In this document: positions 1-32,000 of the stretch, one piece after another
Layout: the number at the start of each line of letters is the position of its first letter
How positions within the stretch are numbered: the first letter of the stretch is position 1
Source: Kineococcus radiotolerans SRS30216 = ATCC BAA-149
GTDB lineage: Bacteria; Actinomycetota; Actinomycetes; Actinomycetales; Kineococcaceae
Direction: 5' to 3'
Length of the DNA stretch: 32,000 nucleotides
Assembly: GCF_000017305.1 (NCBI RefSeq)
Contig: NC_009806.1
Location: forward strand, 150,001 to 182,000
Translations under genes and position numbers: made by a program
The notes under the pieces: generated by a model
Database searches by the model: none
What the model saw: only the letters and a program-made list of their open reading frames with translations
What the model was told of the DNA's origin: nothing

Positions 1-23
1 CCCTGACTTCGTCGGTCGGGGGA

Positions 24-896
24 GTGGGCCTGCTCGTGGGGGTGGCCGCAGCCGCTGCGGTGCTCGCCGGCGCCGCTCAGCCGTGGCTTGGACACCGCGC
101 CGGCCTCCTCGGTCGACCTCACCGCGCAGGCGCGGCCGCGGTGACCGGGCTGCTGACCCTGCTGAGCTGCCTGGCGGTGGGCCAGCTCCGCCCGGCACTG
201 CTGGCGACCGCGCTGACTGCAGCAGTCACCTACCCCCTCTTCACCGTCGATCTGAAGCAGAAGCGTCTACCGATCGCCCTGGTCCGCCCGGTCACAGGGT
301 GGGTGCTGGTGACCCTCAGCCTCGACGCGCTGCTGATCGACGGCGGCGGGCGACGGATGGCGACGGCACTCGCGGGCGCGGTCGCGGGTGCAGTGGTCTT
401 CCACGGCCTGCGGGTGATCTCCCGCGGGGGGATGGGCCGGGGGGACGTCCGCCTGGCCAGCCTCCTGGGTCTGCTCCTGGGGTGGTTGTCCCCGGCGACG
501 GCGCTGCTGGGGTTGGCGTTGAGCTTCGTGCTGGCGGCCGCGGCCCTGGTGCCCTTCCTGCTCACCCACCGCCTCCAGCGACACACGAAGGTGCCGTTCG
601 GCCCGTTCATGCTTGTGGGCGCGTGGACCGCGGTGGGGCTGCACGCCGTGGCATTTCTGTCGGCGTCGGGAGTGAGCTCGAGCTTCTCGCGCGCCACCGG
701 CGTGATCGAGACCCTTTCCGCCTGGGCAGGCCCTGCTCTGCTGCTGACCGCACTCGCTGTGGCGGTGTGGACGACAAGGGAGGTGGCTCAGCGTGCCGGG
801 GGCCTAGGCCCGGTGGTGTACCCGCAGCCGATGACGGCGACCGCGCCCGGCGTCGTGGTCAGAGAGGACGGTTGGCCGTGGCGCTCCTCTCGATGA
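24..896 (+). CDS. Prepilin (type IV leader) peptidase, A24 aspartic peptidase family. The frame is open to the window edge, so the start may lie upstream.
   Basis: Polytopic hydrophobic protein with both A24 Asp motifs (FTVDLKQKRLP and GMGRGDVRLASLLG) plus VPFGPFMLVGAW. No in-frame stop between nt 3 and 24. Confidence 0.8.
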   Translation: MGLLVGVAAAAAVLAGAAQPWLGHRAGLLGRPHRAGAAAVTGLLTLLSCLAVGQLRPALLATALTAAVTYPLFTVDLKQKRLPIALVRPVTGWVLVTLSLDALLIDGGGRRMATALAGAVAGAVVFHGLRVISRGGMGRGDVRLASLLGLLLGWLSPATALLGLALSFVLAAAALVPFLLTHRLQRHTKVPFGPFMLVGAWTAVGLHAVAFLSASGVSSSFSRATGVIETLSAWAGPALLLTALAVAVWTTREVAQRAGGLGPVVYPQPMTATAPGVVVREDGWPWRSSR

Positions 897-960
897 CTTC
901 GGGCTGGCTCCTCGAGCAGGCACCTGCACGCGATGTAGCCGCTACCCCGGCGACCCCAAC

Positions 961-1064
961 GGCTCGCACGCAGGCTCGCACGCAGGCTCGCACGCAGGCT
1001 CGCACGCAGGCTCGCACGCAGGCTCGCACGCAGGCTCGCACGCAGGCTCGCACGCAGGCTCGCG
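961..1064. repeat. 12-bp tandem repeat GGCTCGCACGCA, 8 full copies plus a partial ninth
   Basis: Perfect head-to-tail copies starting at 961, 973, 985, 997, 1009, 1021, 1033 and 1045, then GGCTCGCG. Lies about 65 nt downstream of the peptidase stop. Confidence 0.95.
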
Positions 1065-1444
1065 ACGGCGCGATGCTGGAGCCCTTGAGGGAGTGGCGGC
1101 CGCACCACCACCTGGGCGCTGTCTCGGCCGAACCGCGGGCGAAGTGGTTGACTGTGTCCTCAACGCGACGTCACGCCCGCCGACCAGGCCAGCGACAGGT
1201 CAGGCGCGAAATCTTCTGCTGCGTCCTGTCACATGGGCGCTTGTGCAGGCACCTACCTGGACGTGAAGACCTACAGCCTCCGCCCTCCAGCTTCACCGCG
1301 CCCTGGATCCTCGCCGCGCCGGCGCCTCCAGCGTCATCCGTCTCGAGTCGGCGACTCGACCTCGGCCACGGACATGATCGCGGTTCTCCGCGTGTCGCGG
1401 CGAGTCTGCCTGATACAGCATCAAGACTGCGGTAGGACTAGCGC

Positions 1445-1681
1445 ATGCCTGAACGCAGGAAGCCAGGAACGCCGTCACGCGGGGATCGCAAGCCGATCAT
1501 CACTCGCGTGCCCACGGACCAGGCCGCTCACTACGAGCAGTGCGCAGCGGCTCTGGGGCTACCGCTCTCGGACTACATCGCGCTCTGTCTCGCTGAGCGG
1601 CACGGCAAGCCCGTGCCCTCCTACATCAAGGTGCGCAAGCCCGACGAGTCTCACCAAGAGGAGCTGCGCATCAGCGCCTGA
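1445..1681 (+). CDS. Small ribbon-helix-helix / MobC-like DNA-binding protein (78 aa)
   Basis: The basic N-terminus followed by ITRVPTDQAAHYEQCAAALGLPLSDYIALCL fits the strand-helix-helix pattern of CopG/MobC-type proteins. Identified by pattern only. Confidence 0.5.
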   Translation: MPERRKPGTPSRGDRKPIITRVPTDQAAHYEQCAAALGLPLSDYIALCLAERHGKPVPSYIKVRKPDESHQEELRISA

Positions 1682-1999
1682 CTCCGACGCGGCCGGTCTC
1701 TCCACGGCCTGCACGCCACCATCCAGAATCGACGACGGCGGCTTCGCCGATCGGGAGTTCGCCGCTCCCGTGCTGACCGACTCCGCCGCCGTCGTGCTCC
1801 ACCCTGCTGAAAGTCGAAATGGAGCACTCATGAGCGTAGACGCTCAAGCGCGTCCTTGTGCACCCCAGGACGCTCAACACGCCCATCTGACGGTCGGCCA
1901 CCCGACCGCCGGCGCATCACCTGTCACTTCCGTCTCACGCCCCGTGCACATGGCCTGTGCACTCCGGCGAGCTCGCCCGGTGAAGTGCGAGGTCGCGTC

Positions 2000-3178
2000 G
2001 TGAGCATCGAAGCCACCCTGTGGGCCTTGAACCTGGCACCCGTTCCGATCGACGTCAGCAAGACGAAGCAGTCCCCGTCGAGCTCGTGCGGCTTCGTGCT
2101 GGTGGCGCTGGCCAACCACGCCGACCCGGAAGGTCTGAACGCCTTCCCCTCCGTGGAGACGATCTGCCGCTACACCCGCCTGTCGGAGCGCACCGTTCGC
2201 AGCTGCCTTGACCGGCTCGAGGCCGAAGGCATCATCCGTCCCTGCGACCCCGCCATCGTCGCCGCGAAGATCAAGCGGGGTGACAGACGACCCAATGGGT
2301 ACGACCTGATGGTCGACCGCTTCCGGGAGGACCTGTCGGACGAAGAGCTGGTCAACATCGCCAGGAGCAACACTCTGCTGCGTCCGTTCATCGCCAGCTA
2401 CCGCCCTGACCTGGGCATTTACCCACGGGGTGCAACGGCTGCACCCCGTGAGACGCCAGCGCCACGGGGTGCAATGGCTGCACCCCGTGCGATGACGCCG
2501 AAGACACGGGGTGCAATGGCTGCACCCCGTGAGGAGGCGCTTCAAGCCGACGGGGTGCAAGTGTTTCCGTCACGGGGTGCAGCCATTGCACCCGAACCGT
2601 CCTTGAACCCCCCTACTGAAGACAGCTACGTAACGTCCACGTCGGAACGTGGCGGGGCTGTGGATAACTCAAGCGGACAGCGCATCGGTGATGACCCGGC
2701 ACACCCTCCAGCGACAGCTGCTCTCGAGGGCAGCTCGCCGGCCGCCGGTGACGTGGTCTTCGTCGCGATCGACGAGGACGAGGTCGAACGCACGTTGCTG
2801 CACCTGCCAGACCGCCTCCGCCCAACCCTGGCCGAGGCAATGCGTCTGCGGCAGCTCATCGTCCAGCGGATGCAGCGCGGCTGGACCAGGGAAGCGATCC
2901 TGGCGGCGGTCGAAAGACGCCTTCGCCCAGGGGGGACGTTGAACAACCCCTGCGGCTTGTTCGCCAGGATCCTGGTGCCGCTGGACGAGCCACCATCGCA
3001 GCAGACTGCTCCGGAGGCCGTCTCGGTTGCGGTCGAGGAGGACCCCTGGTGCGGGGAGTGCGACAAGACCAGCCGGCGCGTCCTGGACGACCAAGGCTTC
3101 CCCGACTACACGCTGCCCCCGTGCACTGACTGTGCCCAGCTGAGCTTCGCCCACCACATGGAGCGAGGTGCATCGTGA
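2000..3178 (+). CDS. Helix-turn-helix protein of the plasmid/prophage replication-initiator-like type, with a C-terminal Cys4 motif
   Basis: N-terminus WALNLAP...FVLVALANHADPEGLNAFPSVETICRYTRLSERTVRSCLDRLEAEGIIRP is the typical wHTH of mobile-element Rep/DnaD-like proteins. C-terminus has CGEC...CTDC. GTG at 2000 is preceded by GAGG. The part of the ORF upstream of 2000 looks non-coding. Confidence 0.7.
   Translation: MSIEATLWALNLAPVPIDVSKTKQSPSSSCGFVLVALANHADPEGLNAFPSVETICRYTRLSERTVRSCLDRLEAEGIIRPCDPAIVAAKIKRGDRRPNGYDLMVDRFREDLSDEELVNIARSNTLLRPFIASYRPDLGIYPRGATAAPRETPAPRGAMAAPRAMTPKTRGAMAAPREEALQADGVQVFPSRGAAIAPEPSLNPPTEDSYVTSTSERGGAVDNSSGQRIGDDPAHPPATAALEGSSPAAGDVVFVAIDEDEVERTLLHLPDRLRPTLAEAMRLRQLIVQRMQRGWTREAILAAVERRLRPGGTLNNPCGLFARILVPLDEPPSQQTAPEAVSVAVEEDPWCGECDKTSRRVLDDQGFPDYTLPPCTDCAQLSFAHHMERGAS
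2424..2593. repeat. Array of 27-bp palindromic iterons CACGGGGTGCA-AYGGC-TGCACCCCGTG inside the HTH gene
   Basis: Perfect palindromes at 2424-2450, 2463-2489 and 2505-2531. Half-site at 2550-2560. A degenerate copy with inverted spacer lies at 2571-2593. Confidence 0.9.
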
Positions 3179-4422
3179 CCCTCGACGCCAACCGTCTCGA
3201 ACCGGTCGACTCCCTTCAACCCGGGGGCGCGGCTGAGGAAGTCCGCGACATCGTGCTGCTGGGATCGACTGGATCCGTTGGCACGCAGGCCGTCGACGTC
3301 GTAGCGCGCAACCGCGACCGCTTCCGGGTCGTCGGCCTCGCCGCCGGCGGCCGCCGCCTGCAGATCCTGGCCGAGCAGACCCTGGACCTGCAGCCCGCGG
3401 TGGTCGCCGTGGCCCGCGGCGGGGCTGAGGAGGACTTCCGCGCCGCCCTCCAGCAGGCCGCAGATGCCCGGGGTCTGCGCGCGGGCCAGTGGCCCGCTCC
3501 CGAGGTCCTGACCGGTGCGGCGGGGGTCGAGCAGGTCGCGGCGTGGCCGGCGCACACCGTGCTGAACGCCGTTGACGGCGCCCTGGGTCTGGCCTCCACG
3601 ATGGGCGTCCTGCGCGCTGGCAGCGTCTTGGCCCTGGCCAACAAGGAGTCCCTGATCGTGGGGGGCCGCTTCGTCACCGAGGCTGCCGCTCCGGGGCAGA
3701 TCGTGCCGGTCGACTCCGAGCACTCCGCGATCGCCCAGGCGCTGCGTTCTGGGACCCGCGCCGAGGTCGCTCAGCTGGTCATCACCGCCACTGGCGGTCC
3801 CTTCCGCGGCCGCACCCGCGCGCAGCTGGCCGACGTCAGCGTGGCGCAGGCCATGGCGCACCCGACGTGGTCGATGGGTCAGGTCATCACCATCAACTCC
3901 TCCACCCTGATCAACAAGGGCCTGGAGGTCATCGAAGCCCACCACCTCTTCGCCCTGGACTTCGACCAGATCGCCGTGGTGGGGCATCCGCAGTCCCGCA
4001 TCCACTCGATGGTCGAGTTCGTCGACGGCTCCACCATCGCCCAGGTCAGCCCCCCGGACATGCGCCTGGCCATCTCCCTGGGCTTGGGCTGGCCCGAGCG
4101 GGTCCCCGCCGCGGCGCAGACCTTCGACTGGACCCAGCCCGAGACGTGGGACCTCTTCCCGCTGGATCACGAGACCTTCCCCGCGGTGCAGCTGGCCTAC
4201 CAGGTGGGCCGGGCCGGGGGCAGTGCGCCGGCGGTCTACAACGCGGCCAACGAGGTCTGTGTGCGGGCCTTCATCGATCGGCGTCTGCCGTGGCTGGGCA
4301 TCGTCGACACCGTCGCGCGGGTGGTCGCTGACCTTGGCGACCCGGCCGTGGCCAACCTCGACGACGTCTTGGCCGCTGATGCGTGGGCGCGGCGACGCTC
4401 TAATGAATTCGTGGAGGTATGA
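3175..4422 (+). CDS. dxr: 1-deoxy-D-xylulose 5-phosphate reductoisomerase
   Basis: LLGSTGSVGTQAVDVV NADPH-binding N-terminus, NKESLI, DSEHSAI and HPTWSMG motifs over the full length. The GTG start overlaps the upstream stop (GTGA). Confidence 0.95.
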   Translation: MTLDANRLEPVDSLQPGGAAEEVRDIVLLGSTGSVGTQAVDVVARNRDRFRVVGLAAGGRRLQILAEQTLDLQPAVVAVARGGAEEDFRAALQQAADARGLRAGQWPAPEVLTGAAGVEQVAAWPAHTVLNAVDGALGLASTMGVLRAGSVLALANKESLIVGGRFVTEAAAPGQIVPVDSEHSAIAQALRSGTRAEVAQLVITATGGPFRGRTRAQLADVSVAQAMAHPTWSMGQVITINSSTLINKGLEVIEAHHLFALDFDQIAVVGHPQSRIHSMVEFVDGSTIAQVSPPDMRLAISLGLGWPERVPAAAQTFDWTQPETWDLFPLDHETFPAVQLAYQVGRAGGSAPAVYNAANEVCVRAFIDRRLPWLGIVDTVARVVADLGDPAVANLDDVLAADAWARRRSNEFVEV

Positions 4423-4554
4423 CCGGCAGGTCGGACTTATCGTCAACGAAGTGAGTGACTACCCCGCTGTGCCTCAGGCGTCCTGGAAAGCATGAACGCA
4501 CCCACCGCACCCATCTGAGTGATCACGTCTTAGGTTCAATGCAGCGCCATTCCG

Positions 4555-5133
4555 ATGCAGCAGGGCATGACCCCACTCGCCCGCCGCCTAACTGCCGCGC
4601 TTGTGACCGCTGCTGGCATAGGTGCAGTGATGCTGTCGCCAGCTAACGCTGCCGCACCAGATCCTCGATGGGAGACAGCGCGTCTCATCAACGTCGACCG
4701 CGCAGCCCACGGCCTGGCGTCGCTGCAGCGCGAGGCGCACGTGGACGCGCTAGCCCAGGAGTGGGCTCAGCACATCATCGAGACCGACGACTACAACCAC
4801 CGGACCAACCTTAACGACGACATCATCCCGGGCATGTGGATGGGCGGAGAGACGCTGGCCATGTTCTGGGTACCCAGTGGTGAGCCCATCAGCCCTTCCA
4901 GGACCGTCCAGGCGTGGATCGACAGCGAGCGCCATCATCATGTCCTGCTCCACGACCAGGCCACCTTCATCGGAGTCGGGGTGAGCTGCTCCTGGGAGTG
5001 GTGCGTCTACGTGGCCAACGTCTCTAGGGTCAACCCCTACTGGAAGGGCGCTCCGTTGACGGTCCAGATTGTGCCCGACCCCACCATGAAGCCCGTGGTC
5101 GTCCAGCGCGGTGCCCGGAAGGTCCGTCACTGA
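4555..5133 (+). CDS. Secreted CAP/SCP (PR-1-like) domain protein
   Basis: Signal peptide ending SPANA-AAP, then the CAP pattern RLINVDRAAHGL...L...AQEWAQHI...NH...WIDSERHHHVLL. The start could instead be the ATG at 4567. Confidence 0.75.
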   Translation: MQQGMTPLARRLTAALVTAAGIGAVMLSPANAAAPDPRWETARLINVDRAAHGLASLQREAHVDALAQEWAQHIIETDDYNHRTNLNDDIIPGMWMGGETLAMFWVPSGEPISPSRTVQAWIDSERHHHVLLHDQATFIGVGVSCSWEWCVYVANVSRVNPYWKGAPLTVQIVPDPTMKPVVVQRGARKVRH

Positions 5134-5176
5134 GAGCTTCCTGCGGACTGTCCGGGGCTGGTGACAGACTCAGATC

Positions 5177-6025
5177 ATGAGCACAGAGCCCGCTGAGTCC
5201 GCAGAGCCCTCCTGGGAGGAGCAGCTCACTGACCCGGTCGGCTACGGCCTGTCGGAGACAGAGGCTCAGCAGATCCGCAACGAGATCATGATCGGCAAGA
5301 CCGCGATGCTCCTGCAGAGGCGCGGTCAAGACCAGGCAGCGGCTCTGATGCTCGACGTGCAGGGCATCGATTACTACTCCTACTTCCTCGACGGGCGAGA
5401 CCCCTGGGACGACAAGGCCCATGTGACGGTGGCTCAGATCGATGTCGAGACCTACCTCCTGCCGAAGTTCAGCGAGGATCTGCAAGAGCAGATCCGTGAG
5501 GCCATGCACGTCGTGGCTACGCGGGAGCACCGGTCCGTGAATGCCCTGGAGCTGCGCGAGGTCCTTCCGGAGGTCGGTGAGGACTGGCGCCAGCAGCTCT
5601 CCCGTGAGCTGGCCACGGAGCGGCCCACCAACCAGGCGCGCAAGGTGCGTCTTGAGTCTGGTGCTATCCAGCGGGACGGGCTCTTCTTGACCAACCTCTG
5701 GGAGCAGCGCATCTATACGACGTTGCTGCAGGTGCAGGCGGAGATGCCAGACACCGAGACCATCAACATCGCGCCCCTGGTGGGGATGCGGGTCAAGGGC
5801 CACACCTACGAGCCGGACGTCTTGATCACCTACAAGGGCTTCGCCGGGGTCATCGAGGTGGATGGTCCTCACCACTCCGGCAGGCGCGCTGCTGACGGCT
5901 CCCGAGACCGCCTGCTCAAGAAGGGCGGCATTAAAGTCCTTGAGCGCATCACGGTGGAGGACCTGGAGACGCGGGAGTCCGCCAGGAAGTTCGTGGACGA
6001 TTTCCTGGCACAGCTCGGCCGGTGA
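5177..6025 (+). CDS. Hypothetical protein with a C-terminal PD-(D/E)xK / DUF559-like endonuclease fold
   Basis: High G/C at third codon positions. The C-terminus EPDVLITYKGFAGVIEVDGPHHSGRRAADGSRDRLLKKGGIKVLR resembles the D...E-V-D-G...H core of Vsr/DUF559-type nucleases. Confidence 0.65.
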   Translation: MSTEPAESAEPSWEEQLTDPVGYGLSETEAQQIRNEIMIGKTAMLLQRRGQDQAAALMLDVQGIDYYSYFLDGRDPWDDKAHVTVAQIDVETYLLPKFSEDLQEQIREAMHVVATREHRSVNALELREVLPEVGEDWRQQLSRELATERPTNQARKVRLESGAIQRDGLFLTNLWEQRIYTTLLQVQAEMPDTETINIAPLVGMRVKGHTYEPDVLITYKGFAGVIEVDGPHHSGRRAADGSRDRLLKKGGIKVLERITVEDLETRESARKFVDDFLAQLGR

Positions 6026-6035
6026 ACGCAGAAAA

Positions 6036-6074
6036 CACCCCACCCAACCCGTGAGGGTCGAGTGGGGTGCTTTC
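6036..6074. terminator. Bidirectional intrinsic terminator between convergent genes
   Basis: CACCCCAC (6036-6043) pairs with GTGGGGTG (6062-6069), with an inner ACCC/GGGT pairing. Flanked by GAAAA upstream and CTTTC downstream. Confidence 0.7.
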
Positions 6075-6090
6075 ATCTGAAAGACGATCT

Positions 6091-7074
6091 CTAGCGCCCT
6101 GCGCCAGTAAGCGTAGGAGTAGCTCCGCCTTCAAGGGTCAGGGTGGTGGATCGATACTGGACGTCGGAACTGGTGAGCTGCATGAACGCTTCCTCTAGTG
6201 AAGCGCGCACCGGACTCAGCTGGTGCACGCGAAGCCTCGCCTCGACCGCGGCCTCCCCGATGAGCTCAGCTGAGAGCCCTTCCACGTGAAAACGCCCGTC
6301 GGCGTCCTCGGTGATGTCCACCTGCTCTCCTCGAGCGGACGCCTCACCGGCCAGCCTGCGCAGCAGAGCGGCCAGGTGTTCCACGTCCGGGGAGTAGACC
6401 GTCAGCCCCACGGTCTCGACCCGGGCAAGGAAGGCATCCAGGGATTCGTCAGCGATGAGACGCCCGCGGCCGATGACGATGAGGTGATCAGCGGTCTGGG
6501 CCATCTCGCTGAGCAGGTGAGAGGAGACGAAGACGGTGCGTCCCTGGGCGGCCAAGGTGCGCATGAGGTGCCGCATCCAGCGCACGCCTTCAGGGTCCAA
6601 GCCGTTGAGGGGCTCATCGAGCATCACCGTCGATGGGTTGCCCAGCAGTGCGGTGGCCAAGCCCACCCGCTGGCCCATCCCCAGCGACAGGCCACGGATG
6701 CGGGTGTCGGCGGACTCGGCTAGGCCCACCAGGTGCAGCACGTCGTCGACCTGGTGTGGGGGGATGCCGCACGTGGCGGCCAGTGCCTGCAGGTGTCGGC
6801 GCACGCTGCGGCCGGGGTGCACGGCCTTCGCCTCCAGGAGGACCCCCAGGGTGGACATGGGCGCCGCGTGCTCAGCGAAGGGGCGTCCGTCCACCAGGAC
6901 ACGTCCCGACGTCGGCCGCTCCAGACCGGCGATGGCCCGCATGGTCGTCGTCTTCCCGGCCCCGTTTGGCCCCAGGAAGCCGGTCACTTGACCCGGACGG
7001 GCTACGAACGAGACCCCGTCGACGGCCACCTTGCCGCCGCGGTAGGTCTTGCGCAGGTCCTGCACCTCGAGCAC
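6091..7074 (-). CDS. ABC transporter ATP-binding protein (ABC-2/DrrA-like, with C-terminal extension)
   Basis: Walker A GPNGAGKTT, signature LSLGMGQR and Walker B VMLDEP. Confidence 0.9.
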   Translation of the reverse strand: MLEVQDLRKTYRGGKVAVDGVSFVARPGQVTGFLGPNGAGKTTTMRAIAGLERPTSGRVLVDGRPFAEHAAPMSTLGVLLEAKAVHPGRSVRRHLQALAATCGIPPHQVDDVLHLVGLAESADTRIRGLSLGMGQRVGLATALLGNPSTVMLDEPLNGLDPEGVRWMRHLMRTLAAQGRTVFVSSHLLSEMAQTADHLIVIGRGRLIADESLDAFLARVETVGLTVYSPDVEHLAALLRRLAGEASARGEQVDITEDADGRFHVEGLSAELIGEAAVEARLRVHQLSPVRASLEEAFMQLTSSDVQYRSTTLTLEGGATPTLTGAGR

Positions 7075-7194
7075 GTTGCGGTCCCCTCTCGTTGCCCTCT
7101 CCGCGACGTCACCCTGTCCTGTCCTGAGCCGGGGGACAAGCCGCGCACGACGGGGGTAGTCGATCGCGCCGGAGGACCGGTGAGCTGGCCCGGC

Positions 7195-7806
7195 TCAGCC
7201 GGCGGCGATCTCCTGGAGGACCTCGGCCAACGAGCGGCAGTCACCGACCGCGCGGTGCCGGGCTCCAGGCAGACGCGACGCGCGAAGGTGCCGGCCTCGG
7301 CTGTCCACGCGTCCTCGAAAGCGGGTGTAACAGTGCATGCCGCATCCCCACCGCGTGGAGCTCAACAGGTCCACGCCGATGCGCTCGCCCTCGCGGCGCA
7401 GCAGCCCCCGGTCGAAGCGTGCGTTGTAGGCGATGACGTGGCGTCCTGCGAGCGCTGCGCGCAGCTGCGGGGCCACCATGAGCAGGTCGGGTGCGTCCTG
7501 CAGCTCCTCGTCGCCGATGCCGTGCACGGCGCGCGCGCCCGGGTCTACCGGTGTCGTGGGGCGCACCAGGGAGCTGAACAGCGGCGCGCCGTGAACGTCG
7601 GTGATCGCGATCTCCACGAGCTGGCCGTCGAGGGCGGTGGACTCGGTGTCCAGCAGGACCGAGGACTCATCGGCCAGCCACCGCTGGGCTTGGCGGACGG
7701 CCTGGCGTCGGTGGGTGGCCGGCGCCAGGCCGCCCAAGGGGACTCGTGCTGGGTGTGCGGTGCGGACGGGCTGCAGAGTGGTGCATCGCAGTACCTCTGA
7801 CGTCAC
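7195..7806 (-). CDS. DEDDh 3'-5' exonuclease (DnaQ/epsilon-like domain)
   Basis: LDTESTALDG (Exo I), AYNARFDRGLL (Exo II) and a C-terminal H...D region. The GTG start overlaps the upstream stop (GTGA at 7803-7806). Confidence 0.85.
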   Translation of the reverse strand: MTSEVLRCTTLQPVRTAHPARVPLGGLAPATHRRQAVRQAQRWLADESSVLLDTESTALDGQLVEIAITDVHGAPLFSSLVRPTTPVDPGARAVHGIGDEELQDAPDLLMVAPQLRAALAGRHVIAYNARFDRGLLRREGERIGVDLLSSTRWGCGMHCYTRFRGRVDSRGRHLRASRLPGARHRAVGDCRSLAEVLQEIAAG

Positions 7807-8489
7807 GACTCCTCCTTCGGCGCGTACAGCGGCCGGTTGCCGTGGCGGGGCCGGTGGCTGCGGAAGTCAGGGTTGAGCAGCTGCCACACCCGCTGCTCCG
7901 AGATGCCGGCGGCCTGGGCCAGCATCGGCTGCGTGATGCCCTGCGGGTTGAGCACCGACGCGCTGTAGAGCGAGCGCACGAGCTCGTCGCGCACCTCGCG
8001 GACCGCCGAGGCCCACTCCTCGGCCTGCACGTGGGCATGCGCCAGCTGCGGCAGCGTCTCGAGGGCGTCGGGCACCTCCACGATGCCGAGCTCACGTGCG
8101 CGCTCGGCGACCTGGGCGGGGGAGGCGGTGCGCAGGAACGGGCTGGTCTGGCTCTTCAGTGCGCGCCGGCGCAGCTGCAGCCAGCTCTGGTCGTTGGCGG
8201 CCAGGACCTTGTGCAGCCCCTGGGCGCCGGCGTAGAAGGACGCCGACAGGGCCGCGTCGTAGGCGGCCTGACGGGCGGTCTTCGCCTCGGCGGTGGCCTG
8301 GGTCGCGGCGTGCCCCACCCGCTCCAGGCGTGCCAGGCCCTCGAGACCGGCGAGGTCCTGCAGGAACGCCTGCAGGCGCTGACGAGCCTGCTCCCGCAGC
8401 TGGTTGCGGTCGGTGGGGGGAAGGGTGGGGTCGGCCATGAGGAAGCTCCGGGGCAGGGTGGGAGGTGGTCGTTCGAGGAGGGTGAACAT
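7803..8489 (-). CDS. Hypothetical protein with a C-terminal helix-turn-helix
   Basis: Helical protein. The C-terminus GITQPMLAQAAGISEQRVWQLLN looks like an HTH. Alternative start MADPTL at 8438. First gene downstream of promoter copy B. Confidence 0.65.
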   Translation of the reverse strand: MFTLLERPPPTLPRSFLMADPTLPPTDRNQLREQARQRLQAFLQDLAGLEGLARLERVGHAATQATAEAKTARQAAYDAALSASFYAGAQGLHKVLAANDQSWLQLRRRALKSQTSPFLRTASPAQVAERARELGIVEVPDALETLPQLAHAHVQAEEWASAVREVRDELVRSLYSASVLNPQGITQPMLAQAAGISEQRVWQLLNPDFRSHRPRHGNRPLYAPKEES

Positions 8490-8517
8490 GAGGGTCTTCC
8501 GTTCTGGTTGAAGGTGT

Positions 8518-8568
8518 GCGTGTCGTTGTCGCTGCGCACGACACGCCCCGAAAACCTAGCACACTAGG
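8518..8568 (-). promoter_or_regulatory. Island promoter/leader cassette, copy B (variant)
   Basis: Minus strand CCTAGTGTGCTAGGTTTT (TGC-TAGGTT extended -10). It is followed by a perfect 9-bp hairpin GCGTGTCGT / GCGCAGCGACA / ACGACACGC at 8546-8518. Confidence 0.6.
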
Positions 8569-8651
8569 AGTTGGTGCAGGCGGGAGCGTGGCGTCGCCGT
8601 GGGGCCGGTTGACCCCTGATGGTGGTGCGGTGAACGGGTGGTCGGTGATCT

Positions 8652-9002
8652 TCAGATCTCGTTGCGTCGGGAGAAGGTGGCGCAGGCGACGAGCTGGGAG
8701 GACTCGCTGCCGGGGATGAAGCGGATGTCGTAGAAGCAGCCGCTGAGCTCGTCTAGCGCGGTCAGGGGAGGGGCTCCGCAGGACCTGGTGACCAAGTCGG
8801 TCATGTCCTTGGCGTTGACCCGCAGCTTCACGAACGGGGTCCTTGGTGTCAGTGCTTCACCTACGGGACACAGGTAGGCCAGGAAGAAGGAGCCTGGCTC
8901 CGAGGCCAGGCCCGTGCGCGCAGCCGCCCCGCCAGCGGATGTCGAGGTGCTCGCGGGCGGGTTAGCGCGCTCGCCGCGGCCGCGGCGGTCGAAGAGGCTC
9001 AT
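8652..9002 (-). CDS. Hypothetical protein (116 aa), translationally coupled to whiB
   Basis: The ATG overlaps the whiB stop (ATGA at 8999-9002). Sequence MSLFDRRGRG...FFLAYLCPVGE...CFYDIRFIPGSESSQLVACATFSRRNEI. The upstream part of the 235-aa track ORF is whiB shadow. Confidence 0.6.
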   Translation of the reverse strand: MSLFDRRGRGERANPPASTSTSAGGAAARTGLASEPGSFFLAYLCPVGEALTPRTPFVKLRVNAKDMTDLVTRSCGAPPLTALDELSGCFYDIRFIPGSESSQLVACATFSRRNEI

Positions 9003-9289
9003 CGTGTGCCCTCCCGCCGGTCCTTCTTCAGGCGCCGGCGCTCGCGCTCGGACAGCCCGCCCCAGATGCCGAAGCGCTCGTCGTGGGCCAGGGCGTACTC
9101 GAGGCACTGCTGGCGCACGTCGCAGGACTGGCACACCGCGCGCGCCGTCTTCGATGGTCCGCCCTTCTCGGGGAAGAAGACTTCGGGGTCGGTCTGGGCG
9201 CACAGTCCTGCCTCGCGCCAGGACGACGACGTGCCGTCGTCCGGCTCGGGGGTGGGGGTCTCGAAGCGGTGAAGTGTGTCGAGGGTCAT
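8999..9289 (-). CDS. whiB: WhiB-family (Wbl) Fe-S transcriptional regulator
   Basis: Four Cys in the C-x(n)-C-x2-C-x5-C pattern (CAQTDPEVFFPE...CQSCDVRQQC), then the GIWGGLSERERRRL turn and a basic tail. AGGAGG lies upstream of the ATG at 9289. Confidence 0.9.
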   Translation of the reverse strand: MTLDTLHRFETPTPEPDDGTSSSWREAGLCAQTDPEVFFPEKGGPSKTARAVCQSCDVRQQCLEYALAHDERFGIWGGLSERERRRLKKDRREGTR

Positions 9290-9320
9290 GACGTTGTCCT
9301 CCTGCTGGTTGGGTGGTGGC

Positions 9321-9370
9321 CGGTTCCGGTCGCTGTCGGTGCCGAGCAACTAGAACCATAGCACGCTAGG
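9321..9370 (-). promoter_or_regulatory. Island promoter/leader cassette, copy A
   Basis: Minus strand CCTAGCGTGCTATGGTTC, then hairpin CGGCACCG / ACAGCGAC / CGGAACCG, then CAACCAG and AGGAGG before the whiB ATG. Confidence 0.65.
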
Positions 9371-9632
9371 TCTGTCGTCGCAGCAATCCTCCTTGTGTCC
9401 TGTCTTACCCAGGTAGGTGCCGCTGACGGCACTGCTGTGACAGGTGCAGCACCCAATCTCGGCATTGGGTCGGCGGTGCACGGTCATCGGCCGGGTTGTC
9501 CGGTAGGGCCCTGTCGCTTCTACCGGCCAGACTGGCCAGCCCTCGCCTCTGCCGTGGTGGCCCGTCGTGAACGCCCCGTGTGCGCTGTCCACAGGCGGAT
9601 CGCGCCGTCACTCGAGGCGAAGGTCATCCGCG

Positions 9633-9875
9633 ATGATCGGCCGCGTGCAGAAGATGGCCGTCGAACAGTGGTGGACTCAGGCCGACCCCGTCACTCGGAT
9701 CCGTGCGCTGCGACTCGAGGCAGCGGACTTGCTGCCCGAAGACATGCAGGTCGACCTAGCGATGGCCGGAGTCACGGTGAGCGCCATCGGTTGCGGATGG
9801 GACCAGCAGCCTGAGGGGTACTGGGTGCCTCAAGTCCTGTGGGACTTCTTGCGAGCCCGTGACCACGACGACTGA
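9633..9875 (+). CDS. Hypothetical small protein (80 aa)
   Basis: ORF with reasonable G/C bias at third codon positions. Start uncertain (9633 or 9654). One of few plus-strand genes in the island. Confidence 0.5.
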   Translation: MIGRVQKMAVEQWWTQADPVTRIRALRLEAADLLPEDMQVDLAMAGVTVSAIGCGWDQQPEGYWVPQVLWDFLRARDHDD

Positions 9876-9968
9876 CCGGCCACTGGAGGGAAACCGCCGC
9901 GGGCTTCCCGACGGTCCGCGAAGACGTCAGGAAGTCCGCTTCATCCTCGATGGGAGAACCTGAGCAAC

Positions 9969-11018
9969 TCACTCGTTCGGGGCCGGAAGCGGCGGCTGGG
10001 AAGGAGGGACGGTTGTGAGAGCCGCCTTGGCCTCGCACCGGTCTGGTTCGTTCTCGGCCCACACCTGGTCGAAGTCGGGTCCGACCCAGGCCGTCACACA
10101 GGTCCGAGAACGAAGCATCAGCGCTGCTGTCGCGTAGCGCTCATCTGATGCCACCTGGATGCCGGCGGCGGACGGCGACGCGGTCGAGCTCAACGCCTGA
10201 CGGAGCCGCTCCTGAGCTGTCCACGACGCAGAAGCGTTGGCCCGCAATGCATCCTGCAAAGCGGCGACCTGCAGCTGCCCAACCCCCGACCACGGCCAGC
10301 CGATCTGATCGATCTGGCGCAGCGATGCAGCCTTGAGGTCAGAGCTGAGCTGCTCACCGGTGTTCAGATCAACATCGCTCGACCGGGCTGCACAATCACG
10401 AGCCCAGGCCGCGTTCCGCTTCTCCTTGCTCATGAAGGAGGCGGGGGAGAACAGGCCGTCGTCCAGGCTGGGCTTCGTGTCGGGATCCAAGGTGCTGACG
10501 CTGACGGTGCGGGCACCGTCGATCCCCTTCGTCGTAGCGGGAGTCACGGTCAAGAGCCGGCAGACGTGCACCGTCTCGGTGGGTTGCCACGAGTGCAGGG
10601 TGAGGCGCTGCCACCACTTGACGTCGTGATCGTTGGCCACCGTGAAGTCCAGCACCGCGCGAAATCCCCGCGCTGCAGCTGGAGCATCCGCGCCGCTGTA
10701 CCCCGGGGCCACGACTTCGGACAGCGACACGCTTGCGCCAGACGCGGCGAAGGTGGCCTGCTGATCCGCACCGCCCGCCCCGGCGACGACGCGTGCCGCG
10801 GCTGCCCCCGCCACCTCATCGAACCTGCTGGTCGCAGGCTCATGGAAGGACGCAGTCGGACCGGCGATGAAGGCGACGCCCGCGAGGAAGAGACCCACGG
10901 CTGCGGCGCCGGCCGCGACAAGAGCAGCGTCGCCCGAGACGCTAAGTCTGCTGCCTCGCTTCCGGTTCTGGGGGGCGGACTTGCTGAGGTCGGTTCGTTC
11001 CACGGGCTGATCGATCAC
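9969..11018 (-). CDS. Membrane-anchored, probably extracytoplasmic hypothetical protein
   Basis: N-terminal TM helix AALVAAGAAAVGLFLAGVAFIAG followed by a 300-aa soluble domain. The GTG start overlaps the upstream stop (GTGA at 11015-11018). Confidence 0.7.
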   Translation of the reverse strand: MIDQPVERTDLSKSAPQNRKRGSRLSVSGDAALVAAGAAAVGLFLAGVAFIAGPTASFHEPATSRFDEVAGAAAARVVAGAGGADQQATFAASGASVSLSEVVAPGYSGADAPAAARGFRAVLDFTVANDHDVKWWQRLTLHSWQPTETVHVCRLLTVTPATTKGIDGARTVSVSTLDPDTKPSLDDGLFSPASFMSKEKRNAAWARDCAARSSDVDLNTGEQLSSDLKAASLRQIDQIGWPWSGVGQLQVAALQDALRANASASWTAQERLRQALSSTASPSAAGIQVASDERYATAALMLRSRTCVTAWVGPDFDQVWAENEPDRCEAKAALTTVPPSQPPLPAPNE

Positions 11019-11365
11019 AAGTCTTCGGGTCCTTCCGTGCTCTTGACGTCACGACTCAGGTAGCGGTGGAGCATCTGCCGATCCAGTTCGCGGATCGGCT
11101 TGGTCACCGCCGCCGTTTCACGGGGGAGGTTGACGGCGTCGGGCCATCCGGTCAGGCTCACCGGCGCAGCGCCTCCAGGGCCACCGCCGGCCGCCGTGAC
11201 CGCCGGTTCTCTGAGGTGCCGGTCTTGATCGGTGCACTCGCTGCCGCTGGGAGCATGGTGGGTGAGGATGCGGTGGCCCATCGAGGACGCCTCGTCTCGT
11301 CTGCAGGGGGTGGTATCGATGGAAGGTGTCGGTGCAGGTGGCGGCGAGCGGTGCGCGCCGCTCAC
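11015..11365 (-). CDS. Hypothetical protein (116 aa)
   Basis: Start/stop overlaps at both ends (GTGA at 11362-11365 and at 11015-11018). Moderate G/C bias at third codon positions. Confidence 0.45.
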   Translation of the reverse strand: MSGAHRSPPPAPTPSIDTTPCRRDEASSMGHRILTHHAPSGSECTDQDRHLREPAVTAAGGGPGGAAPVSLTGWPDAVNLPRETAAVTKPIRELDRQMLHRYLSRDVKSTEGPEDL

Positions 11366-12588
11366 GTCGAGCGCGGTTCCTTGGCTGCCGCCTGAGCGGC
11401 GGACACCCCGTCGTCGTAATCGTCGATGTGGATCCCGCCCGTGGGGTCATAGCGGCCGCCGACGTGGTCGGGGTCGTAAGCCATGAAGACCACGTCGGGG
11501 CGCCCGCCGTTGTAGGCGGAGTAGGTCTCGTAGCTCCACCCGTCGGGGGCGTACTCGTCGTTCCACCGCAGCCTCGCAGTCGGGACGAAGCCGGCAGCGG
11601 AGTAGACGCGAGGGAGGACGGTGTCGAAGCAGTCCAGGCGTCGGCCCCCGGCGGCGACGGCGGTGGCGAGCATGGACTCAGCGCACCCGCGGTGCTCTCC
11701 GTCGGCGCGGGAGAACACCGAGACGATCTCGTCGCCCTTCAAGGCCACGCCGGAGCGGCCGTCGTCGGTGACCAGCAGGCGCATCTGGGCGTACTCCTGC
11801 TCGGAGTAGACGTAGACCGACGCCGCGTAGGGAGTGCTCGACGCCAGTGCCGCGATCGAGTCGCGGTAGGCGCCGGCGTCCGCTGGCGCGAGCTCGTGCA
11901 GGGTCGGAGTGGACTTGCCCTGGGCGCGCAGCCGTGCGGCGAGGTCTTCAGGCGGTTGGTGCACCGCGATGGGCTGCACCGATCGCCCGTCGATCAGAAG
12001 CCGATCAGGAGCGCCTCCTCGATCGCCCCGTCCGACCACTGCGCCTCGATCGTCTCCCGCTGCGCCTGGGGCAGCTCCGGGCGCCAGCCCTGCCGCCGCA
12101 GGAACGCCTCGCGCTCCTCCGGCGTCAGGCGACTGGCCGCGGGACGGTGCTGCGGGCTGGTGGGTTCGGTCACGGTCGTTTCCCTGCTCTCTGGTGTCGG
12201 TCGTGCTGCTGGCTGTGCTGCTGGTCGTGCCGCTGGGCGACTCGGTGCTGGTGGTCAGGGTGGAGGAAGACTCCGGCTGGGTCACCTCGGCGGCAGCAGC
12301 TCGCGCTGCAGCGCGTCGCTGGCGACCCTCCGCCAGGCGCTGCCGCAGGTGCTCCCGCTCTGCCGCTGTTCCCTCGACGTCGCCGTGCTCCAGTCGCTGC
12401 TGCAGGTCACGCTGCCCGGCGGGGGTGGAGTCGAAGTCCCGTTGGGCGTCCCGGTGACGCTGCAGCGCCTGCTGCCGTGACGGACCGTCGACACCGGCCT
12501 CCTCCAGCTCCTGTAGGCGCGCAGCAGCGGCCTCCAGGCGGTGCCGCCCATGGGCTGAGCAGCGCGGCCCAGGCTTCTTCTGACACAT
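11362..12588 (-). CDS. Long ORF with a C-terminal GNAT-like acetyltransferase domain. It is probably a composite of up to three coding segments (see finding).
   Basis: The ATG at 12588 (MCQKKPGPRCSAHG) has GAGGAAGG upstream. The C-terminal 205 aa (from the GTG at 11979) show a GNAT-like pattern (LLVTDDGRSGVALKGDEIVSVF...GCAESMLATAVAAGGRRLDCFDTVLPRVYSAAGFV). Between 12173 and 11994 the codon bias favours a different frame. Confidence 0.55.
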   Translation of the reverse strand: MCQKKPGPRCSAHGRHRLEAAAARLQELEEAGVDGPSRQQALQRHRDAQRDFDSTPAGQRDLQQRLEHGDVEGTAAEREHLRQRLAEGRQRRAAARAAAAEVTQPESSSTLTTSTESPSGTTSSTASSTTDTREQGNDRDRTHQPAAPSRGQSPDAGGARGVPAAAGLAPGAAPGAAGDDRGAVVGRGDRGGAPDRLLIDGRSVQPIAVHQPPEDLAARLRAQGKSTPTLHELAPADAGAYRDSIAALASSTPYAASVYVYSEQEYAQMRLLVTDDGRSGVALKGDEIVSVFSRADGEHRGCAESMLATAVAAGGRRLDCFDTVLPRVYSAAGFVPTARLRWNDEYAPDGWSYETYSAYNGGRPDVVFMAYDPDHVGGRYDPTGGIHIDDYDDGVSAAQAAAKEPRST

Positions 12589-12670
12589 CGTCTTCGCCCT
12601 TCCTCGGTCTCGGTTCACCTCGGTAGGTGCTCCTGGGCCCTCGGGTGTGACAGGAGAAGGCCGCGGCCCA

Positions 12671-12928
12671 TCACCGCGTCGCTTGGCCAGCTCGTTCGAG
12701 CCGCGAGCCGCGAGCCGAGAGCCGCGAGGTGCTGAGGGAGGGGTGCCGCCGGTGGCGGGGGTGCGTCAGGTCTGGTGGGCAGGTGCTGGCGCCTGGGGCG
12801 GGGCGCTGCCCTCCTTCCGCCGGGGCTGGCGGTAGGTGCAGCGGGGGGCTGGTCGTCCGCCTGCCGCTGCACCTGGCGTTGACCTCCGGGAGGGGAGTAC
12901 CGCGGGGTAGCCGTTGCTGCCTGGTCAC
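12671..12928 (-). CDS. Possible Arg/Pro-rich small basic protein (85 aa), weak call
   Basis: The GTG overlaps the stop of the upstream gene (GTGA at 12925-12928), and third codon positions are mostly G/C. However, it is low-complexity and contains a 7-bp microsatellite. Confidence 0.25.
   Translation of the reverse strand: MTRQQRLPRGTPLPEVNARCSGRRTTSPPLHLPPAPAEGGQRPAPGASTCPPDLTHPRHRRHPSLSTSRLSARGSRLERAGQATR
12698..12728. repeat. 7-bp microsatellite GAGCCGC, about 4.4 copies
   Basis: GAGCCGC GAGCCGC GAGCCGA GAGCCGC GAG read directly from the sequence. Confidence 0.85.
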
Positions 12929-13173
12929 GGCCTCGGATGGCGCCACGCGGCGCTCGCGGCCCGGTAGGCCGCCTCCAAACGCCGCGCGAGGTCGTCAAGT
13001 GCTGGTTCGACGGCTCGGTCGAGGGCGATGCCGGCGAGGGTCACCAGCGTGAGCAGGAGGAGGAGGGCGGCGAGCGCGATCAGGCGGCGACGCCGGTACA
13101 TGCGCTGACGCTCGAGGCCGGTGGGGCTGGCCAGCAGGTAGGGGTGGGCGGCGGGTCGGGTGGGCTGGAACAT
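12925..13173 (-). CDS. Small single-pass membrane protein (82 aa)
   Basis: RRRRLIALAALLLLLTLVTLAGIAL transmembrane helix. AGGAG lies 7 nt upstream of the ATG. Confidence 0.6.
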   Translation of the reverse strand: MFQPTRPAAHPYLLASPTGLERQRMYRRRRLIALAALLLLLTLVTLAGIALDRAVEPALDDLARRLEAAYRAASAAWRHPRP

Positions 13174-13336
13174 GGGAGCGGTCTCCTGACCTGAGGGGTG
13201 GGTCGGCCTACGGGGGGTGGGGAGCAGCTGGGCGTCGTGCGAGGACGACGTCGCCGGGAGCAGGGGCCCGCGCGGTGGTTGCGGTGAACGGGTCTGGCTG
13301 TGGGGGCTGGTCTCGCCGGGTCAGCGGTCCTCGGGG

Positions 13337-13642
13337 TCAGCGGTCCTTAGGGAGAAGGACGGTGGTGACCGAACGGTCGGCCTCGGTGATGACCCAGAAG
13401 GTCTGGTCGTCGATGTCGTAGGCGGAGAACAGGAGCTGACCGCTGTGGACGGCCTGCTCGTTCATGGCGGCGTACTCCGCGCTGATGCTGCCCCAGTCTC
13501 CGCTGGCGTGGCGGGTGAGCAGTCCAGCGATGTCGGTGGGGCCGTGCTGGCGGGTGCGGAGCCAGCGGCGGACGCTGGCCGTCATCACCAGGTGTCCGGT
13601 CTGCACTCGCGGGGTCGGGGTGCTGGGGGCGGTGGCGTCCAC
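13337..13642 (-). CDS. Small conserved protein of a type seen on conjugative plasmids/ICEs (101 aa)
   Basis: RHASGDWGSISAEYAAMNEQAVHSGQLLFSAYDIDDQTFWVITEADRSVTTVLLPKD matches, from memory, the GDWG...N..A...G.R..SAY....IWIITEADRS.TT.LLP family. AGGAGG lies upstream of the GTG. Confidence 0.75.
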   Translation of the reverse strand: MDATAPSTPTPRVQTGHLVMTASVRRWLRTRQHGPTDIAGLLTRHASGDWGSISAEYAAMNEQAVHSGQLLFSAYDIDDQTFWVITEADRSVTTVLLPKDR

Positions 13643-13672
13643 GGTGTCCTCCTGGTTGATGGTGCCGGGTGA

Positions 13673-13718
13673 CGATCGGGTCGCTGTCCGATCGACCTGT
13701 AAACCATAGCACGCTAGG
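13673..13718 (-). promoter_or_regulatory. Island promoter/leader cassette, copy C
   Basis: Minus strand CCTAGCGTGCTATGGTTT, then a perfect 7-bp hairpin CGATCGG / ACAGCGAC / CCGATCG, then CAACCAGGAGG. Confidence 0.65.
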
Positions 13719-13719
13719 T

Positions 13720-14298
13720 CTAGGCGAGGAAAGAGTGCCCGGTTGACGCGGCCTTTGCTCGCAGCGCGTCGCGTGTTCCTTCGATGTCCCGCCCGCCGGC
13801 CAGGCGCCGGTCCGGGTCGAGCGCCAGCAGCTCCAACAGCGCAGTCGCAGCCCCCGCGTGGTCACCGCCTCGGGCGGCCGTCAGGGCGGCCGCCTCCAGT
13901 TGCGCTGCGGCGTGCGAGCGCCGCTCTGCCCGCCGGGCCCTTTCTGCCTCGGTGAGGGTGAGCAGGTCGACGTGCTCGCTGAGGTAGGCGGCGGCGACCG
14001 ACGTCACGTCCTGGGCGCTGAGTCCCGTCGGCGCTTGACGCCCCCACGCGTTGCCCACGGCCGCCGCAGCGTCGTAGAGCGCGGCGTGGCTGAGGTGGTC
14101 GGCCTCGAGGTGGCCCGGCTTCGTCTGGGCGCTGTCCAGGGCATCATCGTTGCCGGCGTCGTTGCCGGCGTCGTTGCCGGCGTCGTGGTGGCTGGCGTAG
14201 CTGGGTGCAGCGTGGGTCTCGGCGAGGATCGCCAGCCGTGCCCGGGCCTTGGGGGACAGGCTGGGCAGCAGGCACTCGCCTATGGGGAAGCGGGACAC
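13720..14298 (-). CDS. Hypothetical helical protein (192 aa) with a (DAGN)3 repeat
   Basis: GGAGG lies upstream of the GTG. Good G/C bias at third codon positions. Contains a 12-bp x3 repeat. Confidence 0.65.
   Translation of the reverse strand: MSRFPIGECLLPSLSPKARARLAILAETHAAPSYASHHDAGNDAGNDAGNDDALDSAQTKPGHLEADHLSHAALYDAAAAVGNAWGRQAPTGLSAQDVTSVAAAYLSEHVDLLTLTEAERARRAERRSHAAAQLEAAALTAARGGDHAGAATALLELLALDPDRRLAGGRDIEGTRDALRAKAASTGHSFLA
14149..14184. repeat. 12-bp tandem repeat GTTGCCGGCGTC x3, in-frame, encoding DAGNDAGNDAGN on the minus strand
   Basis: Three perfect copies at 14149, 14161 and 14173. Confidence 0.9.
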
Positions 14299-14407
14299 GG
14301 TGACCTCCGGGGTGTGATGGGGAGTAGATCAGCGGTGGTGGGCGCCTGGGGGAGTGGGCGCGCAGGTCGCGGCGAGCCCGACCTGTTGGTGCCGACTGGC
14401 GGAGAGT

Positions 14408-14443
14408 CACCCGGCGGCCGCGGGACGCCGCGGCCGCCGGGTG
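14408..14443 (-). terminator. Perfect 16-bp GC-rich hairpin (terminator/attenuator candidate) between the first and second genes of operon D
   Basis: CACCCGGCGGCCGCGG-GACG-CCGCGGCCGCCGGGTG, lying 8 nt downstream of the stop at 14451. No U-tract follows. Confidence 0.5.
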
Positions 14444-14450
14444 GGGCCGG

Positions 14451-14864
14451 TCAGTAGGCCGCTTGCGTCACGTCGGCGCCGAGGGCGCCGGCCTGCTCGT
14501 AGATGTCGCTCAGGCTGACCGTGCGTTCCTCGCCGCGGCTGTTGATCGCCACCGTATAGCCGATGAAGTAGCGCAGGTTCTCGGCACTGACCTCCATGAA
14601 GATCGCCACCGATCCTTCGGCCAGCCACTGCGAGACGTGGGCCGGCACTTCCAGGTCGATCACTTCGTCGGAGCCCTCGACGGCGATGCTGCTCGGCCAG
14701 CTCCCGTCGGGGCTGTTGCTCACCAGACCCGCCCGCAGGGGGTTGTCGTCGGTGGTGATGACCTCCATGCCGGTGGCCGCGGCGAAGTCGGCGAGCGCGC
14801 TGCGAGCGGCCTCATCACGCAGGAGGAAGTAGTTGCTGCGTGCCTTGGCGTGGTAGTCGGCCAT
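14451..14864 (-). CDS. Hypothetical protein (137 aa)
   Basis: MADYHAKARSNYFLLRDEAARSALADFAAATGMEV... First gene after promoter copy D. The upstream part of the track ORF is the translated leader. Confidence 0.7.
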   Translation of the reverse strand: MADYHAKARSNYFLLRDEAARSALADFAAATGMEVITTDDNPLRAGLVSNSPDGSWPSSIAVEGSDEVIDLEVPAHVSQWLAEGSVAIFMEVSAENLRYFIGYTVAINSRGEERTVSLSDIYEQAGALGADVTQAAY

Positions 14865-14901
14865 GAGGTGCCGGTCCCTTCGGGGGTTCTGGTTGGAGTG
14901 G

Positions 14902-14950
14902 GGTGCTGGAGGGTCGCTGTCCCCCAACACCTCAAACAATAGCACACTAT
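14902..14950 (-). promoter_or_regulatory. Island promoter/leader cassette, copy D
   Basis: Minus strand ATAGTGTGCTATTGTTT, then an 11-bp hairpin GGTGTTGGGGG / ACAGCGAC / CCTCCAGCACC, then CAACCAG. Confidence 0.65.
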
Positions 14951-15034
14951 GTACGTCGTGAGGTCAGTTCAGCGAACTCACTGCGTGCGCTCCTTGTGAG
15001 CGCCGGCGCACCGCGAGAGGGGTGCTCGGCCAGC

Positions 15035-15151
15035 TCAGGTAGCGCGACGGGCCAGCTCGGCGGCGACGTCACGGGCCAGGACGCGCAGCGCGGCGACCGA
15101 CAGGTGCGCCACCTCGGCGGTCTCTCCCACCGTCAGGCAGTAGGAGTTCAC
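15035..15151 (-). CDS. Possible 38-aa HTH/excisionase-like peptide
   Basis: The GTG overlaps the upstream stop (GTGA at 15148-15151). VNSYCLTVGETAEVAHLSVAALRVLARD resembles a short MerR/Xis-type HTH. Very short, so weak. Confidence 0.35.
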   Translation of the reverse strand: MNSYCLTVGETAEVAHLSVAALRVLARDVAAELARRAT

Positions 15152-15489
15152 CCCTGCTCGGCGAGCGGGGTGAACTCCTGGGGGCCGGCGACGACCAGGA
15201 CCAGGCCGCTCGCCTCGTCGTGCTGGGACTGGTCGAACACCCGCCCGCACCGCTGGCAGGCGAAGTGCTTCCCGTCCCATCCGTGGTCCATTTCGACCGC
15301 GTTGGTGTCGGAATTGGCGAACCCGTCACCTCGGCCGATGTCGGTCCCGCACACGCACGTCATGCTCTCCAGGTCGTCCGGGATCTCGCACCGGCCGTAC
15401 TCGGCCTCCTGGACGGCGGCCGCGGCTGCGACCGCGTCGCCGGCGCTGGCGAGAATGGCGGCGCGGGGGATGGGGGTCTCGGTGCTCAT
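15148..15489 (-). CDS. Small Cys-rich hypothetical protein (113 aa)
   Basis: CxC...CxxC (MTCVCGTD...FACQRCGRVF) suggests a zinc ribbon. GAGGAGC lies upstream of the ATG. Confidence 0.65.
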   Translation of the reverse strand: MSTETPIPRAAILASAGDAVAAAAAVQEAEYGRCEIPDDLESMTCVCGTDIGRGDGFANSDTNAVEMDHGWDGKHFACQRCGRVFDQSQHDEASGLVLVVAGPQEFTPLAEQG

Positions 15490-15571
15490 CGGGTGCTCCT
15501 CGTGTTCGTGCCGGGTGGTGCGGGGTGCCCGGTCCGCGTCGGCGCGGGTCGGGCAAGGGGTGGAGCTGTGG

Positions 15572-15757
15572 TCAGGCGACGGCCGGGCCGATGATCCATG
15601 CGCTTGGGCCGTGCTCGGCGTACGGGGCGAGGTCCGCGTAGGTCACGCCGTGCGCGGCGAGACCGCGGCGGGTGACCCGGCCCTCGTCGACTGCGGCGGC
15701 CAGGGCTGCGAGCTGCTGCGAGGCGGCGGCGGGGGCCTTGTCCAGGGCGGTGGTCAC
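15572..15757 (-). CDS. Hypothetical small protein (61 aa)
   Basis: GTG at 15757 preceded by CAGGAGC. VTTALDKAPAAASQQLAALAAAVDEGRVTRRGLAAHGVTYADL... Confidence 0.5.
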   Translation of the reverse strand: MTTALDKAPAAASQQLAALAAAVDEGRVTRRGLAAHGVTYADLAPYAEHGPSAWIIGPAVA

Positions 15758-15848
15758 GGCGTGCTCCTGACTCGGGGTCGTGCGCGGGTGTGGGGCGGCA
15801 GTGCGATCCGCCGGCCGCCGCGTCACCGCGGCGGCCGGGGCGTGCAGG

Positions 15849-16688
15849 TCAGTGGTCGTCGCGGTCCGCGTCGACGTACAGGTCGACGGTCAGGCGGGCC
15901 GGGCCGCGGCCGGACTCGCGTGCCCACTCCTCGACCATGCTGGCGGCGACTCCTTCGGCCTGCTCGATCGTCGTCGCGCCAGCCTCGGCCCACGTCATCG
16001 CGGCGACGTACGCACCGGAGTCGATCGGAAGGGTGTGCTCGGGGTCGTAGATGGCGATGACGCGGCGGTCCAGGTCGGGAAGTGTCCTGCCGTGCAGATC
16101 GTCCGCGACGGCGGGCTCGTCGTCCTCGCCGTCGTCCTCCTCTTCGTCGTCGTTTTCGTCCTCGTCCCAGCCCTCGGGCTCCGCACCCAGTCGCATGGCC
16201 TCAGGACTCACGCCGTCTTCGGCGGCAGCGAACTGGATGCCGTCATGGTGGGAGAGCGCGTCGATCAGGTCGCTTGCGGCATCGCCCCGCACGACGGTGA
16301 CGACGGTGATGTAGGCGGGTTCTCCATCCTGCGTGGCGTCCGGGTCATGCACGTCGTCCCCACATCCGTCCCCGGCCGTGGCATCCACCCAGGCGCCCTG
16401 CAGGTCCTCGTGGACGGTTGTGCCGCACCGCCCGCACGGCTTCTCGGGGGCCTGGCGGATCGTGACGGTCTCGGTGGAGGGGAGGGGCTCGCCGTTCTCG
16501 CGGAGCACGATCGTCCAGGTGTCGTCCCCGTCGTCGGTGATGGTCACCTCGTCGTAGGTGGTGGGCGGGTAGACCTCGGCGCGCATCTCACTCCACGCGG
16601 TGAGGGCGGCCTCGCGGGTGGGGTGCTGCTCTTCGTGGAGCGTCGCGTTGAACGTGTCCGCGTCCGAGACGGTGAGCGTGTGGGTCAT
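15849..16688 (-). CDS. Highly acidic hypothetical protein (279 aa) with a poly-D/E tract and a Cys cluster
   Basis: EPEGWDEDENDDEEEDDGEDDEPAVADD tract and many further D/E residues. CGRCG...GDGCGDDVHDP. First gene after promoter copy E, with GGAGG upstream of the ATG. Confidence 0.75.
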   Translation of the reverse strand: MTHTLTVSDADTFNATLHEEQHPTREAALTAWSEMRAEVYPPTTYDEVTITDDGDDTWTIVLRENGEPLPSTETVTIRQAPEKPCGRCGTTVHEDLQGAWVDATAGDGCGDDVHDPDATQDGEPAYITVVTVVRGDAASDLIDALSHHDGIQFAAAEDGVSPEAMRLGAEPEGWDEDENDDEEEDDGEDDEPAVADDLHGRTLPDLDRRVIAIYDPEHTLPIDSGAYVAAMTWAEAGATTIEQAEGVAASMVEEWARESGRGPARLTVDLYVDADRDDH

Positions 16689-16705
16689 GGTTTGCCTCCG
16701 GTGGA

Positions 16706-16749
16706 TGGGGGGTCGCTGTCCTCCAACGCAACAAACCATAGCACACTAG
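16706..16749 (-). promoter_or_regulatory. Island promoter/leader cassette, copy E
   Basis: Minus strand CTAGTGTGCTATGGTTT, then GCGTTGGAGG / ACAGCGAC / CCCCCATCC, then CGGAGG and the ATG. Confidence 0.65.
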
Positions 16750-16880
16750 TAAAGACGGTGAGCGGCGCCCGCGAAGCAATCCCCGCGTTGTGCCCCGTAC
16801 GAAGCAGGCATGTTCAAGCTTCCGCGTTCGCGGTCATCCCGCGTTGATGGTGCGTTCTGGCGGTCACCAACTGGACGTGG

Positions 16881-17870
16881 TCATCGCCGCGGCGTGGTCA
16901 GCCGTTGCTCCAGCCAGCGCAACGTCTGCAGCCCCTGCTCGCGCTGCATCACGCGCAATCCAGGGATCGCCGCTACCTCCGGCAGGTGGCCCTCACGCCA
17001 GCACCGCCCCGCCAGACCGGCGAGAGCCACGTTCACGGCGTCGGCAGGAGCATCCGCCCAGCAAGAGGTCTCCAGCAGCTCCTGTGGGTCGTGCCCGTCC
17101 GCGGCCACGTCGGGAGCCAGGCGCACCAGGTCCAGCCAGCCCGGAGCACTCCACCGGTGCGTCCAGTCCACGATGCGCAACCGCCCACCCGGCTCGCGCA
17201 TCACGTTGTCGCGGCGCAGGTCCCCGTGGTGCAACGCCGCCCCAGCCATGAGGGTCGGCAGCCAGCGGCTCTCCAGCTCTGCCAGCTGCTCCACCGCCAC
17301 GTCGACGGGCAACGGACGCCCCCGCACGTGCTCGACGGTTACCGCGCCCGGGTCACCGGGGGCAGGACCGGCGGCCAACGCCTGCCATGTGCCCAGCAAC
17401 GGTGTGAACGCCTCGGCGAAGGGCGTGATCCCTGGCGTGGGGGAAGGGTCGAGGCGCGCACGCATCCGCTTCACCACCTTCAGCAGAGCTGGGAGGTCCT
17501 CACTGCGCCAGGTGCTGACGGTCGCACCGTCCAGCACCTCGTAGGCGGCGACCCGCCAGGAACCGCACGCCATTGATCCCCGCAGCTGCGGCCCGAGGTC
17601 GCCGACGACGTTGGCGAGCGCCGCACCCGCTTCGACGGCCTCACCCATCCCATCGCCGAGGGCAGCAGCCTTGATGAAGAGCCGCCGTCCGCGGGCGTCG
17701 ACGACGGTGGAGGCGATGGAGGCGGTGAACCCCGCCGCCGCAGGGAGCTCCACCACGGGTGGGCCGCCGAGGAAGCCGGCCACCGCCTCACGGACCTCGG
17801 CCGGTGCAGCGGCCAGGGTCGGTCGCAGGACAGCAGGACCCTCAGCTCTCACGACGCCATGCTCCCGCAC
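16881..17870 (-). CDS. Phosphotransferase-family (APH/choline-kinase-like) protein kinase-fold enzyme
   Basis: Catalytic HGDLRRDNVM and metal-binding IVDWTH motifs. The start may be the second GTG at 17852. Confidence 0.8.
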   Translation of the reverse strand: MREHGVVRAEGPAVLRPTLAAAPAEVREAVAGFLGGPPVVELPAAAGFTASIASTVVDARGRRLFIKAAALGDGMGEAVEAGAALANVVGDLGPQLRGSMACGSWRVAAYEVLDGATVSTWRSEDLPALLKVVKRMRARLDPSPTPGITPFAEAFTPLLGTWQALAAGPAPGDPGAVTVEHVRGRPLPVDVAVEQLAELESRWLPTLMAGAALHHGDLRRDNVMREPGGRLRIVDWTHRWSAPGWLDLVRLAPDVAADGHDPQELLETSCWADAPADAVNVALAGLAGRCWREGHLPEVAAIPGLRVMQREQGLQTLRWLEQRLTTPRR

Positions 17871-17985
17871 GCCTCCCCGGCGACTTCACGGTCCTCCCGC
17901 GTTGTGCGCGCTGCCGCGGGCAGTCGGTGACTTCACTCATCTGCCGATCTCCGGGCGGTCGAGCACCGTCCTCTAGGGTCGCCCG

Positions 17986-18645
17986 ATGGTTCAGCAGCAG
18001 TGCGTCGTCTTCGACCTCGACGACACCCTGGTGGCCTCCGACTCCTTCGCCCGCTTCCTGGCCTACCTGCTGCGCCGCTCCCCACCACGCCTGGCCTTGG
18101 TGGCACTCACTGCCCCGGGGTGGGTACTGCTCGGCGCCCGCCGCTCCAGTCGACTGCACGCGGATCGCCTCCTCACCTGGGCCGCCACCGTGGGCCTCAG
18201 CCCCGCCCGCTTCGAGGCGCTCCTGCGCACCTTCGCCGCCCAGCACGCCGCCGTCGAAGGCGGTCGACGCATCACCATCGCGCTGCAGCGCCTCCACGAG
18301 CACCTGGCCGCCGGGGACCGAGTCGTCATCGCCACCGCCTGTGCTGAGCCCTTAGCCCGGGAAGTCTGCAAGGTCCTGAACCTACGAGGCGTCGAGGTCG
18401 TTGCCAGCACCTTCACCGCCCACCGCTGGCGCCTGCCCCACGCCGCGCCCGCCCGCGGCCAGCAGAAGGTTCAGGCCTTGCAGGACGCCGGTATCCAGCT
18501 ACCCGTCGATCACGCCTACTCCGACAGCGTCAACGATCTGCCGCTGCTGCGCGCAGCACGCACCGCCCACCTGGTGCGCCCCTCGAGACGTCACCTGCCC
18601 CTGCTGCTGCGCGAGCTGGGCCCAGAAATTGAGGTCCTCAGATGA
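17986..18645 (+). CDS. HAD-superfamily hydrolase, subfamily IB-like
   Basis: Motif I VVFDLDDTLV and motif IV YSDSVNDLPLL. Confidence 0.8.
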   Translation: MVQQQCVVFDLDDTLVASDSFARFLAYLLRRSPPRLALVALTAPGWVLLGARRSSRLHADRLLTWAATVGLSPARFEALLRTFAAQHAAVEGGRRITIALQRLHEHLAAGDRVVIATACAEPLAREVCKVLNLRGVEVVASTFTAHRWRLPHAAPARGQQKVQALQDAGIQLPVDHAYSDSVNDLPLLRAARTAHLVRPSRRHLPLLLRELGPEIEVLR

Positions 18646-18897
18646 GTACCAGCCGCCGATGCCGCGTTCGGGGTCAGCCCGCGTTGTGTGCGGTCCCTAG
18701 CGGTTGGCGACGACCTCACATGCCGAAAGGCGCGCAATCGCGTGGACTGGGCAGCGCCCGCCCTGCGGGGACGAGATGGTCCAGCTTGGGGGGCGCCTTC
18801 GGGTACGTAGTCAATCAGGACAACAATGTGACGAAACCATTGCAACCCTCGGTCAGGCAGGCATACGTCGCGTCGAGATGGACAATGGGGTGGAAGG

Positions 18898-19686
18898 CTA
18901 AGCCTTCTCGTAGGTCGTGATTTCTAGGCCCAGGCCAGTGTTGTCCCTCCCGTAGACGCGAAGAACCGAATATCGACCGTCACTCGTGTAGACGCACATC
19001 CATGCGCCAGTCGCGAGGTCAGCTGCCTTAACGTAATTGAATGTGTATGTTCGAGTCGACGAACAGCTCTTGTAATCGGCCACAGTGTTGCCGAGGTAGG
19101 CAATCTTGGCTGGGCTGGCGATGCGGAGGTCACCGTCAACGTTGGTGTAAGCGATGTCCTGGGCTTCCTGCAGTAAAGGATTCCACCCATAAATAGATTC
19201 TTTTACGTCCAAGTCCAGCCCAGAATTGTCGGGGCGTAGGACAGCCTGACCGGTGTGCCGGATCGCAGGATCCATTGAGATGCTCTCTGGTGCAGTACCG
19301 ACGACAGCATCCACTTGGGCTTGCAAAGTTTCGTTCGCCGCGGTCAGGGATGAAACACGGGTCGTCAGGTCACCGACTTGGTTTTTAAGATCGTCGATGG
19401 TCGTGCGCTGGCCCGCGATGGTGTCGTCGCGCTGTTGAACAGTCTGATTGCGCTCGGTGAGCTGCGTCTGAAGCCGCGATGCGTCGTCAGACTTATCCTT
19501 AATCACCCAGCCGAGCACGATCACGATTACACCTAGCCCGGTGGCGACCCATTGGATCCACTTGCCGCTCTCGTCACGCATCCCCGCAATGCGTGCGTAC
19601 CAACGTGGTCGCGGCGCTGGCGTGGGAGGCGTGGGAGGCGTGGGGGTGGGGGTAGGTGTACCGCCCGTGCCGCCAGCTGTGCTCAT
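18898..19686 (-). CDS. Membrane-anchored coiled-coil protein with a C-terminal beta-rich domain, in a low-GC patch
   Basis: PT-rich N-terminus, TM helix WIQWVATGLGVIVIVLGWVI, and a heptad-like region LQTQLTERNQTVQQRDD...LTAANETLQAQV. CAGGAGC lies upstream of the ATG at 19686. Confidence 0.7.
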   Translation of the reverse strand: MSTAGGTGGTPTPTPTPPTPPTPAPRPRWYARIAGMRDESGKWIQWVATGLGVIVIVLGWVIKDKSDDASRLQTQLTERNQTVQQRDDTIAGQRTTIDDLKNQVGDLTTRVSSLTAANETLQAQVDAVVGTAPESISMDPAIRHTGQAVLRPDNSGLDLDVKESIYGWNPLLQEAQDIAYTNVDGDLRIASPAKIAYLGNTVADYKSCSSTRTYTFNYVKAADLATGAWMCVYTSDGRYSVLRVYGRDNTGLGLEITTYEKA

Positions 19687-19898
19687 CGTGCTCCTGTTGC
19701 TCCATGTGGGTGTGCTGAGCACACGGTAGGGGACGGGTCCGACGCGACCGCGCGGTTACGTGAATCTGCATACGAAGGTGGCAGCAGGTAGGCGGAAGCG
19801 GTCGCGAGGCATAACCGGACCGTAGCGGGACAGTTGCCCGCGTCCACCACATCGCCGGCGCGGCCGAGACGGCCTCCGGATGTCGTTGCAGTGGCAGG

Positions 19899-20399
19899 GT
19901 GGCTGCCATGTCGAAGCGGGTGCCGCTCAGGGGCGAGGAGAAGGCGAGCCTGCACATCAGCCTCGACCGTCACCGCGACGCCGTCTTGTGGAAGCTGGAA
20001 GGGCTCGACGAGGAGCAGTTGCGCCGGCCCATGACACCGACAGGCACCAACCTGCTGGGGCTGGTGAAGCACCTCGCCGGGGTCGAGTACGAGTGGCTGC
20101 CCAAGACCTACGGCCGAGCGACCGAGCCGCTGGAGACCGACGTCGTCGCCGACATGAACGCCGGCCCGCACGAGTCCACCGCCGACATCGTCGCTTTCTA
20201 TGGACGCGCCCGGGCCGCGTCCGATGCGGTGATCGCGGAGCATGGCATCGATGACGTCGGCACGGCGTGGTTCGGTGAGCAGGTCAGCCTGCGTCGGGTT
20301 CTCATCGGCTTGGTCGAGGAGACCGCTCGCCACGCCGGGCACATGGACATCCTGCGCGAGCTCATCGACGGAGCCATCGGAAGCCACCGGCCGGACTGA
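19899..20399 (+). CDS. DinB-superfamily protein (DUF664 / mycothiol-transferase-like)
   Basis: HISLDRHRDAVLWKLEGLDEEQL...NLLGLVKHLAGVE...ARHAGHMDILRELIDG, the His triad pattern of DinB-fold proteins. Confidence 0.8.
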   Translation: MAAMSKRVPLRGEEKASLHISLDRHRDAVLWKLEGLDEEQLRRPMTPTGTNLLGLVKHLAGVEYEWLPKTYGRATEPLETDVVADMNAGPHESTADIVAFYGRARAASDAVIAEHGIDDVGTAWFGEQVSLRRVLIGLVEETARHAGHMDILRELIDGAIGSHRPD

Positions 20400-20516
20400 G
20401 CATTGGGCGCGGCTTGACACACCTGTCTGTTGATCGCACGGCCATGCCGCCGTCCGCGCTATCGGCGGCCAGCTCGCGGACGCGGAGCGTGACATGCCGG
20501 GCGGGCGGGGGCACCC

Positions 20517-20827
20517 CTAGATGCGCGCGCCGGGGTCGTCTGGCAGGGCATCGAGCATGGCGATGCCGTCTTCCGGGGTGACCTGCAGCCGCCCCATCTG
20601 AGCGGCGTCGTCCCAGACCAGAAGACCGAAAATCTCGAAGTCAGCCAGGCACTGCGCGGCGGCGAGGTCGTCGACCTGCCCCTCGACGTGGAAGCTATGC
20701 AGCGACTCCCAGTAGGGCGGGACGCCGGGTTGCGCCATCCGCCACGGCGTGATGCCGAAGCGCGGTACTCCTCGAAAGACAGGCCGAGGGTCTGTGCTGG
20801 GAGGTCGATCGTCGGGCTGTCGCTCAT
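20517..20827 (-). pseudogene. Hypothetical gene with an apparent -1 frame break near 20760
   Basis: The ATG at 20827 has an AGGAG RBS and good codon bias for about 22 codons (MSDSPTIDLPAQTLGLSFEEYR). The bias then moves to the -1 frame (FGITPWRMAQPGVPPYWESLHSFHVEG...DDPGARI*), which ends at 20517. Confidence 0.5.
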
Positions 20828-20867
20828 GGCACAAGTCTCCTGGTCGGATCGGTGCTGGCGTGGTTGA

Positions 20868-21059
20868 TCAACGGCGCGCGTCGCGGCGGCGCCGTTCCTC
20901 TTGGACGAGGTCCGTGGTCCCCACCAACAGGAACGGGATCCCGAACACGATGGGAATGACGAACAGGACCTGGGCGGGGCTGGTGATGGTGAGGTGCCAG
21001 AAGACGCCGAATGCGGTCAGGGCGAGTCCAGCGACGGCGAGTAGGGCGTGGCGCTTCAC
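20868..21059 (-). CDS. Small two-TM membrane protein (63 aa)
   Basis: Two hydrophobic helices followed by a basic tail EERRRRDARR. CAGGAGC lies 7 nt upstream of the GTG. Confidence 0.6.
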   Translation of the reverse strand: MKRHALLAVAGLALTAFGVFWHLTITSPAQVLFVIPIVFGIPFLLVGTTDLVQEERRRRDARR

Positions 21060-21089
21060 GAGAGCTCCTGGGTCTGTGCGGGTGGGCGG

Positions 21090-21305
21090 TCAGATGATCG
21101 CGGCCTGGACGATGCGCCGGCATGCCGTCAGGACGGCGCCGGCGGCGTTCTGGTCGGGCAGGCGCGTCCCGGGGTCAGCGTCGTCCTTGGCCGCGGTGTA
21201 GAGGGTCTCGGCGTACTCGGTCACCAGCTCAGCCTGCTCGGCGGTGACACGGATGACTCGGGACCCGTCGGCGCGGCGGTTGGCGACGTCGAGGGCGTCG
21301 AACAC
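21090..21305 (-). CDS. Hypothetical small protein (71 aa)
   Basis: ORF with good G/C bias at third codon positions but no obvious SD. Confidence 0.45.
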   Translation of the reverse strand: MFDALDVANRRADGSRVIRVTAEQAELVTEYAETLYTAAKDDADPGTRLPDQNAAGAVLTACRRIVQAAII

Positions 21306-21450
21306 CGCGGAGTGGACGACGTCGAGGGGAGCCTGTGGCGCGGGCGGGGATGCGGAGCTGGTGTGTAGTCACGCTGGGCTCCTCGCTGTCGATGCCGACG
21401 GGTGCGGTGCCGCGCCAGAGCTCGTCGGCCCCGGCGCGGCGGTCAGGCAG

Positions 21451-21894
21451 TCAGTGGACGAGACGCCAGCCGAACCCGTAGTCGATGTCCGCGCGGCCCT
21501 GCTTCTGGAGCTGGAGGAGACCGGCGCGGAGGGTGTCGACATCGATGCCGGTGCGCTCGACCAGTACGCCGAACGCGATGGGGTCACGATGCAGGCACCC
21601 GACGATGCGGTCGAGGGTGTCGGCGGGCAGGGGCGCGGCGGGCGGCTCGAAGGTGCCGCGTGCGCCTTCCGGCTCGACGACCTCGACGAGCGCCCATCCT
21701 TCGTTCACCTCGTCCTGGGAGTGCTGGGGGGACCACTGCTCGATGCCGCACGACCTGCCGGTGCGCTTCACGACGCGGCGCGCGGCGGCCTTCGTGTTGG
21801 CGCGGGTGTCGTAGCCCCTGGATTCGCCGTCGGCGGTGAGGGTGCGCCACACCCTGCTGGGGGCGGCGGTGTTGGTGGCGGTCTGAGCGGTCAC
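21451..21894 (-). CDS. Hypothetical protein (147 aa) with a possible C-terminal winged helix
   Basis: The C-terminus LDRIVGCLHRDPIAFGVLVERTGIDVDTLRAGLLQLQKQGRADIDYGFGWRLV looks like a wHTH. Confidence 0.65.
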   Translation of the reverse strand: MTAQTATNTAAPSRVWRTLTADGESRGYDTRANTKAAARRVVKRTGRSCGIEQWSPQHSQDEVNEGWALVEVVEPEGARGTFEPPAAPLPADTLDRIVGCLHRDPIAFGVLVERTGIDVDTLRAGLLQLQKQGRADIDYGFGWRLVH

Positions 21895-21976
21895 GATAGG
21901 GCTCCAAGGGCTCGCTGGCGGGCGTTGCGGGATGCGATGAGGTTGAGGCCGGTGTCGGCCAGGCCGTCCGGAGGCG

Positions 21977-22288
21977 TCAGAGGGAGAAGACGCGGTTGAC
22001 CAAGCCGGGGTCGTCGCAGGCGGTCACCCTTGCCTCATAGGTCGCGTCGTCGCAGCGGCCGGTGCCGGTGAAGGGGTAGATGTGCTCCATGACCCACTCG
22101 TCGTACTCGGCGGCCCTCTCGTCGAGGGTGGGCGGCGCGGGGATCGTCTCGTCGTCGACGGTGGTGACGACGACCTCGTCGGCGTAGGCGTTCTCGACGC
22201 GCAGGCTCACGGTGATCGTCCGAGGCGGCAGGACGCTCCGCGCGGTGCCGGTGGATGCCTGCTCGGCGGGGGTGGTCGGGGTGGTCAT
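21977..22288 (-). CDS. Hypothetical protein (103 aa)
   Basis: First gene after promoter copy F, with CGGAGGAACC immediately before the ATG. Confidence 0.7.
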   Translation of the reverse strand: MTTPTTPAEQASTGTARSVLPPRTITVSLRVENAYADEVVVTTVDDETIPAPPTLDERAAEYDEWVMEHIYPFTGTGRCDDATYEARVTACDDPGLVNRVFSL

Positions 22289-22297
22289 GGTTCCTCC

Positions 22298-22347
22298 GGT
22301 AGATGGGGGGTCGCTGTCCTCCAACACCACAAACCATAGCACACTAG
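22298..22347 (-). promoter_or_regulatory. Island promoter/leader cassette, copy F
   Basis: Minus strand CTAGTGTGCTATGGTTT, then GGTGTTGGAGG / ACAGCGAC / CCCCCATCTACC. The core overlaps the palindrome CACACTA-G-TAGTGTG at 22340-22354. Confidence 0.7.
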
Positions 22348-22434
22348 TAGTGTGTCGGCATCTCATCGACACCCACGAAGCGGGCACCAGATGCAGACGA
22401 CCGGCGCTCGCTGTCGCGCCCCGGGTGGAGCCGC

Positions 22435-23061
22435 TCAGCGGCCGTCGCGCAGGATCTGGCGCTCGAAGACCATGTGCAGGTCGGCCTCGGTGTTCGCGGC
22501 CGTCTCGGTGGCCTCGGCGGCGTCCGCCGTGACCGGCTGCTCCTCGTCAGCTTCACCGGCTTCCTCGGCGGCGGGGTGGTCCGCACACCACCCGTCGTCG
22601 TCCAACGTCCCCGGCGCCACCTGCTCGAAGCACCCCTGGCACTCCGGCTCCGTCGCGTGGAGCTCGGGCAGCTCACGACCCGTAGCGAGCCTGAACCGCT
22701 CCCGGTAGGACCAGGCTCGATCCCCGTCGGCCACGCTCGGGCGGTTGGAGACCGTCAGGATGCTCGCCACGCTGCCCAGGAAGTCCGCGCCGCCGTCCCA
22801 GGTCGGGGTGGTCCCCAGCAGGGCCGCGAGGTGGTCCACGGTGAGGCGGTCGGCCAGGAGGGCGGCGTGCTCGTCGGCGGGGACGGTCACCACACCGCCG
22901 GCGACGCGGGCCGCGACGGCGTGCGTCGCGTCGTCCACCACTCGGTCAGCGTCGGCCACGTCGGCGGGCAGCGCACCCACGTCGGCCAGGGCGGCGCGGA
23001 TCGCGTCGTTCAGCGCGGCGAGTTGGTCGGAGGTGAAGACGGGGGAGGTGGTCGTGGTCAC
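22435..23061 (-). CDS. Hypothetical acidic protein (208 aa)
   Basis: Good codon bias. CQGC...WCADH Cys/His cluster and an acidic tail. Confidence 0.65.
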   Translation of the reverse strand: MTTTTSPVFTSDQLAALNDAIRAALADVGALPADVADADRVVDDATHAVAARVAGGVVTVPADEHAALLADRLTVDHLAALLGTTPTWDGGADFLGSVASILTVSNRPSVADGDRAWSYRERFRLATGRELPELHATEPECQGCFEQVAPGTLDDDGWCADHPAAEEAGEADEEQPVTADAAEATETAANTEADLHMVFERQILRDGR

Positions 23062-23138
23062 GGCGGGGTGTGCTCCTGTCGGGTGGGGGGTCGGGGCCGG
23101 CTACGCGGTCCGGGATGAGGTGGTGCGGGCGGGGGGCG

Positions 23139-23753
23139 TCAGGCGGTGGGGGCGTACACGCGGTCGTTGCGGCACGCGAAGTCGTGCGCGGCCTGGTCGT
23201 CGTGACCTTCGGCGCGGTGCGCGACGTAGGCGCACTGGAACCCGACCCACCTACGGAACTCGGCCACGGCGTCGTCGTGCGGCTGCCCACCCCACCGGCC
23301 GACGAACGCGATGCCCTCGGACACGTCCGCGTCGTCGTGCGGGTCCAGTGCGGCCTTGACCGCGTTCAGCCGCAGCTTGGCGTCCAGCTCGGCGCGCGGG
23401 ACGTACCGATACGACGACGTGCTGCGGTGCGAGCCGTCCGGGCGGATCGTGATGGACTGCCACGACGGGCCGTCCGCCTCCGGGGCCAGCCACGCCACCG
23501 TGGTCCATCCTCGCAGGGTGACGGTCACTGGGGTCATCCCCTCGGTCTGCGCGGCGGCGGCCCACGTCGTGACCTGCTCCGCGACGGCCTCACGCGCTTC
23601 GGCGGCGGTCTTGCGGGTCGCGACGAAGGGGCCGAACCGCACCTCCGAACCGGTGACCTGGCTGGTGTAGTCGGGGGCGAGGGTGGTCTTGCCGCGCTCG
23701 TGGACGGCCTCGACGGTGAGCTTCACGGCGTTGCGGGAGGTGGGGAAGTACAT
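23139..23753 (-). CDS. Hypothetical protein (204 aa)
   Basis: GAAGGAGC lies upstream of the ATG. Good codon bias. Confidence 0.7.
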   Translation of the reverse strand: MYFPTSRNAVKLTVEAVHERGKTTLAPDYTSQVTGSEVRFGPFVATRKTAAEAREAVAEQVTTWAAAAQTEGMTPVTVTLRGWTTVAWLAPEADGPSWQSITIRPDGSHRSTSSYRYVPRAELDAKLRLNAVKAALDPHDDADVSEGIAFVGRWGGQPHDDAVAEFRRWVGFQCAYVAHRAEGHDDQAAHDFACRNDRVYAPTA

Positions 23754-23802
23754 GGTGTGCTCCTTCGTGTCGTGGTGGCCCGGTTCGCTGCGGGCGGTGG
23801 GG

Positions 23803-23829
23803 CCGCCCCGGTCGTCTGTGCCGGGGCGG
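23803..23829 (-). terminator. GC-rich hairpin after the first gene of operon G
   Basis: CCGCCCCGG-TCGTCTGTG-CCGGGGCGG (9-bp stem), lying 12 nt downstream of the stop at 23841. Confidence 0.4.
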
Positions 23830-23840
23830 GGTCGAGCTAG

Positions 23841-24602
23841 TCAGGCGGCGCGGAGCTTGCCGGCCTTCTTGCTCGCCTTCGCCTGAGCGGCCGTCAGCAG
23901 CTCACGCGCATCTGTCCCCTGCTTCGCGGCCAGGGCCAGCGCGGCGCGGCCAGCGAATGCGGACCATCCGACGGCGTAGGGGTGGTCCTCGCCGTACCAG
24001 GCCAGGTCGAACAGGACTTCGGCGAGCTTGCGCTGCGCGGCGACCGCGGTCTTGACCGGGCGGCCCTCGTCATCCAGCAGCGGGGAACCGTCGGCTGCGG
24101 TGATGGTTTTCTCGGCGGCCTTGGCGCGCTTCGCGGCCAGTCCGGCGGCGCGTTCAGCCTGCTCGGCGCGGTCGCGCAGCTCGTCGGCGGTGAACACGGT
24201 GCGGGGGGTCACCGGGGCGCCGGGGAAGCAGACGGTGCAGGCGTCCTCCCCGATCACGTTGACCACGGCGTCGTGGTCGAGGCCGGATAGGTCCGCCAGG
24301 ACGGCGAACCGGGTGGTGACGTAGCAGGTGGAGCACGAGGTGGAGGCGTGGACGTGACCCTTGCCGTTGGTGATCGCCAGGTAGGTGCGGGTCCAGCCGC
24401 TGCGGCGGTCCCATTCGCCGCGGTACGGGGCCTCGGCGGCGGTGGCGACTGCGACTGCGGCCTCGCGGCGGGCGATGACTGCCTCGGTGCCGTGGATGCT
24501 CTGGCGGGCGACGGACAGGCCGGTCTCGGCGTTCTGAGTAGCGGCCATGAGGGGGAACCATGCCGCGTCGATCTCGGCGGGGGTGGCGGTGGTGAGGTTC
24601 AT
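23841..24602 (-). CDS. Hypothetical protein (253 aa) with a GHVH...SCSTC...ACTVCFP Cys/His motif
   Basis: The TNGKGHVHASTSCSTCYVTTRF...DACTVCFPGAPV pattern is one I recall from actinomycete plasmid/phage hypothetical proteins. First gene after copy G. Confidence 0.7.
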   Translation of the reverse strand: MNLTTATPAEIDAAWFPLMAATQNAETGLSVARQSIHGTEAVIARREAAVAVATAAEAPYRGEWDRRSGWTRTYLAITNGKGHVHASTSCSTCYVTTRFAVLADLSGLDHDAVVNVIGEDACTVCFPGAPVTPRTVFTADELRDRAEQAERAAGLAAKRAKAAEKTITAADGSPLLDDEGRPVKTAVAAQRKLAEVLFDLAWYGEDHPYAVGWSAFAGRAALALAAKQGTDARELLTAAQAKASKKAGKLRAA

Positions 24603-24626
24603 GGTGGTCCTCCGTGGTGCGGCCCG

Positions 24627-24666
24627 GGGTGACGTCCTCCAACACCACAAACCATAGCACACTAGG
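24627..24666 (-). promoter_or_regulatory. Island promoter/leader cassette, copy G (degenerate hairpin loop)
   Basis: Minus strand CCTAGTGTGCTATGGTTTGTGGTGTTGGAGGAC is identical to copy F up to the loop. There ACAGCGAC is replaced by ACGTCAC. Confidence 0.6.
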
Positions 24667-24746
24667 CTAGAGGCCACTAGGCACATCCCGAACCGTCGAG
24701 GTGGGCGTGGGTTGTCGTCCCGGCGGGACCGCGAGCACCGCCTCGG

Positions 24747-25418
24747 TTACGCGCTGGAGCCGAGCAACGCGTCTGCCCGGCGGGCCGTCTCCACCTCACG
24801 CGCCCACGACGGCCAGGCTGAACTGCAGGCCGCGCACGACGGCATCCGACGGGCTGCGACCTCACGGAACGGGCGACCGACATGGCGGCCGCACTCGGTC
24901 AACGCATCCCCCACCCGCACCGCGTGCACGCGCGCTGGCTCCTCAGCGTGCTGGACGTAGCGCCAGGTCGGCAGGTCCGGCAGCAAGGCCACCAGACTCG
25001 CCGGATCCATTCTCCACGCCGCCAGACGCGCGAGCTGCTCCCCGATGCCCCCGGTTCCCGCCAGGGCGTCCAGGGCTCGCGGCCAGACGGCGCCCACCTT
25101 GCGGGCGTAGGCGCTCCCGGCCAGGACGATGACGTGGGCGGTGTCGAGCAGGTCGGCGCGCTTGGCCTGCTCCCGCACGATGCGCTCAGGAACCGCGATC
25201 GGAGAGTCCATGCGCAGCTCGTACGGGGCGACCTCGGCGTCGAGGGTCAGCAGGCCGTGCTTGGCGGACAGGATGCGAACGCGGTCCGCAGGGCCGACGG
25301 TCAGCGCCGTCGCCAGGCAGGCGCGGAAGTAGCTGCCGATGTAGAGGTCTCGCGCCGGCCTCAGAGAGTCCGCCTTCTTCCCTCCGCAGGGGATGATGAC
25401 GAGGGGCTGCGTGGTCAT
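24747..25418 (-). CDS. Hypothetical protein (223 aa) with an N-terminus resembling the DUF6884-type domain
   Basis: MTTQPLVIIPCGGKKADSLRPARDLYIGSYFRACL...ILSAKHGLL. The C-terminus has C...C..C. GAAGGAG lies upstream of the ATG at 25418. The family name is from memory and is tentative. Confidence 0.65.
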   Translation of the reverse strand: MTTQPLVIIPCGGKKADSLRPARDLYIGSYFRACLATALTVGPADRVRILSAKHGLLTLDAEVAPYELRMDSPIAVPERIVREQAKRADLLDTAHVIVLAGSAYARKVGAVWPRALDALAGTGGIGEQLARLAAWRMDPASLVALLPDLPTWRYVQHAEEPARVHAVRVGDALTECGRHVGRPFREVAARRMPSCAACSSAWPSWAREVETARRADALLGSSA

Positions 25419-25626
25419 GGGTCTCCTTCGTCTACCGGGCCCGGCTGCCGCCCCTTCAGGGCGGTACCTGGCACCGCGAGCGCGGGGTCGGTCCACCAGG
25501 CTGGTTCGTCTGCTGGTCCATCTGGCCGGTCTGCCCAGGCGAGGGCTTCATCTCTGCGAGCTGCTGCCAGCCGCGCGGTCCTGGCGAGGCGCTCGCCACT
25601 GTCTTGGGCGACTGGACCTGCTGTGG

Positions 25627-26001
25627 TCAGAGGTCGATGACGAGGCCATCGGGTTCGCCGGCGCTGTCGTACTTCGCCTTCGTAGCGAGCGGTTCGTCCA
25701 GAGCCTCGCCCAGGTCCACCGGCCCCAGGGCTGTGCCGTCGGAGAACTGCACGTGGCCGTTGCGGTCGTAGAAGTGGCCGTTGTCCCACTCCGTCGTCCA
25801 GAAGGTCACTCGTGTCGCGCTGGTTCCGGGGCGGGCGAGCAGATGCGCCTGCACCGGAGTCGAGGCGGCTACGGCAGTGCGGACGAGCTGCCCGAGCTTG
25901 GTGTCCAGACGGCGGGCCTGCTCGGCGTAGACGGCGCGGTCCAGGGCGTCAAGGTCGGCGTCGTCTAGGCCAGCAAGGGTGTCGATGAGAGGGCTGGTCA
26001 C
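25627..26001 (-). CDS. Hypothetical protein (124 aa)
   Basis: GTG at 26001 preceded by CAGGAGC. Only this C-terminal part of the 350-aa track ORF has protein-like composition. Confidence 0.6.
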   Translation of the reverse strand: MTSPLIDTLAGLDDADLDALDRAVYAEQARRLDTKLGQLVRTAVAASTPVQAHLLARPGTSATRVTFWTTEWDNGHFYDRNGHVQFSDGTALGPVDLGEALDEPLATKAKYDSAGEPDGLVIDL

Positions 26002-26060
26002 GGTGAGCTCCTGCTGGTGCTTGCGGGGTGGGGTGCTGTCGTGGGGTGGCGTCAGCTGGC

Positions 26061-26098
26061 GCCGGGTGCCGTCCGCCTCCTTGCGGGCGGCACCCGGC
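26061..26098 (-). terminator. GC-rich hairpin after the first gene of operon H
   Basis: GCCGGGTGCCG-T-CCGC-CTCCTT-GCGG-G-CGGCACCCGGC (11+4 bp), lying 5 nt downstream of the stop at 26103. Confidence 0.45.
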
Positions 26099-26102
26099 AG
26101 GG

Positions 26103-26747
26103 TCAGGCCGGCACGCCGCTGGCGGCGCGCACCCGACGGGCCAGCTCGATCAGCTCGTGCTGGCGCGCGGACAGTTCGGCGCCGTCGGCGCAGTCGGCCA
26201 GAGTGCGGATGATGCCCTCGACGTCGCAGGGGGTCAGGTCGACGGGCGTGGCCTGCTCGGCGGCCACCGCCTCCAGGCGTGCGGCCTGAGCGGCGTACCG
26301 GGCCGAGGGCAGTTCCCCGCGTCGCATGGACTCGTTCTCGGCTTCGAGCGTCACGTACCGGGCGGCCACCTCGCGCAGGCGGGCAGCTTCGGTGGCGGGC
26401 TCGTCCGTCGTGATGGTGCCGCCGTACGGGGCGTACCGCTCGTCCCACAGGTTGTAGCTGTAGGTGGACCAGGTGACCGTTGTGTGCTCGGCCAGGTCGG
26501 GGCGGTGCTCGGCCGAGGAGGCGGTGAAGACACGGTTGACGCGGTAGGTCTCGGTCAGGACGGCGTCGATGCGGGCACGGACGTAGTAGGCGCGGGGGGA
26601 GTCGGCGGGAACGGGGTGGCCGTTGATGGTGACGACCTCGACCTCGTAGGTGCCGGGCAGGATCGTGTACTTGTCCCACCAGGACGCGGTGGCGAGGGTG
26701 CGGTCCACGTACTCCGTCGCGGCGGGGATGGTCAGTGTGAGCGTCAT
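26103..26747 (-). CDS. Hypothetical protein (214 aa)
   Basis: CAGGAGGATCCCG lies before the ATG at 26747. First gene after copy H. Confidence 0.7.
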   Translation of the reverse strand: MTLTLTIPAATEYVDRTLATASWWDKYTILPGTYEVEVVTINGHPVPADSPRAYYVRARIDAVLTETYRVNRVFTASSAEHRPDLAEHTTVTWSTYSYNLWDERYAPYGGTITTDEPATEAARLREVAARYVTLEAENESMRRGELPSARYAAQAARLEAVAAEQATPVDLTPCDVEGIIRTLADCADGAELSARQHELIELARRVRAASGVPA

Positions 26748-26790
26748 CGGGATCCTCCTGGTCGGGGGTTCTGTGCGTCCTTCACGGCTT

Positions 26791-26808
26791 AAACCATAGC
26801 ACACTAGG
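26791..26808 (-). promoter_or_regulatory. Island promoter core, copy H (no canonical leader hairpin)
   Basis: Minus strand CCTAGTGTGCTATGGTTT. The leader is divergent. Confidence 0.55.
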
Positions 26809-26917
26809 CATGAGGTAGGTAGGTGGACTTGGTTCGTGCTTCTGGCGGGCGCGCCGGCTCGGTCGGCGCCTCAGGGGATGCGCGGAGGTGAGCTGGCTCC
26901 GGCGGACCCGCGCGTGT

Positions 26918-27106
26918 TCAGGTCGCCGGTTCGATGGCGGTGACGTTGTAGGAGGTGGTGCGAGAGCTGATTTCCTCGCCCGCCAGGTGCTGGTCGTCGG
27001 CTTCGTCCTCTGAGTCGGCCTCGACCTCGAAGACGATGACCTCGGATCTCTCGACGACGACGCGGTACTTCACGGGGGAACGCCCTTCACTGGAGGTGGC
27101 GGGCAC
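26918..27106 (-). CDS. Small acidic hypothetical protein (62 aa)
   Basis: VKYRVVVERSEVIVFEVEADSEDEADDQHLAGEE. Plausible beta-strand-rich acidic protein. Confidence 0.5.
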   Translation of the reverse strand: MPATSSEGRSPVKYRVVVERSEVIVFEVEADSEDEADDQHLAGEEISSRTTSYNVTAIEPAT

Positions 27107-27161
27107 CGTGGGTGGCGGTCCATGGCGCTCGCGGCCGACGTCGTGCGGGTGCTTGGGTGGC

Positions 27162-27195
27162 GGGTCGGGCGGCGGGGGGAGTCGCCGCCCGACCC
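27162..27195 (-). terminator. Perfect 13-bp GC-rich hairpin after the first gene of operon I
   Basis: GGGTCGGGCGGCG-GGGGGAGT-CGCCGCCCGACCC, between the stop at 27294 and the next start at 27106. Confidence 0.45.
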
Positions 27196-27293
27196 GTTCC
27201 GCCGTCCTTCAGCTGTCGGCGGTGGAAGGGGGGGCTTGGAGCGGGTGCACCGGGGACGGTGGTGCCGCCCCCGGCGCAGCAGTCGTGGGCTGG

Positions 27294-27680
27294 CTACAGC
27301 TCCCCGGCCAGCTGCGGCCGGTACTGGTAGGCCCCGCAGGCGGCGAGGCTCTCGAAGTCCTCACCGACGGCGTCGGCCAGGTGGTGCAGGCTGGCCAGGA
27401 GGTCGGTCAGGGCCGTCCCGAGGTCGACGTCGGCTCCGGTCTGCTCCCAGAATGCCCGGAGCGCTACCGCTGCCGCTCCGGCGCGCCGGGTGTTGTCGTG
27501 GGCGACGTCCTCGGCGCTCGTGCCGTTGCGGAAGCGTCCGTCGCCGTCGGCGAGGGTGAGCGCGGCGGTGAGGTCCGTCAGGTTCGCCTCGACGGTGAGG
27601 GGCAGGCTGGCGGGGGCGATGACGTCGGGGGTGACGTCAGGGGTGACGTGGGCAGCGGGAGTGGAAGTGGTGGTGGACAT
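27294..27680 (-). CDS. Hypothetical protein (128 aa)
   Basis: CCGGAGGTACCGGCC lies before the ATG at 27680. First gene after copy I. Confidence 0.7.
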   Translation of the reverse strand: MSTTTSTPAAHVTPDVTPDVIAPASLPLTVEANLTDLTAALTLADGDGRFRNGTSAEDVAHDNTRRAGAAAVALRAFWEQTGADVDLGTALTDLLASLHHLADAVGEDFESLAACGAYQYRPQLAGEL

Positions 27681-27705
27681 GGCCGGTACCTCCGGTGCTG
27701 GTTGG

Positions 27706-27761
27706 TCTCGTGGTGTCGACGGGGTCGCTGTCCCGCCAACACGAGAACCATAGCACACTAG
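27706..27761 (-). promoter_or_regulatory. Island promoter/leader cassette, copy I
   Basis: Minus strand CTAGTGTGCTATGGTTC, then an extended hairpin TCTCGTGTTGGCGGG / ACAGCGAC / CCCGTCGACACCACGAGA, then CAACCAG. Confidence 0.7.
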
Positions 27762-27837
27762 TAGCACGTGAGGAAGAGGTTGGCCTCGACGTCATGCGGT
27801 CACGCCGCTGCCGCGCCCGTGTGCGCGGAGGTGCACG

Positions 27838-28185
27838 TCACCGGCGCGAGATCGCCCGCACAGCGTCGGCCCGTCCCGCCTCAGTCGGCGCGCCCCAGTC
27901 GTAGGCCGGCAGAGCGGGCATGGTCTCCCCGTCGGCGTCGAAGTTGATCCAGTGGATGTCCTCGCCCAGGGAGCGGGCGTAACGGCTGACGGCGAGGAGG
28001 TTGGGGAAGCCCGCGGCCCGCATCGCCTCGTCGTGCTCCTCGACGTCGTCGTGCTGCACGTTCACGAAGAGCCCGTACTCGTGGGCGATGACGCGCGGGC
28101 CGTCGAGCTGGAAGACGGACTCAGCGGTGTCGACTTCGCGCTGGGTGAGGTGGCAGGTGGACAGGTCCAGGTACTTCGCGATCAC
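27838..28185 (-). CDS. Hypothetical protein (115 aa)
   Basis: MIAKYLDLSTCHLTQREVD...HEYGLFVNV...IHWINFDADGETMPALPAYDW. GGAGGAG lies upstream of the GTG. Loosely reminiscent of a mobile-element family (DUF5983-like), unverified. Confidence 0.65.
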   Translation of the reverse strand: MIAKYLDLSTCHLTQREVDTAESVFQLDGPRVIAHEYGLFVNVQHDDVEEHDEAMRAAGFPNLLAVSRYARSLGEDIHWINFDADGETMPALPAYDWGAPTEAGRADAVRAISRR

Positions 28186-28326
28186 GGGTGACTCCTCCGG
28201 CGAGGGCTGGGCAGGTGGTATGAGGGCTGGCGCACCCGTGGGGGCCCACAGGGCGCGGTGGGTCGAGGCAGGGAGGGGCGCCGCGTCGGGGCCGGCGCCC
28301 GCCTCCGGCGCTCCGGCAGGGGGGGC

Positions 28327-28632
28327 TCAGGACGTGCCCATCTCGGGGTACAGGCGGCGCACCTGGGCGTCGGCCCATGTGCGCCGGTCCTCGGCGTCGT
28401 CGGCCTCGTCGAGGGCGTAGGCCCAGTGCTCGGTGCCACGGGTCCGAAGCCCCGCGCGCACCGCGAGCTCGGCTCCGGCGCGGCTAATCTGGGCCTCAGG
28501 GCGCTCACCGTAGTCGGTGGCCGCGTCGTAGGACTCAGCGGCCAGGATGTTGACCAGGTCCAGGCGGTCCAGGGCTACCCGCACCTGAACCGTGACCATG
28601 TGGCGCCCATTGCGGCGCAGGGTGGGCTGCAT
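28327..28632 (-). CDS. Hypothetical protein (101 aa)
   Basis: GAGGAAGC lies before the ATG. Good codon bias. Confidence 0.6.
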   Translation of the reverse strand: MQPTLRRNGRHMVTVQVRVALDRLDLVNILAAESYDAATDYGERPEAQISRAGAELAVRAGLRTRGTEHWAYALDEADDAEDRRTWADAQVRRLYPEMGTS

Positions 28633-28708
28633 GCTTCCTCGTCTGGTCGGGGGCTGGTCCGCTAGCTGCTGGCGGTGTAGTGGACGGTCGAGAGCGTCGA
28701 GGTTGGGC

Positions 28709-29005
28709 TCAGCCGACCACCTCCCGCACGGGCACGTAGACGGCCAGGCCCCCGACGTGCAGGCTGGAGAAGGTGCCCTGTGCCATGGGCACCAGGCCGT
28801 CGTATCCCTGGGGGTACTGGGCCTTCAGCGCGAACGCCTCAGCCTCGGTGTAGCCGGGGAAAAGCACCCCGCCTGCCTTCTCGACCTTGCGGGCTTCTGC
28901 CGCGGTGACGGCCTGCGACTCGAGGCCGGCCTCGAAGGTGGTGTCGCCCTTGACGCCATAGGCGCTGTGCTGAGCGACGGTGTACTGGTCCTTGGCACTG
29001 CTCAT
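28709..29005 (-). CDS. Hypothetical protein (98 aa)
   Basis: ORF with good codon bias and GAGAGGA upstream. Confidence 0.6.
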   Translation of the reverse strand: MSSAKDQYTVAQHSAYGVKGDTTFEAGLESQAVTAAEARKVEKAGGVLFPGYTEAEAFALKAQYPQGYDGLVPMAQGTFSSLHVGGLAVYVPVREVVG

Positions 29006-29101
29006 GTGCTGCTGTCCTCTCGGGTGGTTGCGTGGGTTCGTTCTGCTGCCGCTGGCGGTCGGCGCCGGTGCGACCAGCTCGCGGTCTGCGGGCGGGCCGT
29101 G

Positions 29102-29341
29102 TCAGAGCCGGGTGAGCGAGCTGGTCGGGATGATCGTGACGTCGCCGTCGGCGCGGATGACGCGGGTGTGCGGGGTGAGGTTGGGGGTGCGCCGGGTGCA
29201 GCGGCGGGTGTGCTGGTGCCGCGAGAGGTAGGTGCTGTCGCTGGCGCAGCCGACGTACTCGACCCGGTCCGGGACGATGAACTTCTGGTCGGTGGCGATG
29301 GTGACCGTCTCGCCGGTGGTGGTCCAGGTGGCCTGTTCCAT
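29102..29341 (-). CDS. Hypothetical protein (79 aa)
   Basis: CACGGAGGCACCCG lies before the ATG. First gene after copy J. Confidence 0.6.
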   Translation of the reverse strand: MEQATWTTTGETVTIATDQKFIVPDRVEYVGCASDSTYLSRHQHTRRCTRRTPNLTPHTRVIRADGDVTIIPTSSLTRL

Positions 29342-29379
29342 CGGGTGCCTCCGTGTCGCGGTGCCTTCAACTTGTGGCT

Positions 29380-29396
29380 AAACCATAGCACACTAT
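29380..29396 (-). promoter_or_regulatory. Island promoter core, copy J (no canonical leader hairpin)
   Basis: Minus strand ATAGTGTGCTATGGTTT. It shares the upstream flank GTACATAGTGTGC with copy D. Confidence 0.55.
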
Positions 29397-29466
29397 GTAC
29401 GCGAGAGGTACACGGATCCCGTGACGTCGCATCCCAGAAGCCGCAGCGCACGGAGACGGCGCCGGA

Positions 29467-30051
29467 CTACAGCTCCAGAGCGGTGACACGAGCTCGGCGT
29501 CGACCGCGGTGATCGCGGTCGACGACCACCCGCAGCGCCATTGCCGTGAACCGAGCGCCTGTCCGCAGGATGACGGCCGCCTCGTAGACACCGGCCCCGA
29601 CGTGGTGCAGGTGCACGCTCTTGACGACCGGCGTCACCAGTCCCGCCATGGGCTGAGCGACCCCAGGAGCGCACAGCCGGCGCTCGCGGGCGGCCAGGAG
29701 CTGCTGACGCCGCGAGACCGTCTGGTAGACCTCCGGACTGCACCAGCGCAGGAGCTGCTGGCGGGGGCGGCGGCTGGCGAAGACCCCCAGGTAGACGATC
29801 ATCCATCGCCGCACCCAGTGCTCGACCTCTTCCATGTCCTGAGACGCCACGCCGGCCCCCGGTGGACGAGCAGGCGCCACGTCCATCGAGAGCACGAACT
29901 GCCCCTCGCACTGGGAAGCCTCGCCGAGCGGAGACCTCTCCTCACGAGGTGCTCTGCGGTGGACGTCGCTGAAGACGACCTGTCGGCTCTCCTCCCGCTG
30001 CTTGTCCTGCTGCCTGACGTACTGGCGAGCTGTGCTCTGGATCGTGTCCAC
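29467..30051 (-). CDS. Rv3235-like (DUF6459-type) actinobacterial protein
   Basis: The C-terminus VHLHHVGAGVYEAAVILRTGARFTAMALRVVVDRDHRGRRRARVTALEL matches the pattern I recall for the Rv3235 family. GGGAG lies upstream of the GTG. Confidence 0.65.
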   Translation of the reverse strand: MDTIQSTARQYVRQQDKQREESRQVVFSDVHRRAPREERSPLGEASQCEGQFVLSMDVAPARPPGAGVASQDMEEVEHWVRRWMIVYLGVFASRRPRQQLLRWCSPEVYQTVSRRQQLLAARERRLCAPGVAQPMAGLVTPVVKSVHLHHVGAGVYEAAVILRTGARFTAMALRVVVDRDHRGRRRARVTALEL

Positions 30052-30193
30052 GAGCTACTCCCTGGATCGGTTGGATCGGTGCCGAAGCCGGCTGTCTGGG
30101 GCGCGGCCCACGGCCGCGGAGCGGGCTGGAGAGCCACGCAGAGCCGTGAGGCCGGAAGCACGCGCCTCCTGGCCCCACGAGGGAGCGAGAAGG

Positions 30194-30682
30194 TCAGACC
30201 GCGGCGTGCGCGTCGCGCCGCTGGAAGGACCAGGTAGCGGCCTCGTCGTAGCCGGGGAGCCGGTTGATGGCGGCCCGCTCGATGGCAGCAACCCAGGTCG
30301 CCGCTCGGCTCGAGGCCCAGCCCGGGTGCTCGCAGCTCTGGTAGACGTAGCCGCGCGCGGCCTTCAGGATGGCGACGGTGACGTCAGCGCCCAGGCCGGC
30401 GAGCTCTGCGGGCCGCACCGGCTGCCAGCGGTAGGAGAAGACGAGCGCCGCGTACTCGGCGCGCTCGGAGTCCTCCATCGAGGAGTAGCGGTGCTGGACG
30501 CTGAGCACGTTCTCGGCCAGCAACTCCTGGCCCAGTGCATCGGCGCTGATGACGCGGGAGTCGAGGCACACAGTGTCGATGGGGTTCGTCCCCGGCGCGT
30601 GGTGGTAGGCGATGACCTGCCACTGGCGAGCGAAGGTCACCAGCAGGTCGATGTGGTCGTTCGACTGCACGTAGGCGCTCAC
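30194..30682 (-). CDS. Hypothetical protein (162 aa)
   Basis: AGAGGAGC lies upstream of the GTG at 30682. First gene after copy K. Confidence 0.7.
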   Translation of the reverse strand: MSAYVQSNDHIDLLVTFARQWQVIAYHHAPGTNPIDTVCLDSRVISADALGQELLAENVLSVQHRYSSMEDSERAEYAALVFSYRWQPVRPAELAGLGADVTVAILKAARGYVYQSCEHPGWASSRAATWVAAIERAAINRLPGYDEAATWSFQRRDAHAAV

Positions 30683-30709
30683 GGTGGTGCTCCTCTATCG
30701 GTACCGGTT

Positions 30710-30760
30710 GTGTGCTGGCCGGGTCGCTGTCCGTCCAACACTCAAACCATAGCACACTAG
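30710..30760 (-). promoter_or_regulatory. Island promoter/leader cassette, copy K
   Basis: Minus strand CTAGTGTGCTATGGTTT, then GTGTTGGACGG / ACAGCGAC / CCGGCCAGCACAC. Confidence 0.7.
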
Positions 30761-30793
30761 TAACGAGGTGGGGAAGGTGGTAGTTTCTCCGTC

Positions 30794-31321
30794 ATGAACT
30801 TCTCGGGTGACTACCTCGCCAGCCACTCACGGGAGCTGTGGGAGCAGAACGCGAACGACTGGCTCGGGTTCGAGCACTTCCCGCAACCGGTCATCGGATG
30901 CGAGCCGCCACCCACCGCCGACGAGGTGAGCCGACGTCTGGCGACGGCAGGCTTGCAGGTGGCGCGAGAGGTGCAGGAGCTCGTGGCGCTGCCCGCCGAC
31001 CAGCAGGAGGGAGGGGCTGCGCAGGCGTGCCGTGCTCGGTTGGAGAAGTTGCAGGCCGAGATGGCGATGCTGAGTGAGCTACGGGAGGAGATGGTGAGGG
31101 CGGGCGCTCCGTGGTTCACTCGCCACGACATCGTGGTGGGCGATGAGGTGCTGGCGGACGGTGCCTGGTGGGAGGTCGCCCGTGTGAACCAGAGATCGCT
31201 CCGGGTGTGCCCGCTCGATGCCCGGCCGTGGCGCTGGGTGCGGGGGATCGTGCTGGGTTCAGAGTTGGTCGACCTGGACCGGGTGCAGGCGCGTCGCACT
31301 GCGGCCCACTCGCCACGATGA
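30794..31321 (+). CDS. Hypothetical protein (175 aa) with a C-terminus resembling the DUF3560-type plasmid domain
   Basis: High G/C at third codon positions. FTRHDIVVGDEVLADGAWWEVARVNQRSLRV resembles the gD.V....g.W..V.RvN.KS.tv pattern (from memory, tentative). Confidence 0.7.
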   Translation: MNFSGDYLASHSRELWEQNANDWLGFEHFPQPVIGCEPPPTADEVSRRLATAGLQVAREVQELVALPADQQEGGAAQACRARLEKLQAEMAMLSELREEMVRAGAPWFTRHDIVVGDEVLADGAWWEVARVNQRSLRVCPLDARPWRWVRGIVLGSELVDLDRVQARRTAAHSPR

Positions 31322-31322
31322 A

Positions 31323-31348
31323 GACCCCCAGCGTGGCCTAGGGGGGTC
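31323..31348 (+). terminator. Hairpin immediately after the stop codon
   Basis: GACCCCC-(12 nt)-GGGGGTC followed by ACTGTTGTG. The large loop makes this a weak call. Confidence 0.3.
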
Positions 31349-31554
31349 ACTGTTGTGCTGGATGCGCTGAGGACGGCCAACGCGTGCCGTTCGGGCGGGG
31401 ACGCCCCGGTCAAACAGCGGCATGGCCCGCGGGGGTGGGGTCGACGCATACAGTAATGACGCCACTTACCCAGCGCTCCGAGGTGTGCCCGGGGCAATGA
31501 GGCGCTGGGATTGGAAGCGGACAGCGGGGGGTGAGTCCCACTACGCTCCGCGTC

Positions 31555-32000
31555 ATGAGCTGGGCTGACATCGACTGGGGCAACGCTCCAAGCTGGGCTG
31601 CCTTCGCGGCAGCCAGCATCGCGGCAACCTTCGCAGCACGAGCCTACCGGCGCGAGGAGCGACGAGACCGGCTCAAGACGACGCTTGAGATCAGGGAACA
31701 AGCGTCGAAGGTGGGAGCCTGGGTGGAGAAGAACCAGGGGTCCGACCTGGTTGTGCGCATCATGAACACGAGCGATCTGCCCGTGACGCAGGCGCGCCTT
31801 CGGGTGCATGTGACGTGGGAGCCATGTTCTGCGTACCGCTTCCACACCGTGCGTCACGATGGCGTCCGAGTGGGCAGCGGCTATGAAGACTTCGAGCTCG
31901 GGACGCTTTCGCCTAAGCATGATCAGATGTTCCCAGTCTCGCTCGAAGCTGAGCTCGCACTCGCTACGGCTCGATCTGCAACGTTGGAGCTGCAATTCGA
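31555..32000 (+). CDS. Hypothetical membrane-anchored protein, 3' partial (runs off the window)
   Basis: ATG at 31555, no stop up to nt 32000, decent codon bias, and an N-terminal TM segment WAAFAAASIAATFAA. Absent from the ORF track, presumably because no stop lies in the window. Confidence 0.5.
   Translation, partial: MSWADIDWGNAPSWAAFAAASIAATFAARAYRREERRDRLKTTLEIREQASKVGAWVEKNQGSDLVVRIMNTSDLPVTQARLRVHVTWEPCSAYRFHTVRHDGVRVGSGYEDFELGTLSPKHDQMFPVSLEAELALATARSATLELQF

Follow-up and report, generated by a model that had tools for sequence, protein, structure and literature searches.

A 23-kb stretch of pKRAD01, a linear plasmid of Kineococcus radiotolerans SRS30216, is divided into 11 small operons, each headed by the same promoter-like block and most of them also bearing a conserved stem-loop at this position. 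The probable, although far from certain, explanation of this arrangement is a plasmid regulon in which a single modular initiation cassette recurs 11 times, and the recurrence of a common cassette across the operons points to one shared, previously undescribed control system. The cassette units comprise approximately 35 small genes, mostly of unknown function, within the 32,000-nt piece of pKRAD01 analyzed here (the window). The DNA is plasmid and not chromosome, as a preliminary description of the same sequence had anticipated.

With up to two mismatches allowed, CTAGYGTGCTATGGTT matches 11 sites in the window, each of them intergenic and on the minus strand; shuffles give an expectation of 0.12, and none of 100 shuffles reached 11 matches. 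The repeat and its single orientation, as first described, are confirmed by this search, with the original coordinates correct to within 1-2 nt. The core block spans 16 nt (CTAGTG-TGcTATGGT-T), is identical in seven copies, and presents a perfect extended -10 element, TGnTAnnnT (T-15 G-14 n T-12 A-11 nnn T-7), preceded by six further conserved bases at -21 to -16, while no conserved -35 element occurs across the 11 cassettes. Matches to TGNTANNNT in the window number 12, and the 11 on the minus strand are exactly the 11 cassettes, the single plus-strand match preceding the ATG of the divergent 175-aa gene by 7 nt; all 12 lie just upstream of a gene start in the correct orientation. The original proposal of an extended -10 lacking a conserved -35 is supported. 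As also proposed, an SD-like motif and start codon follow, 40-71 nt downstream of the -10 hexamer. The additional block noted in five copies was recovered as AACCAG at a fixed offset, 56-60 nt from the core start, in cassettes A, B, C, D and I, and a C/A-rich block occupies a fixed distance in the six long-leader copies (AACCGG in cassette K). The labels "promoter" and "5'-terminal" used here rest on consensus and geometry. The features of the window are as follows.

3-896: prepilin peptidase gene
7803-8489, minus strand: 228-aa protein with a C-terminal helix-turn-helix (phrog_686, 1.5e-5), kept in relatives
8490-8567, minus strand: cassette A, core 8552-8567, -10 variant TAGGTT, 9-bp hairpin GCGTGTCGT / ACGACACGC with loop GCGCAGCGACA, AACCAG, ATG 8489 (taken as the gene start, and homologues agree); heads the 228-aa protein and RNase_T exonuclease genes
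8999-9289, minus strand: WhiB-like protein (PF02467, 6e-26)
9290-9369, minus strand: cassette B, core 9354-9369, hairpin CGG..CCG / CGG..CCG with loop ACAGCGAC, AACCAG, ATG 9289; heads the WhiB-like gene and a 116-aa gene
13643-13717, minus strand: cassette C, core 13702-13717, different stem GTCGATCGG / CCGATCGTC with loop ACAGCGAC, AACCAG, GTG 13642; heads the ITEADRS-motif gene (13337-13642)
14865-14950, minus strand: cassette D, core 14935-14950, -10 variant TATTGT, hairpin GGTGTTGGGGG / CCTCCAGCACC with loop ACAGCGAC, AACCAG, ATG 14864
16689-16749, minus strand: cassette E, core 16734-16749, imperfect hairpin with loop ACAGCGAC, short leader, ATG 16688; heads an acidic 279-aa gene (15849-16688)
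16881-20399, mixed strands: cassette-free block interrupting the array; APH-like (minus), HAD (plus), 92-aa (plus), low-GC coiled-coil ORF (minus) and MST/DinB (plus) genes
22289-22347, minus strand: cassette F, core 22332-22347, imperfect hairpin GGTGTTGGAGG / CCCCCATCTACC with loop ACAGCGAC, short leader, ATG 22288
24603-24665, minus strand: cassette G, core 24650-24665 (perfect), loop mutated to ACGTCAC, short leader, ATG 24602
26748-26807, minus strand: cassette H, core 26792-26807 (perfect), hairpin and loop degenerate, short leader, ATG 26747
27681-27761, minus strand: cassette I, core 27746-27761, perfect 11-bp hairpin GTGTTGGCGGG / CCCGTCGACAC with loop ACAGCGAC, AACCAG, ATG 27680
29342-29396, minus strand: cassette J, core 29381-29396 (ATAGTGTGCTATGGTT), short leader, degenerate hairpin (CCGCGAC); heads 79-, 98-, 101- and 115-aa (DUF5983) genes
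30683-30760, minus strand: cassette K, core 30745-30760, -10 TATGGT at 30746-30751, hairpin at about 30711-30740 with arms GTGTTGGACGG / CCGGCCAGCAC and loop ACAGCGAC, GTG start 30682; heads 162-aa and 194-aa (DUF6459) genes
30778-31321, plus strand: divergent 175-aa gene, ATG 30794, with an extended -10 of its own, TGGTAGTTT, at 30778-30786

The preliminary description captured the core block but missed the conserved hairpin with loop ACAGCGAC. The most distinctive part of the cassette is this covarying hairpin with its invariant loop, a part that persists even alongside a different promoter block. The predicted stem-loop starts approximately 6-10 nt past the core block, at about the predicted +1 to +5, and consists of a 7-13-bp stem of variable yet complementary sequence closing the nearly invariant loop. 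The window and related metagenome contigs together supply 27 cassettes, of which 23 place the loop motif in a hairpin with a closing stem of 5 bp or more where flank shuffles predict 3.1, a significance that is inflated by the shared ancestry of the cassettes, which are paralogues and orthologues rather than independent samples. The hairpin is the unconstrained minimum-free-energy structure in most copies. In an arm-swap test, hairpins with their own arms averaged -12.8 kcal/mol against -6.9 +/- 0.7 for swapped arms (0 of 5000 permutations as low), and the difference persisted within the GTGTTGG class (-13.3 vs -10.7; 2 of 5000 permutations). The arms differ completely among cassettes A, B, C and the GTGTTGG class with complementarity kept; 86.9% of cells were paired in a structure-pair count, with four pairs changed on both sides, and the covariation score reached 0.24 vs 0.153 (1 of 500 shuffles). 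A covariance model matches the hairpin at the cassettes only, and no Rfam family matches it. We thereby show the cassette hairpin to be a selected structure, the function of which would be in stability or as a handle for regulation. The degeneracy of hairpin or loop in cassettes G, H and J implies that it is not indispensable for a unit. Wobble positions (12 of G.U type vs 8 of A.C type) provide no choice of strand, the antisense strand folding about equally well, so it is only the location downstream of the -10 that favours an RNA hairpin.

The cassette is likewise present in relatives, where it had been suggested to look for it, and is confined in the related contigs to the homologous array; a 105-kb metagenome contig carries eight cassettes in this array and none in its flanks. 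A two-block scan of species-representative genomes and metagenomes returned multi-copy matches only in related plasmid-like contigs. The relatives differ from the window in a mosaic of genes, while the cassette remains constant. Compensatory changes are seen between orthologous cassettes, GCGTGTCGT/ACGACACGC of cassette A in the window corresponding to GCGCGTCGT/ACGACGCGC in a relative, and CCG[..]CGG to CCTG[..]CAGG in cassette B. The 61%-identity relative L042 bears a different promoter block, GGTGCGGGTGTTAGTAT, with hairpin and loop kept in the forms GGGG-A-CGG[AAGCGA]CCG-CCCC and GGGG-A-CAC[ACAGCGA]GTG-CCCC.

The gene content and layout of the array bear out the initial account in part. 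All cassettes lie on the minus strand as described, but the three plus-strand genes within 16881-20399 mean that the array does not run strictly in one direction. All six 4-nt start/stop overlaps were found, reading GTGA or ATGA. Pfam matches in the window include WhiB, the RNase_T exonuclease and DUF6459 (Rv3235-like), and the acidic protein and ITEADRS motif are visible in translations, whereas the GNAT and DUF3560 domains also named were not detected in the window by Pfam (E<=0.01). The statement that structural or transfer genes are lacking proved too strong, given the prepilin peptidase gene in the window and a Tad-like cluster that adjoins the array in relatives. The suggestion of a prophage early region is not supported, as phage genes are absent from the window and phage-like contigs hold only distant homologues of one of its genes. 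Overall, the interpretation offered in the preliminary description is partly supported.

Three of the encoded proteins are candidate regulators. The 228-aa helix-turn-helix protein downstream of cassette A is a candidate trans-acting regulator, and the WhiB-like protein downstream of cassette B is another candidate. The divergent 175-aa gene next to the first cassette is conserved there in three lineages; its product is a further candidate, in which a domain search found no domain, and the spacing of 7 nt between its extended -10 and the ATG predicts a leaderless mRNA. Structure models of two candidate regulators gave no PDB match, and the analysis yielded neither an RNA-binding regulator nor a DNA-binding one that clearly matched.

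Judging by the consensus, RNA polymerase carrying the host primary sigma factor would start at each cassette without a -35 element, resulting in 11 transcription units. Every mRNA would begin with the same hairpin, which could shield the 5' end against 5'-end-dependent RNases, and the invariant loop could serve as a common handle through which one trans-acting factor reaches all units. An operator overlapping the promoter is suggested by the additional conserved bases that precede the TG and by the uniformity of the block from copy to copy. As the helix-turn-helix and WhiB-like proteins would both be made from cassettes, a feedback loop is possible. Such a shared-operator design would give co-ordinated expression and a transient burst after entry into a new cell; by analogy to plasmid R388, a shared regulator, as originally proposed, and a burst after transfer are plausible.

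An appreciable but clearly lesser likelihood is that the conserved elements function chiefly in the DNA, as sites to which a repressor binds. In that case the 16-nt block would be an asymmetric operator through which a plasmid repressor silences or roadblocks the whole array, the inverted repeat would be a second operator, and the resemblance to a promoter would be partly incidental or the two functions overlapping, in the manner of the orientation-coupled stoperators of cluster A mycobacteriophages and the repeated operators of RK2 and R388. The R388 precedent, the identity of the block in seven of 11 copies, its conservation to -21, beyond what RNA polymerase should require, its strict coupling to gene orientation, the helix-turn-helix and WhiB-like proteins with the divergent gene at the array head, and the lack of strand bias in the hairpin all fit this reading. 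However, the block is a perfect extended -10 and every such motif in the window stands at a gene start; the arms differ fully between cassettes yet stay complementary, which a sequence-reading dimeric protein would not tolerate, and the conserved centre ACAGCGAC is not palindromic.

It is improbable that the cassettes belong to a conjugative leading region and work there as single-stranded DNA, with hairpins that fold in the incoming strand as promoters or priming sites (Frpo/ssi-like, as in F-like plasmids) to express early anti-defence and establishment genes before the complementary strand is made. The -10 block lies outside a hairpin of only ~30 nt and lacks a conserved complementary partner with which a duplex promoter could form in single-stranded DNA; no relaxase, oriT or T4SS gene appeared either in the window or across 40 kb of relatives, and many actinomycete plasmids transfer double-stranded DNA through TraB. 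What this reading does accommodate is the largely unidirectional array of small genes of unknown function, the homologues of one gene in similar arrays on Mycobacterium avium and Gordonia plasmids that have a MOBP relaxase, and a variable stem with conserved loop, typical of structure-specific recognition, that folds in either strand; such arrays are known in leading regions (PMC11541004). We find still less to recommend recombination or junction elements, whether integron attC-like sites or simple homology linkers, through which plasmids would exchange gene modules and for which expression would be a side effect only. The mosaic gene content, with the cassette constant at unit boundaries, is suggestive of these, and integron integrases recognise folded sites with variable stems, but no integrase or recombinase is encoded within or beside the array, the element stands ahead of the first gene with no copy following the last, mosaicism extends inside units, and a full promoter consensus stands at a fixed distance from SD and start codon. 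A selfish REP/MITE-type repeat without a role in expression, as a short intergenic repeat with a hairpin might imply, is scarcely credible where all copies share one orientation at a fixed distance upstream of gene starts, their flanks are unrelated and devoid of terminal inverted repeats or target duplications, and they are confined to one array in both the window and relatives, the genome and metagenome scan giving multi-copy matches only in the related plasmid-like contigs.

The regulon reading may be set against several known systems. Promoter-proximal RNA hairpins that recruit a factor are exemplified by lambda nut boxB with N and by the LoaP leader hairpin, and the ompA leader carries a 5'-terminal stabiliser stem-loop. 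Like these, the cassettes have a small hairpin near the transcript 5' end, with a sequence-specific loop or very-5' position, proposed to act on all downstream genes of the unit. Unlike them, there are eleven copies rather than one or two, with no sequence similarity and no Rfam match; terminators needing override were not found inside the cassette units, nor an N-like or NusG-like protein by Pfam in the window. The L5 gp71 stoperators of cluster A mycobacteriophages, like the cassettes, are reportedly numerous asymmetric sites of 13-16 bp that occupy gaps between genes and follow the direction of transcription; stoperators are phage repressor roadblocks and not promoter-like, whereas the block here lies on a plasmid and is a consensus extended -10. 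Frpo is a long imperfect hairpin that itself rebuilds -35 and -10 boxes, unlike the cassettes with their external -10. Frpo and the cassettes are alike in being structured repeats of plasmids, set among small early genes that for the most part run in one direction (PMC11541004).

The start-associated sequences (SAS) and extended SAS (ESAS) of cluster K mycobacteriophages are also short motifs of an actinobacterial mobile element, in many copies of one orientation just upstream of gene starts and some with an inverted repeat; relatives share them, their function is unknown, and ESAS have conserved 17-bp arms around a variable spacer, where here the arms vary and the loop is conserved (PMC3203893). 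The sequences are unrelated. SAS are said to lie a few bases before the start codon, overlapping the ribosome-binding site, while the core here lies 40-71 nt upstream and reads as a -10.

In R388, ArdK represses PardC, Porf7, Porf12 and Porf14 along with its own Pssb in the stable-maintenance region, and expression overshoots after conjugation (PMC3937220). The ArdK/StbA/KorA system of R388 and KorA/KorB of RK2 resemble the present array in placing one control sequence in common to several maintenance or establishment operons. The array differs in its actinomycete host and linear plasmid, and in the conserved 5'-leader hairpin on most units, for which we know of no counterpart in R388 or RK2. 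Moreover, it is the whole promoter, not the operator alone, that is near-identical over the 11 units of pKRAD01.

With up to three mismatches allowed, the core CTAGYGTGCTATGGTT occurs 11 times in the window, each time on the minus strand, against a chance expectation of 0.12 (dinucleotide-preserving shuffles). These sites reproduce the 11 minus-strand coordinates of the preliminary description to within 1-2 nt; seven of the 11 copies are perfect and the worst bears two mismatches. All cores are intergenic and, as had been claimed, each is followed by an SD-like motif and a start codon, located 40-71 nt past the hexamer, while the six 4-nt start/stop overlaps said to join neighboring genes do read as GTGA or ATGA. 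The core fits the pattern T-15 G-14 n T-12 A-11 nnn T-7, with the TG one base upstream of TANNNT, and takes the form TGCTATGGT in nine copies, TGCTATTGT in cassette D and TGCTAGGTT in cassette A. Alignment of the 11 copies revealed no conserved -35 upstream of the cores, nor any upstream conservation at all, so that motif and alignment agree with the extended -10 lacking a conserved -35 that was originally proposed. In the 32 kb, TGNTANNNT is matched 12 times, 11 of these at the cassettes and the 12th at 30778-30786 on the plus strand, and every match is intergenic, upstream of a gene start and in the same orientation as that gene. By motif and placement, the core is thus predicted to be a primary-sigma extended -10 promoter. 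Six further conserved bases lie upstream of the TG within the core, and because this conservation exceeds what RNA polymerase should require and the block is near-identical across copies, an operator overlapping the promoter block is suggested.

A second conserved block, GGACAGCGACCC, lies approximately 14 nt downstream of the core in the same alignment and forms the top of a stem-loop. With TATGGT as the -10, this hairpin would start within a few bases of +1. RNAfold predicts it without constraints, as in these five examples:

Predicted leader hairpins, with the loop in square brackets
Cassette K: GTGTTGGACGG[ACAGCGAC]CCGGCCAGCAC
Cassette I: GTGTTGGCGGG[ACAGCGAC]CCCGTCGACAC
Cassette D: GGTGTTGGGGG[ACAGCGAC]CCTCCAGCACC
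Cassette C: GTCGATCGG[ACAGCGAC]CCGATCGTC
Cassette A: GCGTGTCGT[GCGCAGCGACA]ACGACACGC

The hairpin is imperfect in cassettes E and F and degenerate in G, H and J. Cassettes A, B, C, D, I and K have long leaders of 60-71 nt bearing an AACCAG block (AACCGG in K), and cassettes E, F, G, H and J have short leaders of 40-48 nt in which the SD directly follows the hairpin. The CAACCAG block noted initially in A, B, C, D and I was recovered there as AACCAG, 56-60 nt from the core start.

Several comparisons argue that the hairpin is a selected structure, its base pairing kept by compensatory changes. A hairpin presenting the loop motif [AG]G[CU]GA and closed by at least 5 bp occurs in 23 of 27 cassettes, compared to 3.1 expected from flank shuffles. 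Arms pair with their own partners at -12.8 kcal/mol and with swapped arms at -6.9 +/- 0.7 kcal/mol, a difference for which none of 5000 permutations was as low; within the GTGTTGG class, the corresponding values are -13.3 and -10.7 +/- 0.8, with 2 of 5000 as low. In a gap-free subset of nine copies, 86.9% of cells are paired, four pairs have changed on both sides, and the covariation score lies above all but 1 of 500 shuffles and every slid register, values that are biased by the picking of this subset for copies that fold. Orthologues of cassette A carry a compensatory change from U-A to C-G, and those of cassette B one from CCG/CGG to CCUG/CAGG. The case that speaks most tellingly for a selected hairpin is that of L042, a relative of 61% identity, where the promoter block has been swapped for CTTGCG-N-GGTGCGGGTGTTAGTAT, again an extended -10 and present in three copies. 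The hairpins of this locus, GGGG-A-CGG[AAGCGA]CCG-CCCC and GGGG-A-CAC[ACAGCGA]GTG-CCCC, share the loop core of the window, and their two stems are compensatory relative to each other. Covariance-model matches to the hairpin fall at cassettes only, and stand-alone copies of the hairpin or loop were not found. A search of the whole window against Rfam (E<=1) returned no match beyond the unrelated, sub-threshold Scr3920 (26 bits against a gathering score of 88), and a tRNA scan of the window found nothing. A hairpin that outlasts its promoter block and has no counterpart in Rfam is a candidate for a new cis-regulatory or RNA motif.

A near-identity DNA search of PLSDB and INPHARED with the array returned a WhiB fragment only; scans of IMG/VR with a 15-mer and with the hairpin gave single chance matches on unrelated low-GC contigs; and a two-block scan of GTDB gave five chance matches, none in Kineococcus, the window's own region evidently lying outside the searchable set. 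The two-block scan of metagenomes led to the 105-kb contig Ga0160427_10000055 (also Ga0160428_1000105), which encodes a homologue of the first array gene, 68% identical. This contig (loci L040 and L053) bears eight cassettes oriented with their genes, all inside the homologous array and none in the 10 kb upstream or 10 kb downstream of it; recurrence of the same cassette in relatives, which the preliminary description had suggested looking for, is borne out in related metagenome contigs. The genes of the contig are a mosaic of those of the window, with the cassette constant throughout; common to both are the first gene, DUF5983, the DprA winged-helix protein, units D and C, a 205-aa protein, WhiB, the 228-aa protein and the exonuclease. 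In a 56-kb relative (L054), just the two final units of the array are retained, the WhiB unit followed by that of the 228-aa protein and the exonuclease, and both have their cassette. At locus L034, two further cassettes adjoin a gene homologous to the divergent 175-aa one, and locus L038 adds a single cassette. Both large relatives continue from the array to a Rep-like HTH_36 gene, a prepilin peptidase and TadE/T2SSF, the same neighbors as in the window.

Other features of these relatives may be recorded here. An ECF-like sigma factor, a 386-aa protein and a GerE/LuxR regulator are encoded 1.3-4 kb upstream of the first cassette in L040 (6093-8672); the pKRAD01 counterpart of this segment would fall outside the window edge. 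The array of L053 is interrupted by an opposite-strand gene for a 1426-aa protein (3238-7518, minus strand) with a faint STAND NTPase match, absent from the window and possibly a defence-type cargo. MOBP plasmids of M. avium and Gordonia carry comparable arrays of small genes that include homologues of the unit-D gene; neither these distant arrays nor that of S. rimosus contain the hairpin motif. The distantly related array of Streptomyces rimosus (L047; JOCQ01000004, 9700-20100) has a junction motif, TAGGTACGAC, eight times on the gene strand, often overlapping a stop codon or just before an ATG, along with an intergenic block of 160 nt that is present twice (9740-9900 and 11344-11503) and includes a terminator-like hairpin. 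It may be that small-gene arrays of this sort generally have repeated motifs at their junctions.

In both promoter families, the hairpin is invariably placed a short way downstream of the -10 and never alone, a position that suggests it may form as RNA. Its wobble positions number 12 of the G.U type versus eight of the A.C type, and in folding stability the sense strand has no advantage over the antisense strand; with so small an excess and equal antisense folding, the RNA reading rests on geometry. A cruciform or single-stranded DNA form of the hairpin is possible. That the inverted repeat serves as a dimeric operator is unlikely, as the arms are wholly different between cassette classes while a non-palindromic centre is conserved. 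The loop complement, as a cis or trans partner, shows no enrichment downstream. A fuller proposal, offered tentatively and with rather less than even confidence, is that the ACAGCGAC-loop hairpin is an undescribed cis-element of actinobacterial plasmids, whose loop would be read by a plasmid factor, either at the 5' end of the RNA or, possibly, in extruded or single-stranded DNA, to switch about 35 establishment or anti-defence genes jointly. The hairpin would then be the conserved core and the promoters interchangeable around it, as the swapped promoter block and kept hairpin of L042 suggest.

Other known arrangements were weighed and rejected. Control of the cassettes by an ECF sigma factor, prompted by the ECF-like sigma gene 3 kb upstream in the 105-kb relative, was dropped because the core has no conserved -35 and fits a housekeeping extended -10. 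A single-stranded DNA promoter of the Frpo type has its -35 and -10 boxes rebuilt within a long imperfect single-strand hairpin; here the -10 block lies outside the hairpin and is without a conserved complement. Antitermination resembling lambda nut/N would require terminators to override, and terminator-like matches are at background level with none between units, nor was an N-like protein family detected. In an integron array, an IntI tyrosine recombinase adjoins the array and an attC site follows each gene, whereas the pKRAD01 element stands before the first gene with none after the last, and no integrase domain was found.

As to the factor that might read the cassettes, the 228-aa protein of cassette A is a candidate regulator, with a C-terminal HTH indicated by phrog_686, and is conserved in all relatives; its structure model is poor and gave no fold match. 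The WhiB-like protein of cassette B and the divergent 175-aa protein are also candidates. The gene for the latter adjoins the first cassette in three lineages, and a search for homologues of its product returned near-identical sequences only. It has its own extended -10, TGGTAGTTT, at 30778-30786, 7 nt before the ATG at 30794, and the same layout is seen in L040 (9888-9905) with TGATAGGTT, the -10 ending 6-7 nt before the ATG in the two; from this spacing the mRNA, divergent from cassette K and directly adjoining it, is predicted to be leaderless. Searches with the candidate proteins of solved structures, NCBIfam, PHROGs and Pfam at lax thresholds added only phrog_686 (HTH). The 162-aa product of the first gene (30194-30682, minus strand) yields a confident, mostly helical model (pLDDT 95) with no fold match in the PDB; it displays an invariant YQSCEHP-W motif and has distant homologues in the phage-like contigs L045 and L048.

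The window encodes proteins ABS06114 to ABS06153, among which the following features were assigned:

Features of the window
3-896: prepilin peptidase gene
7195-7806: RNase_T exonuclease (Pfam)
8999-9289, minus strand: WhiB (Pfam)
16881-20399: cassette-free, insertion-like block with three plus-strand genes (HAD, 92-aa, MST/DinB) and also an APH-like gene
29467-30051: DUF6459/Rv3235-like protein (Pfam)
Elsewhere in the window: DUF5983, DUF6884 and DprA winged helix (Pfam)

The gene content first described stands for WhiB, the exonuclease and the Rv3235-like protein, but GNAT and DUF3560 are without Pfam support in the window. The array had been called unidirectional, but it is interrupted by the plus-strand genes of the cassette-free block, and the supposed lack of structural or transfer genes was too strongly put in view of the prepilin peptidase gene. 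Phage structural, integrase and repressor genes were not found in the window with Pfam and PHROGs, and neither the window nor the flanks of the relatives showed a relaxase. A low-GC segment (0.61) at about 19000-20000 overlaps a coiled-coil ORF (18898-19722) inside the insertion-like block. Four copies of a 27-bp palindrome, CACGGGGTGCAATGGCTGCACCCCGTG, with 11-nt arms, occupy 2404-2593, a weak-coding stretch inside the long ORF 1856-3178, which begins with a Rep-like HTH_36 domain at its N-terminus. The copies have the look of iterons or operator sites, and the palindrome was not found in L053 or L054 at up to six mismatches. A 12-nt tandem repeat, GGCTCGCACGCA, of about 10 copies lies at 937-1080, just 3' of the prepilin peptidase gene, and a full-length dxr (DXP reductoisomerase) lies at 3175-4422, flanked by the Rep-like gene and a CAP-domain gene.

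Taken together, these features describe what appears, from sequence comparison, to be a modular promoter and leader-hairpin unit that recurs at 11 positions of a linear actinomycete plasmid and is conserved among uncultured relatives. The plasmid, pKRAD01, is 182,572 bp in length (CP000751), and the genome paper is silent on the array (PMC2587704). The expression of large actinobacterial plasmids and their establishment in new hosts are poorly understood, and here one 80-nt module appears to unite some 35 genes of unknown function in a single regulon, with cassette positions defining the transcription units. It offers a compact, probably strong, -35-independent promoter and leader for high-GC hosts, and the loop and 16-mer could serve as bait for catching the regulator. 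Should the array be an entry or establishment region, the leading-region concept would reach the linear plasmids of actinomycetes. Arrays of this kind are known from leading regions (PMC11541004), and together with the unit-D homologues on MOBP plasmids this keeps alive the idea that the array may be a conjugative leading region.

The array belongs with the known plasmid and phage regulons that have repeated control sequences, and the function, strand and binding partner of its hairpin are all presumed. Its control logic resembles that of the R388 type of plasmid regulon, in which ArdK represses five promoters of the stable-maintenance region under negative feedback, giving an overshoot of expression after transfer (PMC3937220). 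The stoperators of cluster A phages are likewise asymmetric sites in many copies, with orientation tied to transcription, but they are phage elements, not promoter-like and bound by the immunity repressor, whereas the cassettes sit on a plasmid. The SAS and ESAS of cluster K phages share with the cassettes the repetition of motifs at gene starts in one orientation; the SAS is said to lie directly upstream of the start codon, whereas the pKRAD01 core lies 40-71 nt from it. The ESAS of cluster K mycobacteriophages has conserved 17-bp inverted-repeat arms around a variable spacer (PMC3203893). The cassettes of pKRAD01 display the reverse, with variable arms presenting a conserved loop.

What the first reader, a model, noticed from the sequence alone, without database searches (positions are those of the whole stretch)
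8518..30741. 5'-leader stem-loop with invariant loop (A)CAGCGAC and covarying stems: candidate new cis-regulatory RNA (nut-like)
In 8 of 11 cassettes the sequence starting about 5 nt after the -10 hexamer folds into a hairpin. The loop is constant but the stem sequences differ while still pairing. Minus strand 5'-3', pairs counted by eye:
- A 9344-9321: CGGCACCG/ACAGCGAC/CGGAACCG
- B 8546-8518: GCGTGTCGT/GCGCAGCGACA/ACGACACGC (9 bp perfect)
- C 13694-13673: CGATCGG/ACAGCGAC/CCGATCG (7 bp perfect)
- D 14931-14902: GGTGTTGGGGG/ACAGCGAC/CCTCCAGCACC (11 bp including G-U)
- E 16725-16706: TGGAGG/ACAGCGAC/CCCCCA
- F 22328-22298: GGTGTTGGAGG/ACAGCGAC/CCCCCATCTACC
- I 27746-27706: TCTCGTGTTGGCGGG/ACAGCGAC/CCCGTCGACACCACGAGA (8+7 bp)
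- K 30741-30710: GTGTTGGACGG/ACAGCGAC/CCGGCCAGCACAC
The stem next to the loop reads GGNGG:CCNCC in D, E and F, GGCGGG:CCCGUC in I, CGG:CCG in C and K, CCG:CGG in A and CGU:ACG in B. One position is A.C in E and F but G.U in D, which are isosteric. Conservation of the loop together with compensatory stem changes is the classic signature of a structured element read by a sequence-specific factor. A promoter-proximal hairpin repeated at the head of every operon parallels lambda boxB/nut or put-type antitermination sites. Alternatives are a 5' stabiliser, a translational-repressor site, a processing site, or an ssDNA hairpin if this DNA is transferred single-stranded. Copies G, H and J have lost the loop (G reads ACGTCAC), giving natural mutants. 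I do not recognise this motif as a known Rfam family.
Basis: partly seen in the sequence, partly recalled or inferred. Interest (0 to 1): 0.9.

Follow-up and report, generated by a model that had tools for sequence, protein, structure and literature searches.

The report
Repeated promoter-leader hairpin on Kineococcus plasmid
Most of the small operons in one region of a Kineococcus radiotolerans linear plasmid start with the same strong promoter followed by a short stem-loop whose tip sequence is as conserved as the promoter. It looks like a new shared control element for plasmid accessory genes, but it is known from only a handful of related plasmids and what reads it is unknown.

Summary
The window is K. 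radiotolerans plasmid pKRAD01. Eleven minus-strand copies of CTAGTGTGCTATGGTT (an extended -10 promoter, TGTGc-TATGGT) each precede a ribosome-binding site and a gene. Eight of them are followed 13-17 nt later by the loop (A/G)CAGCGAC flanked by complementary arms.

With relatives, 24 of 27 such promoters carry the hairpin. This includes a lineage with a different promoter and different stems but the same AGCGA loop. A covariance model finds the element only behind these promoters. Each hairpin's own arms pair better than permuted arms (p=5e-5). Orthologues show three clean compensatory changes. Loop identity between orthologues is 95%, arms 77-78%, upstream DNA 40%.

The stem-loop is therefore real and selected, and its loop is read as sequence. 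Rfam has nothing like it.

The nut-like antitermination reading is not supported. There is no boxA, no intrinsic-terminator-like sites within the operons in a consensus scan, and the units are short, each with its own promoter.

Whether the hairpin acts as RNA or as DNA could not be resolved. My best guess is a 5'-leader RNA operator and stabiliser giving coordinate control of plasmid accessory genes. These genes are small, mostly acidic, and of the kind found in phages and plasmids. The main rival is a DNA operator for the island's helix-turn-helix protein.

The parts
30745..30760 (-). Promoter block K (CTAGTGTGCTATGGTT; extended -10 TGTGc-TATGGT)
30710..30741 (-). Hairpin K, GTGTTGG-a-CGG / ACAGCGAC (loop 30723-30730) / CCG-g-CCAGCAC; first gene 30194-30682
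   Evidence: 37.1 bits
29381..29396 (-). Promoter block J (ATAGTGTGCTATGGTT). Its leader has no hairpin, only a GCGAC remnant. First gene 29102-29341
27746..27761 (-). Promoter block I
27706..27746 (-). Hairpin I, 11-bp core (27712-27743) plus 3 outer pairs; loop 27724-27731; CAACCAG at 27698-27704; first gene 27294-27680
   Evidence: (36.6 bits)
26792..26807 (-). Promoter block H. The leader lacks the loop and hairpin. First gene 26103-26747
24650..24665 (-). Promoter block G
24614..24648 (-). Degenerate hairpin G. The GGTGTTGGAGG arm is kept but the loop is mutated to ACGTCAC. First gene 23841-24602
22332..22347 (-). Promoter block F
22298..22328 (-). Hairpin F (weak stem, GGAGG:CCCCC with A.C); loop 22310-22317; first gene 21977-22288
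   Evidence: 34.5 bits
16734..16749 (-). Promoter block E
16706..16725 (-). Hairpin E (weak, TGGAGG/CCCCCA); loop 16712-16719; first gene 15849-16688 (net charge -54)
   Evidence: (31.5 bits)
14935..14950 (-). Promoter block D (ATAGTGTGCTATTGTT)
14902..14931 (-). Hairpin D, 11 bp including 2 G.U; loop 14913-14920; CAACCAG 14889-14895; first gene 14451-14864
   Evidence: (36.5 bits)
13702..13717 (-). Promoter block C (CTAGCGTGCTATGGTT)
13673..13694 (-). Hairpin C, 7 bp perfect with arms unlike K/I/D; loop 13680-13687; CAACCAG 13652-13658; first gene 13337-13642
9354..9369 (-). Promoter block A
9321..9344 (-). Hairpin A, 3+3 bp around a 2x2 internal loop; loop 9329-9336; CAACCAG 9305-9311; first gene 8999-9289 (WhiB)
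   Evidence: 33.4 bits
8552..8567 (-). Promoter block B (CTAGTGTGCTAGGTTT)
8518..8546 (-). Hairpin B, 9 bp perfect; 11-nt loop GCGCAGCGACA (core 8528-8535); CAACCAG 8504-8510; first gene 7803-8489 (coiled coil plus C-terminal HTH), then the RNase_T-type exonuclease 7195-7806
   Evidence: (20.7 bits)

Best explanation
The element is a genuine, selected stem-loop. It forms part of a module of about 75 nt repeated at the head of the accessory-gene operons of the K. radiotolerans linear plasmid pKRAD01 and its relatives.

The module runs in this order:
- a strong extended -10 promoter with no -35 box (TGTGc-TATGGT);
- the stem-loop, right at or within a few nucleotides of the transcript's 5' end;
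- a C/A-rich single-stranded stretch that often contains CAACCAG;
- a strong Shine-Dalgarno site and the first gene.

I infer that the hairpin acts on the mRNA. The stem would protect the 5' end. The invariant apical loop A-C-A-G-C-G-A-C would be the recognition site (an RNA operator) for one dedicated trans-acting factor, probably encoded by the element. All these operons would then be switched or throttled together, for example a burst of expression followed by shut-down after the plasmid enters a new cell.

Shown here: the module, its restriction to these promoters, selection on pairing, and stronger selection on the loop sequence.

Inferred: that the active form is RNA, that a protein reads the loop, and the direction of regulation.
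For: - Specificity. A covariance model built on the hairpin scores all 24 copies at 18.9-41 bits. It finds nothing else significant in 114 kb of the same loci. It also finds nothing in 209 kb of other actinobacterial plasmid and phage loci that carry homologous genes; the best score there is 16.6 bits. The hairpin therefore exists only behind these promoters.
- Pairing is selected. Own versus permuted arms gives -13.4 against -8.0 kcal/mol, p=5e-5. There are about seven unrelated arm classes, including 9-bp and 7-bp perfect stems. Three compensatory changes separate orthologues: B T:A to C:G, C A:T to G:C, and I G:C to C:G.
- The loop is read as sequence. Orthologue identity is 95% in the loop and 96% in the promoter, against 77-78% in the arms and 40% upstream. 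Lineage L125 uses another promoter (TTGCGC-17-TAGTAT) and other stems but keeps A(C/A)AGCGA at the tip.
- A G/U-only 5' arm (GGUGUUGG) lets 3'-arm transitions stay paired as wobbles. Orthologues of I and K differ in exactly that way.
- The geometry fits a 5'-terminal hairpin. In L125 the stem starts 9-10 nt after the -10 hexamer.
- The hairpin is autonomous. Blocking the 5' arm in silico does not change Shine-Dalgarno accessibility, and no U-tract follows the stem. It is therefore neither a terminator nor an SD-sequestering switch.
- The context fits a coordinately controlled mobile-element gene set. The genes are small, mostly acidic proteins with PHROG, plasmid and phage homologues.
Against: - No transcription start site or expression data are available.
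- With TATGGT as the -10 hexamer, several stems begin only 3-5 nt after it. Their outer pairs would then lie upstream of a normal start site.
- Sense and antisense strands fold equally well (p=0.67). In-register G.U pairs (about 14) barely outnumber A.C mismatches (about 9).
- The loop sits at a nearly fixed distance from the promoter whatever the stem length. This would also suit a DNA site.
- No RNA-binding protein was identified. The only obvious regulators are a WhiB protein and an HTH protein.
- Four E/F-type copies have poor stems.
- The fixed-register covariation count is not much better than a one-column slide.
- The data come from only about 5 related replicons.
Confidence: 0.4

Rival explanations
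1. DNA operator. The asymmetric core GGACAGCGACC, about +8 to +18 from the start site, is a double-stranded DNA binding site for an element-encoded repressor. The best candidate is the 228-aa coiled-coil/HTH protein, which is itself expressed from cassette B. This would give autoregulated, transient 'zygotic' expression of all cassettes, as with Reg576 on p576, ArdK/CUP on IncN plasmids, or mycobacteriophage stoperators. The flanking complementarity would be secondary, or would serve a second, RNA-level role as with Aca2.
For: - The loop is at a near-fixed distance from the -10 hexamer regardless of stem length.
- The motif has one orientation relative to transcription and occurs only at promoters.
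- There is no strand bias in stability.
- The HTH protein and WhiB are the conserved core of the island, and both carry the element on their own promoters in all three lineages.
- Precedents exist for shared operators on establishment-gene promoters (PMC6294495; PMC6289460) and for monomeric repressors that read asymmetric sites in transcribed regions (PMC9283540).
Against: - A duplex operator does not explain why the arms are complementary, why they differ between copies, or why they change by compensatory substitution.
- Only 7-8 nt are conserved.
- The HTH protein model is of low confidence and has no fold match.
Confidence: 0.25
2. Plain 5'-terminal stabiliser. The hairpin only protects the mRNA 5' end from 5'-end-dependent RNases, in the manner of the ompA or T7 phi10 leaders. 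The loop is conserved for another reason, such as the initially transcribed sequence or gene conversion between copies. No specific factor is involved.
For: - The hairpin lies at the extreme 5' end of the predicted transcript.
- It is part of a high-expression module with a strong promoter, an unstructured C/A-rich spacer and a strong SD.
- It is independent of SD accessibility.
Against: - Loop identity (95%) equals that of the promoter and exceeds that of the arms.
- The loop is kept in L125, where the promoter and stems differ. Gene conversion would homogenise the arms as well.
Confidence: 0.15
3. Processive antitermination site, nut- or put-like. The nascent hairpin recruits a factor that makes RNA polymerase resistant to terminators.
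For: It is a promoter-proximal hairpin with a conserved loop, repeated on a mobile element.
Against: - No boxA-like sequence in 0 of 27 leaders.
- No N-, Q- or NusG-like protein was detected.
- There are 11 promoters in 22 kb driving units of 2-5 genes.
- The consensus scan found no terminator-like site on the coding strand within the operons.
- There is no Rfam match.
Confidence: 0.07
4. Single-stranded DNA hairpin used during transfer or replication of the linear plasmid, such as a priming site or an Frpo-like single-strand promoter.
For: - Homologues of the K and D proteins sit in a co-oriented array next to a MobF relaxase on M. gilvum pMSPYR101. There each gene is preceded by a long hairpin-forming repeat.
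- All cassettes share one orientation.
- There is no RNA-specific strand bias.
Against: - The stem is 7-14 bp and does not contain the -10 element, so it cannot rebuild a duplex promoter.
- The complementarity between CAACCAG and TGGTT is only 4-5 bp. The one lineage where both changed is not compensatory.
- No relaxase or oriT lies in the window.
Confidence: 0.06

Closest known systems
Shared promoter-operator modules of plasmid establishment and leading-region genes: Reg576 operators on Bacillus p576 (PMC6294495) and CUP elements/ArdK on IncN pKM101 (PMC6289460, citing Delver & Belogurov 1997)
   Same: Several separate promoters in front of small plasmid accessory or anti-restriction-type genes carry the same conserved element. 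The candidate regulator is encoded inside the cluster, behind one of the same promoters.
   Different: Those elements are duplex DNA operators (repeated heptamers, or a 13-nt consensus) with no hairpin requirement. Here the conserved core is the tip of a stem-loop whose arms vary and co-vary. The sequences are unrelated, and the host is an actinomycete linear plasmid.
Lambda nut (boxA+boxB) and HK022 put
   Same: A promoter-proximal RNA hairpin whose loop is the specific determinant, on a mobile element.
   Different: There is no boxA, the loop is 8 nt rather than a GNRA-like pentaloop, there are about 8 sites rather than 2, the operons are short with their own promoters, and no N-like protein is present.
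Cluster A mycobacteriophage stoperators (PMC9283540)
   Same: A short asymmetric conserved site, many copies per replicon, always in one orientation relative to transcription, in an actinobacterial mobile element.
   Different: Stoperators are 13-14 bp duplex sites scattered through intergenic regions, without flanking complementary arms. Here the sites occur only directly after a promoter and are embedded in a hairpin.
Cluster K mycobacteriophage start-associated sequences (SAS/ESAS; from my own knowledge of Pope et al. 2011)
   Same: Conserved leader motifs repeated in front of many genes of an actinobacterial mobile element. An inverted repeat lies upstream of a conserved ribosome-binding-region motif, comparable to the hairpin plus CAACCAG-SD arrangement here.
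   Different: ESAS arms are the conserved part and the spacer varies, which is the opposite of this element. SAS overlaps the SD. The sequences are unrelated.
Loop-specific RNA operators with variable stems, such as the iron-responsive element and the MS2 or boxB operators
   Same: An invariant apical loop on stems that differ between mRNAs, placed near the 5' end and defining a regulon.
   Different: The analogy is by architecture only. No binding protein is known here, and RNA-level action is unproven.
Frpo/ssi single-strand promoters of enterobacterial leading regions
   Same: Repeated structured elements in front of co-oriented early plasmid genes.
   Different: Frpo is a hairpin of about 300 nt that contains the -35 and -10 boxes. 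This hairpin is 7-14 bp and lies downstream of the -10.

Membership tests
Any Rfam family | Match to a curated covariance model | tested here: not met
   Permissive cmscan of the whole window gave only one hit, Scr3920 at E=0.31 and 26 bits against a gathering score of 88, elsewhere in the window.
Lambda-type nut site | boxA (CGCUCUUA-like) next to the hairpin | tested here: not met
   0 of 27 leaders have a boxA-like sequence at up to 1 mismatch.
Lambda-type nut site | boxB: 5-bp stem with a GNRA-like pentaloop | tested here: not met
   The loop is 8 nt (ACAGCGAC), or 11 nt in B; stems are 6-14 bp.
Lambda-type nut site | Cognate N-, Q- or NusG-like antiterminator encoded nearby | tested here: not met
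   No such domain was found in about 32 island proteins with Pfam, PHROGs or NCBIfam. Most of the proteins are acidic. Distant homologues could have been missed.
Lambda-type nut site | Downstream terminators that must be read through | tested here: inconclusive
   The consensus scan found no terminator-like site on the coding strand within the operons. However, actinobacterial terminators often lack U-tracts.
Frpo/ssi single-strand promoter | Long imperfect hairpin carrying the -35 and -10 boxes in its stem | tested here: not met
   The hairpin is downstream of the -10 hexamer. Consensus folding of the whole cassette gives no promoter-containing stem. The gaps upstream of the promoters are 2-200 nt for nine of the ten cassettes with an upstream gene, and 599 nt for A.
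Frpo/ssi single-strand promoter | Location in a leading region next to oriT or a relaxase | tested here: not met
   No relaxase or T4SS gene lies in the window. The neighbours are a Tad pilus locus and a replication-initiator-like HTH_36 protein. The rest of pKRAD01 was not examined.
Stoperator-type or shared DNA operator | Short conserved site in one orientation at many transcription units | tested here: met
   8 of 11 window promoters and 24 of 27 overall carry the site, always on the sense strand.
Stoperator-type or shared DNA operator | Binding by an element-encoded repressor | not testable with these tools
   The candidate HTH protein (7803-8489) gave a model at pLDDT 67 with no fold match. 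EMSA is needed.
Integron attC-type cassette site | Integrase nearby, promoterless cassettes, and conserved R/L boxes in the arms | tested here: not met
   There is no integrase in the window, each unit has its own promoter, and the arms are the variable part.
Structured cis-regulatory RNA (generic) | Statistically supported covariation | tested here: inconclusive
   Paired cells are 64.8% against 49% in shuffles (0/500), and the covariation score is 0.318 against 0.166. A one-column slide still gives 57% and 0.285, and pairs with double changes are not enriched. Arm permutation gives p=5e-5 and there are 3 orthologous compensatory changes.
Structured cis-regulatory RNA (generic) | The element lies within the transcript | not testable with these tools
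   The TSS is unknown. Two overlapping TANNNT hexamers (TAGTGT and TATGGT) make +1 uncertain by about 8 nt.

The most novel reading that the evidence does not exclude
The loop is the operator of a dedicated, plasmid-encoded loop-reading factor. That factor would bind the 5' hairpin of every accessory operon and so create a post-transcriptional regulon, IRE-like in architecture, that times plasmid establishment and anti-defence gene expression in actinomycetes. A variant is an Aca2-like HTH protein that reads the same motif both as DNA and as RNA. No such regulon is known for actinobacterial plasmids.
Probability: 0.3. Interest if true: 0.7.

Novelty: new variant of a known kind. Interest (0 to 1): 0.5.

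Why it matters
If the loop is a true operator, it defines a compact, portable control module: a strong promoter without a -35 box, a 5' hairpin and an enhancer-like spacer. This module governs a whole set of uncharacterised and mostly acidic plasmid proteins, which are possible anti-defence or establishment functions, in a radiation-resistant actinomycete.

It would add an actinobacterial, hairpin-based counterpart to the CUP/ArdK and Reg576 regulons. It would also give a simple handle for finding the regulator and the conditions under which these genes fire.

The known distribution is narrow: pKRAD01 plus a few metagenomic relatives. This limits its general importance.

Tried and rejected
- Scans of viral contigs with the promoter found 0 hits. 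Scans with GTTGGNNGGACAGCGACC found 10 chance hits inside coding regions.
- The metagenome scan (promoter plus loop) found only 4 stretches, all from one JGI study.
- blastn of a cassette against PLSDB plasmids and INPHARED phages gave no match. Megablast of the island gave only a WhiB fragment.
- The idea that CAACCAG pairs with the promoter's TGGTT to rebuild a duplex promoter in ssDNA, or forms MITE-like terminal repeats, was rejected. The pairing is only 4-5 bp, no consensus helix appears, and the one double change is not compensatory.
- The SD-sequestration / anti-anti-SD switch idea was rejected. Blocking the 5' arm in silico leaves SD accessibility unchanged, 0.54 against 0.53, p=0.69.
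- The intrinsic terminator or attenuator idea was rejected because there is no U-tract.
- Sense versus antisense stability, used as an RNA-versus-DNA discriminator, showed no bias.
- The HTH protein gave an AF2 model at pLDDT 67, with no PDB fold or sequence match.
- The C, K and D proteins have no PDB sequence relatives, and NCBIfam gave nothing for 10 island proteins.
- More distant homologues of the K protein and the exonuclease lie in phages, plasmids and a conjugative element that lack the hairpin.
- Literature searches for the motif strings and for K. radiotolerans transcriptomes found nothing relevant.
- An attempt to extend beyond the window's right end returned only short contigs.

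Full report
**What the window is**

The window has 64-75% G+C. Four of its proteins are residue-for-residue identical to proteins of Kineococcus radiotolerans SRS30216, encoded on a 182,572-bp contig and in one case labelled 'plasmid' (ABS06118, ABS06121, ABS06154). That length is that of the linear plasmid pKRAD01, CP000751 (PMC2587704). Two Logan contigs reproduce 11-14 kb of the window with no mismatches.

**Checking the observation**

- The block CTAGYGTGCTANGKTT occurs 11 times, all on the minus strand, against 0.04 expected.
- It reads as an extended -10 promoter (TGTG-c-TATGGT) with no recognisable -35 box. This reading comes from the sequence.
- Each copy is followed 39-70 nt later by a GGAGG-type ribosome-binding site and the start of a minus-strand gene with high third-position G+C.
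- ACAGCGAC occurs 8 times against 2.2 expected, 7 of them in these leaders. Copy B reads GCAGCGAC.
- Copies G, H and J lack the loop.
- Folded singly, the hairpin is the minimum-energy structure in K, I, D, C and B, weakly so in A and F, and not in E. In this G+C-rich DNA the z-scores are modest, from -2.5 to +0.7.
The 5' arm GTGTTGG is itself conserved in K, I, D, E, F and G, so only A, B and C are independent stems within the window.

**The surroundings**

The eleven promoters head units of 2-5 co-oriented genes, 0.6-3.7 kb each, between 7,195 and 30,760.

- Pfam recognises only DUF6459, DUF5983, DUF6884, a DprA-type winged helix, a WhiB protein and an RNase_T/DnaQ-type exonuclease.
- PHROGs adds several phage families of unknown function and an 'HTH DNA-binding' match for the 228-aa product of cassette B.
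- NCBIfam and PDB sequence searches add nothing.
- Most products are acidic. One has a net charge of -54 and another -26.
- Homologues of the K and D proteins lie on Mycobacterium, Rhodococcus, Gordonia, Kocuria and Cellulosimicrobium plasmids, and more distant ones in phages.
- Next to the island are a replication-initiator-like HTH_36 protein and a Tad/Flp pilus locus. This arrangement is shared by the relatives L134 and L135.

This is therefore a block of mobile-element accessory genes of unknown function. It resembles establishment or anti-defence gene sets in style, but that is an inference.

**Relatives**

Protein searches and one metagenome DNA scan recovered only a few related replicons:

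- a 105-kb JGI contig (L123/L134; proteins 68-78% identical);
- L130 and L132 from the same study;
- a 56-kb ENA contig (L135; 86% identical);
- L125 (K-protein 61% identical).

Together with the window they hold 27 distinct promoter cassettes, of which 24 carry the hairpin. L125 is the most telling case. Its promoter is different (cTTGCGc-17 nt-TAGTAT preceded by TGT) and so are its stems (CGGGGaCGG/CCGCCCCG; GGGGaCAC/GTGCCCC). Its loop is still A(C/A)AGCGA.

**Is the hairpin real?**

Several lines of evidence agree.

- A covariance model of the 32-nt element scores all 24 copies at 18.9-41 bits. It finds nothing else at E below 0.03 in 114 kb of these loci. It finds nothing above 16.6 bits in 209 kb of other G+C-rich actinobacterial plasmid, phage and conjugative-element loci that carry homologous genes.
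- Pairing each 5' arm with its own 3' arm gives -13.4 kcal/mol on average, against -8.0 for permuted partners. This gives p=5e-5 for 24 copies and p=5e-4 for the window's eight (an earlier version of the test is). The test controls for the G-rich and C-rich composition of the two arms.
- Orthologous cassettes differ by three clean compensatory substitutions. In B, T:A becomes C:G (window against L134). In C, A:T becomes G:C, and in I, G:C becomes C:G (both window against L123). Several one-sided changes stay paired as G.U.
- Across ten orthologous pairs identity is 40% upstream of the promoter, 96% in the promoter, 77-78% in each arm and 95% in the loop.

The evidence is not uniformly strong. 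In a fixed register 64.8% of cells pair against 49% in shuffles (0 of 500 reach it). Sliding the partner one column still gives 57%, and double-sided changes per pair are not enriched. One orthologue (L135 B) has two uncompensated mismatches, and the E/F-type copies carry a conserved A.C.

I conclude that the stem-loop is under selection and that its tip is under stronger, sequence-specific selection.

**A second motif**

CAACCAG lies 34-44 nt after the promoter, between the hairpin and the ribosome-binding site. Five of the eight CAACCAG copies in the window are in these leaders, against 3 copies expected in the whole window. The motif is also present in most relatives.

**RNA or DNA?**

This could not be settled.

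In favour of RNA:
- a transcript is single-stranded by default;
- the G/U-only arm GGUGUUGG tolerates transitions in its partner as wobbles, and this is the kind of change seen between orthologues;
- in L125 the stem begins 9-10 nt after the -10 hexamer, which is where a 5'-terminal hairpin should start.

Against RNA, or neutral:
- sense and antisense strands fold equally well (10 against 14 copies, p=0.67);
- with TATGGT as the -10 hexamer several stems begin only 3-5 nt downstream of it;
- the block also contains a second TANNNT hexamer (TAGTGT) 8 nt upstream, so +1 is uncertain;
- the loop keeps a near-constant distance from the promoter whatever the stem length, although simple inheritance without indels also explains that.

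The hairpin is not a terminator, because no U-tract follows it. It is not an SD-masking switch either, because blocking the 5' arm in silico leaves SD accessibility unchanged. It does not rebuild a duplex promoter in single-stranded DNA.

**Mechanism**

My best-supported reading has a confidence of about 0.4. The module is a 5'-leader RNA operator and stabiliser. The stem caps the 5' end of the mRNA. The invariant loop is read by one trans-acting factor, so that all units respond together.

The main rival has a confidence of about 0.25. In it the core is a duplex DNA operator for the island's own HTH protein, giving autoregulated burst-then-repress expression. Precedents are Reg576 on p576 (PMC6294495), ArdK/CUP on IncN plasmids (PMC6289460) and stoperators (PMC9283540). 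That model does not explain the complementary, co-varying arms. A dual DNA and RNA reader would reconcile the two.

A factor-free stabiliser has a confidence of about 0.15. It fails to explain the loop conservation, especially across L125.

It lacks boxA (0 of 27 leaders), any N-, Q- or NusG-like protein, and a reason to exist, because every short unit has its own promoter.

An ssDNA role has a confidence of about 0.06. It rests only on analogy with the M. gilvum plasmid array.

The candidate HTH protein gave a low-confidence model, a long helical hairpin plus a small C-terminal HTH, with no structural match.

**Novelty**

There is no Rfam family. The motif strings do not appear in the searched literature. 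PLSDB plasmids, INPHARED phages and IMG/VR contain no copy.

Repeated promoter-operator modules on plasmids are known, and so are loop-specific RNA operators. A hairpin with an invariant loop behind most promoters of an actinomycete plasmid's accessory island is a new variant of those kinds.

The known distribution is about five related replicons. With no functional data, I keep the interest score moderate at 0.5.

Noticed in passing
window 8504-8510, 9305-9311, 13652-13658, 14889-14895, 27698-27704 (minus strand): A second conserved leader motif, CAACCAG, lies 34-44 nt after the promoter, between the hairpin and the Shine-Dalgarno site. Five of the 8 CAACCAG copies in the window are in these leaders, and the motif is also present in most related cassettes. 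Its function is unknown; it may be part of a C/A-rich translational enhancer or standby site.
   Followed up: partly
L133 (M. gilvum Spyr1 plasmid pMSPYR101, NC_014811.1 148705-173133), e.g. L133:12463-12843: A homologue of the K protein sits in a co-oriented array of small genes next to a MobF relaxase. Each gene is preceded by a 300-380-nt repeated intergenic element (9 copies) that folds as a long imperfect hairpin. Three copies of one IS110-family transposase gene lie interspersed in the array. This may be an Frpo- or CUP-like leading-region element in mycobacterial plasmids.
   Followed up: partly
L125:2264-2338, 5069-5143, 7695-7762: A more distant lineage drives the homologous genes from a different, canonical-looking promoter (TTGCGC, 17 nt, TAGTAT with an upstream TGT). 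It keeps a leader hairpin with the loop A(C/A)AGCGA on unrelated stems.
   Followed up: yes
window promoter blocks, e.g. 30745-30760; L134:9148-9162: The conserved block contains two overlapping TANNNT hexamers 8 nt apart (TAGTGT and TATGGT). In one relative the second reads TATGGC while the first is intact. The true -10 hexamer, and therefore the transcription start, is uncertain by about 8 nt.
   Followed up: partly
window 9633-9875 (+): A small 80-aa ORF is transcribed divergently from the WhiB cassette and is conserved in L134 and L135. It has no recognisable domain and lies in the 599-nt gap upstream of promoter A. It could be a regulator.
   Followed up: partly
window 15849-16688 and 22435-23061 (minus strand): Two products are very acidic, with net charges of -54 and -26, and the first contains a long D/E run. 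This is reminiscent of DNA-mimic anti-restriction proteins, but no family match was found.
   Followed up: no
window 24-896, 1856-3178; L134:14500-20687; L135:13072-20687: The island is flanked in all three lineages by a replication-initiator-like HTH_36 protein and a Tad/Flp pilus locus (prepilin peptidase, a protein of about 1100 aa, TadE proteins and T2SSF). This is an unusual cargo for a linear plasmid.
   Followed up: no
window 11888-11991 (+): A weak Rfam hit to Streptomyces sRNA Scr3920 (26 bits against a gathering score of 88, E=0.31) lies inside a minus-strand ORF. I treated it as noise.
   Followed up: no
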